DNA from: an uncultured Candidatus Saccharibacteria bacterium
Lineage (GTDB): Bacteria > Patescibacteriota > Minisyncoccia > Minisyncoccales > PEYH01
Assembly: GCA_964616145.1 (NCBI GenBank)
Contig: CAZTRD010000002.1
Location: 4,553 to 68,552, forward strand
DNA: 64,000 nucleotides
Direction: 5' to 3'
The notes under the pieces are model-generated. The model had not been told where the DNA came from. It searched no databases and was given only the letters and a program-made list of their open reading frames with translations. Below, one piece after another: positions 1 through 64,000 of this stretch. Both the position numbers and the translations under genes were made by a program. Numbering within the stretch: position 1 is the first letter of the stretch; each line of letters starts with the position of its first letter.

Positions 1-141
1 TGTTTTTTCAAATTCCTTTTGGTTTAATGACAAGGTTTGGTTTTTCGTCTTGGGACCGTATAAAACAGCAGGTAATGAATCTGATTTTTTATCTTCTCTG
101 GCTTTTGCTTGCAAAGTTAAAATCTCCTGTTTATTTGTCAT
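1..141 (-). CDS. rplY: 50S ribosomal protein L25 / Ctc, N-terminal part; the gene runs off the window start
   Basis: Minus-strand translation from the ATG at 141 gives MTNKQEILTLQAKAREDKKSDSLPAVLYGPKTKNQTLSLNQKEFEKT, which matches the L25 N-terminal signature (..PAVLYG...KEFEK). Confidence 0.5.
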   Translation of the reverse strand, partial: MTNKQEILTLQAKAREDKKSDSLPAVLYGPKTKNQTLSLNQKEFEKT

Positions 142-268
142 ATGATTGGCTTGCTGTTGCTGACATGGTGTTAATTATTTCTTCCTGGGTTGGCTTCTGA
201 GCCGTAAAAACAAGCAATAACAGGATGATAAAGACCACTATTGTGATAAAATCTATTAATTTTGCCAT
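131..268 (-). CDS. small hypothetical membrane protein, 45 aa (MAKLIDFITIVVFIILLLLVFTAQKPTQEE...). Its 3' end overlaps the rplY start in another frame.
   Basis: ATG at 268 with a hydrophobic core. It falls below the ORF-track cutoff; I translated it by hand. Confidence 0.2.
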   Translation of the reverse strand: MAKLIDFITIVVFIILLLLVFTAQKPTQEEIINTMSATASQSYDK

Positions 269-362
269 AGTAAGTTGAATTATAGCAGAAAACGCAAAGG
301 AAATCAAGGGTTAACACAAAGAGCATCGTTAAGATGCTCCTTGATAGATTCTTAAAAAATAG

Positions 363-452
363 TTATTTCTTTTTCTTGAAAACAAAGAATATCGCAGCCA
401 CAGCTATTATGGCTAATACGATGAAGATAATCGCTGTAATAGTTGAATCCAT
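363..452 (-). CDS. 29-aa single-TM peptide MDSTITAIIFIVLAIIAVAAIFFVFKKKK
   Basis: ATG at 452 and a 30-codon ORF. It is followed on the minus strand by the hairpin GAGCATC-gttaa-GATGCTC (about 318-340) and a T-rich tail. Confidence 0.25.
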   Translation of the reverse strand: MDSTITAIIFIVLAIIAVAAIFFVFKKKK

Positions 453-541
453 TTTTTTGAATATTTAATGATTTAAGACGACCTTTCCAGATAAATTATC
501 ATATATTAATGATACTACAGTATTTCAAATGGTCAATCCAG

Positions 542-1876
542 TTATTCACCTTTAACCATCTGATCTGCTAAAAGATATATATCCCCTGCCCCCATAAAGA
601 CAATTATATCTCCGCTAAAGCTTTCTAAAATATATCTTTTGATATCTTTGAGATTGAAAAACGATATTGTTTTCTCTCCTCTGCTATCCAGCGTTTCTGA
701 AAGCTTTTTGGAAGAAACTTTTGCTTTTAATAGTTTGCTTTCCCTGCCAGCCACTTCATATATCGGAGCTAAAATCAAATTATCCAAATCCAATTTGGAT
801 AATACTCTCACAAAATCATTAAAGAGATAGTAAGTTCTCTGATATTGGTGGGGCTGGAATATTAACCATATCTTTTTCCCAGCATATTTTTCTTTAATGG
901 CGCTGACAGTCAAATCCACTTCTGTTGGATGATGGCCATAATCAGAGATTACAGTCACTTTTCTGTTTTTGAAGTTAATGACATGGGCTTCCATTCTTCT
1001 CCAGGCACCTGTATATGAAGATAGCGCCCGCAAGGTAACAGAATCCTTAATCTTTAAAGCTCTGGCGCAGGATAGAACAGCCAAGGCATTCGAAACATTA
1101 TGCACTCCGGGTATTTTTAATTTCTTTTTTAAGATTGGATTTTCTTTTTGCTTTAAAGAATAGTAAATTACCTTACCAATTCTTTCTTGTTTTTTGGCAA
1201 TTTCTAAAACATTTTCATTATCTTTATTAGCAATAAAAATTCCGTCTTTTTTTAAAAAAGAAATAAATTTAGAAAATGTTTTTAAGATATTTGATAGATT
1301 TTTGTAATAATCAAGATGTTCTGGCTCAATATTGGTTGTGATGATAATTTTGGGACGATAATTCAAAAAAGAAGCCTTGAATTCATCTGCTTCTATCAAA
1401 AGAATATCTTTGCCCATCCTGAAATTAGTATTACCAAACTCCCTTAATTTTGTTCCGATAATTACAGTGGGGTCCAACCCTGCTTTGATTAGAACATTAG
1501 CTAACATTGCCGTAGTCGTGCTTTTTCCATGAGCTCCGCTCACTGCGATGGTAAAATGTGATTTAGTAAGCTCTCCTAATGCTTTAGGATAGCTCATTGT
1601 TTTAATCTTTAATCTCTTTGCCTCTCTTAACTCCGGGTTGCTGTCTTCTATGGCTGGAGTGAAAATAACTAAAGAAATATCTTTTGATATGTTTTCTTTT
1701 TTCTGGCCGATAAAGATTTTAACTCCCTTTTTCTTTAAGAATTCGGTTATCTCAGAAAAAGAAACATCAGAGCCAGAAATATTAAATTCTTTAGCCAGAT
1801 AGTATTGAGCCAAAGAAGATGTCCCTATCCCTCCTATTCCGATAAAATGTACCCTATTCTTCATTTGATAGCTCAA
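542..1876 (-). CDS. murC: UDP-N-acetylmuramate--L-alanine ligase
   Basis: N-terminal HFIGIGGIGTS motif (MurC nucleotide-binding signature) and GKSTTTAM Mur-ligase Walker motif; 444 aa. Confidence 0.85.
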   Translation of the reverse strand: MSYQMKNRVHFIGIGGIGTSSLAQYYLAKEFNISGSDVSFSEITEFLKKKGVKIFIGQKKENISKDISLVIFTPAIEDSNPELREAKRLKIKTMSYPKALGELTKSHFTIAVSGAHGKSTTTAMLANVLIKAGLDPTVIIGTKLREFGNTNFRMGKDILLIEADEFKASFLNYRPKIIITTNIEPEHLDYYKNLSNILKTFSKFISFLKKDGIFIANKDNENVLEIAKKQERIGKVIYYSLKQKENPILKKKLKIPGVHNVSNALAVLSCARALKIKDSVTLRALSSYTGAWRRMEAHVINFKNRKVTVISDYGHHPTEVDLTVSAIKEKYAGKKIWLIFQPHQYQRTYYLFNDFVRVLSKLDLDNLILAPIYEVAGRESKLLKAKVSSKKLSETLDSRGEKTISFFNLKDIKRYILESFSGDIIVFMGAGDIYLLADQMVKGE

Positions 1877-2426
1877 AGGAATCCAGAATAGTATATTCTG
1901 GACCTCCTCTCTTTAATTCGCTTTCCATGATCTCTATTGTATTTACCTCAAACCTGATATTTAACATTTCATCAATTGTAGGCATTTCTTCCAATTTCTG
2001 AAATTCCCATTGCTTTATCCTGGCTAATGTAACATGAAAGAAAAATGGTTTGTTTTCTTTTTCCTTGTATTGAAAGGAATCCAGATTGAAGATTTTCTGT
2101 TCTAATTCTTTTTGCAGAGAAAAAAGATTGCTATCCCCTTCTCCTTCAATCCAAACCATTCTTGGAATACCTTTTTGGTTTTCACTAAAACAAGCTTTCT
2201 TCAAGTTAACAACAAAAGATTTTTGCTTTTCGCAAACTTCCTGAATAGTTTTAATTGTCTGGCTTAATTGATTATCATCAAGGTTTCCCAAAAACAGCAA
2301 AGTGATATGCAAATTATCCGGTTTTACCCATTTTGCCGGGATTTCCTGATATTTATCCTTGAATGTCAAAAGCTTTCTTTTAACATTTTCCGGGAGGTTA
2401 ATAGATAAAAATATCCTGTGAAGCAT
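1854..2426 (-). CDS. thpR: RNA 2',3'-cyclic phosphodiesterase (2H phosphoesterase, ThpR/LigT family)
   Basis: Two H-x-T-x motifs (LHITLLFLG and FHVTLARI) at the spacing typical of the 2H family; 190 aa. Overlaps murC by 23 nt. Confidence 0.65.
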   Translation of the reverse strand: MLHRIFLSINLPENVKRKLLTFKDKYQEIPAKWVKPDNLHITLLFLGNLDDNQLSQTIKTIQEVCEKQKSFVVNLKKACFSENQKGIPRMVWIEGEGDSNLFSLQKELEQKIFNLDSFQYKEKENKPFFFHVTLARIKQWEFQKLEEMPTIDEMLNIRFEVNTIEIMESELKRGGPEYTILDSFELSNEE

Positions 2427-2520
2427 ATATTTAACTTAACACAAATGGATAAAAAGAGAAGACCGAGCCACAATTCCGACATGTCTTTTTATCACTCCAA
2501 ATTTGTAGTAGAATAAAACA

Positions 2521-3537
2521 ATGCAAGAAGCATTGCTTTGGGAGAAAAAAGAATCAAGGAAGGTTAAATGCCTTAATTGTTCTCATTATTGCGTAATCAA
2601 CGAAGGCAATCTTGGAATTTGCAATGTAAGGCAGAATATCAAAGGCAAACTATACTCTTTAAACCATGGTTTGATCTGCGCTATTGGGATTGATCCAATA
2701 GAAAAGAAACCATTATTCCATTTTCTTCCGGGAACCAATACTTTTTCTTTTGCCGCTCCTGGGTGCAATTTTGCTTGCGCCAATTGCCAGAATTGGCAGA
2801 TATCTCAAGGGCCAAAAATATTAAAGAAGGTTAATGGAGAAACTATCTTGTCAAAAGAAATTGTAAACAAAGCAAAAGAGTCCAATTGTCCTTCTATCTC
2901 ATATACCTATACAGAACCGACAATCTTTTCTGAATACGCAATTGAAACAATGAAAATTGCAAAAAAAGCAGGTTTAAAAAACATCTGGATCAGCAATGGA
3001 TATTTTTCCAAAGAATTGTTAAAAGAGATAATTCCCCTGCTTGATGCGGTAAATATTGATTTAAAATCTTTTGATGAGAATTTCTATCAAAAGAACTGTT
3101 CTGCCAAGCTTTGGCCGATTATAGACAATTTAAGAACTTTAAAAAAGAAAGGTGTTTGGGTAGAAGTCACGACTCTTTTAATTCCTGGGGTGAATGATAA
3201 AAAGACGGAATTGAGGGAAATCGCCAAATACATCAGAGAAGAATTAGGATCAAATGTTCCATGGCATATTACCAGATTTTTCGGCCAGTATTCATGGAAG
3301 ATGAAGAATATACCTGATACAACCTTAGAAAAACTGGTTGAAGCCAGAAATATCGGTTTGGAAGAAGGATTATACTATGTATATCTTGGCAATGTTCCGG
3401 GAATTGATTCGGAAGATACATATTGCCCTCATTGCAAGGAAAAACTAATAGACAGAAACGGATATGATATTCAGCGCTATGATTTATCTGGAAAATGTTC
3501 GAATTGTTTGTATAAACTAGATGGATTAATTCAATAA
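2521..3537 (+). CDS. amrS: AmmeMemoRadiSam system radical SAM enzyme
   Basis: CNFACANCQNW CxxxCxxC radical-SAM cluster motif, an N-terminal Cys-rich region, and the S-B-A gene triad context. Confidence 0.75.
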   Translation: MQEALLWEKKESRKVKCLNCSHYCVINEGNLGICNVRQNIKGKLYSLNHGLICAIGIDPIEKKPLFHFLPGTNTFSFAAPGCNFACANCQNWQISQGPKILKKVNGETILSKEIVNKAKESNCPSISYTYTEPTIFSEYAIETMKIAKKAGLKNIWISNGYFSKELLKEIIPLLDAVNIDLKSFDENFYQKNCSAKLWPIIDNLRTLKKKGVWVEVTTLLIPGVNDKKTELREIAKYIREELGSNVPWHITRFFGQYSWKMKNIPDTTLEKLVEARNIGLEEGLYYVYLGNVPGIDSEDTYCPHCKEKLIDRNGYDIQRYDLSGKCSNCLYKLDGLIQ

Positions 3538-3539
3538 AC

Positions 3540-4373
3540 ATGTCTTTAGTATTTGCGGCATTTTGTCCTCATCCCCCTATAATAATTCCAACTATAGGGA
3601 GCAAAGAAGATTTAAGACAAATCAATAAAACGACTTTGGCTTTTAAATCCTTAACTCAGAAATTAAAGGATTCAAAAGCTGAAACTTTAATCGTTATCTC
3701 TCCTCATGGAAATATCTTTTCCAATGTTTTTTGCATAAACACTTCCAAGGAATTCTTTGGGGATTTTTCACTATTTGACGACTTTTCTTCTCAATTTTAC
3801 TTTAATAATGATTTGGAATTAAACAATCAGATTATTGCAGATTGTTTGGATAAAAAAATACCATTGAAGAAAATAGAAGAGAAATCTCTTGATCATGGGT
3901 CTTTGGTTCCTCTCTTTTTCTTGAGCCAGAAGAATAAATTCAAAATCATTCCTCTTGGTTATTCGTTTTTAAGCATTAAATCCCATTTCAATTTCGGCAA
4001 ATCAATCCAAAAAACAATAACAGAAGAGAGATTCAAAAAAACTCTAATCGGAAAAAGAATCTTAGACAAAAAAGTGGCGGTTCTAGCCAGCGGAGATATG
4101 TCCCATAGGTTAAATCAGTCCGCTCCGGCTGGCTATTCTCCTTTTGGCAGGATTTTTGACGAAGCAGTGATCAGCTCCCTATTAAGCAACAATGCGTCCA
4201 AAATACTTGATATAGATCCCAATCTTTCTGAAAAAGCTGGTGAATGCGGATTCAGATCATTGGCAATCCTTTTGGGAATCTTAGATGGATTAAAAGCAAA
4301 ACCAGAAGTATTATCATATGAAAATCCATTTGGCGTAGGATATTTGACTGTTAATTTTTCCTTAAAAAAATGA
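3540..4373 (+). CDS. amrB: AmmeMemoRadiSam system protein B (Memo / LigB-like extradiol dioxygenase fold)
   Basis: Sits between the radical SAM and AMMECR1 genes with 3-4 nt gaps or overlaps. Carries CPHPP...ISPHG motifs typical of the Memo/LigB fold. Confidence 0.5.
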   Translation: MSLVFAAFCPHPPIIIPTIGSKEDLRQINKTTLAFKSLTQKLKDSKAETLIVISPHGNIFSNVFCINTSKEFFGDFSLFDDFSSQFYFNNDLELNNQIIADCLDKKIPLKKIEEKSLDHGSLVPLFFLSQKNKFKIIPLGYSFLSIKSHFNFGKSIQKTITEERFKKTLIGKRILDKKVAVLASGDMSHRLNQSAPAGYSPFGRIFDEAVISSLLSNNASKILDIDPNLSEKAGECGFRSLAILLGILDGLKAKPEVLSYENPFGVGYLTVNFSLKK

Positions 4374-4882
4374 ACCTATACTGTCAATTAGCCAAAAATA
4401 CTGTTTTCTCCTTTATCAAGGATGATAAGAGGATAAAAACGGATAATAATTTGCCGAAAGATTTCAATAGAAGAGCAGGTGTATTTGTCAGTATATTCAA
4501 TAAAAATGATTTAAGGGGATGCGTAGGAACATTCTTGCCAACGCAAAAGAATATAGCAGAGGAGATAGTCTCAAGCGCAATAAGCGCATGCCAAGATACG
4601 AGATTTTTGCCTCTTCAAGAAAAGGAGCTTCCTTTTCTGTCTTTTGAGGTATATATTTTAGATAAGCCGGAACCGGTTAAAGATATCAAGGAATTAAATC
4701 CTAAAAAGTACGGCATTTTAATCCGGTCATTTAACAAATCAGGCCTGCTATTACCGGATCTGGAAGGAATAGATAATACAAATCAGCAGATAGACATAGC
4801 AGCAAGGAAGGCAGGAATAGATTTAAATGAAGAAGAAATTACAATATATAAGTTCCTAGCTAAAAAATATGTATCTGATTGA
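4370..4882 (+). CDS. amrA: AmmeMemoRadiSam system protein A (AMMECR1 domain)
   Basis: LRGCVG motif (AMMECR1 signature LRGCIG); 170 aa; start overlaps amrB by 4 nt. Confidence 0.75.
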   Translation: MNLYCQLAKNTVFSFIKDDKRIKTDNNLPKDFNRRAGVFVSIFNKNDLRGCVGTFLPTQKNIAEEIVSSAISACQDTRFLPLQEKELPFLSFEVYILDKPEPVKDIKELNPKKYGILIRSFNKSGLLLPDLEGIDNTNQQIDIAARKAGIDLNEEEITIYKFLAKKYVSD

Positions 4883-6755
4883 TGTAATCCCTTTAATTAA
4901 AATACCGTATCCGGGAGCTCAAACCTTTCAATACTTCTCAAGCAAAGAATTAAAGAAAGGTTCTTTAATCTCTATTCCTGTTGGAAAAGCAAAGGCTCAA
5001 GGAATTGTTTTCAATTGTTCTAATCTTCTGCAGAAGAAAATGGAAATCAAGAAATCAAATATCGCCCTAAGATCAATAAAGGAAATTATTTCTTCAGAGC
5101 CGATAGTAAATGAAGGCCAGATACAATTGTCCCAATTTGTTTCTGATAAATATCTGGAGCCATTAGGAATTTCTTTAAAGTCATTCATTCCTCCGAGCAT
5201 TTTAAAAAGGAAAAAATTTCCTTTAAATATTTTCCCAAAAGAAAATATAAAGAACAAAAAAAGATCCATGCCTATCCTTCTTTTAAAGGAGAATAGAATA
5301 AAAGAATATTCAAAAGCTATCAAAGAAACATTAGAAAAGAATCAAACTGTTCTTCTCCTCTGCCCGGAAATATTAAAAGCTGCTGTTTTTCTTAAGGACT
5401 TAAAAAAGATTTCTGCAAAAACAGCATTCTATCATGCTGAATTGAAAAATTCTCAAAAATTAAAGATCTGGCAGGATATCTGCCAGAATAATACAGATAT
5501 TGTTTTGGGAACAAGATCCAGTATCGGCCTCCCCTTCTCCAACCTTGGCCTTATCATAGTAGATGAGGAAGAAAGTGCTAGTTTTAAGTCCTGGGATCAG
5601 CATCCCAAATTAAATGCCAAAACCGCAGCAATCAAATTAGCAGAAATTCATGGAGTTAAAATCATTCTTGGAACGAACTTTTTAACAATAAATTCATACT
5701 ATCGCATTAAAAACAATGGGTTTGAATTCATAAATGATTTTAAGAAAGATAATTCCAAAATAGATATTATAGATATGCAAAAAGAAAGAAAATGGGGAAA
5801 TTTTTCTTTACTTTCTGAAAAATTAAAAAAAGATATTAAAAAGAATATTGAAGAGAAAAAACAAATTCTTCTTTTTGTTAATAGAAAGGGACTAGCAACC
5901 TCAATAATCTGCAAAAACTGCGGATATGTAGAAAAATGCCCTCATTGCGATTCTCCAATGGTATATCACAAGCAAAAAGATAAAGGAATATTGATATGCC
6001 ATTATTGCTTGTATTCCAAGAATCCTCCTGCATATTGCCCAAGTTGCAAAAGCACTAATATTAAATACATAGGAGCAGGAATAGATAAAGTTTTTCAAGA
6101 AATCAGTAATTTTCTTAAATTCAATCTTTTGGACGCAAAAGTAGCGATTTTACACAAAGAATTACTGGAAGATAAGCAAAAAAGAATAATTGATGGTTTT
6201 AAGAAGAAAAAAATAGATATTCTTTTGACTACGCAAATTGCTTTTAAATATCAGAATCTAAAAACTGATCTCTGCGCTGCTGTTCTTCCTGATTTCTTGC
6301 TTAATATTCCTGATTTCTCTGCCAATGAAAAGGCATTCAGAATATTTAATATTTTAAAGAATATCTCCAGAAAAACAATTATCCAAACCTACAAGCCGGA
6401 TTTAAGCATTTTCAAATATTTAAAAGATGATGATTTTGAGGGATTTATCAAGGAAGAATTGGAACTAAGAAAAATGTTTTCCTATCCTCCGTTCTCAGAA
6501 ATCATTAAATTAACATTAAGTAATAAATCATATAAGGTCTGCCTATTCAGAGCCAAAGAATTGGAAAAGAAATTATTAAATATATTTTCTCAAAAAGAAA
6601 TATTAGGCCCCTCCCCTGCTTTTATCTCTAAGATAAAGGGGCGATATATTTTCAATATTATTATCAAATCTGACAACCAAGAGAAGAAAAATAGATTAAA
6701 AGAGATTGTCTCTAACTTCTGGGAGATAGAAGTTGATCCAGAGAATATAATTTAG
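4869..6755 (+). CDS. priA: primosomal protein N' (PriA)-like protein with degenerate ATPase motifs
   Basis: Colinear with PriA: VLLLCPEI (ALVLVPEI), VLGTRSS, IIVDEEES (DEEH box) and the C-terminal Cys4 zinc fingers CPHCDSP...CHYC...CPSCKS. The Walker A GSGKT is absent (ENRIKEY in its place). Confidence 0.7.
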   Translation: MYLIDVIPLIKIPYPGAQTFQYFSSKELKKGSLISIPVGKAKAQGIVFNCSNLLQKKMEIKKSNIALRSIKEIISSEPIVNEGQIQLSQFVSDKYLEPLGISLKSFIPPSILKRKKFPLNIFPKENIKNKKRSMPILLLKENRIKEYSKAIKETLEKNQTVLLLCPEILKAAVFLKDLKKISAKTAFYHAELKNSQKLKIWQDICQNNTDIVLGTRSSIGLPFSNLGLIIVDEEESASFKSWDQHPKLNAKTAAIKLAEIHGVKIILGTNFLTINSYYRIKNNGFEFINDFKKDNSKIDIIDMQKERKWGNFSLLSEKLKKDIKKNIEEKKQILLFVNRKGLATSIICKNCGYVEKCPHCDSPMVYHKQKDKGILICHYCLYSKNPPAYCPSCKSTNIKYIGAGIDKVFQEISNFLKFNLLDAKVAILHKELLEDKQKRIIDGFKKKKIDILLTTQIAFKYQNLKTDLCAAVLPDFLLNIPDFSANEKAFRIFNILKNISRKTIIQTYKPDLSIFKYLKDDDFEGFIKEELELRKMFSYPPFSEIIKLTLSNKSYKVCLFRAKELEKKLLNIFSQKEILGPSPAFISKIKGRYIFNIIIKSDNQEKKNRLKEIVSNFWEIEVDPENII

Positions 6756-6761
6756 GGTAGT

Positions 6762-6798
6762 AGGTGGTTCCCACGGCTATATTCCGTGGGAACCACCT
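6762..6798. repeat. perfect 15-bp inverted repeat AGGTGGTTCCCACGG-ctatatt-CCGTGGGAACCACCT, 7 nt after the priA stop
   Basis: Read directly from the sequence. It forms the left edge of the high-GC island and overlaps the stop codon of the minus-strand 37-aa peptide. Confidence 0.8.
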
Positions 6799-6890
6799 CT
6801 CATTATCACCAGGGCCAAGATGCCCAAGAAAGCGAGGACGAATGCGCTAAACGAGATGATAATCCCCCACACCCTCCTTGTTTTCTTCAT
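6777..6890 (-). CDS. 37-aa single-TM peptide MKKTRRVWGIIISFSAFVLAFLGILALVIMRGGSHGI (high-GC island A)
   Basis: ATG at 6890 preceded by GGGAGGG, then a basic N-terminus and a 22-residue hydrophobic helix. The stop lies inside the palindrome. Not in the ORF track (<60 aa). Confidence 0.35.
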   Translation of the reverse strand: MKKTRRVWGIIISFSAFVLAFLGILALVIMRGGSHGI

Positions 6891-7074
6891 CTGCCCTCCC
6901 GTGATGGAAAGAATGAGGCCAATTCCTCATTCGAGCTATCTTTATTCTATCATCTTGAAAGGATTCTGCAAATTGAAGGACGCTCTTGATATTGACCAAG
7001 GGGAAATAATGTAATAATAAGAATGTAGCTCCTTGCGAGTTCACAACTATGCAAGGAAAGGGAGATGAGAAGTA

Positions 7075-7614
7075 ATGAAAAGAACTCGAGTGGCCATGGT
7101 TACTGTACCCCTTTTCGGAAGCTCTGGGGTTATCGAGGGAGAAGACGGAACAAGGTGGCCGTATATAGAGCTGGGGGAGCATACTTGCGTTCTCCCGATC
7201 TGTGCAACGGCTGGGTCAGTTCGTATTGGTCTCATTAGAGAGCTGAAGCCGATTCTTGAAGAGGTGCGAACCAAAGTGCCAAGCGACTTCAGAAGAGGTG
7301 AGCCGGACAACGAAGTAGTGGCCAGGGAAATCCTTGTCCGCAAGACAGGAATTGAACAGGGCGATATTCTCCATATTGTCCCGTTCAACTTCCAGACTCC
7401 CGGCTGGCCTCCGAACGTTGTCTTCGACAAATCGAAAAGGTGGCTGGCCTGGACTCGTAGTCAATGCGGGAGGAAAGTCAGCTGGTTTGATCTAGGAGAA
7501 ATCCAGGCCATGCTGACGGCTAGCGACACACCCATCAAGGATGCCCCGACGTGGCATCTGCTTGCCTGGATCGTCATGCAATACGACCAGGGGAGTCTTC
7601 CAGGTGAGCCGTGA
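7075..7614 (+). CDS. hypothetical 179-aa protein in a high-GC island; weak Nudix-box-like segment GEPDNEVVAREILVRKTGI
   Basis: Codon usage is high-GC, unlike the flanks. An AAAGGGAG SD-like element lies upstream. An intrinsic terminator follows immediately. The antisense and overlapping ORFs in this island are GC artefacts. Confidence 0.45.
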   Translation: MKRTRVAMVTVPLFGSSGVIEGEDGTRWPYIELGEHTCVLPICATAGSVRIGLIRELKPILEEVRTKVPSDFRRGEPDNEVVAREILVRKTGIEQGDILHIVPFNFQTPGWPPNVVFDKSKRWLAWTRSQCGRKVSWFDLGEIQAMLTASDTPIKDAPTWHLLAWIVMQYDQGSLPGEP

Positions 7615-7626
7615 ACTCAAACGAAG

Positions 7627-7667
7627 ACGGACCGCCCCAATTTCTAGGGTGGTCCGTTTCTTTTTTT
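7627..7667 (+). terminator. rho-independent terminator (ACGGACCGCCC...GGGTGGTCCGT followed by TTTCTTTTTTT)
   Basis: 11-bp GC-rich stem with one G-U pair and a 10-nt T tract, 13 nt after the stop of the 179-aa gene. Confidence 0.65.
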
Positions 7668-7684
7668 ATATCTCAATTTCGCTA

Positions 7685-10519
7685 TTAGAATCCAGGTAGG
7701 AATCTAAAAATAGAATAGAAAATAGATACGTACATGCTATCAAATATGGAGCTTGATTTGTTGCTTACAATCGTAATATCGGTTTCTACATATTTTTGGT
7801 TGTAGGCAGCGGGGATAGCATCAGACCACTTTCCTTGATTTTTCAATCCCTTATATTCTCCTATCCATATTTTGCAGGGATTTGTAAAATCCTTGTTTGT
7901 AGGAATCTTCCATGCGACGGATTTTTTAGAAGCTAATATGTTATTAGCTATTCTGTAGTAGGTATTGCTACAAACTGCAGCCACGCTCAATCTATCCACT
8001 CCAGCGCTATCCCAAGGTATAGTGTATCTGCTTCCCTGTATCCATGTACTGTTAGGCGCAATCCCTGAAGTTATATATCTGCCTGTCAAGGTAAAATAGT
8101 CATCGCTTACATCCCAATAACCATATATCAATGAAGATGAATCTCCTTCTATGCTTAATTTGTATTTCCCTGGCTTGAGATAACCGCCGTATGGACATAA
8201 TTGATTTTCAGCTAAAGTAAGAGTGTATTTGCCGCTTATTGCTGGGATATTTTCTGCCACATAGCAATTATTGTTATTCTCTAAACTAATCAACCCCATT
8301 TTTTTTATGGTCGTAATCTCCCCTGTGCTTTTCCATTTAACCGTAATTGGCGTATTAAAGGATAGTTTTTCTCCTCCATTGGGATAAACTACGGTTAAAC
8401 TTCTTGCCTGATAATCTTCGGAGAACCAACCTCCTACGCTTGCTTTTTTCATATCAAGGTTAAATGAACAAGTTGTGCTAGTTCCTAAATTAGAGCAATA
8501 ATCTCCCCAGAAACTATTAAATCTATAGCCCTGATTAGCTATGGCCGTTAATGTGACGGCAGTTCCCGAAGCAAGCGATACATCGCATTTAGTTCCGCAA
8601 TCTATTCCAATAGAATCACTGATAATTTTCCCCATCTTCTTGTATTGGCTAAGCAGTTCAATATTCAAATGGTTCAATTCTTCGTTATTATCTTTCTCAA
8701 AAATAGCTTTTGCATCAATATTTTGATTGATTATTCCATTGCATTTGTAATAATCGCCACTACAGTATCCCCCTGACCAGCTAACGAACTTTGATCCCTT
8801 ATCGGCATTTGCGGTCAGGGTAAATTTCGTTCCCCCTTTCAATGTTTCCGTACAATCGGCTCCGCAATCTATTCCAGCGCCTGTTATCCTCCCAGAGCCA
8901 GTCCCCGATGTAGTAGCATTAAGAACGTATGAACCGCCAGTAGAATAGAATGTTGCTGTTACTATTTTATCATTATCCATTGTAATTACGCACTTTCCAG
9001 TACCAGAACAATGACCAGACCATCCGGCAAAATATGAATAACCCCATTCGCTGGGCTCTGCTGTTAAGGTAACTACTGTTCCCGGCGTGAATTCGTCATA
9101 GCAAATACCACCGCAATCAATTTTCCCTACATTGCTTTTGACAACTCCAGCATTTTTAGCATCTCCTGTTTTCTCGATTTTTAGGGAATTTAAATCATTG
9201 TATATATAAGAAGATATACTGAAATAATTGTCGCTTTCATCTAATATCCTGCTAGTTAAGGCATCATATATCCTGATTCTGTATAGGGTGTTGAATTGAG
9301 GAGAATGATTCCTGACATTCCAAAGGTATTTGCCAGATTCGGTAGGATAATTAAAGGTTAGCATATATACTGCGATGGGCGTGGCGGAATTTCCGGTAAC
9401 CAGTTCTATATTAATCTTAGATATTTCTTTTTGTATCCATTTAATCTCGTAGTCATAGTATTCCTTTAATTGCTCTCCCCCATTAGGGGACAATATTTGC
9501 AATGACGGTTCAATATTGGCATTTGCTGCAGTAACCGTAAAATAATTATCAGAAAGATCATATACGGAAGTATTCTGCATTGATACGACCTTAACTTTTA
9601 ATTTCTGCCCGACATAGCTGGATTTCGGCTCTATATATAGTTTATATTCTCCTATAGTAGTATCTCCAAGAGCTCCTGTTGAAACTCCTCCTGTCGGGAA
9701 ATTAGGAATTAAAGAGCATGTTTTAAAAAGTGTTCCTTTACAGAAGTATATTTTTACTTTTCCGGGGTTTTGCATTTTCCAGATAATAGAATGGGTCTTC
9801 CCGGCCTGAAGCATTTCTCCTCCATTTGGAGAAACAACTTTAATAGAAGATGTTGTTGGAGTAGTAGCCGTCTTATTAAAAGTAACTATCACTGTCTTCA
9901 TGCCACTAACTGATATCGTGCAGGTTGCCCCGGAAGTGCTAGTGCATCCTGACCAATTAGCAAAAGTTGAACCAGACGAAGGAGCTGCTTCAAGGATTAC
10001 AGAGGTGGTACTTGAATATGTTTCAGTACAATCTGATCCGCAATTTATCTTTCCATCAGTACTGGTAACTGTCCCTGAACCTGTTCCGCTTCGTGAAACG
10101 GTCAATGAATTTGTAACCGTATTGGATCCTTCTATTATCAACTGCAAATTAGATGTTTTGGTTACTGATCCTCTATTGGCAGTAAATTGAATGTAATACT
10201 TTCCAGGAGAAACATTTGGAGATATTAAGATCTTGGCGGTGCTGGTGCAGGTCGGGCTGCAAGAACTTGGGCTCTTGCTTAAAGTTACTCCATTAGGCAA
10301 TCCTGAAACGGAAAAGCTGACTGATGAAGATTTCCCTGAAAGCAATGAGGTTTGAATGTATATCGTCTTAGTAATATTAGTTGTTGGCTTAGCTGTAGTT
10401 ATCGCTCCAGGCGTAAGTGTAATTGAGAAATTAAGGCTCGTCTGGGCTTTAACGGTAAAACTAAAAAATGTTATTCCCAAGATTAGGAATAAAACTGCAA
10501 AAATCGATTTTTTTGTCAT
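7685..10519 (-). CDS. large secreted surface protein with at least four B-repeat-like modules (G.IDCG..C.E....V.LTA....F..WSG)
   Basis: N-terminal signal/TM segment and S/T/G-rich linkers. The CGxxC...LTA...WSG module recurs about four times; 944 aa. Confidence 0.55.
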   Translation of the reverse strand: MTKKSIFAVLFLILGITFFSFTVKAQTSLNFSITLTPGAITTAKPTTNITKTIYIQTSLLSGKSSSVSFSVSGLPNGVTLSKSPSSCSPTCTSTAKILISPNVSPGKYYIQFTANRGSVTKTSNLQLIIEGSNTVTNSLTVSRSGTGSGTVTSTDGKINCGSDCTETYSSTTSVILEAAPSSGSTFANWSGCTSTSGATCTISVSGMKTVIVTFNKTATTPTTSSIKVVSPNGGEMLQAGKTHSIIWKMQNPGKVKIYFCKGTLFKTCSLIPNFPTGGVSTGALGDTTIGEYKLYIEPKSSYVGQKLKVKVVSMQNTSVYDLSDNYFTVTAANANIEPSLQILSPNGGEQLKEYYDYEIKWIQKEISKINIELVTGNSATPIAVYMLTFNYPTESGKYLWNVRNHSPQFNTLYRIRIYDALTSRILDESDNYFSISSYIYNDLNSLKIEKTGDAKNAGVVKSNVGKIDCGGICYDEFTPGTVVTLTAEPSEWGYSYFAGWSGHCSGTGKCVITMDNDKIVTATFYSTGGSYVLNATTSGTGSGRITGAGIDCGADCTETLKGGTKFTLTANADKGSKFVSWSGGYCSGDYYKCNGIINQNIDAKAIFEKDNNEELNHLNIELLSQYKKMGKIISDSIGIDCGTKCDVSLASGTAVTLTAIANQGYRFNSFWGDYCSNLGTSTTCSFNLDMKKASVGGWFSEDYQARSLTVVYPNGGEKLSFNTPITVKWKSTGEITTIKKMGLISLENNNNCYVAENIPAISGKYTLTLAENQLCPYGGYLKPGKYKLSIEGDSSSLIYGYWDVSDDYFTLTGRYITSGIAPNSTWIQGSRYTIPWDSAGVDRLSVAAVCSNTYYRIANNILASKKSVAWKIPTNKDFTNPCKIWIGEYKGLKNQGKWSDAIPAAYNQKYVETDITIVSNKSSSIFDSMYVSIFYSIFRFLPGF

Positions 10520-10587
10520 AATTATAAATTAATTATTAATATATTATATCTCTTTAGAGACAATATAGATAATATTAGTTATCCACA

Positions 10588-11655
10588 CTAGGCATTGCTC
10601 TTTATCTCTATTACATCCCCATCCTGAACTATATATTCTTTACCTTCTGTTCTGATCAATCCTTTTTCTCTTGCCTGGGCAAATCCTCCTGCACTTAACA
10701 ATGCTTCCCAATTGATAACTTCTGCTTTGATAAAATGAGATTCAAAATCGCTATGTATTACTCCCCCTGCCTGAGGAGCAGTGCTCCCCTTCTTAATTGT
10801 CCAGCTTCTTGTTTCATCTGGACCAGTAGTTAGAAAATTAATTAGATCAAGCAATTTATATGATTCTTTAATCAATGTTTCTATCTCCAATTTTTCAGGC
10901 AAACCAAATGTTTTTCTTTCTTCCAAACTAATTTCTGTGGCATCAAATTCATCTAAAATATTAGCTATGATATATGTTAAGTTCTTTTCTTTGAAATAAT
11001 CAGTAACTTCCTGCAGAACTTCTGCTTTTGAACCATTCAAAAGATATAATCGTTGCTTCATTGTAAGCAACTGATAATTGTTTATAGTTTTTCTTTCCTG
11101 CTCTTCCCAGGAAAAATCAGCTAGAAGATGTCCATCCTGCAAAATCTTTAATACTTTATCCAAAACCTCCATTTCTTTAACAGCTTCTTTTCTCATGGCT
11201 TTTACATCTTTCTCCACTGCTTCAATTCTTTTCTGGACTGTTTCTAAATCCTTTAAAGCCAGTTCTGTTTCTAGAATATCTTTTTCTCTGATTACATCAA
11301 TTTTTGTTTGAGTGTTTACAATATTTTCATTTTTAAAACAGCGCAATACATATACTATCGCATCTACTTCTCTGATATTAGCCAGAAATTTGTTTCCCAA
11401 GCCCTCTCCCTTGCTGGCTCCGGCAACAAGGCCAGCAATATCTACAAATTCAACAGTAGCATATATTTTTTTAGCGGAATTGGTTAATTCCGCTAATCTG
11501 TCTACCCTTTCGTCCGGAACAGCAACAACACCAACATTAGGATCTATGGTGCAAAAGGGATAATTTTCTCTAGCTACCTGTTTTTTAGTAATCGCCTGGA
11601 AAAGGGTTGATTTCCCCACATTAGGCAATCCTACGATTCCTATTCTTAAAGACAT
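10588..11655 (-). CDS. ychF: ribosome-binding ATPase YchF (Obg-family GTPase)
   Basis: IGIVGLPNVGKSTLF G1 motif, a coiled-coil insert and a C-terminal TGS-like domain; 355 aa. Confidence 0.85.
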   Translation of the reverse strand: MSLRIGIVGLPNVGKSTLFQAITKKQVARENYPFCTIDPNVGVVAVPDERVDRLAELTNSAKKIYATVEFVDIAGLVAGASKGEGLGNKFLANIREVDAIVYVLRCFKNENIVNTQTKIDVIREKDILETELALKDLETVQKRIEAVEKDVKAMRKEAVKEMEVLDKVLKILQDGHLLADFSWEEQERKTINNYQLLTMKQRLYLLNGSKAEVLQEVTDYFKEKNLTYIIANILDEFDATEISLEERKTFGLPEKLEIETLIKESYKLLDLINFLTTGPDETRSWTIKKGSTAPQAGGVIHSDFESHFIKAEVINWEALLSAGGFAQAREKGLIRTEGKEYIVQDGDVIEIKSNA

Positions 11656-11691
11656 ATATTAATTTCTAGCAGAACTTACCTATTCTTACAA

Positions 11692-13764
11692 TTATTGTAG
11701 CATTCCCGTTGTCAACGGATTATAGTTCATTTTCATCTCTTCTCCATCAGAATATCCATCTTTATCCGTATCTTTATTCTTCGGATCAGTCCCAAGATAT
11801 GCTTCAAAGGTATCGCTCAAACCATCTTTATCGCTGTCTATTTTATTCTGAGCTTTAGCCTCTAATGATACATCTGTTTTATCGCTGGTGTTCAATCCAG
11901 ATGCATAGATTAATCCTGAAGCACCGCTTTTATACAACAAATATGATAACCTGCTTCCTGGTTTGTATACAGGAATTACCATCTGATATGTTAATTTGTA
12001 ATTATCGTCAGCTGTCTTCTCATATCCGTATGCTTGCTTGGTAAAGATATCTTGAGGAATATTTTTCAATAATGGGCTGGAGTCCATCGATGAGCTGGTT
12101 GGATAAACTACTTCTAATGTATTCCCTGTCTTTTGAGCACCAGTATTTAATTTCTTTATCTCTCCCCTAGTCAGTTTTAATTGATCCAAGAAATCAGGAT
12201 ATTTCCCAGCTAGATTTTTGAAAGTGCTCAAATCGTATCTGAGGTCGTAAATATTATTCTCCTGCTGCTCAAACAAATATTCCTCTTTACTCATCCCAAC
12301 GATTGATAGATATGCATCTTCCATGCTCATTGATTCTGTGGGAATAATAATATTCGTATCTTTATTGATATTCTTCAAATTTATAACAAGGGATAGCACT
12401 ACCATATTTTCATTTTTAGAACCCTCCTCGGGAACTAAATTCAGGGAAAAAGATGCTTTTACCGGATATCCGGTACTTCTGGAAATATATACATCTACCA
12501 GATATTGCTGATTAAGATAATCAATCAATAATAATGTTGATTGAGAATTCAAAGAATCAAATATTTCCTGATCAAATTTGATAATTGTCTTGTCTTGGAA
12601 TTTAAGTTGCAAAGCATTAGTAATATTAGTGTAAAAAGAAGGTAGTTTGTCTTTATTCACTTTAAACTGGTAATGATACACTTTTTCTTTGTCTAATATC
12701 TCTTTTGTCGGTTCACCTGCCAATTGTATTATCTCATCTTGCTTCGCAATGTTACCGATAATCTTCAATTGTTCCGACAAAGAATCTACTTCTTCTTGTT
12801 TTTCCGAAAATTCTAATGGAATATATCCATAGGAAGAAACATTGTCTAAATCATCTTTTGATATTTTAATCCATTTTTCCTTGATGCCAGATAAATTAAT
12901 GAATGGTAATCCCGGGAAAGCGTTTAATTTAAAATATATCTCATCATTTTTAACCAATGATTCCGCCTCTATATTCAAAATTAGATCCTCGTAATTGATA
13001 TTTGCCCCTATTTTTAATGTTGCGGCATTATCCTTTTGCAAGCTTCCCGATGTGCTGCCCGTAAATGAGAAATCGCCAGGTAAGTTTCCGGCTAATCCGA
13101 TCAATGCATCATACCAATATATTAAAAATGGTTTTGGGGGAGTAAGGGTTGTCGTATATGGACCATATGATTTCTCATTGAAAGTTATTTTTGTATTATC
13201 TTTTGAAGCATAATAATATACCCTATCTAACGCTGCTTCTGTTTCAAAAGTAACTATCAATGAGAAAGTTTTTCCGTCAGAAGAATATTGATATGGTTGT
13301 CCGCTGGGATCTTGCAACTCAATCCCTGCATCTATTAATGTCTTAGGATATTTTTTCTTTGAAAATTGATATGTTCCTAATTGGGAAATTATATCTCTGG
13401 TATTTAATAACCTAACACTATCTCTCTGGTATATCATTGATAAAGCATCGTATTCAGAATCAGAGAACACAAAGACCTTTGAATTAGCATCTTTTGCGGC
13501 TGATTTAAGATTTATTGAAAAATCATATGTTAATGTTTCTATCGTTGATAGTCTTTCTACCGCTTTGTTTAATAATGCAGCGTAATTAGAGTCGACAAAG
13601 GGCCATATCTTAAGAAAATATGCCGCAGCTACTAATCCAACCAGTAATATCACAGCCGCTCCAACGAATATAAGGCCAAGTGTTAAATGTTTATCTCTTT
13701 TAATCTTTGGCCTTGAAGCTAAAGGATTATTAGGATTAAATGAGTAATATTGATCGTTTTCCAT
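11692..13764 (-). CDS. hypothetical membrane-anchored extracytoplasmic protein with C-terminal Asp-rich calcium-binding repeats
   Basis: TM helix near the N-terminus. C-terminal DSDKDGLSD...DKDGYSDGEE repeats (thrombospondin type 3-like); 690 aa. Confidence 0.45.
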   Translation of the reverse strand: MENDQYYSFNPNNPLASRPKIKRDKHLTLGLIFVGAAVILLVGLVAAAYFLKIWPFVDSNYAALLNKAVERLSTIETLTYDFSINLKSAAKDANSKVFVFSDSEYDALSMIYQRDSVRLLNTRDIISQLGTYQFSKKKYPKTLIDAGIELQDPSGQPYQYSSDGKTFSLIVTFETEAALDRVYYYASKDNTKITFNEKSYGPYTTTLTPPKPFLIYWYDALIGLAGNLPGDFSFTGSTSGSLQKDNAATLKIGANINYEDLILNIEAESLVKNDEIYFKLNAFPGLPFINLSGIKEKWIKISKDDLDNVSSYGYIPLEFSEKQEEVDSLSEQLKIIGNIAKQDEIIQLAGEPTKEILDKEKVYHYQFKVNKDKLPSFYTNITNALQLKFQDKTIIKFDQEIFDSLNSQSTLLLIDYLNQQYLVDVYISRSTGYPVKASFSLNLVPEEGSKNENMVVLSLVINLKNINKDTNIIIPTESMSMEDAYLSIVGMSKEEYLFEQQENNIYDLRYDLSTFKNLAGKYPDFLDQLKLTRGEIKKLNTGAQKTGNTLEVVYPTSSSMDSSPLLKNIPQDIFTKQAYGYEKTADDNYKLTYQMVIPVYKPGSRLSYLLYKSGASGLIYASGLNTSDKTDVSLEAKAQNKIDSDKDGLSDTFEAYLGTDPKNKDTDKDGYSDGEEMKMNYNPLTTGMLQ

Positions 13765-13791
13765 AATAATTGATAATCATTTATTATATCA

Positions 13792-14217
13792 TTATTTCAA
13801 AAAGAGAAAACAACAAATAGCTATTAAAAATCCAAGTTCTACAATCCAACCCCAAGAAAATTCATTCTGTATTCCTAGATGAAAATCAAAGAAAATGCGT
13901 TTCAATAGTTTTTTTCCTGTAAAAATTTCTATAATAAAGAAGAGGTCTGGAAAAAGAGATAGGATGAATACCCCTATTATTAAATATATGGACGGAGAAA
14001 AGTAAAGAATAAAACGAACTAGAAGTATTATTGAAAGGATTAAATCCGTACTGCCTAAAATTATCTTTTTAGATTTTGATATCTTTGGAATATCAAAATG
14101 GGGTATCATATCAACCACCCAATGGCTTAAAAAAGCCAATATTAGAACCTGAAAAGGATTATTGGGAAATAATTTTACGATTAGTAATCCTATCGCTGTG
14201 TGTAAAAGAAAAGTCAT
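13792..14217 (-). CDS. integral membrane protein (YdjM/DUF457-like metal-dependent hydrolase family)
   Basis: About four TM helices and conserved His residues (HTAIG...SHWVVDMIPHFD). Confidence 0.4.
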   Translation of the reverse strand: MTFLLHTAIGLLIVKLFPNNPFQVLILAFLSHWVVDMIPHFDIPKISKSKKIILGSTDLILSIILLVRFILYFSPSIYLIIGVFILSLFPDLFFIIEIFTGKKLLKRIFFDFHLGIQNEFSWGWIVELGFLIAICCFLFLK

Positions 14218-14223
14218 ATTTTT

Positions 14224-14862
14224 CTATTTCTTTAAAATAAAGCTGTTAGCAATATTGGAGAAGGTTTCTGTATAACCAGCCCAATCGCTTGCTGTAGTAT
14301 TAAAAGATATTACCCAAACATCATCCCCCTTCCCCTGAATAACCACTATTAAAACCTTAAAGTTTACATTTTGTTGAATTAGCTCTGCCTCTATTGCATA
14401 GGCGGAGCTTTCATTTATCACAAGCTCTTTTTCATTTGAGAAAATAATGTTTGAAATTGTTTTTCCTAATCCATCTTTAACAGCCTGCATGTATTCTTTT
14501 AATGATTTACCTCCTAAGGCATCTTTACTTACAGCAACATAGCTTTTGAAATTAATAGCTTTGGCTGCCGGATCTGTGATATTTTCTTTAGAATTAACAG
14601 CCATTGCAGTTATACCTTCAATCGCATCCGTTTTTATCCAACCGGCTGGCAGATTTAAAGAGAAATCGTTTGTTACTAGTTTGTTTTCGGTTTGTTCTGT
14701 ATTCGAAGAATCCCCTTCCTCAATATTTTCTTGATTATTCGGTGAAATTTCGTTTTGATCGATACTCTCTGGTTTGTTTTGTCTAAAAACAAAAAAACCA
14801 ATCAAGATTAATACTGCGACAATTAATATAATAATAGCTAAAATTATATTTTTGTTTTTCAT
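14224..14862 (-). CDS. hypothetical secreted/membrane-anchored protein
   Basis: N-terminal TM/signal anchor; no recognisable motif. Confidence 0.35.
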   Translation of the reverse strand: MKNKNIILAIIILIVAVLILIGFFVFRQNKPESIDQNEISPNNQENIEEGDSSNTEQTENKLVTNDFSLNLPAGWIKTDAIEGITAMAVNSKENITDPAAKAINFKSYVAVSKDALGGKSLKEYMQAVKDGLGKTISNIIFSNEKELVINESSAYAIEAELIQQNVNFKVLIVVIQGKGDDVWVISFNTTASDWAGYTETFSNIANSFILKK

Positions 14863-14867
14863 GTTTT

Positions 14868-15905
14868 TTAATTAATGGTTCGTTCAGGAAATATTGTTTT
14901 CCCAGTATTAATTATCAGCATCTTTCTATCCTTTGGCAATTTATCTTCAATCTGAAGCATTAAAGCTAATCCAGCTATACCAGAAGGTTCGCAATCAACT
15001 CTATTTCCCCTGGCTATTTCCATAGCCTTATCCAGGTAAATTTCTTGGATAATGAATACATTCGATTCAGCTCCTATATATCCCTTTTGTATGGCTAGTT
15101 TGATCCATCTGGTATCAAAATGCACAAAAGGACGATGGGGAGAATATAGTTTATCAGCTTTAGTATTCGGATTGTTAGTAGTAGCTCCAAGGAAATTACA
15201 ATTTTTAATATGTTTTGGATCTGTTTTTAGGCGTTTATCATGAAAAAATAAATTCTTTGCCTCCTTCACTGCTATATTTACGATGTTCTCATAAAGATTA
15301 CCTGTCCCGTACGGGATAAAAACATAATCAGCAGTTTCATTGAATATTTCATAGCTCATCCAGTCGTAGAAAACATCAAACGGTCCCAAAGATATGTCAG
15401 AAGTAATATCAATCCCATTGATATTGTTTGTTATTTCTAAAATATCATTTGTAGATAAAACACTTTTAGAAAGATCTGTTTCATATATCTCACATCCTAT
15501 TTTTTCTAGCCCGTTTTTTATCTCTTTCTTTGTTCTGTAATCAATAAGAACTTTAAGATTCGGTAGATTATATTTTTTAAACATTTGCTGAACCGCATTA
15601 GCGGCCGAGCCAGAACTGATAATAGACATCCTAGGCAATTCTTCAATTCTTCCTGCCTTTTTAGATTCTAATAATCTTTTATACGTTACAACCATTTCCC
15701 AAGCCATTCTGTCTTTATGAGTTCCTGTTGGATTAACACTTTCATCTTTTAGATAAACATTATTAAAACCAGGAACAGAAATCTTTTTGGTTGGGGTTGA
15801 GGGCCAATGAGGATTATCTGGAGGAAACTCCGGTTTATCCGGCTGATCTTCAGACGGCACCTTAATAGATTTTAGAATATTTTCTTCTATTTCTGTTAAA
15901 GCCAT
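14868..15905 (-). CDS. PLP-dependent enzyme, fold type II (Trp-synthase-beta / threonine-synthase superfamily)
   Basis: NPTGTHKDRMA matches the PLP-lysine motif xPTGSFKDR; 345 aa. Confidence 0.55.
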   Translation of the reverse strand: MALTEIEENILKSIKVPSEDQPDKPEFPPDNPHWPSTPTKKISVPGFNNVYLKDESVNPTGTHKDRMAWEMVVTYKRLLESKKAGRIEELPRMSIISSGSAANAVQQMFKKYNLPNLKVLIDYRTKKEIKNGLEKIGCEIYETDLSKSVLSTNDILEITNNINGIDITSDISLGPFDVFYDWMSYEIFNETADYVFIPYGTGNLYENIVNIAVKEAKNLFFHDKRLKTDPKHIKNCNFLGATTNNPNTKADKLYSPHRPFVHFDTRWIKLAIQKGYIGAESNVFIIQEIYLDKAMEIARGNRVDCEPSGIAGLALMLQIEDKLPKDRKMLIINTGKTIFPERTIN

Positions 15906-15910
15906 ACGTT

Positions 15911-16486
15911 TTAGAAACTGTCCTTTATCTTCAAAACCATTTCTTCTAGATTCTTTTCTATATCAGGATTAAAGCCATTTTCAAAAATATCATTTAAATT
16001 TCCATTCAATTCGCTTTTTGATTGAAAACTTTTAGCAGCAATGATATTAACTCCTAAAGTTTTAACAAAATTATCCGTCAGATTTTTTAAACAAACGTCT
16101 ATTTCTTGAATAACATCTGCTCCAATAGCGATAACTATTGCTTTTTTATTCGATAAATCGGTTTTTGAAGTAAAAAGGATACTACATCTGTCTATAAAAT
16201 TCTTGAATAAACCTGTGGGCATCTTAAAATAATTTGGTGAGATAAATACATAGCCATCGGCGTTTTTCATTTTTTCAAGAATCTCTGACATATCGTCTTT
16301 TTTAGAACAACCCAGATTTTTATTACAAAATTCAACACAACCGTCACATTTTTCAATGTTCTTTTCCCGTAATAGGATAATTTCATTATCTATTCCCTCT
16401 TTTTCAAATATTTCCTTAAGCTTATTTAAAATTGTTTCTGAATTCCCTTTTCTTGGACTGCCACAGATACTTAATATTTTTGGCAT
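15911..16486 (-). CDS. flavodoxin-like NAD(P)H-dependent FMN reductase / iron-sulfur flavoprotein family
   Basis: N-terminal ILSICGSPRKGNS flavodoxin-like FMN-binding loop; CDGCVEFC cysteines. Confidence 0.55.
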   Translation of the reverse strand: MPKILSICGSPRKGNSETILNKLKEIFEKEGIDNEIILLREKNIEKCDGCVEFCNKNLGCSKKDDMSEILEKMKNADGYVFISPNYFKMPTGLFKNFIDRCSILFTSKTDLSNKKAIVIAIGADVIQEIDVCLKNLTDNFVKTLGVNIIAAKSFQSKSELNGNLNDIFENGFNPDIEKNLEEMVLKIKDSF

Positions 16487-16773
16487 ATTTTTAAAAAGAT
16501 TGCTTTGGATATTTGCGAAATACTAAAACTTACAATGAAAATTTATATCTTGAAATATTTTTCGGGAATATCGAAATGATCTCTATCATCATTAATTCTT
16601 GTTAATTTTATTCCGAAAACCGAAAATGTTAGAAGGTATTCCATGATATCAGTATGATTAATATATCTTTATGCATGTTGAACGCTATGTGTGTATAAAC
16701 CTATTGACCCATATTCTTAGTATGTTATACTTAAATTGGTCGAGGGGAAATCCTCGCCCATCAAAAACGGACT

Positions 16774-17604
16774 TCATCCATAAAAACGGAAGTCTTTTTT
16801 TGTTTCTTTCGGAAAAAATTTTAATCCAATCCCATCTATTTGAGGTCCTAATCTATCTTGATCGGACGAAGCGATAATGGTGGAATGATAATAAAGTTTT
16901 GGGGAGGAAATTTTATCGAACCATTCATATTCTCCTGCTTTTTTATTGTATTCAAAAACATTATAAATCGGATAACAAAATAAATCCGCAATTTGTATTC
17001 CTACTGTTAGTTCTGAATCTGAAAACAGAATCTTTTCTATAATTCGCGGGCAAGGTTTCCAAAAACCTCCTTTTTGCCACCTCAATAATTGGTGGGTATT
17101 ATTGAGCTCCTTATCTATTTGCTTTTTATCAACTACCCTACCCTCTCTTGGATCAATAATACACAAACCAAGAGCGTTTTTATATTGTAAAAAAGTTTGA
17201 AATCTTTCCAAGAGAAAAATATATGCGATCTCGTATGGGTTTTGAGATGGATATTGAGTCCAATAACCCTTTTTATCAATTATTGAAGAAATTAAAATGA
17301 CAGGGATAGATTTAAGAAAAGCCTGAATATCTTTTTGCAAAGCAGCATATTGAACTTTATCGTACAATTTTATAGGAGAAGACTTATTGGGGTCGGTAAT
17401 ATTTGGGTTTGCATATCTTAAAAAATTAGATTTTATTTCTATATCGGGATTCTGGTAATATTTTTTCTTTATACATCTAAGTTGTGCCTCAATCTCTTGT
17501 TTATCTTTTTCATCGATAATACACCCAGAAACAACTAAAACCTTGCTGCCACCTTGTTCAAGCATTGAGGTATCCCCGGATTCATCTATATACATTAAAT
17601 ACAT
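16774..17604 (-). CDS. DUF3800 family protein
   Basis: MYLMYIDESGDTS N-terminus is the DUF3800 hallmark. A bidirectional hairpin (GACTTC/GAAGTC with T tracts) sits at its 3' end. Confidence 0.6.
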   Translation of the reverse strand: MYLMYIDESGDTSMLEQGGSKVLVVSGCIIDEKDKQEIEAQLRCIKKKYYQNPDIEIKSNFLRYANPNITDPNKSSPIKLYDKVQYAALQKDIQAFLKSIPVILISSIIDKKGYWTQYPSQNPYEIAYIFLLERFQTFLQYKNALGLCIIDPREGRVVDKKQIDKELNNTHQLLRWQKGGFWKPCPRIIEKILFSDSELTVGIQIADLFCYPIYNVFEYNKKAGEYEWFDKISSPKLYYHSTIIASSDQDRLGPQIDGIGLKFFPKETKKDFRFYG

Positions 17605-17773
17605 AAATTGGATTTAATTTCTTCTTTTACAAACTCTCGTTAACCGCTCTGCTTATCCCCTGTTAACTTCTATCAACGATGCTAACCATCGTGAACAACG
17701 TTAAAACCATAATCCAGAGGTCAAATGGGTATGTTTACATACCAGATCTGAATCTAAAATGATTATTAGGGAA

Positions 17774-18508
17774 TTAAGGACCATAGGAGTCTACCTTATC
17801 TTGCTTTATTTCTCTCCTTTTCTTTTCCATCTCCTTTTTCTCTTTATCATTATAAAAGAAAATTGCTTTGTCTATTTCTTGCATATCCAAATTAATACAG
17901 TCAAGAAACTCTTTAAATTGAGTTATTGAAACCAATTCGATAAAGTACCTACGGTTTGGCGAGCCGTAAACATTACCTATTGTTTCTTTTTGAAGAATAG
18001 CATTTTCTAGATAAATCTTATCATTCTCGTTTTTACAAAATACTTTCCCATCGAAAACAACTACCAAATAATAAATTCCTCTTTCCTCTGATGTGTCCTT
18101 TCTAAAAGCAGAAAAGGATTGTAAGTTTTGATTAATCGCTTTATATAAGTCGTCACGGCCATCCTTAATTTTAAATATATTTTTATAATCATAAAAATGG
18201 AGTTTTCCATGCTCCTCTATCTCCGAAATTACATCGCAGGAAATGTTATAATTCAATATAAAATTTCCGATTTCATTTACCCTATCATCGCCTAAATATA
18301 TTTCCGTTTCTTGCGGTAATTCTTTACACTCAATAAACAACCTAGAAACATATTTAATATCATCATTATTCTCTAATCCGAAACGTGTTGCAACTATGTC
18401 TTTTTCTCGTGGCTTACTCGTAACAGGATCTTTATAATCCGCCCCTGATAATATTTTCCAACCTTCCCTTTTTAGGATTAATTCTGTTTGTTTTTCTAGA
18501 TTAGCCAT
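17774..18508 (-). CDS. hypothetical protein
   Basis: ORF only. Confidence 0.35.
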   Translation of the reverse strand: MANLEKQTELILKREGWKILSGADYKDPVTSKPREKDIVATRFGLENNDDIKYVSRLFIECKELPQETEIYLGDDRVNEIGNFILNYNISCDVISEIEEHGKLHFYDYKNIFKIKDGRDDLYKAINQNLQSFSAFRKDTSEERGIYYLVVVFDGKVFCKNENDKIYLENAILQKETIGNVYGSPNRRYFIELVSITQFKEFLDCINLDMQEIDKAIFFYNDKEKKEMEKKRREIKQDKVDSYGP

Positions 18509-18598
18509 AAAAATTTAGATTAAGAATATAGATTTCCATATTTATATCCCAGACTTAAGCTCTCAGCTCTAATTTATTATAGTTTACTCTTTTTCGAA

Positions 18599-20098
18599 TT
18601 AAATTCCCAGATTAACAATAGGTCTTTGTTTAGTCCAAGGAAAAGAAATAATTAGCTGTAACCCCGAAACATTTTTCGGAACCTCCCAAAAAATAGAACC
18701 TATCGCGACAGATGCAAACGTATAGCTCTCTGGCTGCACGGTTCCAAAGTCAAGCGAAGGAGATTGTAATGGAAGAGTCATATTTTGGGCTTTATTTTCT
18801 TGATCTATCAATACAAAACACGAAGATGTATAAGAAATCGGTTCGTTGCTAATGTCTACGATACTTATCTCAGCTGCGACATATTTATATCCATCTTTCG
18901 GTTTATAGAGATCCAAATTGGACGCATCAAAGTCGGAAAATCTATGTACCCTAATGGCTAATTTGTCTTCTATTTGGATTCTGTCTCCGAGATTATAAAT
19001 TTTAGGCAGTTCTTGTTTAACTTCACTAGATTTATTGGTTGTTGGTTTCTCGACGGATGGTTGGATGGGCTCCAATAAAACCTTATATATTTCATTAGTT
19101 CCAGTTTTGCCTATATTCAGACTATAATTTATAGCATCTTTTGGTATTTCATAGACAAAAAATCCATTTTCTTTTATATCAGGCGATAGTTTTCGTTGTT
19201 CAAAATAATTATCGATGCCTCCTATCACACCATCATACTCTTCATATTGTCGTCCCTTATCGTCAATCAGAAGAGCCCCATTAGTATTAGTAAATACGAA
19301 AGGCATATTTGTGGTATTGGTGATATCTAAGTTTATTACGACAAATTTTGTGTTTTCTTTAGCTACTTTCGGCGTCCCATAACTGCTACTTATTGTCTGT
19401 TTTTCTTCTACCTTATTTACTCTAAACTTTAAGGTAGTCAGCTGAATTTCATCTCCTATGTTTTTTTCTATAATGATAGATTTTTTGGGCTCCGTTTGTC
19501 CGTTTTCTTCTGTTGAAGTTGATCCCGATTGGGACTCATTAGGCATAAGGTTTGCAAACCTTTCTATTCTTGAAATTATCCAATATCGTTCTCCCACCTT
19601 CTTGGTAAAAACAATTCTAGCATCGTTGGGTAATTCGATATAAGCGGAACCACCTTGTTTCTTAAGATTCTTTTGTTGCCAAGTGTTGAGCCAAAAATTT
19701 CCTTTTAAGCTAATAGTTTCTCCTTCTGTTGGAATCGCAAACCAACTTTCTACGCCTTTTTCTACTTGTTCTTTCACAACAGGTTTCATGCTTTCAGCTA
19801 TCTGAAATCCAAACATCATATCAAGCGCTTCAAATCCTTGTATCCCAGAAGTATCGTTTACAAACTTACTTTTCAAATCCGTCCATACACCTTCAGATAT
19901 CGCGTCAATATCTATATATTTAAATCCTAAATCTGTGTTATGTGTTTCGATAGCTTTTTTAATCTGTCCAACGCTATATTCTGGTGTTCCCATAAACCGA
20001 TAGTGCCTGACGCCAATCGTTCCTAACACAACAACAATTATTACTATTATTATTAAAGCAATTTTAATTTTTTTATTTATGATTTGTCGTTTAAACAT
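18599..20098 (-). CDS. hypothetical membrane-anchored protein; likely start at MFKRQIINKK
   Basis: The 29 N-terminal residues of the tracked ORF are encoded by the antisense of repeat 20109-20281. A TM helix follows the internal Met. Confidence 0.4.
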   Translation of the reverse strand: MFKRQIINKKIKIALIIIVIIVVVLGTIGVRHYRFMGTPEYSVGQIKKAIETHNTDLGFKYIDIDAISEGVWTDLKSKFVNDTSGIQGFEALDMMFGFQIAESMKPVVKEQVEKGVESWFAIPTEGETISLKGNFWLNTWQQKNLKKQGGSAYIELPNDARIVFTKKVGERYWIISRIERFANLMPNESQSGSTSTEENGQTEPKKSIIIEKNIGDEIQLTTLKFRVNKVEEKQTISSSYGTPKVAKENTKFVVINLDITNTTNMPFVFTNTNGALLIDDKGRQYEEYDGVIGGIDNYFEQRKLSPDIKENGFFVYEIPKDAINYSLNIGKTGTNEIYKVLLEPIQPSVEKPTTNKSSEVKQELPKIYNLGDRIQIEDKLAIRVHRFSDFDASNLDLYKPKDGYKYVAAEISIVDISNEPISYTSSCFVLIDQENKAQNMTLPLQSPSLDFGTVQPESYTFASVAIGSIFWEVPKNVSGLQLIISFPWTKQRPIVNLGI

Positions 20099-20108
20099 AA
20101 CTTTTTTT

Positions 20109-20281
20109 ACGATGGCTGTGTGCCCCGGTCTAGAACTTGTACCTATCAGGCCGTTAAAGGGTCCTTGAGCCATAATTCTATCCAAGGATTAACCCGTCTC
20201 GGTCGGGGTCCATATTTAGATTCTAGCATAAAATGAGACAAATGAGACACGGGAAGGGGGTATATCGAAGTGTCTCATTTT
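20109..20281 (+). repeat. about 173-nt repeat element, copy 1. Conserved blocks GCTGTGTGCCCCGGTCTAGAA and GACCCGTCTCGGTCGG, then a terminal 12-bp-stem hairpin AAAATGAGACAC...GTGTCTCATTTT preceded by a TGAGACA direct repeat
   Basis: About 80% identical to 44948-45118 in the same orientation. The hairpin stem is identical in both copies while the loop differs. Confidence 0.8.
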
Positions 20282-20318
20282 CCTTAAACTTCTAGATATA
20301 ATATAGCAAAATAGGATA

Positions 20319-20951
20319 TCATGAGAAAATATGGTGTGTCTCATTCTGAATTATCGAAGATATTCTTTTTATATGGTTTTCTGGTTTAATAAACTTATTT
20401 TTATCATGAACTACTTCCTTGTATTTTCTAACAAGAGATTGGCCCTCCTTTTTTCCTAAATGTAGTAAGATATATTGCCCTAAACCAAAAGGGAAATTAT
20501 TATCAAAACGGTCTGTACTAAAACCATAAGCATGCTGACTAAATATGGGGTGAAACTTACTAAATTTATAACCCGACGGACACCAAGTAGACCGTCTGGG
20601 GTGATACATGTGAAAATACAAAATATCCCAATGCTTGCCTTCCATACAAACAGTTTCATAAATATCAATAGGATCGTTTATTTTTTCGATATTCATAGAA
20701 TATAATCGATGACATAAAAGACCAGAACCGCATTCGCACCTTAACCTATTTAAATATTTTATTTCACCCAAAACCCCATTAACTGGAATGGGATTATCGG
20801 GACTATGACCAAAATCTTTTCTATCATTAAATAGAGAGTCGCAATCCTTTCCTTTAATTGCTAAAGAATAAAGTCCCGGGTGTTCCCTTTTCAGGTCTTC
20901 ATTTTGTTTTCCTAGAGATTCCTCAACAAATTTATTTTTTAAGAAATTCAT
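20319..20951 (-). CDS. hypothetical protein (Cys/His-rich)
   Basis: ORF only. Confidence 0.35.
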   Translation of the reverse strand: MNFLKNKFVEESLGKQNEDLKREHPGLYSLAIKGKDCDSLFNDRKDFGHSPDNPIPVNGVLGEIKYLNRLRCECGSGLLCHRLYSMNIEKINDPIDIYETVCMEGKHWDILYFHMYHPRRSTWCPSGYKFSKFHPIFSQHAYGFSTDRFDNNFPFGLGQYILLHLGKKEGQSLVRKYKEVVHDKNKFIKPENHIKRISSIIQNETHHIFS

Positions 20952-20969
20952 ATTATTAGCTAAGGCTAA

Positions 20970-21470
20970 CTAGATCTTTTTCTGCTTTTGGCTTGCTCCT
21001 CTAAAGAACGTTACCTCCCATTCCCCCTCCTCCTCTAGTTCCTCTTCTGAGTATTTGCTAATTTCTGCTCTTATTATTCTCTCTATCTTCTCCGATTCGG
21101 CCAACCCCTTCAGCATAAGATTTCCCGTACCCTTGACGCTAGGATTTATCTTATCTATCGTTTTGAAATACATGTTTCGTATTTCAACATCCGCTATTTT
21201 ACAAAGCACGTCAGCAAACGAATCATAACTTTTTATTTCTATTTTTTCTGATTTTTTATAAATAAAATTGCTGGCATTATCTTTATCTTCCAAAAATTCC
21301 CAATCCTTGCGATACGATAATGTCACCTTAACTAATTCATTAAAATTCACATCAGGATTCTGGGATTTAGCCCTAAAGATACCCGTCTTCATAGCAAAAA
21401 TTAACCCTTTAGCATAGCTGCTAACTTCTCTTTCTCTAATCCTACTAAAAATCTTGTTTAGAAAAGCCAT
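20970..21470 (-). CDS. hypothetical protein
   Basis: ORF only. Confidence 0.35.
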   Translation of the reverse strand: MAFLNKIFSRIREREVSSYAKGLIFAMKTGIFRAKSQNPDVNFNELVKVTLSYRKDWEFLEDKDNASNFIYKKSEKIEIKSYDSFADVLCKIADVEIRNMYFKTIDKINPSVKGTGNLMLKGLAESEKIERIIRAEISKYSEEELEEEGEWEVTFFRGASQKQKKI

Positions 21471-21667
21471 TTTGTTATTATGTTAAACTTTAATTGTGTC
21501 TTTTATTAACTCCCTTTTTTCTATTATCATCTAAAAGTATCGGGAGGGCAATGTTTGCACCTCTCATTTTCCTTGATTTTTAGATAAAATAGGGCGGGAT
21601 AAGACATTATAGATGAATATACTGTGTCTTATTTATTGCTTGGGAGTTGTAGGTTATTTTGATCTCA

Positions 21668-22258
21668 TTATGTCTTAATAATTTTATCTATTTGTTTCAA
21701 TTCTTCAGAAAAATGATTCGCTAATAAAAACATCCCCGAGAAAGATATAAAGTCATTAAAAACTGTCTTGCCTTGAAGCTTCCTATTTATTTCTTGGTTT
21801 TTCCATTTAATGATCTCATTTTCTTCTAATGTCCACTCCCCCTTTCTATTTTTAAAATAGAATTTATTATTGTGCGCTGCCCCATTCCTTATATGTCTTA
21901 AAAACTTGAATTCTTCTGCATTTTTGATGCCGTCACAATATTCTGAGAACAATAAGAGCTCATACGTGGATATTGCCATTATTTTCCCTATAACAATGGA
22001 ACTGTTTAGTACATTTAACTTTGAAGTATATCTATTATTAATATAATCAATTTCTATGTGTAAATTAACCCATTTGTTGTATTTATCTAACATAGACAAT
22101 AAATAAGGCGCTCCTACCCCCTTGCTTTTTACTAAGTCTTGGATATTCGGATCGGCTAATACGTTATTGGAAAAAATATAAAACCAAAAAATGTTTTCTA
22201 TATCCTGCAGAACTTTGTGAAAGCTCGTATTGATATCTAAATTAACTTTTTTATTCAT
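21668..22258 (-). CDS. HEPN-domain (Abi-like) protein
   Basis: RHIRNGAAHN contains the Rx4H HEPN motif in a helical context; 196 aa. Confidence 0.5.
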   Translation of the reverse strand: MNKKVNLDINTSFHKVLQDIENIFWFYIFSNNVLADPNIQDLVKSKGVGAPYLLSMLDKYNKWVNLHIEIDYINNRYTSKLNVLNSSIVIGKIMAISTYELLLFSEYCDGIKNAEEFKFLRHIRNGAAHNNKFYFKNRKGEWTLEENEIIKWKNQEINRKLQGKTVFNDFISFSGMFLLANHFSEELKQIDKIIKT

Positions 22259-22270
22259 GAATTATATTTT

Positions 22271-22780
22271 CTATTTATTATTGGGGGATTTAATAATCTC
22301 TTCGATACGAGTTCTGATTTTCTGAATATCGTAAGATGCAACACATTTAATTCTTAACAATGGTACTCCTGCGTTTTTAAATACATCTTCAACAAAATTA
22401 TCTCTATCTATTCTATTTTTATAATTGTGCGAATTATCATCTAGCTCTATGGCTAGCACAGGAGTTAGGTTATTCTTTTCTGCAAGTACAAAATCAACTG
22501 ATTTTCTATCTATTTTGTTAAAATATTTGTAGTATTCTCCCCTGCTTGATTTAACATAAACTAAATCTGATAAATGAACTTGGGGAAAGATATAGTACTT
22601 ATTTCCTATTGCTTGTTCCAATACTCTAAAAAATGATGTTTCTGCTTTAGATAGAAGATAATCCTTTTTTGAATATGGATATTTTGATTTGCCCTTCGCT
22701 TTTTTTATATAAACTAACAACCATAATGAAATTAGAATAAATAATACGGTAATAATAATGATTATTTCATTTTTATTCAT
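22271..22780 (-). CDS. DUF2726 (PD-(D/E)xK-like) protein with an N-terminal TM helix
   Basis: SVDFVLAEK...AIELDDNSH...RDNFV...AGVPLLRI follows the DUF2726 pattern. Confidence 0.55.
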   Translation of the reverse strand: MNKNEIIIIITVLFILISLWLLVYIKKAKGKSKYPYSKKDYLLSKAETSFFRVLEQAIGNKYYIFPQVHLSDLVYVKSSRGEYYKYFNKIDRKSVDFVLAEKNNLTPVLAIELDDNSHNYKNRIDRDNFVEDVFKNAGVPLLRIKCVASYDIQKIRTRIEEIIKSPNNK

Positions 22781-22795
22781 AAAAAAATAATTCTT

Positions 22796-23077
22796 TTATC
22801 CTTTTTCTAGAAATCGGGTACCAAGAGTATATCCTATGATCCCGCTCAAGATAGCTCCAGCAACTGCGCTATCTAAAATATTTAACACTGCTAATGCTAG
22901 CGTACCTACCGTCACAAAGATTATTGCTACGCTTTTTATAACGTTATCGGGAGTTAACCAAAGTTTTAATTCCCCGGTTGTTTTTCTCATCGTAACCATT
23001 AACCAACACCAGCAAACAGTGATGGCAAGAAGTGGGATGCCTAATATTATGATTAAAAGAGAAATTTTTGTGTCCAT
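22796..23077 (-). CDS. small three-TM membrane protein
   Basis: Hydrophobic, 93 aa. Confidence 0.35.
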   Translation of the reverse strand: MDTKISLLIIILGIPLLAITVCWCWLMVTMRKTTGELKLWLTPDNVIKSVAIIFVTVGTLALAVLNILDSAVAGAILSGIIGYTLGTRFLEKG

Positions 23078-23098
23078 ATTTTTATTTTAATTATTTTC

Positions 23099-23641
23099 TT
23101 ATTTTTTAGGACCTTCCAAAATTTGTAATTTATTCTTTTTCTCCTTGGCTCTAAGTTTTCTCGCCAGATAAAATGTCCCGTACTGTATAGATCGAAGTAA
23201 CGGATAGGAAGATTCATCTATCGCGCAATACCATGGATCTATTCTAGAAAGCTCATCTGCGATAGATGAAACAAATTCTGGGATAAGGATGGTTTTTATA
23301 CCATTACCCAGATCCATTTTTTTCTCGGAATTTTGGCGAGGAACAGAAAAACCCGTAATTGCTATTTTCTTTATTTTTTTCTTATTAAAACTAAATACTT
23401 CCTCATAATATTTTTCGGCATTTTGGAATTTCTTAGTAAACACCTTTTTCTTTTCTTTCCACGACCATGCATCAGTTGAACATTCAATGTGAATAAACTC
23501 TTTTGTTTTTGGATGGTATGCTATTACATCCATTTCTCCGATATGACCACCGTGTCCAGTTTTACCAAATCGGATGTTTGTTCGACAAAAATATCCCTTA
23601 TATTCATACCATTCAGCTGTTAATTGTTCTAAAAAATTCAT
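23099..23641 (-). CDS. hypothetical protein (possible nuclease-like fold)
   Basis: ORF only. Confidence 0.3.
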   Translation of the reverse strand: MNFLEQLTAEWYEYKGYFCRTNIRFGKTGHGGHIGEMDVIAYHPKTKEFIHIECSTDAWSWKEKKKVFTKKFQNAEKYYEEVFSFNKKKIKKIAITGFSVPRQNSEKKMDLGNGIKTILIPEFVSSIADELSRIDPWYCAIDESSYPLLRSIQYGTFYLARKLRAKEKKNKLQILEGPKK

Positions 23642-23680
23642 ATTATTAATTATAAAGCCTATTATTAATATTAAACCACT

Positions 23681-24310
23681 ATGAGCTTACCTAAACAAGC
23701 GATAAATGAATTTAAAGAGATTTATAAAGATCAATACAACAAAGAGTTAAGTGATGCTGAAGCTAGTGAAGCAGCTAATAATCTAGTAGATTTCTTTAAA
23801 CTTCTATACGATTGCCATATAAAAGAATTAAAAAGGAAAAGACGACTCAAAAAAGAACCTGAGGGGTTTCATCTAACCGATGGAGAATATAACTGTTGTA
23901 TTTGTCATAAACTGATTTCTAGAGAAGAAACATGGTATGACAAATGGGGTATCAAATGCCTATATTGTCAGAAAGCCGTAAAAGAAGGATTAATCCCCTC
24001 TTTTGTTTGCCATGATAGAGATAGTTGGTATGCAATGTGGGAATTAGAGAGTAAGTTTGGAATTAAAAATCAAACTGTAAGAAAATTAGTTAGAGAAGGT
24101 AAGCTTATAGCGAGAATAGTTCCATATGAAAATGGTAATCCCTATGAATATATCTTCTTAAAAAAGGAAAACTCTGATCTTATAGATCCGGATAGAAAAT
24201 CTCCGGCAAGAAAATCATATGATAAAAATTATAATAGGATTATGGATGCAAGAATTCGAGAGGAGAAGAAAAAAGAATATAAAATTAGTGGAAAAAATAT
24301 TTCATTATGA
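23681..24310 (+). CDS. hypothetical Cys-rich protein. Its N-terminal roughly 40-aa domain is paralogous to the 61-aa ORF at 28430-28615.
   Basis: INEFKEIYKDQYNKELSDAEASEAANNLVDFFKLLY vs LNKFKQIYKKRFNKDLSDQKALKKATRLLRLVEIVY; CCICH...CLYCQ zinc-ribbon-like motifs. Confidence 0.4.
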   Translation: MSLPKQAINEFKEIYKDQYNKELSDAEASEAANNLVDFFKLLYDCHIKELKRKRRLKKEPEGFHLTDGEYNCCICHKLISREETWYDKWGIKCLYCQKAVKEGLIPSFVCHDRDSWYAMWELESKFGIKNQTVRKLVREGKLIARIVPYENGNPYEYIFLKKENSDLIDPDRKSPARKSYDKNYNRIMDARIREEKKKEYKISGKNISL

Positions 24311-24313
24311 TCT

Positions 24314-25705
24314 TTATATTATTTTTCCCGCAAGATAGTTTCTAACAATATCATCAATTATCCTATCCTCAATACTGAGAAAATCAAATAGTTCAAATAA
24401 CGGCGTTGTGAATTTAAGCACTAAGTTGGTTGTGTTTTCCTCAATTTCTTTTATAGTTGTTACAATTGTAGTGCTGATTTGATTTTCTACACTTTTATAT
24501 TCAGAAGTAATTAGTCTGTTGCCAGTAGCACCCATGATTTTACCCTTTAATCCGCCGTGCTTTATGATTATTGTTATTAGTTCTTCCTTGCCTAGTTTAA
24601 GATTAGAATAGAGGTTTCTAGCATACATCAATGTTTCTGTTATTCTTATTGTTCTAGTATCAAAAAATAAATAGTTAGGCTTTCTTTTTTCTTCGAATAT
24701 GCTTTTTAGTAAATAAAAGGACCCATCTTGCTTAATTGACCAGTAATCAAAACTTTTATCTTCTTTTGTCGCTATCTCTGTAACTATGCCATCATCATTT
24801 GGTTTTGGGCTATATTCTCCATCTCTTGCGCCAGGCGCAATAGGCCAACCGAATGTATGTATCTGTGAATTAATGGCTGCGTCTCTTAATTCTCTTTTTG
24901 ATATATTCAAATTAGACATTGGAAGATACATCTTAATTTCCATAAAAATATCGATATCAAAAGCATGTAAATGCGCAAAAGCTTTTTCAATATTTTTATC
25001 AAACCAATTATTTGATTCCTCTCGAATTTCTTTCTCGATTGTTTCAAATTTTTCAGCTGTAATTGTTTTTATTTTTAATATTTCTTCTACTAGACCCTTG
25101 GTTTCTTCTTTACTTTTCATTTTAACTAAATCCCAAAGGCCTTCACAACCATAAAGAATATCTGACACAGCCATTGAAAGAACTTGCGGTTCTCCTTCCT
25201 TTCCTTTTTTATATAAATATTTTGTATCTTGAATTGCCCAAGCATTTCCCAAGATGGTTCTTGATTGTATCTCGCAATATAACTTTTCTTTATTTCCATC
25301 TATATCGAATTCTTTGGCGAAATTAAAATGATAAGCCCTGTATGGACCTTCATTCTTTTCTTCTGCCATTACATCAATAAATTGTTTTTTTAATTCTCCG
25401 AATAAAATATCGCGGATGGCTTCTCTATCACTTCGACAATGGCACGTTATTCTGTCACCAGCGATGTCTTTAATTTCTATTAGTTTACTTATTTTTTTAT
25501 ATTTTTTCGGATTTTCTCCAATATTTTTGATTATAGAATCAAACTCCTTAATTTTGTTATTTGGTCTTTGTGATACCTCATAGATATCTATCGATTCTTT
25601 CCTCTGTTCTTTGAACTTAGACAAAAAATCATAAACTTCTTGTTGTAGTTGTTCATAATAAGATTTATATTTCTCGTAATCTTTTTTTATTTCTTCTAAT
25701 TCCAT
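24314..25705 (-). CDS. RelA/SpoT-domain (small alarmone synthetase-like nucleotidyltransferase) protein with a long C-terminal extension
   Basis: IKDIAGDRITCHC and GPYRAYHF resemble the RSD synthetase motifs (DxxGxRIxC and YRSxH); 463 aa. Confidence 0.5.
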   Translation of the reverse strand: MELEEIKKDYEKYKSYYEQLQQEVYDFLSKFKEQRKESIDIYEVSQRPNNKIKEFDSIIKNIGENPKKYKKISKLIEIKDIAGDRITCHCRSDREAIRDILFGELKKQFIDVMAEEKNEGPYRAYHFNFAKEFDIDGNKEKLYCEIQSRTILGNAWAIQDTKYLYKKGKEGEPQVLSMAVSDILYGCEGLWDLVKMKSKEETKGLVEEILKIKTITAEKFETIEKEIREESNNWFDKNIEKAFAHLHAFDIDIFMEIKMYLPMSNLNISKRELRDAAINSQIHTFGWPIAPGARDGEYSPKPNDDGIVTEIATKEDKSFDYWSIKQDGSFYLLKSIFEEKRKPNYLFFDTRTIRITETLMYARNLYSNLKLGKEELITIIIKHGGLKGKIMGATGNRLITSEYKSVENQISTTIVTTIKEIEENTTNLVLKFTTPLFELFDFLSIEDRIIDDIVRNYLAGKII

Positions 25706-25776
25706 TTTCTTTTATACCTCAATAGTTTTACCTATTTGTTTTGATTCTTCAGAAAAACGATTCGCTAATAAAAACA

Positions 25777-27669
25777 CTATAATCCTATTTCTTCTAGAAA
25801 TCTACTCTTTCTTTTACCTAGCATTGTCCTGCCAGAAACTTTATGTATTTCTGGTCCTGACCTCTGTTTTGCCCAAGACAGCAATAAACCAAATTTAGCA
25901 CGAGTCATAGAAACATAGAGTAATCGTCTTTTCTCTTCTATATTGGCAGCATTTCCTGGCATAATATCATCTTCTAGCGCAGGGACAATTACGGTGCCAG
26001 CATCTAATCCTTTTGCGGAATGCATAGTCATTATACGCACAGCATTTTCATTTACCTCATTATTATTTTCCAATTCTCCAGACTCCATATTAAATTCAAA
26101 ATCATCTAAAATTTCTTTGAATGAGATAAATTCGCCCGCCTTACTAAATTGTTGGAAATAATCATATAAAATTTTACTTCCTTTGTCATTTTTAAATTCC
26201 GTAAAGTGCGAAAAAATCTTTTTAATAATTTCGTATAAATCTGGTGTTTCTAATAAATCCTTCAAAAAAATGCAAACTTTTGATACGTTTTTCCTAAGTT
26301 TAATTTTTTTAAATGCTTCTTGATTCTCAGTTATATTGTTTATAACATCCCAAAAGGAGCAATTGCTAGCAATCGCATTAAATTTTATTTGGCGAACAGT
26401 CTCTAATCCTATTCCTTTCCAAAAAACTAAAAATTGGCGTAAGCTCAAATTATCATTAGTATTATTTAAAAAACGAATTAATGAAATTAATCCAAGAAAT
26501 TCTGGTGATTCAAATAGATGGGCAACTTTCAATGAAACATTTATAGGAACATCGTTTTCTCTTAGAGCAAAAACGTAATCTTTCGCGATATCTCCATCGG
26601 GGAATAAGATCATTATCTCTTTCGGTGATACTTTCTTTCTAAGCAACTCCTTAACCTTAGACACGAGCCATTCTTTTTCCTTAGTCTTACTTTTATGAGC
26701 GAAAGATACTACAAAACCGTTTCTTTCGCTTTCCCTTTCAAGGGGTATTAGCTCTTTTTTGACTCTATTAATATTGTTTTTTATTAATTTGCTGGCATAT
26801 CTTATTACTTCAGGAAAACATCTTCTACAAATGGTAATGAAGAAAGATTTTCCAGTACTATGATTGTCTAAAAAATTTTTAGTTATACCACTTGGATCTG
26901 CGAATCTAAAACTTTCATAAATACTTTGATCGTCATCGCCGACTACGCATAAACCATCGCAATTACCACAAACCTTATCGACAAAACCCTGCTCAATTGG
27001 ACTTAAATCTTGGTATTCGTCAACCAATAAATATTGTGTTTTCTCATGAACTTCTTTTCTGATATAAGAAAAATTATCAATTAAATCCATTGTTTTTTTT
27101 AATGCATCCACCCAATTCATTGCATTATAAAAATCTAGATGCTCTTGAAAAGTAGCAGAAAAATAACTTAATACTTTAAGCTTTCGCTGATTGTTTATTA
27201 TTTCACCCGGCAAACCAGCTCCTGCCCTTTCCTGAAAATGAGCTTTTTTATATATTGCCAAATCTTCTCTTGAAATCTTAATCCCCCTGGTTTTAAGATT
27301 GTGAGCTACGTCTTTTATTAAAATGTTTGCTATATTATTACTGATAGGACGAAATCCTGGTTTTAAGATTGCCTGTTTTTGATATTTTTGTAAAATAGAC
27401 ATTGCGAAACCGTGTACAGTATTTGTATAAGGCATAAGATCTGATTTTATGCCTGATTTTAATAAATCGCTCCTTAGCTTATTGGCTGCAGTATTGGTGA
27501 AGGTTATCGCACAAATTTCTTTATATAATACTTTTTTGTTGTTAATCAAAAAGTGTACTCTTTTAGTTAAACATAGGGTCTTGCCGGTTCCGGGTCCTGC
27601 CAAAACACACATAGGTGCGCCTGAAAATTCGACTATTTCCTTTTGCTCTTTACTTAAAATACAATTCAT
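25777..27669 (-). CDS. UvrD/PcrA-like superfamily I DNA helicase
   Basis: Walker A AGPGTGKT, and C-terminal TMHSAKGLD and YVSMTRAK motifs. Confidence 0.75.
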   Translation of the reverse strand: MNCILSKEQKEIVEFSGAPMCVLAGPGTGKTLCLTKRVHFLINNKKVLYKEICAITFTNTAANKLRSDLLKSGIKSDLMPYTNTVHGFAMSILQKYQKQAILKPGFRPISNNIANILIKDVAHNLKTRGIKISREDLAIYKKAHFQERAGAGLPGEIINNQRKLKVLSYFSATFQEHLDFYNAMNWVDALKKTMDLIDNFSYIRKEVHEKTQYLLVDEYQDLSPIEQGFVDKVCGNCDGLCVVGDDDQSIYESFRFADPSGITKNFLDNHSTGKSFFITICRRCFPEVIRYASKLIKNNINRVKKELIPLERESERNGFVVSFAHKSKTKEKEWLVSKVKELLRKKVSPKEIMILFPDGDIAKDYVFALRENDVPINVSLKVAHLFESPEFLGLISLIRFLNNTNDNLSLRQFLVFWKGIGLETVRQIKFNAIASNCSFWDVINNITENQEAFKKIKLRKNVSKVCIFLKDLLETPDLYEIIKKIFSHFTEFKNDKGSKILYDYFQQFSKAGEFISFKEILDDFEFNMESGELENNNEVNENAVRIMTMHSAKGLDAGTVIVPALEDDIMPGNAANIEEKRRLLYVSMTRAKFGLLLSWAKQRSGPEIHKVSGRTMLGKRKSRFLEEIGL

Positions 27670-27681
27670 TGATTCAGAGAT

Positions 27682-28332
27682 TTATTTTTTAATTTGGCAG
27701 ACACAGTTACGATAAATACACCATTTACAATTAGGATTTTCCGGTGGCATGGGACTATTTAACAGAGCTGATATTCCGGAAATAAAGTCATAAAATCTAT
27801 CCATATCTTCCTTAATCTCGAACCAGTAAGGTTTTGCTTTGAAAATAACATCTTCTCCTGGAAAAGAAATATCTTCTGGATTAATAGCGATAACTCCCAT
27901 CTTACTAATTTTTTTTGGTTCGCCAAAGGCAGGATTTTCTAGGGCAAATTTATATCCGTGTAGCTGAGAAAAAAATTTACTTATTTTGTCTTCTTTTGGA
28001 TCCGTAATTTTAAAATCAATAACCGCATATGTACCATCGTCTAAATGAGAAGCGATATCAAATCTACCACTTATATAGCAATCGTTAGATGGCGGAATGA
28101 TTTTTGACTTAAGAAATCCCTCTTTCACTTCAATTTTTCCAGCTGGTAATCTAGAGTTAATCTCTCTTAAATCCATCCCAATAATTGCATTTTGCAATAA
28201 TGAATTCATCTTTGAGAAAATCCCTGGCATACCAATTGATGGCAATGTAATTCCATTTTTTACCTTTTCGTAATAACAGTGTTTACAATCTTCGTAAAGA
28301 TATTTAAAATCTGATGGGCTTAGTTTATACAT
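27682..28332 (-). CDS. Cas4/RecB-like PD-(D/E)xK nuclease with a Cys cluster
   Basis: IDFKIT...QLHGY nuclease core, an N-terminal CxxC, and a C-terminal CKWCIYRNCVC cluster; 12 nt upstream of the helicase. Confidence 0.5.
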   Translation of the reverse strand: MYKLSPSDFKYLYEDCKHCYYEKVKNGITLPSIGMPGIFSKMNSLLQNAIIGMDLREINSRLPAGKIEVKEGFLKSKIIPPSNDCYISGRFDIASHLDDGTYAVIDFKITDPKEDKISKFFSQLHGYKFALENPAFGEPKKISKMGVIAINPEDISFPGEDVIFKAKPYWFEIKEDMDRFYDFISGISALLNSPMPPENPNCKWCIYRNCVCQIKK

Positions 28333-28429
28333 AGGTTATTTATTTTTAGGTTTTTCCTTATTAAATTTTAACTGCGGAATAAAAATCTTCGCTAATTTCT
28401 CGGCTGCTTCATCTCTCGATTCCTCTTTC

Positions 28430-28615
28430 TTATTTTGTATCTTCTCTTCTTTTTTGCAGGACATTATATTCTTTTTGAGTCATTGGTTTATAAACGATTT
28501 CCACTAAACGTAACAACCTGGTCGCTTTTTTTAAAGCCTTCTGATCTGATAGATCTTTATTAAAACGTTTTTTATAAATCTGCTTAAATTTATTTAATCG
28601 TTCCTCAGAAATCAT
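28430..28615 (-). CDS. small helical protein, paralogous to the N-terminus of 23681-24310
   Basis: See the 23681-24310 entry. Confidence 0.35.
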   Translation of the reverse strand: MISEERLNKFKQIYKKRFNKDLSDQKALKKATRLLRLVEIVYKPMTQKEYNVLQKRREDTK

Positions 28616-28773
28616 ATATCTATAATTTTATATCCTTTCGGCATCCATTAAATGCCTTTTTGGGTACAAATAAAGCATCAATCCTCAAATATTTCTAATT
28701 TTGGCTTCTTTTTCATATGGGCACTTTGACACGGAGAGTCCTAATTCATCGCGGAATGGAGTGTTATTTAGCA

Positions 28774-29328
28774 CTAACCGTTGCCGATGCTTATAATATC
28801 AGCGTCAGGAGGAATAACGGGTTCTGCGATACTGGAAATAAATCCTTTGGCTTTTGCTTGTTCTGCGGTTAATATCTTGCCACCATCAATCATCAAACTT
28901 TCAATATCGTTCAATAAGATACCTGAATATGTACTTATGGCCTTTGCTATATTTTCTTTTGATCGCATAGACCCTTCGTAAAATTCCTTGAGCTGTGATT
29001 CAAGATAGTTTGCGGCTTGCAGACTAGTCGCAATTCCATGGAACATAAATGAAGCGTTTTTACTCCCAACTCTTTCTTTACCGCTAGCAAAGATAGCGGT
29101 TGCTACCGAATCAATCCGGCCTATATTATGCATAGTCGTTTTTATGGACAATGCGTTTATATAAGCCGCTAAACTTAACCCTTCGGATACATTTCCGCCA
29201 CCAGACGAGATTAAAAAATAAAGCCCCTCATATTTTTGGTTTACGCAGTCAGTAATTACCTGCCTGAGTTTAGCAGATTGTGTAGTTTGAACATCGGCCG
29301 TGAAAACAATATATTTGGTTCTTGCCAT
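28774..29328 (-). CDS. ClpP-like (S14/S49 crotonase-fold) serine peptidase family protein
   Basis: ISSGGGNVSEGLSLAAYINAL...GRIDSVATAIFAS aligns with ClpP INSPGG.V.AG.AIYDTM...GQAASMGA; 184 aa. Confidence 0.5.
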   Translation of the reverse strand: MARTKYIVFTADVQTTQSAKLRQVITDCVNQKYEGLYFLISSGGGNVSEGLSLAAYINALSIKTTMHNIGRIDSVATAIFASGKERVGSKNASFMFHGIATSLQAANYLESQLKEFYEGSMRSKENIAKAISTYSGILLNDIESLMIDGGKILTAEQAKAKGFISSIAEPVIPPDADIISIGNG

Positions 29329-29376
29329 GCTATTAATATTAATTGTTATGATAATATAGTTTTTCTTATATCCTTT

Positions 29377-29628
29377 TTATTTGCGCAAGGTAATGGTAAT
29401 TCCGATAATTTGGAAAATGAAACCCATAATAAACAAACCAAAACCAAAAATGCCCAATAGTCTATCCTTCTTGTGTTTTTTTTGCGTGTATTTTCCATCC
29501 TTATCCATGCTTAAAATAAGATCATTTTCAACATTTCTAGTTATTTTTAAATACGGGAATAACATTATTAAGGAAGCTAAAGTATTTATGCAAAGACCAA
29601 TTACTGTTAAAAGTTGTGATGCATTCAT
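29377..29628 (-). CDS. small two-TM membrane protein (start MNASQLL)
   Basis: ATGA-type overlap with the upstream gene; hydrophobic. Confidence 0.3.
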   Translation of the reverse strand: MNASQLLTVIGLCINTLASLIMLFPYLKITRNVENDLILSMDKDGKYTQKKHKKDRLLGIFGFGLFIMGFIFQIIGITITLRK

Positions 29629-29888
29629 AAGGTTAAAATTATTTGTATAACCAAAACTACAAGCGTGATAATTGTTAAACCAACAATCCCCCAAGTCAGT
29701 CGAATCATTTTTTGGGTTTGTTTTGACGATTGCTCATTAAATATCTGCATTGTTTCTTGTAATCCCTTTAGCGCACGCCTGGTCAACTCGTCGGAAGCAA
29801 GTGGAACAACGCGAAAATCATATTCGTTTATCCAAAGTTTTAGTTGTTCGTTCGTAGCGTCTTCTAATTTTGGAGAAAAATTACTCAT
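29625..29888 (-). CDS. small tail-anchored membrane protein
   Basis: Soluble N-terminus and a C-terminal TM helix; 87 aa. Confidence 0.3.
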   Translation of the reverse strand: MSNFSPKLEDATNEQLKLWINEYDFRVVPLASDELTRRALKGLQETMQIFNEQSSKQTQKMIRLTWGIVGLTIITLVVLVIQIILTL

Positions 29889-29896
29889 AATTTTAT

Positions 29897-32800
29897 TTAT
29901 TTTTTGCCGCCAAATAAAGTTGGGATAGTTCCAGACGAGATGACCTTATCTATTTCGCCCATTATACGAATTGTCTCGCGGAGCGCGACGATTATTTTTA
30001 TATAGTTTTTTAGATCGTCGGTAGAAAGTGCGCGCTCGGCCTTTTTACGATCTTTGAGCCACTTTTCGCATACTTGGTAGCTACCTATCATAAACTCCCA
30101 CACTTCTTTTTCCACACCTTCAAAGTATTGTTCCTTATTCACATAAACACGTTTATCTTTCTCATTATAGCGGACATCCGTGACTTGCCAATCGGGAAGA
30201 TCGGTTGGTTTCTCGCCACCGATTTTTATATCCCACTTTTCCTGTTTGTCAAAAATAGTTTTTGATTTATCAAACGGATTTTCGCCGAGAAGATGGAGAT
30301 TCGCTAATTCCTTTCCAAGCGCGACGAGTTGAACAAAAAGTTTTTTATCACCGGTAAGCGGTAGGCGCGGAAAATCTATTTTAAGTTGCTCGGCATAACG
30401 CAAGCGGTAAGTTGGGGAATGAAATATCGCATATGCATAGTAGAAAATTTCTTCCGGCGCGAGACGGGTATCACCATCTTTAGTTTGACATTCTGCTACC
30501 GGATAATATACTCTACCGATTTTCTCGGCTATCTTGCGCGCCACAAGTAAATCAATATTTGCTTGTCGGACCGCTGGAATATTACCCACCGCACCAACAA
30601 ATAACGACTCACCTTTATCGAGGTAAAGATAAAGCGGAAAAACATAGCCCACCTCTTTTGTTTTAATAGATACCAAACAACGCTCACTAATATTTTTTGA
30701 TATATAGATATGATGAAAGCCATCAATAGCAAGTTGTCTACAAGTCAGTAAAGATAGATTCTCTTTTAACATTTGCTCCATAATTTCTGCTCTTGGATAC
30801 GCTATAAATCCTTTTGATTTGCCGGTAAAAAGTGTATAGCGATAGTCAAACGGACGATATTGAATTTTAGTTATTGCTTTTTGGTGGGTTTTTACATCCT
30901 CTCTCGCTAAATTAAACTTCCAATCCCGTGAATCAGAAATTTGGTATTTCTGCTTGAATGTTTCATCTGAAAGATTGATTATGTCTTTTACAATAGTTTC
31001 TAATTTCTCATTACTAAATTGAATAGCGACATTATCTTTCTGTGTTTCTATGCCACTATTTTTAATAGGAAAAATATCTGATACTCCCAGAAACTGATTG
31101 TATTCTTGTTCAACACCTGTATCTCTCGCCACAAAAAACCAATTAGGCTGTTTGGGCGATAAAACCTGCCATTTTGTCTCTTCAAAGTTTTCATCCAAAA
31201 GTGTAGCGAATTTATCTTCGCGTAAGCCCCATAGATCGCAGTATTTTACGATTGTCTCATTTTGTTTTTCAGGACGCTTTACAAAAATATTTATTGAAAC
31301 GCCTTGTTGGATGTCAAAAACATTTTCATCTTTTCCGCCGTTAGGCGCAGTTTCTCCTTTGCGGCTGTTGCCGTGAAGATTGTAAATATAAATCTCGTCA
31401 AAGGTATCCATCAAAGAACAGCGCATTTGGCGGTGAGTCATGCCGTCAATGAAAGTGTTGCTCGTAATCATTGCGAAAATCCCTTGTCCGGTCTCGCTCA
31501 ACTTCCATTGAGCAAAGCGAATAAACTTGATAAAGTCATCGTCAAGGTTAATTTTTTTCTCTTTCAAGTCCTTTTTATAATCCTTCAAGAGATTCAAAAT
31601 CCACTCGCCTCGATTCATCCGGCCAAAGTTGGAATAGGGCGGGTTGCCGATGATCGCCAAAATCGGCGCATTCTTTTTCACCTTCCGTGCATCTTTACTT
31701 TCTTGCGGTATGGATGGAAAAGCAATTGCTCCAAAATCAGATGTGGCTCTACCTTGTACTGCTTCGGCATTCGGGTCGTCTAAAGTATTTGCGAGATATA
31801 CTTTGAAACGGTCGTTGTCTTTGTCGTTATCGTTTTTAGTATTTGCGAAATCAAAACCGAGTCGTTCCACCTCAAGCGTTAGTTTAAGGTGTGCAATGGC
31901 ATACGGGGCGATAAGAAGTTCAAAACCGTAGAAGCGTTTAAGAATGTGTGAGAGGACGACGCGGTTAAACTCCCGCTTGACCATTTCTTCGCCAAGCGAT
32001 GAATTTTCCTTTTTGATATTCGCATAAATTTCTTGAATTGCGGACATCAAGAATGTCCCCGTGCCGGTTGCCGGATCAAGGAGGTGAACTGATTCATCGG
32101 CAAGGCCTTTTATTTTTTTGAATCTATTGCGTAAAAGCCAATCAACGCTTTTGACAATATAGTCTACTACCGGCTTAGGCGTGTAATACACTCCGCGCGC
32201 TTCGCGTTCTTTCGGGTCATATTCCTTCAAAAACGGCTCATAGAATTGGATAACAGGGTCTTCGCCCGGTTTATGCTCCACAAGTTTTTGATGGATTCGA
32301 TTAATTTCCGAAGCGTTCAGTTGATCTACTAAGAGTCGAGTTGCTTCGTAAATGGTTGGGATAGTACTTGATACCTTTTTGATAAGCGAATAGAGGTCGG
32401 CAAGAATCGGCACATTGGTCGGAAGGTAATCAATCGCGTTTGTTAGCGTAAGCTCTGCTCCATCGCGGCGCGAATGTTCAAGCGCGGCGAGAAACAATGA
32501 GTAAGCCATTGTTTCGGCCACCATATTGGCGAATTGATGTTCGGAAGTATCTTGGATAAGAGTTCTTTCAAACGTCTCTTTAAGTTTTCTCAAATCGGAA
32601 TCTGCTTCACTTTTTCCCAACGCTTCTTCTACTTGTTGAGATAATAGTCGCGTCTTTTTAGCGAGTGCAAGAGCAAGTTGTTTCGGTGTTCGCGTTTGAT
32701 AAGCGTGACCTTCGAAAAACTTTATCAAGAAACGTTCAAATTCTTCGCTCGGCGCGCTATCAATAGCGGTAAGATCAAACAAGGTTTCTGCCATCTTTTT

Positions 32801-33193
32801 TGCCTCGCCTTCTTGCCATTGCCACAACTGCCACTCGCGGAGATTAGTGAAAATAATATTTTCAAGTGACTCCTTATATTTTAAAAATTGCTCTTGGAAT
32901 TTTTCTGCGTTGAGATTTTCCTGTGAAGTTTTTACTTCAATCCAGCCAATAAGATCGTTGCCATTGCGGATAGTAATATCGGGAAATCCGACCTTGTGTT
33001 CGTATTGAGTTGATGTTTCCTCTGGTGTGGCCTGCGGAGTACGTAATTTCAGCGTGCCACTTTTCGCATACTCCTCAAAGAAAGCGCATAAGAGCGGGTA
33101 ATACGACCGCTCCGTAGCCGTATCTTTTATCTTCGCAATTTTCTGTTTTAGTAGCTCAACTGTTATGTTCATAAACTTTTTATGAAATGACAT
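29897..33193 (-). CDS. large N6-adenine DNA methyltransferase (type IIG / PglX-like architecture)
   Basis: IIGNPPYSNFG (NPPY motif IV) and FLMSAI-type AdoMet region; 1098 aa. Confidence 0.65.
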   Translation of the reverse strand: MSFHKKFMNITVELLKQKIAKIKDTATERSYYPLLCAFFEEYAKSGTLKLRTPQATPEETSTQYEHKVGFPDITIRNGNDLIGWIEVKTSQENLNAEKFQEQFLKYKESLENIIFTNLREWQLWQWQEGEAKKMAETLFDLTAIDSAPSEEFERFLIKFFEGHAYQTRTPKQLALALAKKTRLLSQQVEEALGKSEADSDLRKLKETFERTLIQDTSEHQFANMVAETMAYSLFLAALEHSRRDGAELTLTNAIDYLPTNVPILADLYSLIKKVSSTIPTIYEATRLLVDQLNASEINRIHQKLVEHKPGEDPVIQFYEPFLKEYDPKEREARGVYYTPKPVVDYIVKSVDWLLRNRFKKIKGLADESVHLLDPATGTGTFLMSAIQEIYANIKKENSSLGEEMVKREFNRVVLSHILKRFYGFELLIAPYAIAHLKLTLEVERLGFDFANTKNDNDKDNDRFKVYLANTLDDPNAEAVQGRATSDFGAIAFPSIPQESKDARKVKKNAPILAIIGNPPYSNFGRMNRGEWILNLLKDYKKDLKEKKINLDDDFIKFIRFAQWKLSETGQGIFAMITSNTFIDGMTHRQMRCSLMDTFDEIYIYNLHGNSRKGETAPNGGKDENVFDIQQGVSINIFVKRPEKQNETIVKYCDLWGLREDKFATLLDENFEETKWQVLSPKQPNWFFVARDTGVEQEYNQFLGVSDIFPIKNSGIETQKDNVAIQFSNEKLETIVKDIINLSDETFKQKYQISDSRDWKFNLAREDVKTHQKAITKIQYRPFDYRYTLFTGKSKGFIAYPRAEIMEQMLKENLSLLTCRQLAIDGFHHIYISKNISERCLVSIKTKEVGYVFPLYLYLDKGESLFVGAVGNIPAVRQANIDLLVARKIAEKIGRVYYPVAECQTKDGDTRLAPEEIFYYAYAIFHSPTYRLRYAEQLKIDFPRLPLTGDKKLFVQLVALGKELANLHLLGENPFDKSKTIFDKQEKWDIKIGGEKPTDLPDWQVTDVRYNEKDKRVYVNKEQYFEGVEKEVWEFMIGSYQVCEKWLKDRKKAERALSTDDLKNYIKIIVALRETIRIMGEIDKVISSGTIPTLFGGKK

Positions 33194-36100
33194 TAAATTT
33201 TACTGAAGCTATACGCTCGTGGCTAAAACTCATTTGTAGCTTGTTGCGCAAGTCGGCAACCTTTTTATCCTTATCTACAAATTGCTCCTGTTGCGCTTGA
33301 ATGTATCGTTTCTGTGCTTTAAAAAGTTCCTTTTGTTTTTTGTCTATGTCCGCCTGTATCTGATCGCGCTCGTGCGCGCCAAGTGTTCGAGAAGCACGCA
33401 TCGTTTTCTGTAATTCCCTTATCTCTTTTTCTCGCTTATCCATTTCTTGTCTAAATCTTAGCAAAGATTCTTCCACAAATTGGTCAAGGCGATCCATTTC
33501 TTCAAATATATATTTTTCATTTTCAGAATTTACATCTTCCTGCGCACTTTTCAGTTGTGTGGACGAGGCGTCTTCTAATTCATCACGGAGGCGAGATTCG
33601 TTTTTGTCTTCGCTCACAACATCAAGATCAAATAATCGTTCTAACCGAGAAGCTGGTATTTGTTCCCACTTTGCGCCCTGATTTACAAAACCCGTAAGAA
33701 TTATTTTTTCAAACTCCTCCTTTGTGTTGTTTATAGTTTTACGTTCGCACTTCAAGAGTTCGACGACTAGCTGGCACTCTTTGCCAATTAAATCATCAAA
33801 GGGCCGGTGTTCTTTACTGCTATCGTGGCGGAGAGAAACTTGCCTCAAAAGAGATTTTATTTTCCTATCTGCTTCGAGACGCTCTTTAATAAACGGCTCT
33901 TTTATATGTGCCGGTTTATATCCTTTTTCTTTGTCTTTATCAGCAAGGCGGCCGAGAAAGTAAGTAGTACCGTTGTAATCAAACACATTGCCAGAAATCG
34001 GATGGATATCATCTCCAAAAGAGACTGTTAGATATTTTTTCAGTTGTGCATCAAAACGATCAAGCGAATCGGTAAGCTCTTTTTGTCTGATTCGCAATTT
34101 AAGACGGACTTCCTCGTCAAAATGTTGAATAACTTTTCGTTGAGCGTCTTCAATCTTTTCTTTAATAATATCCGAAAGCTCCAGTTGCAGTTGCTGGAAG
34201 CCGTGTTCTATTTCCTGTTCCGTGCGACAATGGCGATAAATATCAAGAATTTTTCTTTCAAAATCAAGGCCTGCGCCCAAACCGCCTAGAGCAATTTCTC
34301 TTACCTCATAGCCATCGTCGGTTAATTGCTCTGTTCCAAGCATCTTATCGCTAAAGTCAAAAAGATTCCCGAATAATTTTATTTTCTCCGATAGCAACTC
34401 ATAAACACGTTGGTCGGCATAATTCTTTTTATTGAGAAAATTGATAACAAGTACATCAAGCTTTTGTCCGTAGCGATGGCAACGGCCAATGCGCTGTTCA
34501 ATCCTTTGAGGATTCCATGGTAAGTCGTAGTTAATAACGATATTCGCAAATTGGAGATTCAAACCTTCCGCGCCCGCCTCTGTTGTTATCAAAATACCTT
34601 TTTTAATGTCTTTGAATTTCCATATAAGAGCTTTGCGTAAATTGATGCCTTTTGTTCCCCTTTCGGCTTCTTTAGGAAACTCTTTTTGCCACTCGGCAAA
34701 AATTTCTTGGGCGTGGTTACTCGCATTACTACCGTTAAAAAGAATAAGATCGTGACCTACGCCACCCAGCAGTTTTTCAAGATGATCTTGCGTGCGGCGC
34801 GATTCGGTGAAAATCACCGCCTTTTGCGGCCACTGCTTCTTATCAGCGTATTTAAATACTTTATCAAGAACACGAACCAATGCCTGACTTTTTTGATTTT
34901 TATCAATTGTGTTTGCGAGATGGTGATATGAGAGAACATCCTTGAACTCTTGTAGCACTTCTTCTTTCGTAAACTTATGGTCAATTTCTCTCTCCTCAAA
35001 CTTTTTAGTTTCGTCGGAAAGTAACTCGTCTTCACCAAGATCATCGGCGTCTTGATTTTCTTCTGCCAGTTTTTCCAAATTCGCTTCTACATCATCCAGG
35101 CCGGACAAAACTTCTTGCTCGGCTTCAGGAGTAATTTTTTCATATTTTGGAAAAACTATTTTTTGATGTTCTTTTCCACTCCTAACCGCGAATTCACTTC
35201 GTAAGTTATCAACTACTCGATTGACTTCATCTACCGACACGGCAAATTCAATTTGAAGACGCTTGGCTAAAAAATGAGCAACATTGTAGAGTGTTCCTGC
35301 TATGGCAAAGCTTGAGCTTGCGAGAATCTTCCGATAAACAAGCTCCATCATATTTCGCTGGGTTGCCCTTGTGGAGGCAAGAAACGGGCGGCGCAAGTAA
35401 TTGCCTACCGCATCATATAGCTCTATTTCGTCTTCGTTCGGCGCAAAATCTTCTGTAATGCTATATCTGTTTGTGAAGACCACAAGCCCAGCAACTTGCT
35501 TGCGCAATGTGCGGGTTAAAATACCGCCACTTATTGCTCCGGTGGTGGGATTAATAGTTCCCATCAGTCGCTCTCTTAATTGTTTAAGTCGGTCAATTTC
35601 GCCCCGTTTCTTCACTGGATTAGCAAAAAGAGTTTTGAATGAAAACTCTGTGCCAAGATAGTTTTCGTCAAGAAAACTCGTCAAGCCGTATAACTCCATA
35701 AGATTATTTTGAAGCGGGGTCGCGGTGAGTAATACTTTCGGCCTGTTCTTAATTACTTCTCTTATTTTCTTTGCCGTTTTATTCGTTTTCCGCCAGACAT
35801 TTCTCATTCGGTGCGCCTCATCAATGACTACTAAGTCCCACACAATATTCGCGCAAATATAGTCATAGCGATATGCGAAATTATGCGAGGCAATAAAAAT
35901 TCCCCCCTCTTTCAAAGGGTTTTCTGTCATTCGTTCTTTTTGTTTCTTTTTCAAAATAGAGCCATCTATTATTTCGCTCGGCAGACTAAACCGATTGAGT
36001 AATTCATCTTGCCATTGTGTGCGAAGTGAAGCGGGAACTAATATCAGAATGTTTTGGCGACCTTCCGTATAAAGCTGGTCGATAATCAACCCTGCTTCAA

Positions 36101-36302
36101 TCGTTTTTCCTAAACCAACTTCGTCAGCGAGAATCGCGCCCCTTGAGAGAGGACTCTTAAACGCAAAAATTGCCGCATCAACTTGGTGTGGGTTCAAATC
36201 AATATTTGCCGAACGAATGGAATTATTCAGTTTCTCTGGATCGGAAACCGGTCTCTTTTCTGTCAGTTTATGTGCAAGATATGTTCGCAAAAAATCAGAC
36301 AT
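33180..36302 (-). CDS. SNF2-family helicase
   Basis: LADEVGLGKT, VIDEAHRMRN and QRIGRCHRYGQ motifs; 1040 aa; its 3' end overlaps the methyltransferase start by 14 nt. Confidence 0.75.
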   Translation of the reverse strand: MSDFLRTYLAHKLTEKRPVSDPEKLNNSIRSANIDLNPHQVDAAIFAFKSPLSRGAILADEVGLGKTIEAGLIIDQLYTEGRQNILILVPASLRTQWQDELLNRFSLPSEIIDGSILKKKQKERMTENPLKEGGIFIASHNFAYRYDYICANIVWDLVVIDEAHRMRNVWRKTNKTAKKIREVIKNRPKVLLTATPLQNNLMELYGLTSFLDENYLGTEFSFKTLFANPVKKRGEIDRLKQLRERLMGTINPTTGAISGGILTRTLRKQVAGLVVFTNRYSITEDFAPNEDEIELYDAVGNYLRRPFLASTRATQRNMMELVYRKILASSSFAIAGTLYNVAHFLAKRLQIEFAVSVDEVNRVVDNLRSEFAVRSGKEHQKIVFPKYEKITPEAEQEVLSGLDDVEANLEKLAEENQDADDLGEDELLSDETKKFEEREIDHKFTKEEVLQEFKDVLSYHHLANTIDKNQKSQALVRVLDKVFKYADKKQWPQKAVIFTESRRTQDHLEKLLGGVGHDLILFNGSNASNHAQEIFAEWQKEFPKEAERGTKGINLRKALIWKFKDIKKGILITTEAGAEGLNLQFANIVINYDLPWNPQRIEQRIGRCHRYGQKLDVLVINFLNKKNYADQRVYELLSEKIKLFGNLFDFSDKMLGTEQLTDDGYEVREIALGGLGAGLDFERKILDIYRHCRTEQEIEHGFQQLQLELSDIIKEKIEDAQRKVIQHFDEEVRLKLRIRQKELTDSLDRFDAQLKKYLTVSFGDDIHPISGNVFDYNGTTYFLGRLADKDKEKGYKPAHIKEPFIKERLEADRKIKSLLRQVSLRHDSSKEHRPFDDLIGKECQLVVELLKCERKTINNTKEEFEKIILTGFVNQGAKWEQIPASRLERLFDLDVVSEDKNESRLRDELEDASSTQLKSAQEDVNSENEKYIFEEMDRLDQFVEESLLRFRQEMDKREKEIRELQKTMRASRTLGAHERDQIQADIDKKQKELFKAQKRYIQAQQEQFVDKDKKVADLRNKLQMSFSHERIASVKFNVIS

Positions 36303-36307
36303 AGCTT

Positions 36308-36490
36308 TTATTTCATCCTTAGCATATTTAAAATATCTTCTTTTTTATATCGCCTATCCCTACGACTGCCAAAACGAATAGCCTTTAATATACCTTTGTT
36401 GTCCCAGTTACGAAGAGTATTTGGGTGGACGTTCAAAAGTTCAGAGGCTTGCTTCATTGTTAGAATTTCTGGTAATTTGTCTTTATCCAT
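36308..36490 (-). CDS. excisionase/MerR-family HTH DNA-binding protein
   Basis: LTMKQASELLNVHPNTLRNWDNKGILKAIR is a typical HTH_17 pattern. Confidence 0.5.
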   Translation of the reverse strand: MDKDKLPEILTMKQASELLNVHPNTLRNWDNKGILKAIRFGSRRDRRYKKEDILNMLRMK

Positions 36491-36564
36491 AACTCAGAAT
36501 ATAATTGAAATATGACTTACCATTAGTTTACAATTATAAAAAGCAAAAGTAAAGCAAAAAAATT

Positions 36565-37341
36565 ATGAATAATAATTGGTATTTAAAAATCCTAGATCAG
36601 TATCATGAAGAGCGGCATACTGCTGCGTTCTATAAAACGCAAGCTTTTCGCAAATTATGGAATGCTACTCAAGGGCTTATTGCAAAAGAAACATTTCAGG
36701 AAAAAATTAAAGGTTTGCGCGTTAAACATAAAATTCCGGAGAATGGATTCTTTGTTTCCGACAAAGTACGTACTCATCCCCCCAAAGAATGGGTTTTATA
36801 CGAAAGCAACTTTTCTAAAAGACTCTATTCTATGATGACGATACAGAAAGATATAGAAAAAATATGTCCCGATGGTTTTCCAAAAAAAGATTTTGTGTCT
36901 ATATTCGAAGACTATTTGTTTTATAATCATTTATTTCTGTCGCCAGAACCAAATTCTCATAACCTAATTTATATAACTGATTTAAAGACGAAATCTGATT
37001 CACTCGGTCATAGACTTAATAATAACGACGTAACCACCTATCCTGTAGCTATTTTGATAAGTCCGTACGCTGGAGAAAGAGATATCCTAGACTTTATTAA
37101 AAGATTATATAAGATTGAGATTAAGCCAATTCAAGAAAAATACAAAAAATCAGATAGTTTAATCGGTAAATCAAGAAAGCGTAATAAAACTAAAAGGATA
37201 AGAAATCAATTTATTTATGAAAATAGACGCCTTCCTTATAAAACAATATCTGCCTTGGTGGGTAAAAAATTTCCCGAACATGATGTAGACGAAGGATCAG
37301 TTGGTAAAATTATTTCGCTAGAAACAAAAAGGCGAAAATAA
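36565..37341 (+). CDS. hypothetical protein
   Basis: ORF only; a basic C-terminus. A hairpin with T tract at about 37391-37415 follows. Confidence 0.3.
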   Translation: MNNNWYLKILDQYHEERHTAAFYKTQAFRKLWNATQGLIAKETFQEKIKGLRVKHKIPENGFFVSDKVRTHPPKEWVLYESNFSKRLYSMMTIQKDIEKICPDGFPKKDFVSIFEDYLFYNHLFLSPEPNSHNLIYITDLKTKSDSLGHRLNNNDVTTYPVAILISPYAGERDILDFIKRLYKIEIKPIQEKYKKSDSLIGKSRKRNKTKRIRNQFIYENRRLPYKTISALVGKKFPEHDVDEGSVGKIISLETKRRK

Positions 37342-37434
37342 GTGTAGTACAGAAAATTCTTACACAAAGAATAATTAATTTTATAAGCTGGCATAATAAG
37401 CCAGTTTTTTATTAATTAAGACATTTATAAAACT

Positions 37435-38709
37435 ATGGAAAAACTTCAATGGCATAACGAAAAAAGAAAAGTTAATAGCCTTAAATATTATGGCAAAAAT
37501 CCTCGCATCATGCCGGATAAAAACATGAAAGATCTAACGAATAGTTTGCAGAAGATGGGCCTGGCGGAAATACCAGCAATTGATATTGACGGGACCATAG
37601 TTGCTGGAAACCAAAGAGTCAAAGCTCTTCAGGTTCTTGGTCGTGGTCAAGAAGAAATCGATGTAAGAATCCCTAATAGAAAACTTACAAAAACAGAATT
37701 TAAGTTCTACCTGCTCGCCAGTAATCGTATAAGTGGCCTCTGGGATTTTGATGCCTTAAAGACTAACTTTAATATTGAAACTCTCCTGGCAACCAGTTTC
37801 GACACAGAAGACCTTAGTAGAATATTTGATGATAATCTCGAAATAGAAGACGACCATTTTGATGAAAATACCGAGCTAAAAAAGATTAAGAAAACAGATA
37901 TTAAGCCCGGGGATTGTTTTGCTCTTGGTCGCCATCGCTTACTTTGCTCCAATGCCCTTGACCCTGCCACTGCTAAAACACTCATGGCTGGAGTCCAGGC
38001 AGATATGATTAATGATGATTTGCCTTACAATATCGGGCTTTCGTACGACAAGGGTGTTGGAAATAAGGGTCGCTATGGCGGAACAACAAATGACAATAAA
38101 AGCGATGAGGAATATAGGGCTTTTGTAAGGACGATCATGCAAAACGCTCTTTCAGTGGCAAAGACGGATGCGCATATATTTTTCTGGTGCGATGAAAGAT
38201 ACGTGTGGCTGTTTCAAGAGCTATATAAAGAATTCGGGCTTGATTCAAAACGCCTTTGCATCTGGATTAAAGATAATGCTTCCCCTACTCCGCAGATTGC
38301 TTTTAATAAGGTGACTGAGTTTTGCGTTTACGGAACCAGGGGCAGGCCATTCTTATCGGATAAAGTAAACAATCTGAATGAATTGTTAAACAAAGAGATA
38401 ACCAGTGGCAATAGATTGTCAGATGATATTTTGGATTTATTGAATATATGGCTAGTAAAAAGATTACCTGGTAATGAATATCAACACCCGACGCAGAAAA
38501 ATCCTCAGGTTCACGAAAAAGCTTTGCGACGCTGCACCCGTCCAGGCGATGCAGTTCTCGATTTAACCTGCGGATCTGGCAGTATTTTATCAGCTTGCCA
38601 TCAGCTTAAACGCAGAGCCTATGTTTGTGATTGCGAACCGATCTTCTGCCAGCTTACTATTAATCGTTTTAAACAAATCTCACATGACGAAATCAAGAAA
38701 CTTAATTAA
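37435..38709 (+). CDS. ParB-like nuclease domain fused to an N4/N6 DNA methyltransferase
   Basis: N-terminal ParB/Srx-like region (EIPAIDIDGTIVAGNQRVKAL), D-L-P-Y motif IV and C-terminal LDLTCGSGS motif I. Confidence 0.6.
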   Translation: MEKLQWHNEKRKVNSLKYYGKNPRIMPDKNMKDLTNSLQKMGLAEIPAIDIDGTIVAGNQRVKALQVLGRGQEEIDVRIPNRKLTKTEFKFYLLASNRISGLWDFDALKTNFNIETLLATSFDTEDLSRIFDDNLEIEDDHFDENTELKKIKKTDIKPGDCFALGRHRLLCSNALDPATAKTLMAGVQADMINDDLPYNIGLSYDKGVGNKGRYGGTTNDNKSDEEYRAFVRTIMQNALSVAKTDAHIFFWCDERYVWLFQELYKEFGLDSKRLCIWIKDNASPTPQIAFNKVTEFCVYGTRGRPFLSDKVNNLNELLNKEITSGNRLSDDILDLLNIWLVKRLPGNEYQHPTQKNPQVHEKALRRCTRPGDAVLDLTCGSGSILSACHQLKRRAYVCDCEPIFCQLTINRFKQISHDEIKKLN

Positions 38710-39454
38710 ATATGGAACAATCTTTAAGCTAGGCAACCATTACTTAGCATATGGCGATAGTCGCGATAAAGAATTGGTAGCACGGCTTGTTGGTCAATTT
38801 AAAGTCAAGGCTGTCATTTGTGATGTTCCATTTGGTATTGCCGTGGTTGAATCAAAAGAGAAATTTCAGCCACTTTCTAAAAACAAACCTATCATTAATG
38901 ACCATTTCCAGAGCGATGCAGAGTATCAGAAATTTACTCAGGATTGGATCGAAGGGATCAAGCCCCACCTTGCTAGAAAAAATGTTTTCTACATCTTCAA
39001 TTGCGATAAAATGATTTTTGCTCTGCGCCAAGGAATGATTCAGGCAGGATTAAAATTTGGACAACTTTTGATATGGGTTAAAACGCATGCTGTTTTAGCT
39101 CGCATGGACTATGCCCCGCAGCATGAGCTTATTGCTTATGGCTGGTATGGTACCCACGAATTTCTCAAATCAAAAGACAAAAGTATTATTGTGTATCCAA
39201 AACCCAATAAAAGTCCTAACCACCCTACCACAAAACCTATTGGCCTTATTCGCAGACTCATTCTAAACAGCACCTGGATCGGAGACGTGGTATTTGACGG
39301 GTTCCTAGGATCAGGCACTTGTTTATTGGCTTGCGAGCAAACCAAACGCATATGTTTTGGAGTGGAAATTGATCTAGAATATGTTGAAACGTCGATTCGA
39401 CAGTTCGAGGTATCAACAAACATTAAAGCAAAAATAATACATGAAAAAAGATAA
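38684..39454 (+). CDS. N4/N6 DNA methyltransferase; start probably at MTKSRN
   Basis: ICDVPFG motif IV and FDGFLGSGT motif I (beta-class order). Confidence 0.55.
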   Translation: MTKSRNLIKYGTIFKLGNHYLAYGDSRDKELVARLVGQFKVKAVICDVPFGIAVVESKEKFQPLSKNKPIINDHFQSDAEYQKFTQDWIEGIKPHLARKNVFYIFNCDKMIFALRQGMIQAGLKFGQLLIWVKTHAVLARMDYAPQHELIAYGWYGTHEFLKSKDKSIIVYPKPNKSPNHPTTKPIGLIRRLILNSTWIGDVVFDGFLGSGTCLLACEQTKRICFGVEIDLEYVETSIRQFEVSTNIKAKIIHEKR

Positions 39455-39845
39455 AACAAAAAACTTATTAATTGAACAGCTTAAAAAGACTCCCGTCGCA
39501 CAAATTGCCTGTGAAAAAGTTCAGGTTGCGAGAGCATCATTCTATCGCTGGAAAATTGAAGATAAGGAATTCGCAAAAGCAGTTGAGGAGGCATTACTTG
39601 AAGGAGAAACTTTTATTACAGAGATGAGCGAGTCACAACTAATTTCTATGATTCGAAATGGTAATTTTCAGGCAGTTCAGATGTGGTTGCGTCATCATAA
39701 TCCTAAATATGGTCAGAAGATAGAGATTTCGGGAAATATAAATCAACCACAAGAGGAATTAAATCCCGAGCAAGAGGCAGTGGTCCGGGAAGCCCTACGT
39801 CTTGCATCATTACTCCCCGAACAAAAATCAGAAGAAAACAATTAA
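39441..39845 (+). CDS. terminase small subunit-like HTH protein
   Basis: Small helical protein directly upstream of terminase large subunit; ASFYRW-type HTH. Confidence 0.4.
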   Translation: MKKDKTKNLLIEQLKKTPVAQIACEKVQVARASFYRWKIEDKEFAKAVEEALLEGETFITEMSESQLISMIRNGNFQAVQMWLRHHNPKYGQKIEISGNINQPQEELNPEQEAVVREALRLASLLPEQKSEENN

Positions 39846-39863
39846 TTAAATTTAAATAAAAAT

Positions 39864-41345
39864 ATGACAGAAATAGACTATCAACAACTTCTCAAAAAGT
39901 ACAATTGTAATCACCTATCTTTAGATTTGGTGGAACGAATGATAAAAGATCGCAAAATCCGTACTGCAATCTGCAAACAAAGTTTCTTTATATTTTTTCA
40001 TTTTTACTTTGCCCATTACGTGAAATATATGACAGCCTCATTTCAGCGCGAAATATTTCATCTCGTAGAGCAGGAAAAAGACAAAAATCTTTTTGTGATC
40101 GCTTTCAGAAATTCAGGGAAATCAACGATTCTTACAACCGCCTATCCTATCTGGGCAATTATTGGTAACCAACAGAAAAAATTCGTATTGATACTTTGCC
40201 AGACAAGAAGTCAAGCAAAACAACACATGATGAATTTAAAACGAGAACTTGAAGGGAATCAACTTCTCAAAGATGACCTTGGGCCCTTCAAGGAAGAAAG
40301 CGATGAATGGGGTTCAACCTCTCTCGTTTTTGCTAGATTAAATGTGCGCATTACCGCAGCCTCAACCGAACAAAGCATCAGAGGATTGAGACATGACCAG
40401 TATCGTCCAGATCTTATTATCGGAGATGATGTTGAAGATCTCAATTCGACCAGAACAATGGAAAGCAGACAGAAAACCTATCAATGGCTCACTGGTGAGG
40501 TGATCCCAGCCGGAGACAAGAGTACTAGGCTTATTATTGTTGGTAATCTTTTACACGAAGATTCGCTCCTTATGCATCTAAAACATGACATAGAAGAAGA
40601 ACGAATTAACGGTTTGTTCAAAGAATATCCACTGTTTGATAAACAAGGAATAATTGCATGGCCGGGAAAATATGCTACCGAGAAAGATATTGAAAATGAA
40701 AAGAAAAAATCCGGGGACGAAATTGCCTGGCAGAGAGAGTATCTTCTCCGCATAGTTTCTGACGCCGGAAGAGTCGTTCATCCCGAATGGATCCATTATT
40801 ACGATTACGATAAAGATCTTCCAAACGACGAACATTTTATTCAAACTTACGTTGGCGTTGATTTAGCGATATCCGAGAAGGATAGCGCACATCGTACAGC
40901 TATTGTTGCAATGAAGATTTATCGACGAGAGGATAGGGACTACGCATATGTCATGCCCTTCCCCTTTAACGATACTATAGGGTTTCCAGAACAAGTAAAT
41001 CAAATAAAGCTACTAGTGTCAGATACTAAGAAATATCGTTATCCGAGAATCTTTGTTGAAAAAGTTGCATATCAAGCATCTATTATCCAGCAGTGTCAAA
41101 ATTTAGGTATTGTGATAGAGGGAGTTCCTCCGCATGGAGATAAACGTGAGAGGCTTGCGCTTACTACCGCAGCGATAAAAGAAGGGCTTATTCTATTTCC
41201 AAACAAAGGAGCAGAGGAACTTATCGCTCAGCTTACTGGATTTGGTACAGAAAAGTATAACGATTTGGCAGATGCATTCTCGTTGGTTGCAAATCAATTT
41301 ATAGCCTATTCTAATCAATCTGGACCAATGCTTACAATTTTTTGA
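39864..41345 (+). CDS. phage terminase large subunit
   Basis: Walker A FRNSGKST, Walker B LIIGDDVED, C-terminal RNaseH-like nuclease (VGVDLAIS). Confidence 0.7.
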   Translation: MTEIDYQQLLKKYNCNHLSLDLVERMIKDRKIRTAICKQSFFIFFHFYFAHYVKYMTASFQREIFHLVEQEKDKNLFVIAFRNSGKSTILTTAYPIWAIIGNQQKKFVLILCQTRSQAKQHMMNLKRELEGNQLLKDDLGPFKEESDEWGSTSLVFARLNVRITAASTEQSIRGLRHDQYRPDLIIGDDVEDLNSTRTMESRQKTYQWLTGEVIPAGDKSTRLIIVGNLLHEDSLLMHLKHDIEEERINGLFKEYPLFDKQGIIAWPGKYATEKDIENEKKKSGDEIAWQREYLLRIVSDAGRVVHPEWIHYYDYDKDLPNDEHFIQTYVGVDLAISEKDSAHRTAIVAMKIYRREDRDYAYVMPFPFNDTIGFPEQVNQIKLLVSDTKKYRYPRIFVEKVAYQASIIQQCQNLGIVIEGVPPHGDKRERLALTTAAIKEGLILFPNKGAEELIAQLTGFGTEKYNDLADAFSLVANQFIAYSNQSGPMLTIF

Positions 41346-41424
41346 AATTAGATCAAAAAATTTATTAAACAAGCGGCAAAAATAATCAAGAATTTACTAA
41401 CTGTAACGGTCTGGACTTACTCGC

Positions 41425-42780
41425 ATGGTTGCGTCATCCTTGCCTTGTATGAATACACCAACCATAGGGCTACCAGGGGCTATAGCCCAAACACATATCC
41501 AAGCCCCAGAAAAGGTAAAATATGTGCTTTATGCTCGTAAATCGACCGAATCTGACGAAAAACAAGCCCTTTCCGTGGACTCACAGATAAAAGAAATGCT
41601 TCAAATAGCAGAAAGAGAGGGTTTAGAAATCGTTGATATCCGCCGAGAATCCCATTCAGCCAAAGATTCCGGCCAAAGACCTGTGTTCAACGAGATGATA
41701 AAAGATATCCGAAGTAGTAGATATACCGGGATTTTAACTTGGGCACCGGATCGACTTTCCAGGAACGCCGGCGACCTAGGGGTGTTGGTCGACCTTATGG
41801 ATCAAAAATTATTGGTAGAAGTAAGAACATTCGGCCAAAGATTTACAAATTCGCCAAGCGAAAAATTCTTGCTCATGATTCTCGGAGCCCAAGGCAAACT
41901 GGAAAACGACCAAAAAAGCGTGAATGTAAAACGAGGATTAAGAATGAGAGTAGAAATGGGTCTTTGGCCTAGCACTGCCCCAACGGGCTATCTTAATGAA
42001 AAACGTATAGATAGAAAAGGCTATGTGATGACTGATCCAGAAAGATCCTCTGTTATCAAGCAAATGTTTGAAAAAGTTGCGTACGAAAAATGGAGCGGTA
42101 GAAAAATATATCATTGGTTAAAATTTGACCTAAATTTCAGGACTAAAAGTAATCATCACCTATCGTTGAGTAACGTTTATCTCATTCTTCAAAATCATTT
42201 CTACTATGGCATATTTGAATTTCCCAGAAAAAGTGGCAATTGGTATACTGGAAAACATCAACCAATCATTAATCAAGCTTTATTCGATGGAGCTCAAGAA
42301 CAATTAAAAAGAGACATTCTTAAGCACGAAAGCAAAGAATTTGCCTTCACCAAGTTGATGAAATGTGGATTGTGCGGTTCCGGAATTACCGCTGATGAAA
42401 AATTCAAGAATCTAGTTGATGGATCAACAAGACGGCATGTTTATTATGGGTGTACCAAAAGCAAGGATAAGAATTGCAAGTGCGGTTATATCAGCGAGGA
42501 AAGTCTAATTGAACAACTTGTTAAGATTATAGATGATATCAGTTTAGATGAATTGGGTATAAAAAAGACATTGGAAGAAGATATCAAGAAATATTATAAA
42601 TTCAAACAAATTGTATTGGGATTAACTGATAAAGACGATTTAGCAGTTAAAGAAATAGATATCAAGAATTACGTAAAATATATCCTAAAAGAAGGTAGAA
42701 TCTTTGAAAAGCGAGATATTCTTGATAATCTTAAGAGTCGGTTGGTATTAAAAGAAAAGCAAATTTATCTGGAAAAATAG
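41425..42780 (+). CDS. large serine recombinase/integrase
   Basis: YARKSTESDEKQALSVDSQ catalytic-Ser resolvase N-domain, a recombinase domain and a C-terminal zinc ribbon (CGLCGS...YYGCTKSKDKNC). Confidence 0.75.
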   Translation: MVASSLPCMNTPTIGLPGAIAQTHIQAPEKVKYVLYARKSTESDEKQALSVDSQIKEMLQIAEREGLEIVDIRRESHSAKDSGQRPVFNEMIKDIRSSRYTGILTWAPDRLSRNAGDLGVLVDLMDQKLLVEVRTFGQRFTNSPSEKFLLMILGAQGKLENDQKSVNVKRGLRMRVEMGLWPSTAPTGYLNEKRIDRKGYVMTDPERSSVIKQMFEKVAYEKWSGRKIYHWLKFDLNFRTKSNHHLSLSNVYLILQNHFYYGIFEFPRKSGNWYTGKHQPIINQALFDGAQEQLKRDILKHESKEFAFTKLMKCGLCGSGITADEKFKNLVDGSTRRHVYYGCTKSKDKNCKCGYISEESLIEQLVKIIDDISLDELGIKKTLEEDIKKYYKFKQIVLGLTDKDDLAVKEIDIKNYVKYILKEGRIFEKRDILDNLKSRLVLKEKQIYLEK

Positions 42781-42997
42781 GTAGGGATTAGATATAATAG
42801 TAGTATTAACAATCTATGTTGCCTAAACCTCGTAAGAGGCATGGCACAAAAACCGATCAAGGCATTAAGCTCGTCGTCAGAGCGCCTTGATCGGTCATAG
42901 CTCGAAAGGGTTATGGGTGGTCGTAAGACCATCGCTGGCGGCGAGCTTTATGTTATGCCACCGAAAAAAGTCATATAAATTTAATTAATAAAAACAT

Positions 42998-43312
42998 ATG
43001 GGAATTTGGAAAACCTTAAACACAAATACAAAAGAATTAGCTAATGGATTGGATAAAAAAACTAAAGGGCCTAAGGACATAAAAGAAACAAAGTGTACAT
43101 GTAGCGCTTGCGGAAATATTTGGTATTATGGCAAACAAGAAGCTTGGGAGCAGAAATCCAATGTCATGAGCAATGCTGGAAAATCAATGATGTGCTGCAG
43201 TGGCTGTCTACCAGCACTTTTAATCTCTCGCAAAAAAACTATGGATCTTGATAAATGCTCTAAGTGTGGATCAAGGGCGGTTAAAAAAGAGGAAATAATA
43301 CATCATGTTTAA
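42998..43312 (+). CDS. small zinc-ribbon protein
   Basis: CTCSACGN...CSKCGS. Confidence 0.3.
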   Translation: MGIWKTLNTNTKELANGLDKKTKGPKDIKETKCTCSACGNIWYYGKQEAWEQKSNVMSNAGKSMMCCSGCLPALLISRKKTMDLDKCSKCGSRAVKKEEIIHHV

Positions 43313-43523
43313 TATAATCATTTTCGCAATAAAGATTTATCAGAAATTAATTTCTCCAATATTGAAACGTATGGGAGTAAGATGTCGTTTTTATCCAACT
43401 TGTTCCCAATACTCGATAATGGCTATCAAAAAATACGGCCTACTAGTTGGTACGCGAAAAACATATTTCAGATTAAAAAAATGCAGACCAGATAATCTTG
43501 ATAGTTGCATAGATTTTCCATAA
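43305..43523 (+). CDS. yidD: membrane protein insertion efficiency factor YidD
   Basis: CRFYPTCSQYSIMAIKKYG matches the YidD signature. Confidence 0.7.
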   Translation: MFNIIIFAIKIYQKLISPILKRMGVRCRFYPTCSQYSIMAIKKYGLLVGTRKTYFRLKKCRPDNLDSCIDFP

Positions 43524-43538
43524 ATAATAAAAAATTAA

Positions 43539-44615
43539 ATGGCTATAATCATCTCAAAAAACGGTAAAAATGCTAAGAAGATTGATAAATCAGCTTTCGA
43601 AAAAGAGGATTATCTACAGAGATATATTCAAAACAACCCCGAAAGCATACCTCTTTACGACATTAAAGAAGATATTCATCTTTTAATTTTAGCGAGAGAA
43701 TTCTCTACAGATAGCGGTCCGATTGACGCATTGGGAGTGGATAAGGATGGTGAAATTTATCTCGTAGAAACCAAGCTTTACAAAAATCCCGATAAAAGAT
43801 TAGTGGTTGCCCAAGTTTTGGACTATGGTGCTTTTCTCTGGCACTCTTATAATAATTTTGACGAATTAGCTAGGATTTTAGATGAAAAAGTGAATAAAAA
43901 ATTTGGCATAGGTCTCAACCAAAAACTTAAAGATTTCTTTAAAATTGATGATGAGGAAATTTTGATTCTAATCGAAAGCTTTAAAAAGAATCTCAATGAA
44001 GGAAATTTTAAATTCGTCGTACTAATGGATAAATTACATAATCAGCTAAAAGATCTGATTATTTTTATCAATGAAAACAGCCGATTCGATATTTTCGCGG
44101 TAGAAATGGAATATTATAAATATGATGATTATGAAATAATGATTCCTAAATTATTCGGGGCAGAGGTTAAAAAAGACATTGGAGTTTCATCATCCAGCGC
44201 CAGAAGAAAATGGGAAGAAAAGAGTTTTTTTGAAGATGTCGTGGCAAATCTAAGCGAAGAGGAAATCGATGCGGTAAAAAAACTATATGAATTTTCTAAA
44301 AATAATGCAGAGCATATAAGTTGGGGGACGGGAGTTGCTCGTGCGTCTTTCAGTGTAAAATTTTCAAGGATTAGCGAAACAAAATCTCTTTATACGGTTA
44401 AGAGTGATGGCAAATTAAGCCTCAACTTTGGATGGCTTAATGCTAATGATATAGTTATTAGATACAGAGACAATTTTAAAAACATACTAGAAAAAGAAAA
44501 ATTATTCTCTATCCCGAAAAATTATAAAACTCTTTCTCCTGGATATAAAATAGATGTTTGGTATAAAAAAACTGATGAGTTTATTAAAGCGATAGAAGGT
44601 TTAATAGAAAAATAA
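43539..44615 (+). CDS. hypothetical protein with a PD-(D/E)xK-like core (DALGVDKDGEIYLVETK)
   Basis: Motif only. Confidence 0.35.
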   Translation: MAIIISKNGKNAKKIDKSAFEKEDYLQRYIQNNPESIPLYDIKEDIHLLILAREFSTDSGPIDALGVDKDGEIYLVETKLYKNPDKRLVVAQVLDYGAFLWHSYNNFDELARILDEKVNKKFGIGLNQKLKDFFKIDDEEILILIESFKKNLNEGNFKFVVLMDKLHNQLKDLIIFINENSRFDIFAVEMEYYKYDDYEIMIPKLFGAEVKKDIGVSSSSARRKWEEKSFFEDVVANLSEEEIDAVKKLYEFSKNNAEHISWGTGVARASFSVKFSRISETKSLYTVKSDGKLSLNFGWLNANDIVIRYRDNFKNILEKEKLFSIPKNYKTLSPGYKIDVWYKKTDEFIKAIEGLIEK

Positions 44616-44947
44616 TTCGGGCGTGTAAGAACATCTAATAGTGAACGCTTTTTTAGTTTAATCTACACCATAAATTAAACTATCGAATTTGAGCATTCTC
44701 TACCACTGAAAAACTTATTATAAAACTAAAACCGGCTGGAGTGCAGCACTTGTTATATTGCGCTACTTAACGCAGCACAGCACAACAGAACGCATCGCAA
44801 TTCCAACCGGCAATTTTATTTTACCAACTCAATAACACTTGTCAAGATTCCAACTCTTCATCTTGATATTTTCATGTCTAAGGATGACAGTGTAATTTAT
44901 CTTCTGGCAAGCAAAACTACCCCTCCCGGTCGCCAGAACGATGCTCA

Positions 44948-45118
44948 ACGATGCTGTGTGCCCCGGTCTAGAATTTACACCTATCAAGTCATAGAGGGTC
45001 TTCAAGTTATAATTTCATTCAAGATTTGACCCGTCTCGGTCGGAGCATATATTTCAATTCTAGCACAAAATGAGACAAATGAGACACAGGAAAGGGATAT
45101 ATTGGGGTGTCTCATTTT
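44948..45118 (+). repeat. about 171-nt repeat element, copy 2, directly abutting high-GC island B
   Basis: See 20109-20281. Confidence 0.8.
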
Positions 45119-45126
45119 AAGACAAA

Positions 45127-45160
45127 GCCCCTAGCCTCGGTTTACACCTTAGCTAGGGGC
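45127..45160 (-). terminator. GC-clamp hairpin GCCCCTAGC...GCTAGGGGC, 30 nt after the stop of the 607-aa gene
   Basis: 9-bp stem; a weak T-rich tail on the minus strand. Confidence 0.45.
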
Positions 45161-45189
45161 GGGATCTCTGATCAAGTGGAAATAGCGAC

Positions 45190-47013
45190 TCATCCTTGCG
45201 CACGCTCGAGGTTCGCGTTGACGGTTTTGTACAACTCCGCCAACTCCGGAGACAACGGATCGGGAGCGAACTCCGCAACCACTGCAAGTGCTTGAGCGAG
45301 GCCTTCTTCACCCTGTCCGTTGAAGGCGGTTTGATACGCCTTCGTGAGACGAGCAAGAGGCTCTTCCAGAAGTGCAACCAAGGCTTCTGCATCTTGGCAG
45401 AGTTCCTGGTTAAGCTCTAGCTTGCCGTCTTGGATGTAGAGAATGCCCGCTCCCATGAAGCACGTTGCGATGGTCTTGGCTTCGTTGTAGTAGGGCCTGA
45501 ACGTTGAGTTGGCAGCCATGTTCTTGGCGAATCTTCGTAGAATCTCGCCAATTAGGTAAGCTACCATCTCTGGCCCAAGCTGGCCTTCGAAGCTCGCTTT
45601 GATACCCAGCATAGCCTTCAAGCCCAAGATCGTCGCCTTGGTCTCCTCGAAGCTCGGCTTGTGAGCTCCAAAGGCTGGTTTGATCTTGGCGTTGATGAGC
45701 CATGGGTGTCCAAGCTCGTGAGCGATGACAGCGATGAGATGGGCAAGCAGACTGAAGTGCTTCTCAAGCCACTGTAGAGTCTTCTGCCCGAAGCACGTTC
45801 GAATCAGGTGCTCGAACTGTGCTTGACGAATCTTCATCGTGAGCACGTCGAGGATAGCCTTCATCCCCTGCTCTTGGACCTCCGATCTGTTCGGAACCGA
45901 TTGCCCCGCAAGTCGGAAATCCACCGTCCCACCAGCCATGAGGATGAACGCGTCAGCGTCGATCCCCTCGAGCTTCTTGACGTATTCACTGTCGCCGGCT
46001 TCTGCCCCGAACGGTGCGATCGCCCTACGCAAAGCAGTGATAAGACGAGCAAGTTCCGTAGAACGATAGAGCACGCGGAACTCCGGAGCGACGGTGGTTG
46101 GATGTTGATACCCATCCTCCATCATGTGAACCGGCATCACTCTCTGGTTTGGACCGATCTTCAACCAGGCCCAGTCGACATCCGCCCAGACCTCCTCAGT
46201 GTCTGAAAGATTGGATTCAACGATAGCGTCCTTGAGAGCTCGGAAGTAGTTCCGATATGCTCTCGCCACAGATACTTGTTCGAGGGGAAGCCCGGTGTCT
46301 CCCATAGCGTCACGAAGGGATCGAATCAGGACTTCAAGAATTCCTGTGATCTCTCCGATCTCCTCGGGAAATGCGATCACGAATGGGACTTCGCATAGTT
46401 GAGCAACGACGTCCCTGGAAAGCTTGCCCTCGAAGAACCCACCTTCGGACCTGACCAGCACACTGTAGTGATTTGGACAGGCCTGGCTCACGACTTCCTT
46501 GAGTCCAGGATCTTCCCTCAACCCGAGCTGATACGGCACGACGACCTTCGCTCGCCACGCGAAGAATAGCCGATCGAATGCAGCGGCAAGCGGTAGCATG
46601 CCTCTCAGCAGAATCCCCTCGAGAATCGAGAGGCCGTCTGAACGATCAGCTAAGGCAAGCATCATCGTATCTTGAGCTCGAACAACTGGCCAGACAACGA
46701 GCTCGAAGAACTGTTGAAGCTTGACTGGATCGTCTTGAGGAAGCTCACCGAGAGTAGCAGTCCTCTGCGCTGCGTACTGCACCGCAAGATCGAGGGGTAT
46801 TGCCAACCCGATTTCCTCAAGCAATCCGTAGATGTGGGCGCGCGAATCGGGACGTGTCATCACGAAACGCTCGCTTGCCTCCAAAGCTTGCTTGAGATCC
46901 CCTTCGAAATCGCGATTCCCGGTAGAGATTGATACGCCACCTGAACGTCCTGGGTGTAAATCTGCCAAAAAGGCAGCCCATTCTTGACTCCGTCTTGATC
47001 GTGGGATCATCAA
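45190..47013 (-). CDS. high-GC 607-aa gluzincin-type zinc metallopeptidase-like protein (HELGH...E), possibly M3/M32-like
   Basis: IAHELGHPW HExxH with a Glu 24-25 residues downstream; GGAAGGAG SD 5 nt before the ATG; GC-rich codon usage. The internal antisense ORFs are artefacts. Confidence 0.5.
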   Translation of the reverse strand: MMIPRSRRSQEWAAFLADLHPGRSGGVSISTGNRDFEGDLKQALEASERFVMTRPDSRAHIYGLLEEIGLAIPLDLAVQYAAQRTATLGELPQDDPVKLQQFFELVVWPVVRAQDTMMLALADRSDGLSILEGILLRGMLPLAAAFDRLFFAWRAKVVVPYQLGLREDPGLKEVVSQACPNHYSVLVRSEGGFFEGKLSRDVVAQLCEVPFVIAFPEEIGEITGILEVLIRSLRDAMGDTGLPLEQVSVARAYRNYFRALKDAIVESNLSDTEEVWADVDWAWLKIGPNQRVMPVHMMEDGYQHPTTVAPEFRVLYRSTELARLITALRRAIAPFGAEAGDSEYVKKLEGIDADAFILMAGGTVDFRLAGQSVPNRSEVQEQGMKAILDVLTMKIRQAQFEHLIRTCFGQKTLQWLEKHFSLLAHLIAVIAHELGHPWLINAKIKPAFGAHKPSFEETKATILGLKAMLGIKASFEGQLGPEMVAYLIGEILRRFAKNMAANSTFRPYYNEAKTIATCFMGAGILYIQDGKLELNQELCQDAEALVALLEEPLARLTKAYQTAFNGQGEEGLAQALAVVAEFAPDPLSPELAELYKTVNANLERAQG

Positions 47014-47209
47014 TACTCCTTCCCTTCTTCATTTTCCACTTGTATCAGATTGACAAGGTGCGCTATCACCCCCTCCTTTAGAAGGTGATTGTTTTGTGAT
47101 TTTAGAATAATCTCTAGAAATAGTCAACGAAGGTTTTTAAATGCTTAGGATTATAAAAAAACTGTTATTTACAAGCATTTTTATTAATTAATAAAAAAAA
47201 TAAATTAAG

Positions 47210-47725
47210 CTACCAATACCAAGGTGGAAGTTTTAACTTTAAAGATTTAATATTCCTTTCTAATAAAATATTACGTGCGACTTCTTCTATTTTTATGTCT
47301 CCCCTATCTAATTTAGTATGACAATTTGGGCACAACTTAATGATATTCATAAAACAATTTGGCCCCCCTTTTTCTTTTGGAATAAAATGAGCTTCTTCTA
47401 GATATGTTTCTTCGCCGCAAATTTCACAAAGTTTTAATTCTGATAATTTTTTATTATTTGCTTTCAATAAATTTTCGCTATCCTTTTTCTTCAGTCCAAG
47501 TATTCCAATCCATCCTTGTCGACTACCAAAACCACTTAAGGTTGGCCTTCTGATCATCCATCTATCAGCCATTTTTTTCAAGCCCCAGTTTTTATCGTGA
47601 TAAAATTCTTGCCAATCTTGTTCCAAAGTATGGCCAAGTCTTTTTTCTACATCAAGCATCTTAGATGTTTTAGTTCCTTTTGGTTGAGGTAAAAATTTGT
47701 GGTTTTTTGGACTTCTAATAGTCAT
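47210..47725 (-). CDS. HNH endonuclease
   Basis: CEICGEE...EAHFIPKEKGG...CPNCH HNH motif. Confidence 0.6.
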   Translation of the reverse strand: MTIRSPKNHKFLPQPKGTKTSKMLDVEKRLGHTLEQDWQEFYHDKNWGLKKMADRWMIRRPTLSGFGSRQGWIGILGLKKKDSENLLKANNKKLSELKLCEICGEETYLEEAHFIPKEKGGPNCFMNIIKLCPNCHTKLDRGDIKIEEVARNILLERNIKSLKLKLPPWYW

Positions 47726-47768
47726 AATTTGATTCCTCTCGGACTTTCTCGATACTACAACCTGATTG

Positions 47769-47839
47769 CTGCGGGGCTAGGATTCGGACCTAGATTAATT
47801 GGTTCAGAGCCAATCGTGCTACCATTACACTACCCCGCA
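47769..47839 (-). tRNA. tRNA-Gln (anticodon CUG)
   Basis: Hand fold: U1-A72 acceptor TGCGGGG/CCCCGCA, T-arm CTAGG-TCCGAAT-CCTAG, anticodon stem ATTGG/CCAAT with loop CTCTGAA. Confidence 0.7.
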
Positions 47840-47844
47840 ATTAC

Positions 47845-48753
47845 TTACACTCTTAAATACTTTCTAATGGCAATGATGCTGGAAATGACGCTCAAACCAA
47901 TACTAACAGATATTTGCAAAAAGAAAAGCAGAATAGCATTTGAAGAAAACCAGCCAAAAGAATTAAATCCTCCTGTTACTGTCATAATCTTGGGAGCTCC
48001 GAAATAGCTGATAACAAAGAATACAAAGAAACAGATCAAAGACGCTATCAAGCCGCACAAAGCGGCTTGTACGATAAAAGGACCCTGTACATACCAATTG
48101 GAAGCTCCAACCAGCTTCATTACTCCTATCTCTTCCGCATTGTCTTTTATCGCAGTCCTTATCGTATTAAAAGCTATTAAAACAGAAATCAAGCCCAAAA
48201 TTAAGACTGAAAGAATGCCAAAAAGATTAATATTTGAAGCCAAAGAAAATACTTTTTCTATCACCGCCTTTTTCTCCAGATAATCTACTCTGTAAACGAT
48301 ATCTTTAAAGATATCTCTTTCTAATAATCCGATTACGGTAGCATATTGCCCGGAGCTCTTGGCTCTGACATTAAAAGAGGGGTAAAAAGGATTTGATCCG
48401 ACTACTTCTAATGATTGTAAGATAATAGTATCGTTTTCATGCCTTTTCTTGAAATCCTCTAGGGCCTCTTCTGCCGTGATATATTCTACGCTTTTAACTT
48501 CTTCTAAAGTCATCAATTGGGTTTTAATCTCTTCTGATTTTTCCAAACTCAATTCCTCTTGCAGATATATGCTCATATCTACCTTTTTTTCAATCTCTGA
48601 AACTACATGGTTTAAAGAACTCTTTAATAGAAACAAAGAAGTTAAAATCACAATGGCGATAAAAAGAATGAATATGGTTGCTAGATTTAATGATTTTTGC
48701 CTTCTGAAGTTGAGCGTTCCTAATTTTAAGATTCTTTTTAATGGTGTAAACAT
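47845..48753 (-). CDS. ftsX: cell division permease FtsX
   Basis: Four TM helices and a large periplasmic loop; downstream of ftsE. Confidence 0.7.
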   Translation of the reverse strand: MFTPLKRILKLGTLNFRRQKSLNLATIFILFIAIVILTSLFLLKSSLNHVVSEIEKKVDMSIYLQEELSLEKSEEIKTQLMTLEEVKSVEYITAEEALEDFKKRHENDTIILQSLEVVGSNPFYPSFNVRAKSSGQYATVIGLLERDIFKDIVYRVDYLEKKAVIEKVFSLASNINLFGILSVLILGLISVLIAFNTIRTAIKDNAEEIGVMKLVGASNWYVQGPFIVQAALCGLIASLICFFVFFVISYFGAPKIMTVTGGFNSFGWFSSNAILLFFLQISVSIGLSVISSIIAIRKYLRV

Positions 48754-48758
48754 ATTTT

Positions 48759-49439
48759 TTAAAAAATTAAACTGCCTTCTTCCTGATCTCTGATTAATTT
48801 GCCCGCATCTAAAGAAATTACTCTTTCCTTCAAGCTATCAATAACTGCTTTGTTATGAGTAGAAAGGATAACAGTAGTCCCAAAGCTGTTAATCTTGGAA
48901 AACAATTCAATTATATCTTTGGTATGATATGGGTCCAGATTACCAGTTGGCTCATCTGCCACTATTACTCTTGGCCTAGTAGCCAAAGCTCTAGCTATGG
49001 CTACTCTCTGTTTTTCTCCCCCGGATAATTCTTTTGGGAAGTTCTGGGCTCTTTCAGTTAGACCAACCAAATCTAAAAGATTTGGAATGTCTTTTGATAT
49101 TTCTTCTGGATCAGCCCCCACAACCTCCATGGCATAGGCAATGTTTTCGTAAACATTCTTGCTCTGCAATAATTTGTAATCCTGGAATACCACTCCTATC
49201 TGCTGGCGATATTCGGCAATATCATGATCAGGTATCAAAGAAATATCTTTCCCGTCAAAAAATATCTTCCCCGATGTCGGTTTCTCTTCTAAAAGCAGTA
49301 AACGTATTAAAGTAGTCTTCCCAGAGCCGGACCTTCCCACGACAGAAACAAAATCCCCTTCTTTTACCTCAAAGCTAACATTATCCAGAGCGGTAATATG
49401 GGAAGAATACTTTTTAGTAATATTCTCAAATTTAATCAT
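48759..49439 (-). CDS. ftsE: cell division ATP-binding protein FtsE
   Basis: GRSGSGKTT Walker A, LSGGEKQRVAIARAL ABC signature. Confidence 0.85.
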   Translation of the reverse strand: MIKFENITKKYSSHITALDNVSFEVKEGDFVSVVGRSGSGKTTLIRLLLLEEKPTSGKIFFDGKDISLIPDHDIAEYRQQIGVVFQDYKLLQSKNVYENIAYAMEVVGADPEEISKDIPNLLDLVGLTERAQNFPKELSGGEKQRVAIARALATRPRVIVADEPTGNLDPYHTKDIIELFSKINSFGTTVILSTHNKAVIDSLKERVISLDAGKLIRDQEEGSLIF

Positions 49440-49448
49440 ACCTATATT

Positions 49449-50550
49449 TTACCTTAATTTCACTTCCGCTTCTATAAACAAATCAAGATTGCCTTCTAAG
49501 ACGTCTTCCGGGTCTTTGGATTCCACTTCTGTTCTGTAATCTTTAACTAATTTATAAGGATGGATAATATATGAACGAATCTGATTCCCCCACTCCGGAG
49601 AAACTCTTTTTCCTCTTATATCTCGTATCTTTTTTTCTTCTTCCAGCTGTTTTTTCTGAAAAATCTTGGCTAAAAGAATTTCTATGGCTTTTTCTTTATT
49701 CAAAGACAATGATCTTTCGCTCTGGCAAGTTACAGTAATATTGGTTGGAATATGAACAATTCTTATAGCGGTTTCTCTTTTATTTACATACTGGCCTCCT
49801 GGCCCGGATGCTCTGTACGTATCTATCTTCATCTCATCTGGCTTTAAATCAATCGATTTTAACTGGGTTTTTGGCAAAATAGGGGTTATCTCAATAGAAG
49901 CAAAAGAAGTATGCCTTAATTGCTGAGCGGAAAAAGGAGAAATGCGGACTAAACGATGCACCCCTTGTTCCCTTTTCAAGAATCCGTAAGTAAATTTCCC
50001 TGAAATTTCTAAGACAGCTTCTTTAATTCCGGTTTTTCCATCGGAACTTGCTTCTCCAAAATCCTGATCAATTATTTTACTCTTCCAGCCCTTCTTTTGA
50101 ACGTATCTTTGATACATTCTCAAGAGCATTCCTGCCCAATCTTGGGCATCTCTTCCTCCTGCTCCAGAATTAATCTCTAAAATTGCATCTGATTTGTCAT
50201 ATGGCCCAGAAAGAAAGAGAATTTTTTCTTCTTGGGAAATCTTTTTTTGCAAATCATTGAATTTATCCTCTAATTCCTGATAGAAAGCAAAATCCTGATT
50301 CGTCAGCTTATGCAATTCAATATAGTCAGAAATTTCTTTTTCCAATAATTCTATCTTCTTGATAGTTTCTTCCAATTCAAAGAATTTCTTTGATAATTCC
50401 GTCTGTAATTTTAAATCCTCCCAGGTCCTACCTGATTCTAAATCCTTTTTTAATTCTTGGCTTTCAATTTTCTTGCTGGCAATGTCAAAGACAGTCAATT
50501 AATTTTTGAAAGCGTTCCTTAAGTTCCTGTATTTTAGCTGTATCTGGCAT
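49449..50550 (-). CDS. prfB: peptide chain release factor 2 with a programmed +1 frameshift (frame 0 from ATG 50550; shift at CTT TGA C about 50484-50490)
   Basis: SPF and GGQ motifs. The upstream in-frame segment MPDTAKIQELKERFQKLIDCL ends at TGA. The ORF track starts the downstream frame at an artificial TTG. Confidence 0.8.
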
Positions 50551-50631
50551 ATTGACAATATTTTTAAAGGATATATAATTAAAATACTAGACGTGAGGCG
50601 AATTCTATACGAGTTCGCCTCTTGATTTCTG

Positions 50632-51252
50632 TTACTCCATTTCTAGTATATATTTTAAATATTCAAAATCTCTGAAATTAGAACCAGCGAATTGACGAAT
50701 TTCCTTTGCAGTTCTCTCACTCCTGGCTAAAATAACAACTTCTTTTTTTAATTCTTTTAAATGTTTTAATATCGGCAGGAAATCACCGTCGCCAGATAAG
50801 ATAATAACTCTATCAAATTTATCTTTTTGTTGCATCAGATGAAAAGCCATATCGACATCGCAATTAGCTTTTCTTTTGATCATATCTTCTTGATGATATC
50901 TTTTAACCGGTTTAAGATGTAATTCGTAGCCGAATTGTTTAATCTTGATATAAAACTTTATTCTACTAATATGACGGCTTAAAAGAGTAAGCAATGCTTC
51001 GTCTAAATTTTTATCTTCGTCCTCAATTTTTTTTAATAAGAACTCATATACATCTAGCAGAGGCACCGTTTCATTATCTAAATAATCATACTGAAAATCG
51101 TAAATCTCTACGCCTCCAAAATACAAAAATTTAGAAGCATTATATTTGTCTTTTAAATAATTTAAAAGTTTCTGATAGTCTATTTTCCACCCTAAGCTTT
51201 TTTCACCACCATAAAATAAATTTGATGCGTCTATAAATACAAACGTTTTCAT
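50632..51252 (-). CDS. NYN-domain (LabA-like PIN-fold) protein; start at MKTFVFIDASN
   Basis: FIDASNL...ILSGDGDF motifs. The longer tracked ORF overlaps the tRNA. Confidence 0.6.
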   Translation of the reverse strand: MKTFVFIDASNLFYGGEKSLGWKIDYQKLLNYLKDKYNASKFLYFGGVEIYDFQYDYLDNETVPLLDVYEFLLKKIEDEDKNLDEALLTLLSRHISRIKFYIKIKQFGYELHLKPVKRYHQEDMIKRKANCDVDMAFHLMQQKDKFDRVIILSGDGDFLPILKHLKELKKEVVILARSERTAKEIRQFAGSNFRDFEYLKYILEME

Positions 51253-51267
51253 AAGATTAGAAGTCCG

Positions 51268-51339
51268 AGCCGATGGTCGGACTTGAACCGACAACCTATC
51301 GCTTACGAAGCGATTGCTCTGCCATTGAGCTACATCGGC
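51268..51339 (-). tRNA. tRNA-Thr (anticodon CGU)
   Basis: Hand fold: acceptor GCCGATG/CATCGGC, T-arm GTCGG-TTCAAGT-CCGAC, anticodon loop TTCGTAA. Confidence 0.75.
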
Positions 51340-51395
51340 AGATTATTGCCTTTATTATATCTAAAACAGAGGGTTTTGCAATAAAGAAGACGTTT

Positions 51396-51480
51396 GAGCG
51401 GGTTAGTGGATGACATTAGAACCTGTTGGGAGGATATGGAAAAAAGTTTTTTAGTTCCAAATTATTTTTATAACAATTGA
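51396..51480 (+). repeat. cassette-junction repeat, copy a (GAGCGGGTTAGTGGATGACATTAGAACCTGTT...), a degenerate tRNA-Gly 3'-half-like segment
   Basis: Direct repeat of 52138-52215, 52655-52735 and 53786-53870. Confidence 0.7.
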
Positions 51481-51590
51481 AAAAGCCCTTTTGTGAGAGG
51501 GGCCAGCTCTGTGCTAGGCGGTGCTTGCGATCTCTTCATTAGAGACCTCCCTTCCCGAGTTTACGCAACCTCGGGTCAAAGTACATCGGC

Positions 51591-51710
51591 TTAATCATCT
51601 TCCGTTGATCTGCCCGTTTCTCTCTGGAATCTCAGCGCAAGAAAAGCGATAAGACTCCCGAGCAACATTCCAGCCAGCAGAAGTAGCTCGATTCGCACAT
51701 AGTCCGACAC
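51591..51710 (-). CDS. 39-aa single-TM peptide VSDYVRIELLLLAGMLLGSLIAFLALRFQRETGRSTEDD (GTG start, high-GC)
   Basis: AAGGAGGTG SD 6 nt before the GTG, immediately after the stop of the 86-aa ORF. Not in the ORF track. Confidence 0.35.
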   Translation of the reverse strand: MSDYVRIELLLLAGMLLGSLIAFLALRFQRETGRSTEDD

Positions 51711-51723
51711 TCGGACCACCTCC

Positions 51724-51984
51724 TTACCTGCTATCGATGTAATCCGGGAGACCAAGTCTTTTTCTTAATCTCTCGGCCCTTCCAGAGTTCCTCTTCCCGA
51801 CGTAGAAGATGATCGGATCTGGGCCACCAATTGCATGATTGATCCCGGCCTTCGTGAGGGCTCTATTGAACACCTCCCCATGCCTATAGGTGGCCTGACG
51901 ATCAAAACCATCGTTGCGCCAAACCACAAGCGCAGTCGGATGACAGAACGTCTTCTTCCAAACTATTCTGGTCTGGTCTATCAT
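51724..51984 (-). CDS. high-GC 86-aa hypothetical protein (cassette 1)
   Basis: GAGGAG SD 4 nt before the ATG. Sits between two junction repeats. Confidence 0.4.
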   Translation of the reverse strand: MIDQTRIVWKKTFCHPTALVVWRNDGFDRQATYRHGEVFNRALTKAGINHAIGGPDPIIFYVGKRNSGRAERLRKRLGLPDYIDSR

Positions 51985-52048
51985 TCCGGTCTCCTCTCTG
52001 CCGTAGCAGATCTTTTCTTAATTTTGATCCTAATCTTTTTTATCTATT

Positions 52049-52215
52049 AGTCAACCCCTTTACTTCCCTCTTTCTTAAATACAACAAACTCTTTATAGAA
52101 ACAAAAAATCGCTATTCCAGCGACTTGACTTTACCCTGAGCGGGTTAGTGGATGACATTAGAACCTGTTTTGAGGATAAAGAAGAAGGGTTTTTGATTCC
52201 GAACTTCTAAAATAA
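52049..52215 (+). repeat. cassette-junction repeat, copy b (leader ...AAAAATCGCTATTCCAGCGACTTGACTTT + tRNA-Gly 3'-like segment + distal part)
   Basis: Read from the sequence. Confidence 0.7.
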
Positions 52216-52218
52216 TCT

Positions 52219-52256
52219 TTGCAAAAAGGAAAACGCCCAGATGAAGCAGCGTTTCC
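52219..52256 (-). terminator. hairpin AAACGC-12 nt-GCGTTT plus TCCTTTTTG, downstream of the 67-aa gene
   Basis: Read from the sequence. A related hairpin (GAACGC...GGCGTTT) follows the 117-aa gene at 53876-53901. Confidence 0.5.
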
Positions 52257-52317
52257 CAACGATGTCCAACCGGGCGAGAACGAGCTACTGTCCGTTCGAC
52301 TTGGTCTGACAGAATGG

Positions 52318-52521
52318 TTAGATCATTTCTTTCGGCGGGGCACTTCTCTCCCACCTCTTGAGCTGGTCTTCCATCTCGAAGTAGCGCCTGACCAAATCTA
52401 CTCGAACCGTCAACCCAACCAATGCCGCCTCCGTGGCGCCATCCCATTCTCCGAGAGTGATCTCATCGTTCGGATCGAATCCATTCTCTCGGAGCCATTT
52501 CTGAAACTGCTCTAGACTCAT
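52318..52521 (-). CDS. high-GC 67-aa protein with a peptidoglycan-binding-domain-like motif (cassette 2)
   Basis: GTGGAGGTG SD 5 nt before the ATG. FQKWLRENGFDPNDEITLGEWDGATEAAL resembles PG_binding_1 (L..GY...DG.FG..T..AV). Confidence 0.4.
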   Translation of the reverse strand: MSLEQFQKWLRENGFDPNDEITLGEWDGATEAALVGLTVRVDLVRRYFEMEDQLKRWERSAPPKEMI

Positions 52522-52569
52522 TTGGTCACCTCCACATACTTTCTACAATAGTATTTTTAATATTGCAAT

Positions 52570-52735
52570 ACTTTACTTCTCGCAATCTAAAACTCGATTT
52601 ATCCTCTCCCTAAACAAAAATCGCTTTCCAGCGACTTGACTTTAACCCTGAGCGGGCTAGTGGATGACATTAGAACCTATTGGGAGGATAGTTATAATTG
52701 TTTATTAGTACCGGACTACCCTTTTAACTGATTGC
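52570..52735 (+). repeat. cassette-junction repeat, copy c
   Basis: Read from the sequence. Confidence 0.7.
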
Positions 52736-52789
52736 CCTATCGTACTATTTATTATATATTTTTTATAGAAAAGCATTCGAAATTCTATG

Positions 52790-53731
52790 TTATCTTTTCC
52801 TTTCACGATTCTTCAGATATCTATTAAGAGCTTCTTTAGAAGAAACCCAAATCCTACCTTCTTTATGGGCCTCTAGTTTTCCGGCTCTGGCTAACAGGTT
52901 AAGATACTTAGAAGAAAAGCCCGTACTCTTGCTAAGAATTGACAATGGAATAGATTTCTCTTTAGATTGGCTGGAAGGAGTTAATGTTTCAAGATATATA
53001 TCAAGAGATCTTTCCACTGATTGAGCGATAAATTGAATAAATGATTCTGGGTTTTGTTTATCTGCCTTTGATAGCGCTTCATAATATTTCTTTCTGTCAT
53101 TCTTTAAGACAATAGATAATGGATAACCGGCTTGTAAAAGGATAACATTCATCATTAGCCTAGCAGTCCTACCATTACCATCAAAAAATGGGTGAATCGC
53201 AACTATCTTATAATGTACCATAGCTGCTAATTCCACAGGATCAAGTTTATTTCTATTCTTGCCAATCCAAGATACTAAATCCGCCATTAATATTGGAACA
53301 TTAATGGCCTCTGGTGGTTTATAATCAGTACCACCAATAAACACTGAACTGTTTCTATATTTTCCAGCCCATTCTTTATCAACATCCTGAACAACAAGTT
53401 GATGTAATGATCTTATTAATCTTTCTGATATTGTGTTTCTTTTATCATGGGCGATCAATTCATATAAATAATCTAAGGCTTCTTTATGGTTTTTTGCCTC
53501 TAGGTGATCTTTTAATGGTTTCCCCTTTATCGTAATCCCCTCATTTATGACCAGATAGGTTTCTTTTAGAGTTAAACTGTTTCCTTCTATGGCATTAGAA
53601 TTATATGTCATTTCTACCTCAAATCTCTCTTTTATCTTTTGTAGAGCTGTTTTTGGTAAGGGCCTATATGAATTAAGCTTATGCAACTTTTTTTCTAACC
53701 TCTCTTTTATTTTTTTATCTAAATAGATCAT
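52790..53731 (-). CDS. Fic/Doc family protein (AMPylation-type toxin family)
   Basis: HPFFDGNGRTARLMMN Fic motif; host-like AT content; occupies one cassette slot. Confidence 0.8.
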   Translation of the reverse strand: MIYLDKKIKERLEKKLHKLNSYRPLPKTALQKIKERFEVEMTYNSNAIEGNSLTLKETYLVINEGITIKGKPLKDHLEAKNHKEALDYLYELIAHDKRNTISERLIRSLHQLVVQDVDKEWAGKYRNSSVFIGGTDYKPPEAINVPILMADLVSWIGKNRNKLDPVELAAMVHYKIVAIHPFFDGNGRTARLMMNVILLQAGYPLSIVLKNDRKKYYEALSKADKQNPESFIQFIAQSVERSLDIYLETLTPSSQSKEKSIPLSILSKSTGFSSKYLNLLARAGKLEAHKEGRIWVSSKEALNRYLKNRERKR

Positions 53732-53785
53732 ATAATCTTAATATGGTTTAACTATATTTATAGTATATACCATATTAAGGAAAAT

Positions 53786-53870
53786 GGATAGAGTGGATGA
53801 TATTAGAAACTGTTTTGAAGAAAATAAAGTTGAGTTTTTAATTCCGAGTTTCTAAAATTCTGATTATTAA
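53786..53870 (+). repeat. cassette-junction repeat, copy d (more diverged)
   Basis: GAGTGGATGATATTAGAAACTGTTTTGAAG...TTTTTAATTCCGAGTTTCTAAAAT. Confidence 0.55.
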
Positions 53871-53935
53871 ATGAGAAACGCCCAAACAAGAGAGCGTTCC
53901 TCGATAGAGATGCTTCTTGCTGGGCGGAGAACGTG

Positions 53936-54289
53936 CTAAACAACGAGCTCATCCTTCTTGATGGTTCCGTGTCCTATGATCTCGAATTGAAGCTGATCGA
54001 TGTGGGGACACGGATCGGTCGAAGAAGGATCGCAGGAGAAACAGACGGCTCCGAACTCCGCAACTTGAATCCGTTCGGATGACCCGAGAGAAACCTTCAG
54101 CTTCTCTACCTCGGCCAACACCTGGCCTTCTGATATCCGCTCCTTCTTCAACTCTGGCCCCTTGATCGTTCTTTCGCCAACTTTGATCTCGGAAACCAAT
54201 GCCCACTCTGGCGTCAACCTTTCTTGTTTGAGCCACTCCCCAGAAGCCACGTACAGACTGTACAGACGAATCTTCCTTCCATCGGGCAT
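53936..54289 (-). CDS. high-GC 117-aa hypothetical protein with a CFSCDPSSTDPCPH Cys/His cluster (cassette 4)
   Basis: GAAGGAGGT SD 7 nt before the ATG; GC-clamp terminator 53876-53901. Confidence 0.4.
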   Translation of the reverse strand: MPDGRKIRLYSLYVASGEWLKQERLTPEWALVSEIKVGERTIKGPELKKERISEGQVLAEVEKLKVSLGSSERIQVAEFGAVCFSCDPSSTDPCPHIDQLQFEIIGHGTIKKDELVV

Positions 54290-54419
54290 AAGGACAACCT
54301 CCTTCTAAATATACTTTAATTATTTTAACCGAAAAGTCAACCTCTTTACTTTCCTTATTCCTAAATCCAATAAACCCTTATTAGAAACAAAAAATCGCTC
54401 TTCCAGCGACTTGACTTTG

Positions 54420-54490
54420 AGCGGGTGAGCGGAATCGAACCGCCACATTCTCCTTGGGAAGGAGACGCTCTGCCACTAAGCCACACCCGC
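54420..54490 (-). tRNA. tRNA-Gly (anticodon CCC)
   Basis: Hand fold: acceptor GCGGGTG/CACCCGC, T-arm GGCGG-TTCGATT-CCGCT, anticodon stem TCTCC/GGAGA with loop TTCCCAA. Confidence 0.75.
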
Positions 54491-54494
54491 AGAA

Positions 54495-54911
54495 TTATCG
54501 GCCGAATAGGCTGCCAAAGAAATCTTTTAATGTGTCCAGAAAACTTGCTTTAGCATTTACAACAGTTTCTTCTTCCAGTTGCTCATTGCCAAGAATTACT
54601 ACCACCTCCTCCCCCGCCTTTTTATACAATCCTTCTTCTCTCATAATATTCTCTGCATATTCTTGCTGAGATGCTTCATAGAAAATCTTGTTCAATTCTG
54701 CATTCTTTTCCGCCAATTTAGTGACTTCTGTGTTTAAATCAACTAGTTGGGCTTGCATGTCCTGTTTCTTTAAAAACAACCTTACATTTCCAACTATCAA
54801 GAAAAGAATTATGGAAACATTAACGCAGACAATCAAAGCAATGGATATTATTGAATCCCAGTCATGATTTTCTTTTTTTCTTTTTTTTGTTATCATATTG
54901 GTATGAAGCAA
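54495..54911 (-). CDS. septum formation initiator (FtsB/DivIC-like) protein
   Basis: Single TM helix followed by a coiled coil; 138 aa. Confidence 0.45.
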   Translation of the reverse strand: MLHTNMITKKRKKENHDWDSIISIALIVCVNVSIILFLIVGNVRLFLKKQDMQAQLVDLNTEVTKLAEKNAELNKIFYEASQQEYAENIMREEGLYKKAGEEVVVILGNEQLEEETVVNAKASFLDTLKDFFGSLFGR

Positions 54912-55055
54912 ATGAAATCAAAAGATGTTGTAAGAATTGTTTGGATAGTAATAGTAATCTTAGTGGTAATTTCTATGATAGTCCTGACAATCTCTCCTCT
55001 ATTTAGATAATATCCCGGTTATCATTTAAAATCAACTGTCAATAATTAACAGATT

Positions 55056-56843
55056 TTAATCTGTTTTTATTATCTCCCAAAATGTCTCTGGGGGAATAGA
55101 AATCTGCCCTCTTTCTTTTAATTTCTTCTTCCCCTTCTTTTGCTTTTCCAAAAGCTTTCTTTTCCTGGTATAGTCACCTCCATATAGAGGAGCTGTAACA
55201 TCTTTTCTTTTGGCTCTGATCGTTCTCCTGACAATTATCCTTCCATCACATTGAATTTGAATAGGTAATTCAAATAACTGAGCTGGAAGAACTTTTTCCA
55301 GTTTCTCAGCCATTTTTTTAGATTCCCGCATGGATAGATTCCTTGGAACTATTTTTGAGATGGTCTCTTCCACTTTTCCGAGAATCAATATCTCTAATTT
55401 CACCAGATCTGATTTCTGCCAGCCAATGATTCTGTAATCCATTGAAGCATATCCCTGGCTTACGCTTTTTAATCTGTCGTAAAAACCGATGATTATCTCT
55501 CTTAAAGGCATTCTGGCTTGGATAATCAATCTTTCAGGGCTTAAAACATTGGTAGTGGATTCTCTTCCTGTGATTAATTTCAATATCTGATTTAAAAACA
55601 TTGTAGGGGTGATGATCTTTAAATCAACATACTGTTCATATATTTCCTGTATTTCGGAATAGTGGGGCCAATCCTTGGAACTGTATATTATTTCCTCCTG
55701 ATTATTCTTCCTCATTATCTTATACGATACTGAAGGAGAAGAAATTATTAAATCCAGATTAAATTCTCTTTTTAATCTTTCCGTAGTTATCTCTGCATGC
55801 AAAAGCCCCAAAAACCCGCATCTAAAACCTTTTCCTAAAACAGATTTTGATTCCGGCTCAAAAGACAAGGAAGAATCATTCAATTTCAAGCGCAATAGAG
55901 AATCCCTTAAAGTATCCCAATCCTTGGCATCTCTTGGGAAAATACTGGTAAAAACAACTTGCTGGGCCTCCCTGTATCCGGGTAAAGGTTCTACTTTGTT
56001 ATCCGGATCATAGTTAGTTATCGTTTCTCCTATTCTTACTAAACTGGGGTCTTTAATTCCCAAAGCTACATATCCTATCTCCCCGTCTTCAAGTTTTTGT
56101 TTGGCTACTAATTTAGGAGAAAACCAACCAACTTCTTTGGCTTTGACTCTCATGTTCTGCCTTATCAAAAACAAATCATCTTGAATTTTAATTTCTCCCT
56201 GGAATATCCTCACATATGCGATAACTCCTAAAAAAGAATCATATTTGGAATCAAAAATCAAAGCTTTTAATATTTCTGATCCTTCCTTTTTAGGAGGAGG
56301 AATTCTTTTGATCACTTCTTGGATGATTAATGGTACATTTTGTCCTGTTTTGGCTGAAATTTTTAAAATATCATTGTCATCAACAGGCAAAATTTCTTTG
56401 ATTTCTTCTATTGCTTCATCTACTCTTGCCTGAGGCATGTCAATCTTATTCACCACCGGGATTATCTTCAAATCTTCCTTTTCAGCCAACTCCAGATTAG
56501 CCAATGTCTGGGCCTGCACTCCTGTAGCCGCATCTATCAAAAGAATGGCTCCTTCTACAGCAGCCAAGCTCCTTGATACTTCATATGAAAAGTCAACATG
56601 TCCCGGAGTATCAATTAGGTTAAGGATGTATTCTTCTTTTGAATCATCAATGTAATGCATCCTTACAGGATGCATTTTGATGGTAATCCCCTTCTCATAT
56701 TCCAAATCCATTGAATCCAAAAACTGGGGCCTTAATTTTGCCTTTTCTATTGTATGAGTTAATTCCAAAAGCCGATCTGCTAATGTAGATTTTCCATGAT
56801 CAATATGGGCTATAATGCTGAAATTCCTAATTCTTTTTTCCAT
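55056..56843 (-). CDS. lepA: elongation factor 4 (LepA)
   Basis: NFSIIAHIDHGKSTLADRLLE G1 motif; 595 aa; LepA C-terminal domain. Confidence 0.9.
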   Translation of the reverse strand: MEKRIRNFSIIAHIDHGKSTLADRLLELTHTIEKAKLRPQFLDSMDLEYEKGITIKMHPVRMHYIDDSKEEYILNLIDTPGHVDFSYEVSRSLAAVEGAILLIDAATGVQAQTLANLELAEKEDLKIIPVVNKIDMPQARVDEAIEEIKEILPVDDNDILKISAKTGQNVPLIIQEVIKRIPPPKKEGSEILKALIFDSKYDSFLGVIAYVRIFQGEIKIQDDLFLIRQNMRVKAKEVGWFSPKLVAKQKLEDGEIGYVALGIKDPSLVRIGETITNYDPDNKVEPLPGYREAQQVVFTSIFPRDAKDWDTLRDSLLRLKLNDSSLSFEPESKSVLGKGFRCGFLGLLHAEITTERLKREFNLDLIISSPSVSYKIMRKNNQEEIIYSSKDWPHYSEIQEIYEQYVDLKIITPTMFLNQILKLITGRESTTNVLSPERLIIQARMPLREIIIGFYDRLKSVSQGYASMDYRIIGWQKSDLVKLEILILGKVEETISKIVPRNLSMRESKKMAEKLEKVLPAQLFELPIQIQCDGRIIVRRTIRAKRKDVTAPLYGGDYTRKRKLLEKQKKGKKKLKERGQISIPPETFWEIIKTD

Positions 56844-58470
56844 ATTTTAATCCGATCGTATGAAGAAATATTTTCAACTCTTTAATTCGCAAAACAAAAC
56901 TCATGAAAAGATATGAAAGGATTCCGAAAATTGTTGTAACGATTGCTTGAATCAGAACTCCTTTGGCTGTTAAAACATTAATACATTGGGCCATTAAAGT
57001 CATGCAGATATACATAATGCCAGACATTACCAAACTGGCTATCAATATCTTTCTTGCTGATTCCCAAACATCCCAAATGGGAAGATTTTTTACTTTTCTT
57101 AATAAAAGAAACAGTAAGAACCCAAACTGCAGGAATCCTGTGATCGTAATGGACAAAGGCAAGCCGATTACTCCAATATTTGATATGTCTTCCAAGCTTA
57201 ACAGCCGGGCAAAGAAATTAGAAAAGAAATTAGAAAAGCTGAATGCCCAGGTTAAAAGCCAGGATAGTCCAACATTTATCGCTAAAGCCAAAACACTATT
57301 GAAGAACGGGGTTTTGGTATCTTTAACGGCAAAAAACATTCTTTGGAAAAATGGGATTAAGGTATATGTAAATATCCCTAAACTGAATAATCCAAGACAG
57401 GCAGCTGTTAATCTTGTATCTATCCAACCAAACTTGCCAGTCCCCAACACAATCCTTACCACCGGACCTCTTAAAAGAAACAAAGCAAAACTTATCGGAA
57501 GAACTAAGAATAATGTCTGTCTGAATGTAGAAGAAAAACTGTCACAGAATTTATCTTTTTCTCCTTCTGCCCAGAATCTGGCTAAAAAAGGATAGGCAGC
57601 TACCGCAAACGATCCTCCAATTATACTTATCGGAAATGATCTCAAATTTTCCGAAAAACTGAAGATTGATATATTCCCTACTCCTATCATGGAAGCAATA
57701 GCTGTCACTATTATCAAATTAAAATGGGATGCCACAGCGCTGAAAGTTCTTGGGATCATCAGCCAGAATATTTTTCTTAAACCAGGAGATTTTAAATTAA
57801 ATATCGGCTTGTACCTAAATCCACTGGATATGACTGATGGAAGTTGCACAAACCAATGCAAAAACGCTCCCAAAACAGCTCCAAAAGCAAGCCCCTTTAA
57901 TCCAAAAATTGGCAAAAAGAAAAATATTCCAAATATTATCCCGAGATTATAAAAGATCGGAGCAATGGCAAAAGAAATAAATCTATTGAAATATTGGAGA
58001 ACGCTGGAAAATATATTCGATATACCAAAAAATATCGGGCTTAAAAATAGGATTCTTGTCAAAGCTACTGCCTGAGCCATATTATCAGGAGTAAATCCGG
58101 GAACTATCAGCTTCATCAGATAAGGGGTGAAAATGAATAGTAATCCGCAGATTATAATTGAAAAAACTAAAAACACATTCAGCAGATTATTTGTTAGCTC
58201 CCAGGCCTTTTTTTCATCTTTGCAGTAGTGCTCAGAAAAGATAGGCAGAAATGCAGCGATTATTCCTCCGGAAATTAAAATCGCAAAAACAAGATTAGGG
58301 ATTCTAAAAGCAGCATAATATATATCTAATTCCTGGCTGGCTCCGAATTTCCCAGCCAGTAATCTATCTCTTAAAAATCCTAACAATCCGCTAGCAATAC
58401 TAGATACGGAAAGAATAATGGCTGCTGAAGTTATGCTTTTTGAAGTTTTTCCTAAAACTCTTTTAATCAT
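56827..58470 (-). CDS. murJ: lipid II flippase MurJ/MviN
   Basis: About 14 TM helices; N-terminal ...LGFLRDRLLAGKFGAS...FRIPNL MurJ pattern; 547 aa. Confidence 0.75.
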   Translation of the reverse strand: MIKRVLGKTSKSITSAAIILSVSSIASGLLGFLRDRLLAGKFGASQELDIYYAAFRIPNLVFAILISGGIIAAFLPIFSEHYCKDEKKAWELTNNLLNVFLVFSIIICGLLFIFTPYLMKLIVPGFTPDNMAQAVALTRILFLSPIFFGISNIFSSVLQYFNRFISFAIAPIFYNLGIIFGIFFFLPIFGLKGLAFGAVLGAFLHWFVQLPSVISSGFRYKPIFNLKSPGLRKIFWLMIPRTFSAVASHFNLIIVTAIASMIGVGNISIFSFSENLRSFPISIIGGSFAVAAYPFLARFWAEGEKDKFCDSFSSTFRQTLFLVLPISFALFLLRGPVVRIVLGTGKFGWIDTRLTAACLGLFSLGIFTYTLIPFFQRMFFAVKDTKTPFFNSVLALAINVGLSWLLTWAFSFSNFFSNFFARLLSLEDISNIGVIGLPLSITITGFLQFGFLLFLLLRKVKNLPIWDVWESARKILIASLVMSGIMYICMTLMAQCINVLTAKGVLIQAIVTTIFGILSYLFMSFVLRIKELKIFLHTIGLKYGKKN

Positions 58471-59164
58471 TGCTTTTTCTTAAAATAATTATCGGGGTTT
58501 GCTGTTCACCCTGCCCTGAAGGATTGTCTTTTAATATTTCTAACATTAAAAATTCTTTTCCTTTTAAATTGCTACTGGTTCCCAGAATATTTCCTCCTAA
58601 ATCATTTACATCAGCAATAATATTCTCAAAACCATACTTTCCTTTTATCCTATCGCACCATTCATTACAATTCTCCGGTCCAAGTATTCCCATCTCCAAA
58701 TATTCCTTAAAGGCCTCCCCATAGAACCCGTCCAATTCATTAACTTGATGGCCAGCTACTTTGTAAAACACTCCCCTCTTTCCAATCAACTTTCCTAAAA
58801 TGCTTAAAAATCCAGCTAGAAATATTCTTGGAAGTCCTGCCATGTTAATAGCTACCTGCATTTTTAAAGGATTCCCTACAGAAAATCCATATGGAGTTTT
58901 TGTCACGAATTTTGAGAGAAATTTAGCCCAAAAACCAACTTTAAGATCTTTTTTGTAAATTACTTTGTTTTGAACCAAAGAAACTATTTTTTGAGAAAAA
59001 GAAACTATATCTGTTTCTTTAATGTTTCCGATAATATATTTCTCAATAATATTATCAATATTTTCCCCCGGTCTGACAAAGTGCGTTTTAACTGGAAATC
59101 TCTGCCAGATTTCCTGGCTCGTCTGAATTTCTATTTTTTTACCATCATTAGCTGAAAAATCCAT
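58463..59164 (-). CDS. CofE-like (F420-0:gamma-glutamyl ligase family) protein
   Basis: DIVSFSQKIVSLVQNKV resembles the CofE N-terminal pattern; weak. Confidence 0.3.
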   Translation of the reverse strand: MDFSANDGKKIEIQTSQEIWQRFPVKTHFVRPGENIDNIIEKYIIGNIKETDIVSFSQKIVSLVQNKVIYKKDLKVGFWAKFLSKFVTKTPYGFSVGNPLKMQVAINMAGLPRIFLAGFLSILGKLIGKRGVFYKVAGHQVNELDGFYGEAFKEYLEMGILGPENCNEWCDRIKGKYGFENIIADVNDLGGNILGTSSNLKGKEFLMLEILKDNPSGQGEQQTPIIILRKSND

Positions 59165-59204
59165 ATATAATCATTCATTCTAATCATATTCTGCCATATA
59201 TTCA

Positions 59205-59240
59205 ATGGATAGAGAAACGGGAAGGCCGTGCCTTCCCGTT
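59205..59240 (-). terminator. GC hairpin AACGGGAAGG-ccgtg-CCTTCCCGTT with TTCTCT tail (high-GC island F)
   Basis: Perfect 10-bp stem. Confidence 0.45.
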
Positions 59241-59268
59241 GCGATCCGCAATGTAGAGCGCTGCTGCC

Positions 59269-59400
59269 CTACGTAGCGCCTCTCGTCTGCGTCCATGCGC
59301 CACGACCTCGAGCGCCGGGGCCGTTACGCGACGTCGTCGGTCTGCCGCTTCCTCCCGTGAGTGCAGTCTGCTTCTTGTTGATAATCTGGCGATACTTCAC
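59269..59400 (-). CDS. high-GC 43-aa Gly/Arg-rich basic peptide VKYRQIINKKQTALTGGSGRPTTSRNGPGARGRGAWTQTRGAT (GTG start)
   Basis: AAGGGGGG SD 5 nt before the GTG; terminator hairpin about 30 nt after the stop. The plus-strand ORF 59228-59446 starts inside the hairpin without an SD and is rejected. Confidence 0.3.
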   Translation of the reverse strand: MKYRQIINKKQTALTGGSGRPTTSRNGPGARGRGAWTQTRGAT

Positions 59401-59479
59401 CGTATCCCCCCTTCGACAGATCGACATGACCAATCTGCTGATTTAATTCTAGCTCTAATTAGTTTTTTTAACAATAAAA

Positions 59480-59800
59480 TTACTTTTTGAATCGAGAGTA
59501 TATTTTATTAAAATCAGAATCCTTGTAGATTATTACGAACCTATCTTTGTACTTTAATCCTTGAATTATTGAACCCGAAAAAAATCCTAATAAAATTGGG
59601 TTATAAATTTTTAGAATTAATAAAATTATCAGTACTATCAAACAATAAATCCAATGATGCATATGTATTCTATAACCACAAATTAAAGGTCTTATTGATT
59701 TTTTAACTTTATCTCCTGCAAATTTTCCCGAGAATACATTACAAAAGGTAAATCCGATTATTAAAGAAATAATAAATAATATTATAAAAAGATAATCCAT
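59480..59800 (-). CDS. small multi-TM membrane protein
   Basis: Hydrophobic, 106 aa. Confidence 0.35.
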   Translation of the reverse strand: MDYLFIILFIISLIIGFTFCNVFSGKFAGDKVKKSIRPLICGYRIHMHHWIYCLIVLIILLILKIYNPILLGFFSGSIIQGLKYKDRFVIIYKDSDFNKIYSRFKK

Positions 59801-59825
59801 ATTCTAATTTTATAGACCCATCTAA

Positions 59826-60908
59826 TTATTTCTTACCTAAATACCAAACATCATTTACTCTTGCTCCACTAGTAATCATCCCTCCCATAATCCATATCTT
59901 TTCATCATATACCATGCATACCGGATCCTCTCTTCCGTCTAAAGTAGTTGTTGTGTTCAATTTAGTGAAATTAATAGCGTCATCAGAATACCACACATCA
60001 TTATATCCTTTGGCATATCCCGACCATCCAGCTAGAATCCAGAATTTATCCTTAAACACCAAAGCACAATGACCGTGTCTTCCCGGATAGTCAGCTTTTT
60101 CTTTTTCTAAAACCCAATCTTTTCCATTAGTTGTGCTCCAAATATCTTTTCTGCCCATAAAGCCGGGGTTTATCCCTCCATGCAGCCACATTTTTCCATC
60201 AAATACCGTTACTGTCTGATCATATCTGGCCAACCATGGAGCATTCTCTATTATTAATTCCCAAGTTATCCCGTCAGAAGAACTCCAGACGTCATTTTTT
60301 GCTCCTTTATCATCAACTCCTCCTATCAGCCATAGCTTATCCTCAAAAGCAACTAAAGAATGCCCTTTTCTGGCAGACCAAGGAGTTGTTGAAGCAACTT
60401 CTGTCCAATTAATTCCATCTACAGAACTCCATACATCATTATGGAATTTCCAATCATCTTTTACCCATCCACCGGCAAGGTATAGTTTGTCTTTTAGAAT
60501 AGTAACAGCATGAGCTCTTCTCTTTCCCCAAGAAGCAGTAGCATTTTCCAGATTCCAAGTGATTCCGTCTATAGAACTCCATATATCGCTTTCATGAACA
60601 TGGCTTTCATATGATAATGCTTTGCTTCCATCTCTCACTCCTCCAAAAACCCAAAGCTTCCCATTAAAAGCTATTCCTGTATGGGCATCTCTCTTCTGCC
60701 AATTGGCAGAAGATGTAGCTTCATTCCAAGTAAGCAATGTTGGATCAAAAACTTCCGCTATTTCCTCTGTAGTTGTAGATTCTTCATTAGTTACATTTAA
60801 AATATCTTCATTCGTATCTTTTTTAAAAAGAGAAAGGATAGAGAAAAGAATTATACAAAAAACACATAGGCCAACCACAATCAAGAAAGATTTAAATGCT
60901 TTATTCAT
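59826..60908 (-). CDS. Kelch-repeat (beta-propeller) protein with an N-terminal TM anchor
   Basis: Six repeats of the W..GG....ND.WSS.DG..W pattern. Confidence 0.6.
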   Translation of the reverse strand: MNKAFKSFLIVVGLCVFCIILFSILSLFKKDTNEDILNVTNEESTTTEEIAEVFDPTLLTWNEATSSANWQKRDAHTGIAFNGKLWVFGGVRDGSKALSYESHVHESDIWSSIDGITWNLENATASWGKRRAHAVTILKDKLYLAGGWVKDDWKFHNDVWSSVDGINWTEVASTTPWSARKGHSLVAFEDKLWLIGGVDDKGAKNDVWSSSDGITWELIIENAPWLARYDQTVTVFDGKMWLHGGINPGFMGRKDIWSTTNGKDWVLEKEKADYPGRHGHCALVFKDKFWILAGWSGYAKGYNDVWYSDDAINFTKLNTTTTLDGREDPVCMVYDEKIWIMGGMITSGARVNDVWYLGKK

Positions 60909-60924
60909 ATATTTATTCTAGCAC

Positions 60925-60958
60925 AAAAGCACAAGGGCAGGACTAAGGTCCTGCCCTT
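60925..60958 (-). terminator. GC hairpin AAGGGCAGGAC-taag-GTCCTGCCCTT with T-rich tail (high-GC island G)
   Basis: Perfect 11-bp stem. Confidence 0.5.
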
Positions 60959-60969
60959 CTCTCTGCGGA

Positions 60970-61293
60970 TCACGGGATCGAGAACGAGAGATCGGTCGTC
61001 TTGCCCGGAAGGATCGGGAGGCCATCCAGGATCATCACTACGTGTCGCTGGTACATGGATGGCAACCCCATCCGACTGAGGCATTGTCCGATAGACCCCA
61101 CGATGATCGCCCTCGAGCAATCGGGCACTTCAAAACTCATCATGAGTTCATTCCCTGGCCCAGTTAGCAGTTCAGGTATCGCTCTGGGCTGCCAACCACC
61201 TTGATCCAACTCTTCAGGTGTTTGGCTCAGCGCGATGGCTCCCGAAGTCTTCGTTTGGTGCCCGTCTGGACATATTGCGACATAGAAGTCCAC
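60970..61293 (-). CDS. high-GC 107-aa hypothetical protein (GTG start); faint HicB-like N-terminal pattern
   Basis: AAGGGGGT SD 5 nt before the GTG at 61293; terminator 12 nt after the stop. Confidence 0.4.
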   Translation of the reverse strand: MDFYVAICPDGHQTKTSGAIALSQTPEELDQGGWQPRAIPELLTGPGNELMMSFEVPDCSRAIIVGSIGQCLSRMGLPSMYQRHVVMILDGLPILPGKTTDLSFSIP

Positions 61294-61374
61294 TCCCTAC
61301 CCCCTTTCTTTAGTTCCAAGATCCGCAAAAGGATCCAAGCCTATTCTATCTCTTTGATTCTTCTTTTGTCAATT

Positions 61375-61917
61375 TTATTCAAATTTTATCGGTACTCTCA
61401 AAAAATCATCGTTTTCCGGCAATCCGGAAGGATTGTCTTTCAAAAGCATGAGGTCTGCCTTTTTAATTCCAGGATTTGTGAATTCAATTTTAGCTTCAAA
61501 TGGAACAAAATCTTCTGTCATCCAATCAGATTTTGCAGTAGCTATCGCAGCAGCTAATTCATTCTCATTCTCATCAATTAATTTTATCGGAAAGCTTGCT
61601 TCAAAAAACCATGATCCCTTGGCTTGACCATTAATTTCTATTGTATTCCCTACAATAGCGTTAGGTCGTGGATTATCTATCCTTATCACGTTCTGTTTTT
61701 CCATTTCATTTCCGATATCCTGAGTAAAACTTTTTCCATCTTTAGTCATACATCTAGCAGGATAGCTTTCCATGATAGGATTGCCTGCGGCAGCGCATTC
61801 ATCAAAATTAGTAATATCGTTTTGAGGAGCATGCGTACTATATGTAGAAACTAGCCAAACGATCAAAGCAATTATTATTACTCCTAGAATATATATTAAT
61901 ATTTTTTTAGTATTCAT
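61375..61917 (-). CDS. secreted hypothetical protein
   Basis: N-terminal signal/TM segment. Confidence 0.4.
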   Translation of the reverse strand: MNTKKILIYILGVIIIALIVWLVSTYSTHAPQNDITNFDECAAAGNPIMESYPARCMTKDGKSFTQDIGNEMEKQNVIRIDNPRPNAIVGNTIEINGQAKGSWFFEASFPIKLIDENENELAAAIATAKSDWMTEDFVPFEAKIEFTNPGIKKADLMLLKDNPSGLPENDDFLRVPIKFE

Positions 61918-62079
61918 ATTTTTAATTATTTTAATTTTATTGTTCAGTTTTTAATCAAGATCCTCAATCCTTCCAATATTGTTTACTCTCCGGAGGAATG
62001 AAGATACTTGATATCATTGTACAAATCAGTATAATGGAAATATCTTACAGTACGTCCTGACGCGAGCCGGGACGGTTTT

Positions 62080-62943
62080 TTATTTCTCCTTAACGAGCGA
62101 AAATATTGATCTTAATAATTCATTTATATAGTCCATGGAAGAATCATTTGTTATTACGATATCATAGTTAAAAAGATAAAGTTTTAAATTTTCTTCTATA
62201 TTTTCATTTAAAAATCCGATTTTTATTAAATTATCATGACTAAAGCTTTTAACCATATTGATGTCTTCTATGTTATCTCCTAATAGTATAATATTTTTTC
62301 TATCTTTTAGCTCCTCAAAAACAAGGTAATTTCTGATATTTATCTCTTCTTTATTCAGAGCATGAATTATCGGTTCATTGAAACCAGTAGCGTTCCCATT
62401 GCCATCCCATTCATATGAATTAGATATGATATGAATATTATCATACAGTCTATTTTCTCTTTTAAAAAACATGGAGATAGGATCCCTTCCTAAGCCACTG
62501 GAAGATATAATTAATAAAGGGATTCTATGTTCGTTTAAGAAGTCTAAGAATTCCAGGGCTCCTTCTCTAAATCTTATCTTTTTAGAATTAATAATATTCC
62601 TTAAATCTTTTTTATTTAAGCCTGAGTTAATCAATAAGCTGGAATGAGTCGTCCACCATTCATGCATTGCTTCCTTCCTCTTTTCTAAAGGAATCTTAAG
62701 ATCAATTTCAATCGGATGGTACTTATCATAGAGGGCATGCGCTTTCTCAGCGTAATCTGGGGTTAGATAATTTCCATCGCGTAAGATTGAGATTAAAGAA
62801 GGTATGTTTTTCCTATCAATAAATGCCTTTGTTAAAGTTCTATCAAAATCAGTCAAAATATAAAGTTTTGAAACTCCATCTTCGGAGATTGACTTCTTTA
62901 GGCTGTCTAATCTCTCTGGCTTTGGAATAAAAACATTATCCAT
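62080..62943 (-). CDS. HAD-superfamily hydrolase (5'-nucleotidase-like)
   Basis: ILTDFDRTLT motif I (DxDxT). Confidence 0.45.
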   Translation of the reverse strand: MDNVFIPKPERLDSLKKSISEDGVSKLYILTDFDRTLTKAFIDRKNIPSLISILRDGNYLTPDYAEKAHALYDKYHPIEIDLKIPLEKRKEAMHEWWTTHSSLLINSGLNKKDLRNIINSKKIRFREGALEFLDFLNEHRIPLLIISSSGLGRDPISMFFKRENRLYDNIHIISNSYEWDGNGNATGFNEPIIHALNKEEINIRNYLVFEELKDRKNIILLGDNIEDINMVKSFSHDNLIKIGFLNENIEENLKLYLFNYDIVITNDSSMDYINELLRSIFSLVKEK

Positions 62944-63014
62944 TACATTATCCTATCAAAAATCTTTTAGTTAATCCATTTAAAACTTAAAAACCGCATT
63001 TTGCGGTTCTTAAG

Positions 63015-63384
63015 TTGCCCAAGTAGATAGTAAGCCGAATTCTGTTTCCAATAAATTGGACGGCAATCATTTGTCTTGGCCAAAAATCTCTTTTTGGCTC
63101 CAGCGAGTTACCTTTACCCTGATAAATTTGATAAATCAAATTTTTAGGGATTTACTCTTGCACCCAGGTAGGGATTTAGCCGTTTCATTGCCTAAGTTAC
63201 CTTAGACACTTATCCTTTTTCAAGGATAGTTTCTGATTCTCACCAGAAACCGTCTCTGTTCGCACCCCTCTATTACTAGGGACGGGTATTGCCCGCTACC
63301 ATTTCTAGTTTTAAAAACTAGGCGAGTGTTCGGACTTTCCTCGATGAATTAAATTCACCGCGATTGCCTAATCTACTTGAGCAA
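63015..63384 (-). ncRNA. rnpB: RNase P RNA (bacterial type A)
   Basis: GAGGAAAGUCCG (P4 5' strand) and ACAGAAUUCGGCUUA (P4 3' strand). P1 forms between CUCAAGUAGAU and AUCUACUUGGG. A terminator hairpin AACCGCAAAAUGCGGUUUUU lies at about 62985-63005. Confidence 0.7.
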
Positions 63385-63389
63385 TAGCA

Positions 63390-63417
63390 ATTATATCAGA
63401 ATAAATTATAATGTCAA
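63390..63417 (-). promoter_or_regulatory. consensus sigma70-type promoter TTGACA-N16-TATAAT for rnpB
   Basis: Exact -35 and -10 hexamers 16 nt apart; the -10 ends about 6 nt before the predicted RNase P RNA 5' end. Confidence 0.5.
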
Positions 63418-63786
63418 GCTGCTGTTTTTAGAAAAAATCAATTTTTAAGATTCTTGGCCTATTTAAACAAAAACAGTTCTAATTTTTAGAGCTGTTTTTG
63501 TTTTCTAATCATATATCCGCTTATTCAGTTGGATTTTCAACTGGTGTTTCTGGAGTTGTTTGATCTTCTCCATCCATGTAAAATTTCATGATATTGTAAA
63601 CCACAGAATTTAAAAAACCCTGCGATAAGATTAATTTTCTAACGACCTTTCGATCTCCATCATTTGTAGAATAAAAAACTCAAAACAATTTTTAACGATT
63701 CCTTGTTTGAGTTCTACGCTATTATCCTATTATAATCTCCTTTTTTTGTCAATACACTGCGTAATTCTTTACCTATCATTTATTTA

Positions 63787-64000
63787 TTAAAACAAACTCT
63801 TAACCTCTTTATCCAGCGCTTCATTGGCAGCCCTGTCAGCTTTTCTGTTTTCTTCTCTTGGAATTAATGTAAAAGATGTTTTCCCAATTTCAACTCTTAA
63901 ATTCCAAACTTGCATGAAAAGAGATTGGATCTTCGGTTCCATTATCTTGTACTCCCCTTTCAACTGCGAAACCATCAATTGGGAATCAGACCTTACTTCA
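63787..64000 (-). CDS. 3' end of a gene resembling the ribonuclease HI C-terminus (gene continues past the window end)
   Basis: ...IPREENRKADRAANEAL resembles the RNase HI C-terminal G..NE.AD.LA..A pattern; weak. Confidence 0.3.
   Translation of the reverse strand, partial: EVRSDSQLMVSQLKGEYKIMEPKIQSLFMQVWNLRVEIGKTSFTLIPREENRKADRAANEALDKEVKSLF

Follow-up and report, generated by a model that had tools for sequence, protein, structure and literature searches.

Seven GC-rich gene islands in an AT-rich Patescibacteria chromosome, three of them within a cassette array anchored at a tRNA-Gly gene

The chromosomal segment described here, a window of 64,000 nt from a Patescibacteria (CPR) bacterium, contains seven short islands whose base composition departs from that of the surrounding DNA. 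An unsupervised two-state GC HMM run across the window returned seven high-GC segments, with 50-62% GC against a background of 34.6% and with sharp edges in the GC profiles, and these are the same seven islands named in the original prediction. They lie at 6755-7656 (island 1, 51% GC), 44904-47076 (island 2, 53.5%), 51485-52009 (island 3, 52%), 52234-52535 (island 4, 54%), 53879-54302 (island 5, 53%), 59218-59440 (island 6, minus strand, 62%) and 60929-61304 (island 7, minus strand, 57%). The islands had been thought to sit in housekeeping operons, a description that does not hold: their neighbors are mostly tRNAs and accessory or defense-type genes (Fic/SoFic, NYN, HNH, PDC-S11-like), a setting that loosely suggests conflict or defense-type accessory roles. 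For the small island ORFs, for which a toxin or membrane-effector role had been put forward as speculation, no Pfam family scored above threshold and neither PHROG nor PADLOC gave a match.

Islands 3, 4 and 5 belong to a tandem array, with all elements on the minus strand, that is anchored at a tRNA-Gly(CCC) gene (54419-54490). Next to the tRNA, the leader of cassette 5 (54290-54418) holds the tRNA terminator hairpin (54392-54412), a GAAGTAAAG box, a TTGACT/TAAAGT promoter-like site and a GGAGG Shine-Dalgarno (SD) sequence, and leads into the island 5 cargo, an ORFan of 117 aa (53936-54289; SD dG -12.9). The distal end of this cassette is marked by R' (53785-53860), a degenerate copy of a repeat, R, and an AT-rich Fic (SoFic-like) gene (52790-53731) fills the cassette position that lies between R' and the following R (52649-52725), which is a decayed T-arm and acceptor 3' end of tRNA-Gly (GGTTCTAATGTCATCCACTAGCCCGCTCA). 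Cassette 4 has a P'-type leader (52522-52648; hairpin 52618-52637, promoter, GGAGGTG SD) that shares 89% identity with the leaders of tRNA-Gly(GCC) loci on contigs L091 and L094, a 67-aa ORFan as the island 4 cargo (52318-52521; SD dG -13.6), and a distal R repeat (52137-52215) 97.7% identical to that in L091. The leader of cassette 3 (52010-52136; hairpin 52106-52126, TTGACT/TAGGAT promoter-like site) is 82% identical to that of cassette 5, and the island 3 cargo comprises an 86-aa ORFan (51724-51984) and a 39-aa single-TM peptide (51591-51710; GTG start, SD AAGGAGGTGG, dG -16.6). The last R repeat (51395-51470) is followed by non-repeated DNA and a tRNA-Thr gene (51267-51339).

The direct repeats of the array combine a decayed tRNA-Gly 3' end, the tRNA terminator hairpin and a conserved promoter/SD leader. 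Three of the four R copies align to tRNA-Gly positions 49-72, matching at 20 of 23 bases and carrying a 5-nt insertion; the fourth is degenerate. All are confined to 51.4-53.8 kb, against a chance expectation of 0.02. Cassettes measure 0.5-1.1 kb, with leader arms of about 130 nt and R arms of about 75 nt that are 80-98% identical between cassettes and loci. Repeat families D1, D2, D4 and D7, together with alignments A2 and A3, show arms that are conserved and a divergence that starts at the start codon.

This hairpin and leader recur with other GC-rich cargo at tRNA-Gly(GCC) (L091, L094) and at tRNA-Gly(TCC) (L093). The R arm, too, is present at the GCC locus of a related contig, and at 97.7% identity it is still of the window type, implying that R moves together with its cassette. 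In a relative at 72% identity (L092), the tRNA, hairpin and leader are followed by an ordinary AT-rich gene. Contig L086, whose sample also yielded a window-identical contig, has no SNPs over 9.6 kb (54385-64000) and then, directly past the tRNA-Gly hairpin, a different leader and cargo, so that the content of the att-like site is polymorphic between near-identical genomes. L086 ends 290 nt past the divergence, a length compatible both with replacement of cassette 5 and with addition of a cassette in front of it.

Neither the ORFs of the array nor their neighbors include a recombinase by Pfam, PHROG and PADLOC searches, which identified only Fic, NYN and HNH, and no tyrosine recombinase domain was detected in a scan of nearly all of the large ORFs of the window (about 60). 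The window contains a single recombinase, of the large serine type (41425-42780), situated 8.6 kb away within a phage-derived block at 37.4-42.8 kb that is separate from the islands, and nothing was found to link it to the cassettes. Among assembled contigs, neither an excised circle nor an empty tRNA-Gly site was seen.

Cassette exchange could also proceed by homologous recombination, with DNA of relatives taken up and cargo replaced or added through the leader and R arms, the tRNA-like repeats being remnants of old duplications. CPR bacteria have competence-type uptake systems; the arms, at 80-98% identity, offer recombining sequence; the array carries no integrase; and L086 diverges exactly at the end of the shared hairpin. 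We nevertheless regard this explanation as doubtful. Identical arrangements of arms beside several isoacceptor genes, and repeats that stop at the tRNA 3' end, are characteristic of att-site recombination, and homologous exchange leaves unexplained why the same arms adjoin three different tRNA-Gly isoacceptor genes, why the repeats end precisely at tRNA 3' end sequence, and how unrelated ORFs first entered between the arms. The proposal of a dedicated insertion mechanism gains ground for islands 3-5, from their tRNA-derived repeats and strain-level polymorphism, and fails to extend to islands 1, 2, 6 and 7, which are repeat-less.

These four islands are solitary, with cellular genes on their flanks (priA, surface protein, F420-ligase-like, Kelch-like, Gmad2). 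Flanking direct or inverted repeats were looked for at all four and none were found; the available contigs show no polymorphism at these sites, so their mobility is read from composition. Island 1 (6755-7656), identical in the independent contigs L004, L099 and L101, is a two-gene unit between the convergent priA (ending at 6755) and a 944-aa surface-protein gene (ending at 7685). On the minus strand it encodes a 37-aa single-TM peptide (6777-6890; SD GGGAGGG, dG -10.8), the 3' end of which is overlapped by a 12-bp hairpin (6765-6795, z -4.98), and on the plus strand a 179-aa ORFan (7075-7614; SD AGGGAG) with a 13-bp hairpin after it, at about 7625-7659. The ORFan retrieved only itself from among 5.8 billion proteins, and its single-sequence structure model is uninformative (pLDDT 38). 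Island 6, for which coding is less certain than for any other island, has a minus-strand ORF for a 42-aa basic peptide (59269-59397; GTG start, SD GGGGGG) and an 11-bp hairpin (59216-59240). Island 7 encodes a 107-aa ORFan on the minus strand (60970-61293; GTG start, SD AGGGGG), with an 11-bp hairpin at 60933-60958.

Island 2 carries the largest product, a protein of 606 aa (45190-47010, minus strand; SD GGAAGGAG, hairpin at about 45127-45160) for which the original prediction of an HExxH metallopeptidase-like protein is supported. It matches Pfam DUF7897 (PF25448) at 53.6 bits (cut-off 27) and has HELGH at residues 431-435 and EE at 455-456; in its family the HExxH and the EE pair 20 residues further are near-invariant, with H431, E432, H435, E455 and E456 conserved. 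A PDB profile match to 5zum (E 9.5e-4) and a confident structure model (pLDDT 94.6) with the two-lobe DPP III fold point in the same direction. Foldseek aligned this model to Caldithrix DPP III (6eom) with probability 1.0 and E 3e-11, the next matches were human, yeast and Bacteroides DPP III, and all of the best 15 were DPP III. These comparisons support its reading as a putative DPP III (M49)-like zincin. The protein shares with MEROPS M49 the two-lobe fold and the HExxH with downstream EE, but it is only 11-16% identical in sequence to solved DPP IIIs and has the pentapeptide HELGH where the canonical M49 motif is the hexapeptide HExxGH. Unlike DPP III, the DUF7897 family is rare and has no characterized member: 183 representatives were found in 1.84 billion, the best at 42% identity, and one named member (35% identical) comes from Patescibacteria. 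The low-coordinate tail of island 2 (44904-45100) does not count as foreign cargo; its host-type promoter and GC-rich leader repeat (44925-45100, minus strand) are a second copy, paralogous to 20040-20265, and an Rfam search with this repeat gave no match.

Translation signals separate the islands from the rest of the window, as had been predicted. We scored SD sites as the duplex energy of the 22 nt upstream of each start with CACCUCCUUA. All nine island ORFs are strong, at -8.3 to -16.6 kcal/mol, the values for the 39-aa and 42-aa peptides holding with GTG starts assigned, whereas none of 51 host ORFs has a strong SD (median -0.4, strongest -7.0; Fisher p = 2e-8 for the first eight island ORFs). 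A GTG start is used in three of the nine. In the P'-type cassettes the SD does not belong to the GC-rich cargo; it sits in the conserved AT-rich leader common to the cassettes, so that its attribution to the islands is right as to strength and needs amending as to place. Hairpin stems of 10-13 bp lie 3' of the stop codon in seven of eight units, with fold z-scores of -4.1 to -5.0 in five and -3.6 in one; for island 4 the whole downstream region reaches a z of only -1.3. A GC hairpin at every gene end, as proposed, is borne out by stable hairpins in all units but one, that of island 3 being weaker (region z -0.7). Consensus-level promoter-like sites are predicted at 47099-47127 (island 2) and, on the minus strand, at 61343-61372 (island 7, TTGACA-18-TAGAAT).

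Island ORFs have GC1/GC2/GC3 of about 0.57/0.41/0.60, compared with a host GC3 of about 0.3, and GARP/FYMINK ratios of 1.0-1.4 in island proteins compared with 0.3-0.7 in host proteins. The dinucleotide signature of island 2 differs from that of islands 3-7 by a delta* of 51, within the range of same-genome controls (40-125) and under that of different-genome controls (75-268); cargo of the other loci differs from the window islands by 67, and distances between islands and host span 157-188, with about 185 for island 2 and for islands 3-7 alike. As GC at the codon positions, the amino-acid makeup and a dinucleotide signature common to the islands agree, the compositional evidence indicates that the island genes are foreign and come from one coherent, GC-richer pool, in line with the common source first suggested. 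A search for a donor genome, phage or plasmid with any island gene found none, and the case for a common source is thus one of composition, made on short sequences.

Such composition is also typical of a genome of about 55% GC that uses SD sites, and the islands might be pieces of a GC-richer host or neighbor of an epibiotic CPR cell, integrated at random by illegitimate recombination and kept only in intergenic gaps, with no special mechanism or reservoir. The lack of repeats around islands 1, 2, 6 and 7 would fit such an origin, and horizontal transfer is frequent, and islands abundant, in Patescibacteria (PMC12455944). We judge it unlikely, and somewhat less credible than homologous exchange. 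Two island proteins searched against 5.8 billion proteins, including those from the organism's own samples, matched only themselves, and the rare 606-aa family has one named member from Patescibacteria. Random pieces would rarely be complete promoter-SD-ORF-terminator units in seven cases out of seven, and islands 3-5 have conserved arms.

Structured RNAs appear as GC peaks in AT-rich genomes, and the patches could in principle be non-coding RNA genes with accidental ORFs. This holds for the repeated GC-rich leader at 44925-45100, tRNAs do produce local GC peaks, and island 6 is just 223 nt at 62% GC with a low-complexity ORF. For the islands as a whole it is very improbable: ORFs of 606, 179, 117, 107, 86 and 67 aa fill them with the coding pattern GC3 > GC1 > GC2 and correctly spaced SD sites, and the 606-aa product has homologs and a well-modeled DPP III-like fold. 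No Rfam family was found in two stretches searched at a relaxed threshold, Rfam at the gathering threshold gives only RNase P, LOOT and tRNAs, and the fold of island 6 as a whole is unexceptional (z -1.6). An assembly or binning artefact, with reads of a GC-rich organism chimerically joined into a CPR contig, would account for the sharp compositional edges and is effectively refuted, because independent contigs (ENA ERZ27248895/920/937/953, JGI 3300028191, Logan SRR8437217/287) that stem from at least seven samples and were built by three pipelines (ENA/MEGAHIT k141, JGI, Logan) cross the junctions of all seven islands at 99.9-100% identity, which answers the concern about chimeras raised with the original prediction.

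We therefore favor, at a probability of about 60%, horizontal acquisition of the island genes from a GC-richer pool, with islands 3-5 and the Fic gene as tRNA-Gly cassettes and islands 1, 2, 6 and 7 as solitary, moron-like units. The islands would derive from a pool of roughly 50-60% GC and have lodged in an AT-rich Patescibacteria chromosome whose own genes are without SD sites, each probably a self-contained unit in which a sigma-70-like promoter and a strong SD serve one or two small ORFs that end in a GC hairpin. At tRNA-Gly(CCC), the tandem cassettes may have entered by site-specific recombination that joins this att-like sequence to the ACCCGCTCA terminus of a tRNA-Gly gene, any of which could serve; the cassettes themselves encode no recombinase, so the enzyme would act in trans. 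New cassettes would insert beside the tRNA and displace older ones outward. The solitary insertions in intergenic gaps, with the layout of phage morons, may owe their fixation to illegitimate recombination or to a recombinase whose action creates no long repeats. Strong SD sites are plausibly needed because GC-rich, structured mRNAs should start translation poorly in a host of unstructured AT-rich leaders.

A more ambitious interpretation, which we hold tentatively and think rather unlikely, is that the tRNA-Gly modules form a capture and expression platform specific to this Patescibacteria lineage and integron-like in function. The arm would supply terminator insulation, a promoter and a strong SD, and the tRNA-derived site would allow single foreign ORFs, largely from a GC-rich reservoir replicon, to be taken in, stacked and exchanged at every tRNA-Gly gene through a recombinase whose own gene lies elsewhere, with the solitary islands as older or escaped products of the same pool. 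If so, the locus would represent integron-like gene capture founded on a tRNA attachment site and would offer a way into the rules by which SD-poor bacteria initiate translation; it might also serve the engineering of CPR bacteria as a natural landing pad and expression leader. If not, it remains a clean, well-documented instance, in a CPR genome, of tRNA-linked accretion and moron-like islets. Little is understood of how Patescibacteria, with their tiny genomes and their reliance on other cells, acquire and trade genes. Here, tiny accessory genes appear to be picked up and exchanged in a streamlined genome, with flux at the scale of single ORFs: cassettes of 0.5-0.75 kb at tRNA-Gly genes vary among otherwise identical genomes, the foreign cargo appears to represent a coherent GC-richer pool sampled nowhere else, and every foreign gene has a strong SD in a host whose own genes use none.

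Among known systems, phage morons are units of deviant GC content that bring their own promoter and terminator (PMC3594210). Islands 1, 2, 6 and 7 are likewise independent units between two genes, with their own terminators, predicted promoters and a GC content unlike that of their flanks, but these flanks are cellular chromosomal genes outside any prophage, and the island proteins searched had no phage homologs. Integron cassettes resemble the array in their very small units, most with a single ORF, and in the conserved recombination-type repeat between them, as well as in ORFs tight against conserved sequence, a cargo composition unlike the host and a recombinase outside the cassette. The array differs in its anchoring at a tRNA gene and in its cassettes, each of which has its own promoter and SD leader where integron cassettes are usually promoterless. 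Its repeats are tRNA-derived rather than attC-like imperfect palindromes, and the makeup of the repeat, a tRNA 3' remnant with a terminator hairpin and promoter leader, does not correspond to attC sites (R''/R' core GTTRRRY); the window shows neither IntI nor an adjacent attI with a Pc promoter, and about 60 large ORFs scanned, nearly all of those present, contained no tyrosine recombinase domain.

A further comparison is with the integrative islands that target tRNA genes, such as the Prochlorococcus tycheposons and classic tRNA-linked islands. No autonomous parent element of the array was found, its units span 0.5-1.1 kb, hold one or two small ORFs and lack tyrosine or serine integrase, excisionase or replication genes, its arms contain a promoter and SD expression leader, and three tRNA-Gly isoacceptor genes share the module. 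Like these islands, however, the array has an intact tRNA at one end (54419-54490) and direct repeats (R) that are partial tRNA 3' ends, stacks several elements at one tRNA, varies in presence at the strain level in an otherwise identical background, and resides in a streamlined AT-rich host with defense-type cargo nearby. Partial-tRNA repeats and tandem accretion of integrative elements are known in streamlined genomes (bioRxiv 10.1101/2020.12.28.424599), and the array fits such accretion at a tRNA att site by cassettes that lack a recombinase of their own.

Sliding-window composition shows sharp GC peaks along the window, and an unsupervised two-state GC HMM run over its whole length returned exactly seven high-GC segments, at 6755-7656 (island 1), 44904-47076 (island 2), 51485-52009 (island 3), 52234-52535 (island 4), 53879-54302 (island 5), 59218-59440 (island 6), and 60929-61304 (island 7). 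These coincide with the seven islands of the original prediction; their GC content is 50-62%, the background being 34.6%, and they add up to 4.9 kb (7.7% of the window). An assembly chimera, which that prediction had named as a possible artefact, is ruled out by the junctions of all seven islands, reproduced at 99.9-100% identity in contigs assembled independently from four ENA samples, JGI 3300028191, and two Logan runs.

Islands 3-5 are carried by cassettes in an array anchored at a tRNA-Gly(CCC) gene (54490 to 54419, minus strand). Read from the tRNA along the minus strand, the array comprises cassette 5, with a hairpin and leader, a 117-aa cargo with its terminator, and R', a degenerate copy of the repeat R; a Fic gene followed by R; cassette 4, with hairpin and leader, a 67-aa cargo with terminator, and R; and cassette 3, with hairpin and leader, 86-aa and 39-aa cargo with terminator, and R. 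Just beyond this last repeat the sequence is AACGTCTTCTTTATTGC, and unique DNA then leads to tRNA-Thr. The repeat, about 75 nt long, ends in a decayed tRNA-Gly 3' end: it aligns to tRNA-Gly positions 49-72 (T-arm and acceptor 3' end) at 20 of 23 bases with a 5-nt insertion, and direct reading of the sequence finds an anticodon-loop-like TCCTCCCAA retained upstream of this match. Four copies are present in the window, all confined to the array, where 0.02 would be expected by chance, and successive repeats are spaced 512 and 742 bp apart. R is not a functional tRNA, as neither ARAGORN nor Rfam calls one and the 5' acceptor strand is missing. The leader, a conserved arm of about 130 nt, runs from the tRNA's own terminator hairpin through a conserved GAAGTAAAG box and -35/-10 elements to a GGAGG Shine-Dalgarno (SD) site. 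Similarity among leaders reaches the start codon and then disappears (alignments A2 and A3), so that the variable part corresponds roughly to an ORF plus a short 3' UTR; cassettes 4 and 5 also have homologous terminators. In the P'-type variant of the leader, found for example in cassette 4, the SD sits in the conserved AT-rich arm, outside the cargo. None of the cassette units contains a recombinase.

A metagenome scan with the tRNA 3' end and hairpin recovered five loci. On two contigs (L091 and L094), the module is found after tRNA-Gly(GCC), the last gene of a Cys-Leu-Val-Phe-Gly tRNA cluster, with a leader 89% identical to that of cassette 4 and, after it, a GC-richer 52-aa membrane ORF. 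L091 is long enough to show a copy of R 3' of this ORF, 97.7% identical to that of the window; because its sequence is unchanged at a different isoacceptor locus, the comparison implies that R would move together with the cassette. Another contig (L093) carries the module after tRNA-Gly(TCC), driving a GC-rich membrane ORF, and in a relative at 72% identity (L092) tRNA-Gly(CCC), with its hairpin and leader, precedes an AT-rich gene of ordinary type.

Several of these contigs hold other features near the tRNA genes. In L090, from a related species, an IS3-family element (1-1644; ORFs of 163 and 263 aa) lies inside the tRNA-Gly(CCC) terminator hairpin, which appears to be an insertion-prone spot. 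Beyond the tRNA-Gly(GCC) cassette, L091 (383-2068) contains an AT-rich gene pair, by eye an HTH and histidine-kinase-like ATPase (258 aa) and a STAS/DUF4325-like protein (105 aa), then a second GC-rich (50%) island whose 151-aa product looks Nudix-like by eye; with this further example, the GC-island phenomenon recurs in the population. Between tRNA-Pro and tRNA-Gly(TCC), L093 has two features, at 618-1289 and 1371-1480: a 223-aa AT-rich ORF and, just past tRNA-Pro, an internally repetitive segment (GTCACGCCG...) of about 110 nt and 61% GC.

The array is also variable between strains. An ENA contig (L086), from a sample that also yielded a contig identical to the window, shows no mismatch to the window over 54385-64000, a stretch that includes islands 6 and 7, and diverges directly after the tRNA-Gly hairpin into a P'-type leader and a different GC-rich cargo. 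The stretch at the junction that recurs at other tRNA-Gly loci is only about 60 nt, well short of the assembler's k (141), and the break is only about 70 nt away from the CCC anticodon; we infer that the join is backed by reads. The difference is a cassette polymorphism between otherwise identical genomes, and exact-protein look-ups of the host neighbours found the same arrangement everywhere except in this contig. The alternative cassette (L086 15500-15734) encodes a 39-aa basic ORF, a longer frame being interrupted by one in-frame TGA; RF2 is encoded in the window (49449-50498), so TGA should act as a stop codon here, and the region may represent a pseudogene or several small ORFs that overlap.

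Judged from sequence arrangement, the array shows four features that are classic marks of att-site recombination with accretion at a tRNA gene. A complete tRNA is accompanied by direct repeats of part of its sequence, several units are stacked, three isoacceptor genes that have the ACCCGCTCA end in common carry the same arms, and strains differ precisely at the position next to the tRNA. The cassettes would be non-autonomous and moved in trans; the window encodes a single recombinase, of the large serine type, and it belongs to a phage-derived block apart from the array. Homologous recombination through the conserved arms has to be taken seriously as another way of swapping cassettes, but it leaves unexplained both the precision at the tRNA end and the spread to three tRNA-Gly genes. 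The dedicated insertion mechanism originally suggested for the islands as a whole is thus supported by the tRNA-Gly array for islands 3-5, with its signature of att-site accretion, but not for the repeat-less islands 1, 2, 6, and 7.

At these four solitary islands we found no flanking direct or inverted repeats, no target-site duplications or terminal inverted repeats of at least 9 nt beyond AT-rich chance matches, and no alternative arrangement among the retrieved contigs. The signature they have in common with the cassette cargo suggests that they may come from the same pool. Island 6, which spans 223 nt at 62% GC and has a basic ORF of 42 aa, is the weakest case for a coding unit, and its overall fold (z -1.6) is not exceptional. 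Rfam at gathering thresholds found only RNase P, LOOT, and three tRNAs in the window and no RNA family in the islands, and no credible match was obtained at relaxed thresholds in 44600-45200 or 59150-59500. In the island 2 segment, the lower 200 nt are not cargo but a second copy of a host promoter with a GC-rich leader of about 105 nt, the first copy lying at about 20.0-20.3 kb. The two copies (20040-20265 and 44925-45100, both minus strand) are about 80% identical, with the promoter GTGTCTCATTTGTCTCATTTTrTGCTAGAAT and a leader containing CCGACCGAGACGGGT ... GACCGGGGCACACAGC. Downstream of the former is a DUF4352 membrane-protein gene that really starts at an ATG near 20037, not at the listed TTG 20185, and no obvious gene follows the latter; the pair has no Rfam match, and the repeated leader is a candidate cis-regulatory RNA or sRNA.

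Codon-position GC, amino acids, and dinucleotides all set the islands apart from the host. GC1/GC2/GC3 in island ORFs is about 0.57/0.41/0.60, as is normal for coding sequence at a genomic GC of about 55%, compared with a host GC3 of about 0.3. The GARP/FYMINK ratio is 1.0-1.4 in island proteins and 0.3-0.7 in host proteins, and the compositional bias is old enough to show in the island amino-acid sequences. The dinucleotide relative-abundance distance between island 2 and the concatenated islands 3-7 is 51 (controls: 40-125 for 2-kb pieces of the same genome, 75-268 for different genomes of similar GC), against about 185 between islands and host; the GC-rich cargo of the related tRNA-Gly loci is closer to the window islands (67) than to the host (157). 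These distances, taken from short sequences, favour one reservoir or a few similar ones, and are suggestive rather than conclusive. In this respect composition supports the common foreign, high-GC source that had been predicted, but searches for a donor came up empty: no genome among 80 fetched loci was convincingly nearest by dinucleotide signature, and high-GC CPR loci (Moranbacteria, 53-55% GC) were not close in signature and made only moderate use of SD sites. A phage or plasmid origin is unsupported, since scans of IMG/VR with three island proteins, the family profile, and two module patterns, tblastn of the 606-aa island 2 protein against GenBank phages and PLSDB plasmids, and PHROGs and PADLOC scans of island ORFs gave no match.

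The predicted difference in SD usage is pronounced. Measured as duplex energy of the 22 nt upstream of the start with CACCUCCUUA, all nine island ORFs range from -8.3 to -16.6 kcal/mol, the two mini-peptides being taken from GTG starts, whereas host ORFs (n=51) have a median of -0.4 kcal/mol and none below -7.0 (Fisher test on the first eight island ORFs, p = 2e-8). SD sites are essentially absent from the 51 host ORFs, including rpoB, rpoC, and lepA, many host genes have an extended -10-like TGnTAGAAT shortly upstream, and weak SD use is also seen in other fetched Patescibacteria loci. Host genes would initiate in AT-rich, presumably unstructured, SD-less leaders, and GC-rich mRNAs, more structured near the start codon, may need a strong SD for translation. 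Since the conserved cassette leader carries a strong SD, SD-led initiation is probably in use for these units in this lineage. The GC hairpin said to end every island gene holds for seven of the eight units, with stable stems of 10-13 bp 3' of the stop codons, but the one downstream of island 3 is weaker. Fold z-scores of the terminator hairpins are -4.1 to -5.0 for five and -3.6 for one; for island 4 the whole downstream region reaches only -1.3.

Among the island products, a predicted function can be assigned only to the 606-aa protein, a putative DPP III-like zincin. Word-index searches of 5.8 billion proteins, including samples that carry this organism, with this protein, the 179-aa island 1 protein, and a 14-sequence profile returned only self and one match at 22% identity. 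A full HMMER scan of 1.84 billion representatives gave 183 matches to the 606-aa protein, the best at 42% identity, with one named family member (35% identical) from a Patescibacteria MAG. The protein matches Pfam DUF7897, and its family conserves HExxH (H431, E432, H435) and E455/E456. An AlphaFold model built from 60 homologues (pLDDT 94.6) has dipeptidyl-peptidase III (M49) for all of its top 15 Foldseek matches in the PDB (probability 1.0, E down to 3e-11), in agreement with a weak profile match to DPP III; the original description as HExxH metallopeptidase-like is borne out by the conserved motif and this predicted fold. For the small island ORFs, Pfam gave no family assignment above threshold, and single-sequence structure prediction of the 179-aa protein reached a pLDDT of 38, too low for the model to be used. 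The 37-aa and 39-aa peptides have a single TM segment, and the 42-aa peptide is basic. Conflict-type genes (SoFic, NYN, HNH, and a PDC-S11-like protein) are abundant nearby, and our tentative working guess is that island products have accessory conflict, defence, or envelope functions.

The closest LepA matches among GTDB species-representative genomes are all Patescibacteria MAGs at no more than 55% identity, indicating a CPR host with no close sequenced sibling there. Its "housekeeping operons", as the island setting had been described, are inaccurate: the adjoining genes mix cellular and accessory functions (priA, a large surface protein, an HNH endonuclease, the PDC-S11-like protein, an NYN nuclease, tRNA-Thr, a SoFic-like Fic protein, tRNA-Gly, MurJ, an F420-ligase-like protein, a Kelch-like protein, and a Gmad2 protein). 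Four AT-rich genes that alternate with the islands match defence-system models, namely PDC-S11-like (43539-44615, 1.7e-17), HNH/type IV restriction-like (47210-47725, 2.5e-5), NYN (50632-51294, 8.3e-14), and SoFic (52790-53731, 8.9e-44), and 43-55 kb looks like a tRNA-studded defence and variable region. The phage-derived block (37435-42933, about 40-45% GC) encodes a ParB-domain DNA methyltransferase, a second methyltransferase, small and large terminase subunits, and the large serine recombinase (41425-42780), directly followed by a LOOT RNA (42820-42933; Rfam RF03000, 93.8 bits). Because no structural phage genes were seen there, the block may be a remnant or satellite-like element.

The whole is best seen as a miniature accretion array that is tRNA-anchored, lacks an integrase, and has integron-like features, together with moron-like islets. 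Phage morons are defined by their own promoter and terminator and a GC content differing from the flanks (PMC3594210), an organisation matched by islands 1, 2, 6, and 7, which are unlike morons in being placed between cellular genes. The pattern of tRNA repeats and accretion is known from islands of other streamlined genomes (bioRxiv 10.1101/2020.12.28.424599); the array has the same pattern, but it is unusual in its scale of 512 and 742 bp, in units that lack a recombinase, and in an expression leader that lies within the conserved arm.

Follow-up and report, generated by a model that had tools for sequence, protein, structure and literature searches.

In the tiny, AT-rich genome of a Candidatus Paceibacterota (CPR) bacterium, what lies between priA and the gene for a large surface protein, where a short segment of ~45-56% GC stands in a window (the whole 64,000-nucleotide stretch of DNA analysed) of ~33% GC? 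An earlier note on this DNA had described a divergent pair of a 37-aa peptide and a 179-aa protein at this place, with a palindrome beginning 7 nt past the priA stop. The arrangement is present as described, and every feature that the note listed was verified in position. We propose that the segment consists of two adjacent, separable genetic units, which are defined by the following landmarks:

4869-6755, plus strand: priA, with PriA_3primeBD, Zn_ribbon_PriA and PriA_C domains and a TAG stop at 6753-6755.
6762-6776 / 6784-6798, minus strand (as RNA): perfect 15-bp inverted repeat AGGTGGTTCCCACGG / CCGTGGGAACCACCT with a 7-nt loop.
6777-6890, minus strand: unannotated gene for a 37-aa peptide, MKKTRRVWGIIISFSAFVLAFLGILALVIMRGGSHGI, with a basic N-terminus and one membrane helix.
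7075-7614, plus strand: 179-aa ORF (Nudix-like gene), the only consistently open frame in 6 homologues.

Unit 1 (6992-7667, plus strand) would be monocistronic, with the stand-alone Nudix-like protein as its product, and unit 2 (6762-6972, minus strand) is a ~230-bp peptide block. The peptide ATG and the 179-aa ORF are separated by 184 nt, within which the two promoters stand back-to-back, ~20 bp apart, for divergent transcription. The joint explanation that we regard as moderately probable combines a dead-box Nudix-fold ligand binder with a separate, accessory, type-I-toxin-like peptide block whose palindrome acts as RNA.

An assembly chimera or contamination is ruled out by an independent ENA contig, which is 100% identical to 6953-7960 and spans the right junction, and by syntenic orthologues. 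Sister-lineage contigs from four assemblies carry the arrangement of priA, hairpin, peptide and gene, in part or completely. Two sister Paceibacterota lineages have orthologues at the same site (priA, the Nudix-like gene and the surface protein) within a conserved gene order of radical-SAM, Memo, AMMECR1, priA, the Nudix-like gene, the surface protein and ychF, and these orthologues have the promoter, the 5'-UTR box and the terminator in common. The view of the island as a recent private insertion is contradicted by its presence in lineages whose synonymous sites are heavily diverged. Nor is the divergent pair an obligate unit: the spacer after priA measures 326 bp with the peptide block in the P0002 lineage and 92 bp without it in the P0003 lineage, where the Nudix-like gene stands without peptide or palindrome, and a second clade (clade 2) likewise has the gene without them, in another genomic context. 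A metagenome scan with a 3-sequence alignment returned only loci that were already known.

The peptide block, which is single-copy in the window, has its own expression signals:

6944-6972, minus strand: promoter of the peptide gene, TTTGCA-17 nt-TG-n-TAGAAT (extended -10), identified by motif scan and by its counterpart in the sister-lineage locus L012.
6911-6932, minus strand: conserved hairpin with an 8-bp stem, GAAUGAGG / CCUCAUUC, in the peptide mRNA 5' UTR and the only copy in the window.
6894-6900, minus strand: strong Shine-Dalgarno sequence GGGAGGG, 3 nt 5' of the ATG and identical in L012.
6805-6814, minus strand: anti-Shine-Dalgarno segment CCCUGGUGAU in the 3' coding part of the peptide, predicted to pair with AUCAC..AGGG at 6894-6905.

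At the homologous promoter position L012 has TTGAAA-17-TAGGAT, also preceded by TG, and it encodes a 38-aa homologue with the same start context and the same placement of the stop codon in the palindrome loop. The sister lineage that carries the block, which is missing from the other, thereby conserves promoter, 5' hairpin, Shine-Dalgarno sequence, frame, membrane-helix character and stop-in-loop. The earlier note had staked its reading on conservation of the peptide frame in homologous islands, and the frame is kept in the one such island found.

The peptide mRNA is strongly structured, with folding z-scores of -5.0 and -6.0 in the two lineages. Its predicted Shine-Dalgarno/anti-Shine-Dalgarno helix is kept in both through U-A to C-G, A-U to G-U and G-C to G-U changes; there being only two distinct sequences of the block, this covariation is thin and amounts to 4 double-sided changes, some in weakly aligned columns. 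In the full-length mRNA the Shine-Dalgarno sequence would thus be paired with the 3' coding part, as predicted by folding and by these few compensatory changes, and translation of the peptide would be blocked until the RNA is remodelled or processed. The product may be a type I toxin-like peptide or another tightly controlled, small, membrane-active one.

Several properties are those of known type I systems (aapA1/IsoA1 of Helicobacter, hok/Sok and dinQ/agrB; PMC5416894, PMC8594479): a single-helix peptide of 30-50 aa, its own promoter, an accessory distribution, a structured full-length mRNA, predicted long-range occlusion of the Shine-Dalgarno sequence and a stable 3' stem-loop. In the case of aapA1, the fold of the full-length transcript impedes translation and 3' processing is needed (PMC5416894). 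A small (<60 aa), hydrophobic, membrane-helix peptide with a transcription unit of its own, as found here, is also what defines a candidate type I toxin. Unlike those systems, this candidate is single-copy, has no homology to a described toxin family and comes with no identified antisense RNA gene; no conserved plus-strand promoter or sRNA was found in the block, and the sole candidate source of an antisense RNA in sight is transcription that reads through from the convergent priA operon. Of the likeness to type I toxins that had been suggested for the peptide, the part that concerns the mRNA fold stands; an antisense or antitoxin RNA was not identified, so that "type I toxin" stays an analogy.

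The same gap lends some weight to the main competing account, in which the peptide is a small membrane protein of an ordinary kind (one that regulates a membrane complex, for instance, or is a subunit of it) with a structured mRNA, and neither a toxin nor part of a toxin-antitoxin pair. Besides the missing antisense RNA and antisense promoter, this account is favoured by the single copy of the block, by domain-family searches in which no homologue of the peptide was found among known toxin families, and by conservation that extends only to the membrane helix, as would fit any small membrane protein. It is at odds with the predicted pairing of the Shine-Dalgarno sequence with a remote segment and the very strong folding of the mRNA, which typify translation-suppressed genes, and with the presence and absence of the block in sister lineages, a pattern more like that of an accessory or selfish module than that of a housekeeping subunit. 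We consider this account possible, though unlikely, and prefer a type-I-toxin-like block. The 5' hairpin had two viral matches, both to unrelated terminator hairpins, rich in AT, of a single virus.

On the opposite strand, the Nudix-like gene is flanked by conserved signals:

6992-7020, plus strand: putative promoter, TTGACC-17 nt-TAATAA, conserved as TTGACY...ATAATA in all three lineages.
7031-7056, plus strand: 5'-UTR hairpin CCUUGC/GCAAGG, its stem kept with one C-G to U-A change.
7627-7667, plus strand: intrinsic terminator, stem ACGGACCGCCC / GGGTGGTCCGT (7627-7637 / 7647-7657) followed by the T run in TTCTTTTTTT.

The promoter, which a consensus scan missed, is an assignment that we infer; its TTGACC -35 element, already pointed out from the window itself, recurs in the orthologues. 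The 5' UTR contains a 15-nt box, CTTGCGAGTTCACAA (7032-7046), that occurs once in the window and is exact in 13/13 orthologous loci. This box may serve as an operator or as a regulatory element in the RNA; neither it nor the hairpin has an Rfam match, and its 39 matches in viral contigs are within the range expected by chance. The gene does have a terminator of its own, as claimed before, and so do the orthologues, each of which has, at the equivalent position, a different GC-rich stem with a T run behind it.

The 179-aa protein belongs to a very rare family, with 6 cluster representatives among 1.84 billion proteins. None of the six matches Pfam NUDIX (PF00293), even at E up to 10, and searches of the 179-aa protein revealed no other Pfam, NCBIfam or PHROG domain and no output domain (channel, wHTH). 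The best profile and structure matches are nonetheless ADPRases and NDP-sugar hydrolases, namely the B. methanolicus activator ACT (8zr8, 9jax, 8wv3), E. coli YffH (3o52), human NUDT5, M. tuberculosis ADPRase (1mk1) and T. thermophilus Ndx4 (1v8i). The profile of the 6-member family matches Nudix ADPRases and the B. methanolicus activator over positions 47-174 with E 0.015-0.065, and AF2 predicts an ADP-ribose-pyrophosphatase-type Nudix fold from a 7-sequence alignment (pLDDT 87.1, pTM 0.81; the prediction from the single sequence, with a pLDDT of 38, is uninformative). All of the top 50 Foldseek matches in the PDB are Nudix ADPRases or NDP-sugar hydrolases (probability 1.00, E ~1e-8 to 1e-7, TM 0.52-0.66), and a Foldseek-type structure comparison with the BFVD viral library gave Nudix again. 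The sequence link is marginal (E 0.015, without a Pfam match), so the fold assignment rests on the predicted structure and a shallow alignment. As modelled, the protein is Nudix-related at the level of the fold; the relationship first suspected from a Nudix-box-like segment is borne out by family-profile matches over the whole domain and by a confident model that matches only Nudix proteins. A resemblance of aa 110-141 (32 residues) to catalase-peroxidase (E 0.003 in NCBIfam, 0.06 in the PDB) was considered as a KatG relic and ruled out as chance similarity: the KatG-like residues are unconserved in the family, and the region is a beta strand in the model.

The Nudix fold is an alpha/beta/alpha sandwich of ~130 aa with a loop-helix-loop element; the consensus of the Nudix box is GX5EX7REUXEEXGU. 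Ungapped mapping of this box onto D71..I93 leaves only U17 (L87), G22 (G92) and U23 (I93) retained, the other defined positions being changed from G1 to D71, E7 to P77, R15 to E85, E16 to I86, E19 to R89 and E20 to K90, while the Glu of the preceding "ElPaG" strand is replaced by K67. R89 and K90 are thus the RK that had been noticed in place of the catalytic EE; the RE of AREIL is shifted by one position relative to the RE of the box. Mapping and alignment columns show K67, P77, I86, K90, P109 and D156 to be invariant in the family. The ADPRase-type positions P109, D156, E56 and K58 are conserved, P109 lying 16 residues past I93 and aligning with the P of SPGF in 8zr8, and the C-terminal Asp is kept. 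A proline ~15-16 residues downstream of the Nudix box marks the ADPRases (Dunn et al. 1999, as summarised in PMC5389931).

With a box degenerate at six positions and the upstream Glu replaced by K67, hydrolysis by the canonical mechanism is not expected. The loss of the metal ligands suggests that the protein is most likely a ligand binder and not a hydrolase. The ligand bound would be of the nucleoside-diphosphate-X type, such as ADP-ribose or a relative of it; Lys and Arg of the degenerate box would perhaps take the place of Mg2+ in binding, and the protein may serve as a sensor or sequestering protein. There are precedents for such a role: Nudix domains whose box is mutated bind ADPR but do not hydrolyse it, as has been demonstrated for NUDT9-H of human TRPM2 (PMC4974056), and non-enzymatic Nudix proteins are a recognised class (PMC5389931).

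An enzyme with a non-canonical catalytic set, either a Nudix-fold hydrolase or a transferase, appears improbable. The fold and the four conserved ADPRase-type positions speak for it, as do the variability of the Nudix catalytic base, discussed in PMC4974056, and the membership of isomerases and glycosylases in the Nudix clan (PMC5389931). Against these stand the loss of all three metal-ligand Glu positions to invariant I or K, or to R, the finding that NUDT9 chimeras lost ADPR hydrolysis when nothing but the Nudix box was replaced (PMC4974056), and an amino-acid divergence that is unusually high for a metabolic enzyme.

Compared with the ADPRases, the ligand binder that we propose matches over its full length, including the N-terminal beta domain, and shares their size (~180 aa), P109 and a C-terminal helix with Asp; unlike them it has the degenerate box, K67 and no Pfam NUDIX match, and identity is 11-17%. 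It resembles TRPM2 NUDT9-H, DBC1/CCAR2 and the Nudix-related transcriptional regulators in that the Nudix fold (here predicted) is kept and the box mutated. The Nudix homology domains of the DBC1 family are non-catalytic and predicted to bind NAD metabolites; there are also reports of Nudix homology proteins that take part in regulating transcription and in gating channels (PMC5389931). Whereas domains of the TRPM2 NUDT9-H type are fused to, or lie within, an output module (channel or DNA-binding domain), the 179-aa protein stands alone, and it has no sequence relationship with the non-catalytic Nudix domains beyond the fold.

The gene evolves fast, with orthologous proteins 43% identical where PriA is ~85% identical and a dN of 0.53-0.54 versus 0.05-0.10 in neighbouring genes, which makes the protein ~6-7 times faster. 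All orthologues nevertheless have ~50-54% GC. GC3 is ~0.58 versus ~0.30 in the host, pairwise identity at four-fold sites is 0.31, close to random, and polarised changes give an equilibrium GC of ~0.52 for the gene versus 0.35-0.38 for priA. That a GC-rich composition has lasted at synonymous sites which seem to be randomised, in genomes that are AT-rich, is a compositional anomaly. Simple unameliorated horizontal transfer is disfavoured, but not refuted, by the near-random four-fold sites and the equilibrium GC, the numbers being small and the sites saturated. Other sources of the high GC were rejected: a structured RNA, for which no Rfam match reached its gathering threshold and nothing but noise (E at least 0.85) came up over 6600-7800; an overlapping antisense gene, since antisense ORFs are not conserved; and mRNA structure, for which z-scores are inconsistent (-6.0 to +1.65). 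A diversity-generating retroelement or repeat-templated variation was likewise set aside, the window containing no repeat, template copy or paralogue.

Could the two products form one system, such as a defence or abortive-infection module that couples a nucleotide-signal sensor or sponge to a membrane-disrupting effector, or a pair in which the Nudix-like protein is the antidote to the peptide? Their divergent, closely spaced promoters, a GC content above that of the host in both genes, the rapid evolution of the Nudix-like gene, like that of conflict genes, and the fact that the peptide has so far been found only beside it would fit such a pair. However, the P0003 lineage and clade 2 have the Nudix-like gene but no peptide, and the pair is present in two lineages only, so that its co-occurrence carries little weight; there was no PADLOC or PHROG match, no blastn match in plasmid or phage records and no relative in viral contigs, negatives on which a mobile-element, phage or plasmid origin was also rejected. 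We therefore hold a two-gene system to be quite improbable and keep the units separate. Equally speculative, and doubtful as a whole, is a conflict locus of an episymbiotic CPR bacterium, in which the dead ADPRase would be a decoy, sponge or sensor that evolves fast and is directed at signalling nucleotides derived from ADP-ribose, some force would keep its GC-rich composition at a gene-specific equilibrium in several lineages, and the first type I toxin-like module in Patescibacteria would be restrained by antisense read-through from the priA operon.

That the minus-strand unit might be a non-coding sRNA or a bidirectional terminator region, with a fortuitous 37-codon ORF, is suggested by untranslated hairpins that are far better conserved than the ORF interior, by a peptide identity of only ~35% between the two lineages, and by the fact that no gene caller predicted the peptide, which is not called as a gene in a 15-billion-protein collection. 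We judge this to have little probability in view of the pattern of conservation. Length (37 versus 38 codons), frame, Shine-Dalgarno start context and stop position are all maintained, and identity by codon position is 0.61/0.71/0.42, the third position being the least and the second the most conserved. Both versions keep a hydrophobic helix of 23-24 residues (maximum 19-residue Kyte-Doolittle averages of 2.81 and 3.31), and shuffles that were open and equally hydrophobic numbered 1/20000 and 0/20000, respectively, which makes a chance origin of the helix very improbable.

The palindrome completes the coding unit. Its loop contains the peptide stop codon (6777-6779), and the final codons, RGGSHG, make up one arm (the 5' arm of the RNA). 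As a GC-rich stem-loop at a gene 3' end between convergent genes it resembles an intrinsic terminator; unlike one, and as reported earlier, it has no T tract directly after it on either strand, whereas the neighbouring Nudix-like gene has the canonical stem-plus-T-run. What bears on its nature is the L012 stem, whose two arm changes still pair, as G-U wobbles, in RNA of the minus strand but leave C-A mismatches on the plus strand. Because these changes pair only on the minus-strand RNA, the palindrome is read as the 3' stem-loop of the peptide mRNA and not as a DNA site. It would act as RNA, either in forming the 3' end of the peptide mRNA or in protecting that mRNA, and may in addition block the priA transcript that converges on it; a ribosome that terminates at the stop codon, inside the loop, would melt the stem. 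The recombination or protein-binding site that the earlier note had entertained, or a mobile-element end at the boundary of an inserted island, is very improbable, for although the palindrome is perfect, lacks a T tract, lies exactly at the left edge of the GC-rich segment and belongs to a ~230-bp block present or absent between lineages, the sister substitutions break the DNA symmetry while keeping the RNA pairing, no second copy or partner repeat exists at the other island edge or elsewhere in the window (at up to 3 mismatches), the junctions show no target-site duplication, no integrase or transposase gene is adjacent and viral contigs yielded no match.

A perfect "palindrome" can thus be explained as an mRNA 3' structure through strand-specific G-U evidence. 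The 37-aa gene, if true, would be a type-I-toxin-like module in a phylum, the Patescibacteria, for which no report of a type I toxin was found in the literature searched. CPR/Patescibacteria genomes are full of unannotated "hypothetical" genes, and one of them here resolves to a new, very rare family derived from ADP-ribose pyrophosphatases, in which the whole catalytic motif has been lost and evolution is ~6-7 times faster than in the neighbouring genes, traits more in keeping with a ligand sensor or decoy than with a metabolic enzyme.

Each element named in the earlier note was found in its place downstream of priA, in a segment of ~45–56% GC within a window of ~33%:

4869-6755, plus strand: priA, with PriA domains
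6762-6776 / 6784-6798: palindrome, a perfect 15-bp inverted repeat with a 7-nt loop, starting 7 nt past the priA stop
6777-6890, minus strand: peptide ORF of 37 codons, its stop codon inside the hairpin loop
7075-7614, plus strand: Nudix-like ORF of 179 codons, 184 nt from the peptide ATG and followed by a stem and T run

An assembly artefact is ruled out by an independent ENA contig that is identical over 6953-7960 and by sister-lineage contigs with the same arrangement. The closest match of PriA in the genome collection is a Paceibacterota MAG (83% identity), and the 179-aa protein has an annotated orthologue in Paceibacterota MAGs; by these relatives, the window belongs to Candidatus Paceibacterota. 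An AmmeMemoRadiSam trio (radical SAM, Memo/LigB and AMMECR1; 2521-4882, plus strand) lies immediately upstream of priA and is co-directional with it, an order kept in sister lineages. On the other side of the Nudix-like gene, a 944-aa surface-type protein (7685-10519, minus strand) has repeats of the InlB B-repeat (Flg_new_2) and Kre9_KNH Ig-like types; the orthologous protein, of 1067 aa, is 71% identical.

As a single sequence, the 179-aa protein had no match in Pfam, PHROGs, NCBIfam or PADLOC beyond a short catalase-peroxidase-like stretch, regarded as chance, and a word-indexed search returned only the query itself. An exhaustive HMMER search of 1.84 billion cluster representatives yielded six family proteins, to which a profile search contributed one more; all seven have 176–198 aa. 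Over the entire domain, the family profile matched Nudix ADP-ribose pyrophosphatases (ADPRases) and the methanol-dehydrogenase activator of B. methanolicus (E 0.015–0.065). An AlphaFold2 model based on the seven-sequence alignment reached a pLDDT of 87 and a pTM of 0.81 (single sequence: pLDDT 38), and its top 50 Foldseek matches in the PDB are all Nudix ADPRases or NDP-sugar hydrolases, including ACT, YffH, NUDT5 and the Mycobacterium and Thermus ADPRases; a viral structure library gave the same answer. Profile and structure matches support the original description of the protein as Nudix-like and sharpen it to a predicted, catalytically dead ADPRase-type fold.

The ungapped alignment from the family-profile match places the 23-residue Nudix box on D71–I93.

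Canonical Nudix box residues and their counterparts in the 179-aa protein
Position 1: G, here D71
Position 7: E, here P77
Position 15: R, here E85
Position 16: E, here I86
Position 19: E, here R89
Position 20: E, here K90

It follows from this mapping that RK indeed replaces EE, as the earlier note had read (R89/K90 at positions 19/20), and that the "RE" of AREIL is out of register with the RE of the box by one position. In the preceding ElPaG strand, K67 stands in place of Glu; K67, P77, I86 and K90 are invariant across the family. Two ADPRase hallmarks are kept, namely the proline ~16 residues past the box (Dunn et al. 1999, summarised in PMC5389931), as P109, and the C-terminal Asp, as D156. 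Within the ligand site, a Lys and an Arg would occupy the place of the metal ions. In the NUDT9-H domain of human TRPM2, where the Nudix box is replaced, ADPR hydrolysis is lost and binding persists (PMC4974056), and Nudix proteins without enzymatic activity form an established class (PMC5389931); from these precedents we infer that the 179-aa protein is probably a non-hydrolytic binder of a nucleotide-diphosphate ligand.

Orthologues of 186 aa (P0003) and 176 aa (P0002) occupy the same chromosomal place in two sister lineages, within the shared order radical-SAM, Memo, AMMECR1, priA, Nudix-like gene, large surface protein and ychF. The three lineages are about equidistant from one another: the PriA C-terminus is 84–86% identical in amino acids and 82–83% in nucleotides (dN 0.075–0.082), the Nudix-like gene 43% and 60–65% (dN 0.53–0.54). 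Remaining housekeeping neighbours have dN values of 0.047–0.097, and the surface-type protein (dN 0.19) evolves faster than these, but at a rate far below that of the Nudix-like gene. Unlike the coding sequence, the flanks of this gene are conserved, with a promoter-like element (TTGACY-17-TAATAA), a 5′-UTR hairpin containing an invariant 15-nt box, CTTGCGAGTTCACAA, the C-terminal codons LPGEP and an intrinsic terminator whose stem varies by lineage but is always followed by the T run; the gene's own promoter and terminator, both proposed at first reading, are supported by this conservation. The box (7032-7046, plus strand) is invariant over 13 orthologous loci whose coding sequence is only 60–65% identical in nucleotides; it is an imperfect palindrome (TTGCGA..TCACAA), makes up the loop of a small hairpin with the upper part of its stem, and may be an operator or an RNA element. 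Since the annotated frame alone is open in all six homologues compared, the Nudix-like gene is real. Relatives in another context (clade 2: P0004, P0006 and P0007) are consistently flanked by genes for a subunit of ADP-forming acetyl-CoA synthetase and for GAPDH, on other AT-rich contigs, and have their own promoter and terminator. The gene directly downstream of P0004 (locus L006, 4530-5063, plus strand) encodes a Cys-rich protein of 177 aa that appears to have a signal peptide and has CCFCCCCNH at its C-terminus; a PKD-repeat protein comes next. As sampled by seven sequences, the family appears to be a new, tiny and fast-evolving, putatively non-catalytic branch of the Nudix clan, seen so far only in AT-rich CPR-type genomes.

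The Nudix-like orthologues (window, L007 and L012) have 50–54% GC and a GC3 of 0.57–0.59, against ~0.30 in host genes, and the clade 2 genes lie 9–13 GC points above their flanks. At four-fold sites of conserved residues, orthologue identity is close to random (0.31, 26 sites, versus 0.53 in priA, 53 sites), and majority-rule polarised changes give an equilibrium GC of ~0.52, versus 0.35–0.38 for priA, numbers being small and sites saturated in these comparisons; with that proviso, both fit poorly with recent, un-ameliorated transfer. As causes of the high GC, neither a conserved antisense ORF nor a consistent mRNA-structure signal was found among homologues, nor was any repeat or template copy; the gene-specific compositional equilibrium is unexplained. 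Elsewhere in the window, a second GC-rich island (44800-47050; 53–59% GC, GC3 0.60) holds a 607-aa ORF (45190-47013, minus strand) with an HELGH motif; the ORF matches DUF7897 only in part (E 1.7e-14) and found no homologue but itself among 5.8 billion proteins. An adjoining 171-aa HNH endonuclease ORF (47210-47725, minus strand) and tRNA-Gln (47768-47839, minus strand) may represent a mobile-element or integration context for this island. Another GC-richer patch is accounted for by the housekeeping RNase P RNA (bacterial class A; 63016-63379, minus strand; 144 bits). A LOOT RNA (RF03000), a motif of unknown function, lies at 42820-42933 on the plus strand (Rfam 93.8 bits versus a gathering score of 46.4).

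In the P0003 lineage (L002, L007–L011), the spacer from priA to the Nudix-like gene is 92 bp, with no terminator visible before the latter. Relative to it, the window and the P0002 lineage (L012) have an extra ~230 bp directly past the priA stop; either the ancestor of these two gained it, or the third lineage lost it. Both sampled copies of this block have a minus-strand extended −10 promoter for the peptide (TTTGCA-17-TGnTAGAAT in the window, TTGAAA-17-TGnTAGGAT in L012). Two stem structures are conserved as well, an 8-bp hairpin on the 5′ side and a long 3′ stem, as are the start codon, its Shine-Dalgarno sequence GGGAGGG and the placement of the stop within the loop. The ORF interior has ~35% amino acid identity; frame and length are kept (37 versus 38 codons), second codon positions are the most conserved (0.71) and third the least (0.42), and both versions encode a hydrophobic helix of 23–24 residues, equalled by 1 and 0 of 20000 shuffles. 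Translation of the peptide, and selection for a membrane helix, are therefore very probable; the 15-billion-protein collection searched contains no call for its gene.

The palindrome is present once in the window, with neither a further copy nor a partner repeat, and the genes nearby include no integrase. Its L012 counterpart has two substitutions, which form U-G wobble pairs in the minus-strand RNA, leave C-A mismatches in the plus-strand RNA and break the DNA symmetry. This pairing pattern points to a 3′ stem-loop of the peptide mRNA rather than to the recombination or protein-binding DNA site suggested previously. The stated lack of a T tract on either strand was borne out and, with no U tract after the stem, a canonical intrinsic terminator is rejected, whereas the adjoining Nudix-like gene does have one; the stem-loop could instead serve in 3′-end formation or exonuclease protection.

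Relative to shuffled controls, the peptide mRNAs of the window and L012 have folding z-scores of −5.0 and −6.0, and their predicted consensus structure comprises a 5′ hairpin, a long-range helix and a terminal stem. The predicted long-range helix joins AUCAC..AGGG (6894-6905), which contains the Shine-Dalgarno sequence, to CCCUGGUGAU (6805-6814) in the 3′ coding part; between window and L012, one of its pairs changes from U-A to C-G, a compensatory change, and two others become G-U. The fold of the full-length aapA1 type I toxin mRNA impedes translation, which 3′ processing activates (PMC5416894), and the logic of such mRNAs is treated in T1TAdb (PMC8594479); the peptide mRNA shares the predicted Shine-Dalgarno pairing with these fold-blocked messages, and by analogy it is a reasonable hypothesis that the peptide unit works like a type I toxin. 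The toxin-like reading of the peptide thus stands as regards a real gene of predicted toxin-like architecture. Type I toxin–antitoxin systems are, however, defined by an antisense RNA; none was found for the peptide mRNA, no plus-strand promoter being conserved inside the block in the window and L012, so that a system of this type is not established. The only visible antisense source would be transcription of the convergent priA operon that continues through the hairpin, which has no U tract. The literature searched yielded no report of type I toxins in Patescibacteria.

The peptide and Nudix-like promoters lie back to back, their −35 elements ~20 bp apart, and every copy of the peptide found to date adjoins the Nudix-like gene, as would suit a coupled sensor-effector or toxin-antidote pair. 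Such coupling is nonetheless improbable, and the divergent pair envisaged in the earlier note is not an obligate unit: one sister lineage and clade 2 have the Nudix-like gene but no peptide, and for this reason the peptide block and the gene are treated here as separable units. The locus would comprise an unannotated, type-I-toxin-like peptide gene adjoining a putatively non-catalytic branch of the Nudix clan.

Follow-up and report, generated by a model that had tools for sequence, protein, structure and literature searches.

Paired 170-base repeats in a Candidatus Saccharibacteria genome are most likely the ends of mobile DNA islands rather than a folded RNA gene

Organization of the locus

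The window analysed here is the whole 64,000-nt stretch of DNA from an uncultured Candidatus Saccharibacteria bacterium. A unit of about 170 nt occurs in it twice, at 20109–20281 (copy 1) and 44948–45118 (copy 2), in direct orientation and with 80.9% identity over 173 nt (blastn E 9e-41), in agreement with the roughly 80% given by an earlier, sequence-only reading. A profile search of the whole window with the body of the unit found exactly two body copies. Each copy consists of a body, which opens with ~25 nt that mimic a tRNA gene 3' end, and a motif. The features of the locus are as follows.

20109–20135, plus strand: 5' block of copy 1, mimicking a tRNA 3' end (ACGATGGC TGTGTGCCCCGGTCTAGAA), with 21 nt identical to copy 2; proposed junction and crossover core
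20136–20211, plus strand: rest of the copy 1 body, ending in the 3' block ACCCGTCTCGGTCGGGGTCC (20192–20211); homologous to ~55 bodies, with no conserved fold
20220–20228, minus strand: extended -10-like box TGCTAGAAT, read from the sequence and also kept in copy 2, oriented leftward to the body and to the DUF4352 gene, whose ATG is at 20098; putative promoter element
20230–20281, plus strand: copy 1 motif, AAAATGAGAC AAATGAGAC AC-N19-GTGTCTCATTTT, with two direct half-sites and one inverted
20282–44919, no strand assigned: cargo of proposed element 1, from Pfam, PHROGs and homologs beside the motif elsewhere
20337–20345, minus strand: extra inverted half-site AATGAGACA, the fourth exact one, ~105 nt from the start of the copy 1 motif
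23681–24310, plus strand: homolog of the "c0" protein (Zn-ribbon/HTH), 77% identical to the protein of locus L091
41425–42780, plus strand: large serine recombinase (LSR), candidate integrase, with Resolvase, Recombinase and Zn_ribbon_recom domains
42820–42933, plus strand: LOOT RNA (Rfam RF03000), starting 40 nt past the LSR gene, with a score of 93.8 bits (gathering score 46.4)
44920–44952, plus strand: left flank of copy 2 (CCCCTCCCGGTCGCCAGAACGATGCTCAACGAT), which would form the right end of element 1; only weakly like the tRNA-Gln 3' flank "site0"
44948–45118, plus strand: copy 2, with 5' block (44953–44973), 3' block (45028–45046), TGCTAGAAT box (45058–45066, minus strand) and motif (45067–45118)
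45119–47734, minus strand: cargo of proposed element 2, a GC-rich DUF7897 gene and an HNH endonuclease, identical in the independent assemblies L123–L125
45190–47013, minus strand: GC-rich DUF7897 gene, with its own terminator hairpin at 45128–45161
47210–47725, minus strand: HNH endonuclease
47735–47767, plus strand: site0 (CCTCTCGGACTTTCTCGATACTACAACCTGATT), the conserved tRNA-Gln 3' flank, colinear with flanks in other loci
47768–47839, minus strand: intact tRNA-Gln(CTG), found by ARAGORN and Rfam, its 3' end facing the islands

The claim that the two copies bracket a defence and phage-like region was borne out by gene annotation. The cargo of proposed element 1 comprises small unknown ORFs, the Zn-ribbon/HTH protein, RelA/SpoT-like, UvrD, PD-(D/E)XK and ClpP-like proteins, a type ISP restriction–modification gene, SNF2, a ParB-methylase, a methylase, terS, terL, the LSR and three small genes. 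No tyrosine integrase was matched among the window proteins scanned against Pfam. The loci L073, L156 and L158, each with a related element, contain a LOOT RNA as well. The c0 homolog gave no Pfam or PHROG match; in L091 the c0 protein starts 74 nt after the start of the motif, and c0 genes lie directly beside the motif in several other genomes. The tRNA-Gln, 2.65 kb to the right of copy 2, is proposed as the anchor of the islands and the original attB.

The proposed association of the repeat with boundaries of GC-rich islands holds for copy 2, which adjoins island B, and fails for copy 1 and as a general link. Three supposed fragments of the unit (60906–60928, 59190–59212 and 59440–59452) proved to be generic TGCTAGAAT or TAGAAT -10-like boxes rather than copies of the element; each lies just upstream of a minus-strand gene start or a GC-rich ORF, and only 60906–60928 was marginally significant (E 7.5e-4).

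Anatomy of the repeat unit

The blocks described as common to both copies were recovered as exact matches, namely GCTGTGTGCCCCGGTCTAGAA (20115–20135 and 44953–44973), ACCCGTCTCGGTCGG and AAAATGAGACAAATGAGACAC with GTGTCTCATTTT. The 3' block repeats the CGGTC core of the 5' block in the same orientation, and among the body homologs the two blocks co-vary as direct repeats. The motif has the general form AAATGAGAC AAATGAGAC AC-N19-GTGTCTCATTT, and its 18-mer recurs without change in more than 119 species genomes, nearly all of them from Patescibacteria. It forms an array of the 9-bp half-site AAATGAGAC, with two direct copies and one to three inverted ones. The window contains eight exact AATGAGACA sites, seven of which lie inside the two copy clusters, and a half-site at about +105 recurs in other motif loci.

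The half-sites fall into classes of the form TGnnACA. Outside the GAGACA class, both direct copies carried the same dinucleotide in 25 cases, against 7 in which they differed, and the inverted arm matched the dinucleotide of the direct copies in 11 of the 25. This covariation fits sequence-specific recognition by a trans-acting factor, most simply a protein, and the c0 homolog would be a candidate for such a binder; a covarying direct repeat also exceeds what a hairpin alone explains. The right arm of the hairpin was absent in 46 of the 126 motif loci, and the TATA-rich spacer between the arms measured 7–12 or 17–22 nt across loci.

Related loci and linkage to tRNA genes

Among about 14 metagenome loci with a 5' block and a usable right flank, eight had an intact minus-strand tRNA-Gln 0.8–3.3 kb to the right of the body (L126, L128/L142, L131, L134, L145, L151 and L152), as does copy 2 of the window; the chance rate is estimated at below 1% per locus. 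The gene order body, tRNA-Gln, FtsX, FtsE is kept in L151 and L152, as in the window. Relative to the conserved flank and terminator, the 5' block of related loci occupies the exact position of the tRNA-Gln 3' end; site0 aligns colinearly with the tRNA-Gln flank of L151 and L152 and with the 5' block flank of L131, L133, L139 and L143, and in L126 one 45-nt flank precedes both the 5' block and the tRNA-Gln 3' end (43/45 identical). In other families the first 7–12 nt match the end of the downstream tRNA (12/12 for Lys in L112, 8/8 for Met in L027, and the Ser loci). The 19-mer of the 5' block, identical in 27 metagenome loci, matches the resident tRNA-Gln at only 11 of 20 positions, and is therefore taken to be under its own constraint. 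Some long loci (L136, L141) lacked a tRNA-Gln within 5–10 kb.

Cargo is variable and confined to the right side of the motif, and includes LSR, ParB-methylase, terminase (terS) and defence genes, a UvrD-like helicase and the c0 protein. An LSR was found within 4 kb in only 14 of 126 motif loci, eight of them at most 250 nt from the module. LSR homologs from IMG/VR share the backbone ParB-methylase, methylase, terS, terL and LSR. Six viral contigs with such homologs (58–67% identical) contained neither body nor motif, and two of the six have a minus-strand tRNA within 120–150 nt beyond the LSR gene (tRNA-Gln in L158, tRNA-Asp in L153). An independent tandem array in L131 has the layout of the window, with two modules 3.1 kb apart, site0 before the second, and then tRNA-Gln. 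One viral contig and two unrelated genome contigs share a 120-nt module at 100% identity, and the sequences to its left and right are unrelated among them. Neither an excised form nor an empty site turned up for this strain; its other assemblies (L123–L125, L148) are identical to the window.

Interpretation as integrative elements

Taken with the anatomy, distribution, tRNA linkage, cargo and absence of RNA structure of the unit, these data are read as follows: each copy is the tRNA-distal junction and terminal arm of an LSR integrative element, an interpretation regarded as probable by somewhat more than an even chance. The earlier suggestion of a target, carrier or att site thus survives in modified form, since the unit marks the tRNA-distal island end in many genomes and LSR genes abut it. 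The family, widespread in Patescibacteria, would insert at the 3' end of a tRNA gene, here tRNA-Gln, and would use, or at least travel with, an LSR, the presumptive catalyst. The unit would start with a few nucleotides of the true tRNA 3' terminus, continuing into the 5' block as a mimic of the T-arm and acceptor strand carried by the element, followed by an unstructured arm of ~80 nt that closes with the second CGGTC-type block, and then by the half-site array. The latter may be bound by an element-encoded protein, either the Zn-ribbon/HTH protein at 23681–24310 or the recombinase with a directionality factor.

In the window, the proposed tandem order is host DNA, copy 1 with element 1 (~20.1–44.95 kb, LSR at 41425–42780), copy 2 with element 2 (45.1–47.73 kb, DUF7897 gene and HNH endonuclease), and tRNA-Gln (47768–47839). 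Copy 2 was probably already resident when element 1 inserted at its imitation tRNA end. The likely crossover core is the identical ACGATG(G)CTGTGTGCCCCGGTCTAGAA, 21–27 nt at the left ends of both copies, and the remaining ~80% similarity would be that of two related left arms. The sequence-only reading, which took the copies not to be simple attL/attR sites, would be right in the sense that they look like homologous left arms of two tandem elements.

Several observations count against an LSR element. LSRs normally need only a 2-bp common core and sites of ~40–50 bp, and are not known to employ long arms or arm-type repeats; a homologous unit of 170 nt with an identical 21-nt core looks more like a tyrosine-integrase system. 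The ~13 loci with a body and no motif, the scarcity of LSR genes near motif loci, the motif-free viral LSR contigs, the long loci without tRNA-Gln, the lack of an empty site and a 19-mer that is constant yet unlike the resident tRNA-Gln weigh in the same direction.

Alternative explanations

An unlikely, mainly regulatory unit would overlap with the integrative-element interpretation and depart from it solely in the role of the motif: it would hold outward-facing and inward-facing promoters and AAATGAGAC operator half-sites for an element-encoded repressor or regulator such as c0, with recombination taking place elsewhere, for instance at only the first few bases of the 5' block. In seven loci (L014, L035, L091, L032, L062, L011 and L093) a c0 or LSR gene starts 70–225 nt past the start of the motif and reads away from it, but in the window 3.4 kb separate the c0 homolog from copy 1, no gene of this kind follows copy 2, and in many loci the first neighbour is a minus-strand cargo gene. 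Promoter-like sequences were found in the TGCTAGAAT box of both copies, in the TATA-rich spacers, in TATAAAAAGG, which follows the motif in ~30 loci, and in a plus-strand match of copy 2 (TTGACC-16-TATATT); these matches are weak and unconserved in position, and boxes of the TGCTAGAAT type are also found where unrelated minus-strand genes begin. The class-wise covariation of direct and inverted half-sites is of the kind seen in operator–repressor pairs, the operator role of the half-sites being putative.

A small non-coding RNA gene at the island ends, on either strand, is distinctly improbable. On the plus strand it could be an sRNA whose 5' part resembles a tRNA, with AUGAGACA as a repeated seed and the hairpin as terminator; on the minus strand it could be a leader of the left-hand gene. 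The unit has sharp boundaries, the 120-nt module recurs unchanged in unrelated contexts, the 18-mer is shared exactly by more than 119 genomes, many loci have a terminator adjoining the body on its left, and the minus-strand DUF4352 gene has copy 1 immediately upstream; the genes that follow the body, however, are unrelated from locus to locus. The "structured" character ascribed to the repeat is confined to its 3' hairpin, which, as described, has identical 12-nt arms and a diverged 19-nt loop in the two copies; it has an A-tract and a U-tract and folds modestly better than shuffled sequences (z -1.8 and -2.4). The ~100-nt body folded no better than shuffles on either strand (z -0.46 to +0.48), no consensus fold or covarying helix was found among 32–45 body homologs (RNAalifold ~0 kcal on both strands), and an Rfam scan of the unit gave no match even at E up to 10. 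Where the right arm is missing, no replacement terminator was detected (4/41 loci, against 1–2/41 control regions), and the variable loop (7 to 22 nt) and the covarying direct repeat likewise speak against an RNA. The proposed structured ncRNA family was consequently not supported, nor was an omega-RNA or a retron, there being no TnpB, IscB or RT gene nearby.

Very improbable is a non-autonomous, MITE-like cassette or an integron-type (attC-like) site that moves or captures cargo, including GC-rich genes. The co-varying CGGTC-type repeats flank the body, the module occurs with unrelated flanks, a GC-rich gene directly follows copy 2, and modules alternate with cargo in L131 and the window; yet the unit lacks terminal inverted repeats, occurs only once or twice per contig in a single orientation relative to cargo and tRNA, and no integron integrase was found. 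The other GC-rich islands of the window contain no copy, only TAGAAT boxes, and the repeats beside the body share a consensus and mimic a tRNA terminus, unlike arbitrary target duplications. Scarcely credible is a conserved host intergenic element, for example a degenerate paralog of tRNA-Gln and the adjoining flank, that was segmentally duplicated and lies near islands by coincidence: ordinary-looking genes lie to the right of the motif-free bodies, and the 5' block together with site0 lines up colinearly with the tRNA-Gln locus, but the module is present in viral contigs, LSR genes abut it, cargo is hypervariable on one side only, and the 19-mer is conserved though it is not a functional tRNA end.

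Comparison with known systems

Island ends beside a tRNA gene, as in the integrative-element interpretation, are a familiar kind of feature, seen here in a bacterial group that has been little studied. Integration sites in tRNA and tmRNA genes are reportedly covered by Williams' surveys. As in such islands, prophages and tandem arrays, an intact tRNA at one end points its 3' terminus toward the island, the distal junction is a partial or imitation tRNA 3' end, an integrase lies near one end, and successive elements with defence and phage cargo are each bounded by repeats. Here, in contrast, the associated recombinase is an LSR and not a tyrosine integrase, the distal repeat is unfaithful, only its first 4–12 nt matching and the rest being a conserved imitation, and the 170-nt unit extends far past the tRNA-like part.

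SCCmec-type composite islands are inserted by the Ccr LSRs at the 3' end of rlmH (orfX), and share with the present locus LSR-linked elements in tandem at one conserved site, repeat-delimited modules and variable cargo. Unlike SCCmec, the target is a tRNA gene, the repeats measure 170 nt at 81% identity instead of 15–18 bp, a 9-bp half-site array is present, and paired ccrA/ccrB genes are absent. Several short direct and inverted repeats, putative protein sites, within ~150 bp of the crossover region at an element end recall lambda-type attP arms. Arm-type sites are a feature of tyrosine integrases, none of which was detected here, and the binding of the half-sites is putative.

The 43-bp imperfect palindrome AAAATGAGACAC-N19-GTGTCTCATTTT resembles in size and symmetry the attP and attB sites of phiC31, Bxb1 and A118 (PMC3556126, PMC12286644), and an LSR gene often adjoins it, as at the sites of phage large serine integrases. 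In contrast to phage attL and attR, both window copies are symmetric and not hybrid; the spacer is odd-numbered and variable in length, the right arm is often missing, and there is an extra direct repeat. The ncRNA motifs of mobile elements (LOOT RF03000, DUF3800; Weinberg et al. 2017, PMC5737381) are likewise conserved intergenic sequences in mobile or defence regions of uncultured bacteria; they differ from the repeat unit in their conserved secondary structure and Rfam match, and a true LOOT RNA lies in the same element.

The repeat unit and its two copies

The two direct copies of the repeat, copy 1 (20109-20281) and copy 2 (44948-45118), were confirmed, being 80.9% identical across 173 nt (blastn E value of 9e-41 within the window) and sharing the exact blocks GCTGTGTGCCCCGGTCTAGAA, ACCCGTCTCGGTCGG, AAAATGAGACAAATGAGACAC and GTGTCTCATTTT, as the sequence-only reading had claimed. 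The unit consists of a body of about 100 nt, which starts with a 5' block imitating a tRNA 3' end and ends with a 3' block, and of a motif in which two direct 9-bp half-sites are followed, across a spacer, by an inverted arm (the right arm of the hairpin). A profile built from homologs detected exactly two bodies in the 64 kb, copies 1 and 2, and seven of the eight exact AATGAGACA 9-mers of the window (about 0.5 expected per whole window under a uniform model, by our arithmetic) fall into two clusters, one at each copy.

Features of the two copies and of the fragments proposed at 59-61 kb
20115-20135 and 44953-44973: shared block GCTGTGTGCCCCGGTCTAGAA, exact in both copies
20232, 20241, 20271 (minus strand), 20337 (minus strand): AATGAGACA cluster at copy 1
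45069, 45078, 45108 (minus strand): AATGAGACA cluster at copy 2
20220-20228 and 45058-45066: extended -10-like box within copy 1 and copy 2, respectively
60906-60928: proposed fragment, adjoining on the upstream side the ATG (60908) of the minus-strand gene 59826-60908; minus-strand reading TTTTGTGCTAGAATAAATATATG
59190-59212 and 59440-59452: proposed fragments, TAGAAT-type boxes ahead of minus-strand ORFs

The stretches at 59-61 kb that had been regarded as fragments of the same element are not copies of it, and their common part is a generic extended -10-like box. The association with boundaries of GC-rich islands holds for copy 2, which adjoins such an island, but for copy 2 only, and a general link is unsupported. 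The GC-rich islands (45119-47013, 59213-59440, 60930-61300 and also about 7.0-7.5 kb; approximately 45-55% GC, compared with 33% for the genome) hold minus-strand genes, the largest encoding a DUF7897 protein, and the first three each close with a terminator hairpin rich in GC; all give the impression of foreign genes that were acquired separately. The gene-free gap 44615-44850 (minus strand), between the end of the ORF 43539-44615 and copy 2, contains a strong match to a minus-strand promoter (TTGACA-16-TAAAAT with TG, 44845-44818).

Distribution and covariation of the motif

The 18-mer ATGAGACAAATGAGACAC was found in 3 IMG/VR contigs and, among the matches listed, in more than 119 species-representative genomes, nearly all of them Patescibacteria/CPR MAGs, a count that gives the spread of the motif and is no measure of conservation, because an exact match was required. 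In five Dehalococcoidia MAGs (L042, L046, L050, L070 and L071) the 18-mer lies within a repeated ORF-like element (translated ..KMRQMRHV..) with an inverted arm 35-37 nt off; this is a separate family, in a context unrelated to the Patescibacteria unit. About 55 of the 126 motif occurrences have a body of about 100 nt, homologous to that of the window, 0-70 nt upstream of the motif, and among the remaining loci others have a shorter body and some present motifs of other classes in tandem. The literature yielded no account of the motif, nor of elements pairing a large serine recombinase (LSR) with a tRNA in Patescibacteria, and the repeat is genuine and a member of a widespread, apparently undescribed sequence family.

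Across loci, forward half-sites occupy positions +1 and +10 and inverted ones about -30 to -45, +25 to +40 and approximately +105, with none beyond approximately +105 or -45 of the motif. The spacer from GAGACAC to the inverted arm is bimodal (27 loci with 7-12 nt, 44 with 17-22 nt), and 46 of the 126 occurrences lack this arm. Paralogous site classes follow the pattern TG-nn-ACA, where nn is AG, GG, GC, TT, CA, GA or CG. When cases outside the GAGACA class were counted, the same dinucleotide was present in both direct repeats in 25, versus 7 in which it was not, and the exact inverted arm of the matching class followed in 11 of those 25. This three-way covariation of direct repeats and inverted arm is as expected from recognition by a sequence-specific factor acting in trans, most simply a protein, and a hairpin alone is insufficient to explain it.

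Tandem arrays of two to four motif modules of differing classes (GGCACA, GGGACA, GTTACA, GCAACA and GAGACA), 60-150 nt apart and gene-free between, were seen within a few hundred nt of a GAGACA motif at eight loci (L006, L051, L052, L064, L068, L092, L106 and L110). At least the partial order GGGACA then GAGACA is common to L051, L052 and L110, with GGCACA before these in L052 and L110. Such modules could be a composite binding platform or the scars of successive elements.

The motif may also be regulatory, as a promoter or operator of the first genes of an element, a function that may coexist with a role in recombination. A T7/SP6-type promoter was set aside for GAGACACTATA: it resembles the SP6 core, but the TATA beside the arm is missing in many loci, and an RNA polymerase of the single-subunit type was not seen. 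Sites of the dif/Xer, parS, oriC and cos types were rejected by reasoning alone, on consensus or position.

Linkage to tRNA-Gln

A metagenome scan with the query TGTGTGCCCCGGTCTAGAA returned 27 loci, and the body was present in all of them. A GAGACA motif follows the body in 7 of the 27, the window's own strain among them, and a variant motif in 3, while approximately 13 have no motif at all and ordinary right-hand neighbours. An intact minus-strand tRNA-Gln gene was located 0.8-3.3 kb to the right of the body in 8 of the approximately 14 loci with a usable right flank (L126, L128/L142, L131, L134, L145, L151 and L152). With one or two tRNA-Gln genes per genome of about 1 Mb, we estimate chance linkage at well below 1% per locus. 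The tRNA-Gln gene is followed by FtsX and FtsE in L151 and L152, as in the window, where the corresponding features are:

47735-47767: site0, the conserved 3' flank of tRNA-Gln, adjoining it
47768-47839, minus strand: tRNA-Gln(CTG), intact, 3' end toward the island, +2.65 kb from copy 2

In L152 a terminator is followed by ATCTCGGTCTCTCGATACTACGAGCTGACT and then by GCTGCGGGGCTTGGATTCGAACC of the tRNA, and in L133 a terminator is followed by GCGTCTCGGTCTCTCGATACTATGAGCTGACTT and then by GCTGTGTGCCCCGGTCTAGAACC of the body, the flank being that seen as site0 in the window; in L126 a 45-nt flank is duplicated, before the body and before the tRNA, with 43 of 45 positions identical. The 5' block occupies the place of a tRNA 3' end. 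Read from sequence, its geometry on the minus strand (GG, a 7-nt loop, 5 nt, 7 nt, one nt and often CCA) is kept across body families, and a T-arm-like hairpin, CCCCGG-TCTAGAA-CCGGGG, can form in several members. Identity to the resident tRNA is confined to the first 4-12 nt (12/12 for Lys in L112, 8/8 for Met in L027, and TGGCGG at the Ser loci) and amounts to 11 of 20 positions overall for the window's block and its tRNA-Gln, which indicates that the 5' block imitates a tRNA end and does not copy it. An origin as a copy of a neighbouring tRNA-Ser was likewise rejected, the first few bases alone matching the cognate downstream tRNA. Conservation of the 5'-block 19-mer is stricter than a mere relic would show.

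The window's tRNA-Thr(CGT) and tRNA-Gly(CCC) genes (51267-54490) are 3.1 kb apart, compared with 7 nt in L151 and 0.9 kb in L152, and the DNA between them includes an AT-rich ORF and, at about 51.5-52.5 and 53.9-54.3 kb, two stretches rich in GC. The gap has the appearance of a further hot spot of insertion, 3' of a tRNA, that lacks the repeat unit.

Cargo and recombinase

Hypervariable cargo lies to the right of the motif and ordinary genes to the left, where a Rho-independent terminator often adjoins the body. Genes recurring on the right include the LSR (14 loci), the Zn-ribbon/HTH protein c0 (18 loci), a ParB-methylase, a terS-like gene and a UvrD-like helicase, and the interval between the two window copies contains the same gene set:

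23681-24310: c0 homolog, 77% identical to the L091 protein
UvrD-like helicase
37435-38709: ParB-methylase
methylase
39441-39845: terS
39864-41345: terL (PHROG 38, E = 4e-73)
41425-42780: LSR, 2.1 kb from copy 2
defence genes: type ISP R-M, SNF2, RelA/SpoT-like, PD-(D/E)XK

The LSR gene is less than 250 nt from the unit at 8 loci, directly after the motif in L011, L032, L062, L093 and L094 and ending at the left edge of the body in L015, L018 and L099; it is within 4 kb at a minority of motif loci only. Homologs of the window's LSR, 58-67% identical, were detected at six loci on five IMG/VR viral contigs, where they close the backbone ParB-methylase, methylase, terS, terL, LSR. A minus-strand tRNA with its 3' end toward the LSR follows within 120-150 nt at two of these six loci (tRNA-Gln(CTG) in L158 and tRNA-Asp in L153), and the L158 sequence between LSR and tRNA (..CCTGACTTAGCATATGG) is also found in L129 and L147, immediately to the left of their 5' block. 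Neither body nor motif was present in the viral contigs with LSR homologs, a caveat on tying the LSR clade of the window to the unit.

A 120-nt module (short body plus motif) is 100% identical in the viral contig L003 and in the unrelated genome contigs L018 and L043, with unrelated flanks on both sides. In L003 (IMGVR_UViG_3300020195_001307) sequence repeats directly after 9,117 bp, with 100% identity across at least 5.3 kb, and this contig may be a concatemer or assembly of a circular element of about 9.1 kb that carries the short module and RNR-like, NUDIX and ParB-methylase genes. The LOOT RNA (RF03000) of the window (42820-42933, plus strand) is 40 nt downstream of the LSR gene and is also found in L073 (4697-4823), L156 (5469-5583) and L158 (3454-3581), on contigs with the ParB-methylase/terS/terL/LSR backbone, which suggests that this orphan RNA motif is part of the mobile-element family in question. 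Many intergenic sites of related metagenome contigs (L131, L132, L134, L136, L141, L146, L150 and L152) have a terminator hairpin that is nearly identical among them, AAAAAACCGCC-loop-GGCGATTTT, like a REP-type terminator family.

Proposed arrangement of tandem elements

Most likely, the unit forms the boundary and arm of integrative elements that have accumulated one beside the other at a tRNA gene. On the simplest account, the element family would insert at the 3' end of the tRNA gene, and the tRNA-distal junction would read host flank, a few bases of tRNA terminus, element left arm and cargo, the left arm comprising the imitation T-arm/acceptor, a body of about 80 nt and the half-site array. 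The window would then run from host genes (starting with PriA and YchF and reaching to the DUF4352 gene) through copy 1 and element 1, to about 44,950, and on through copy 2 and element 2 (the GC-rich DUF7897 and HNH genes) to site0, tRNA-Gln, FtsX, FtsE and the release factor.

Three observations were counted for this tandem reading. L131 has the same two-module layout as the window; where L151 and L152 have a single body, 2.1-2.5 kb away from tRNA-Gln, the window additionally contains a further module and 24.8 kb of DNA inserted at the resident body's left edge; and the longest perfectly identical stretch of the two copies, ACGATG(G)CTGTGTGCCCCGGTCTAGAA, lies exactly at their left edge. A shared crossover core would be at this stretch, and the rest of the 81% similarity would come from homologous left arms in the two related elements. 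We infer the catalysis of insertion by the LSR, the crossover position at the left edge of the copies and the identity of the half-site-binding protein. The proposal is poorly matched by the presence of the LSR near a minority of loci, by the approximately 13 bodies without motif, by the strictness of the 19-mer and by arms that are unusual for large serine integrases.

Evaluation of an RNA product

The proposal of a structured RNA was not supported. The hairpin of both copies folds modestly better than shuffled sequences (z of -1.8 and -2.4), but the body has no such fold, the 100-120-nt bodies of the window giving z values of -0.46, -0.39, +0.39 and +0.48 on either strand. An Rfam scan of both copies yielded no family, even at E values up to 10, where only chance matches to 6A and MEG3 appeared; over the whole window it returned RNase P RNA (63016-63379, minus strand), the LOOT RNA, three tRNAs and nothing else, and the window, both copies and 24 related loci together gave LOOT, RNase P and tRNAs only. 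Covariation analysis supported no consensus structure in the body homologs: RNAalifold on 32 aligned sequences gave -0.45 and -1.3 kcal on the two strands, essentially zero, all column pairs of a 45-sequence profile alignment contained no helix of at least 3 pairs with real variation and just trivial 3-bp runs of conserved bases, and per-sequence folding of the first 42 alignment columns gave a mean z of -0.24. A structured RNA product of the unit finds no support in these results, and a small RNA gene of any kind is an improbable reading.

It is very improbable that the unit is a guide or decoy RNA resembling a tRNA end and carried by mobile elements across Patescibacteria. Were it one, the two co-varying CGGTC-type blocks and the repeated AUGAGACA motif may help steer the LSR to its tRNA target, so that a family of recombinases regarded as protein-only would have a step assisted by RNA, or the RNA may titrate an RNA-binding factor of host or phage. 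A riboswitch-type leader or structured RNA was rejected for want of an Rfam family and of body structure and because the downstream genes are unrelated among loci; a plus-strand sRNA with terminator, because a replacement terminator is not carried by the loci lacking the right arm (4 of 41, versus 1-2 of 41 control regions). A full tRNA gene was not detected by ARAGORN, acceptor stem and T stem both failing to close properly, and tmRNA, SRP RNA, 6S and 5S, considered on sequence features, had no Rfam or ARAGORN support. A relation to TnpB/IscB omega-RNA or retron RNA was not borne out, with no Rfam match and no TnpB, IscB or RT gene adjacent; the neighbours of the copies are a DUF4352 protein, small ORFs without assignment, a DUF7897 protein and an HNH endonuclease. 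A DUF3800 gene (16774-17604, minus strand) lies two genes left of copy 1; several RNA motifs accompany DUF3800 genes (PMC5737381), and the Rfam scan of the window placed none by this one.

Significance

Annotation of Patescibacteria genomes is poor, and the limits of mobile and defence cargo are difficult to draw in them. If the unit is indeed a boundary and arm sequence, an imitation tRNA end followed by AAATGAGACAAATGAGACAC would be a simple signpost of island boundaries in these genomes, and an LSR family would exist that targets tRNA gene ends and tolerates tandem accretion. The practical interest of such LSRs and of the sites natural to them lies in their use as tools for integration, and the class-wise covariation of the 9-bp half-sites provides a natural specificity series for their binding protein, whichever it is. 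The unit adds no new class of structured RNA and leaves the GC-rich islands elsewhere in the window unexplained.

Comparison with known element classes

As in tRNA-targeting integrative elements, an intact tRNA stands at one end with its 3' end inward (in the window and 8 related metagenome loci), and a site-specific recombinase gene, the LSR, is near an end in the window and related loci. The distal repeat of the tRNA end agrees in position and geometry and in its first 4-12 nt, whereas beyond these it is a conserved imitation (11/20 to the resident tRNA-Gln). An empty site was not found: the strain's other assemblies are all identical to the window, and exact-protein lookup of the flanking genes returned identical assemblies or nothing.

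An att site of a large serine integrase is an imperfect palindrome, about 40-50 bp long and centred on a dinucleotide; attL and attR each combine halves of attB and attP. The unit has a 43-bp palindrome, but both copies are symmetric and alike, the spacer is 19 here and 7-22 over the loci, and the right arm is often missing. No requirement for long arms or arm-type repeats is known for large serine integrases (PMC12286644, PMC3556126).

The suggestion of a MITE-like element was not upheld, as terminal inverted repeats are absent and the 64 kb contain just two copies, with a single copy on most contigs among the matches listed; moreover, the repeats flanking the body follow a consensus, unlike the arbitrary target-site duplications and many dispersed copies of MITEs. 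Integrons are recognized by an IntI tyrosine integrase, an attI site and an attC site after each cassette; an attC or gene cassette was rejected, no tyrosine integrase having been detected among the window proteins scanned with Pfam and the other GC-rich genes lacking the unit. As a boundary and arm sequence the unit would be of a familiar kind, and its less usual traits are the serine recombinase, the imitation tRNA end and the class-wise covarying 9-bp array.
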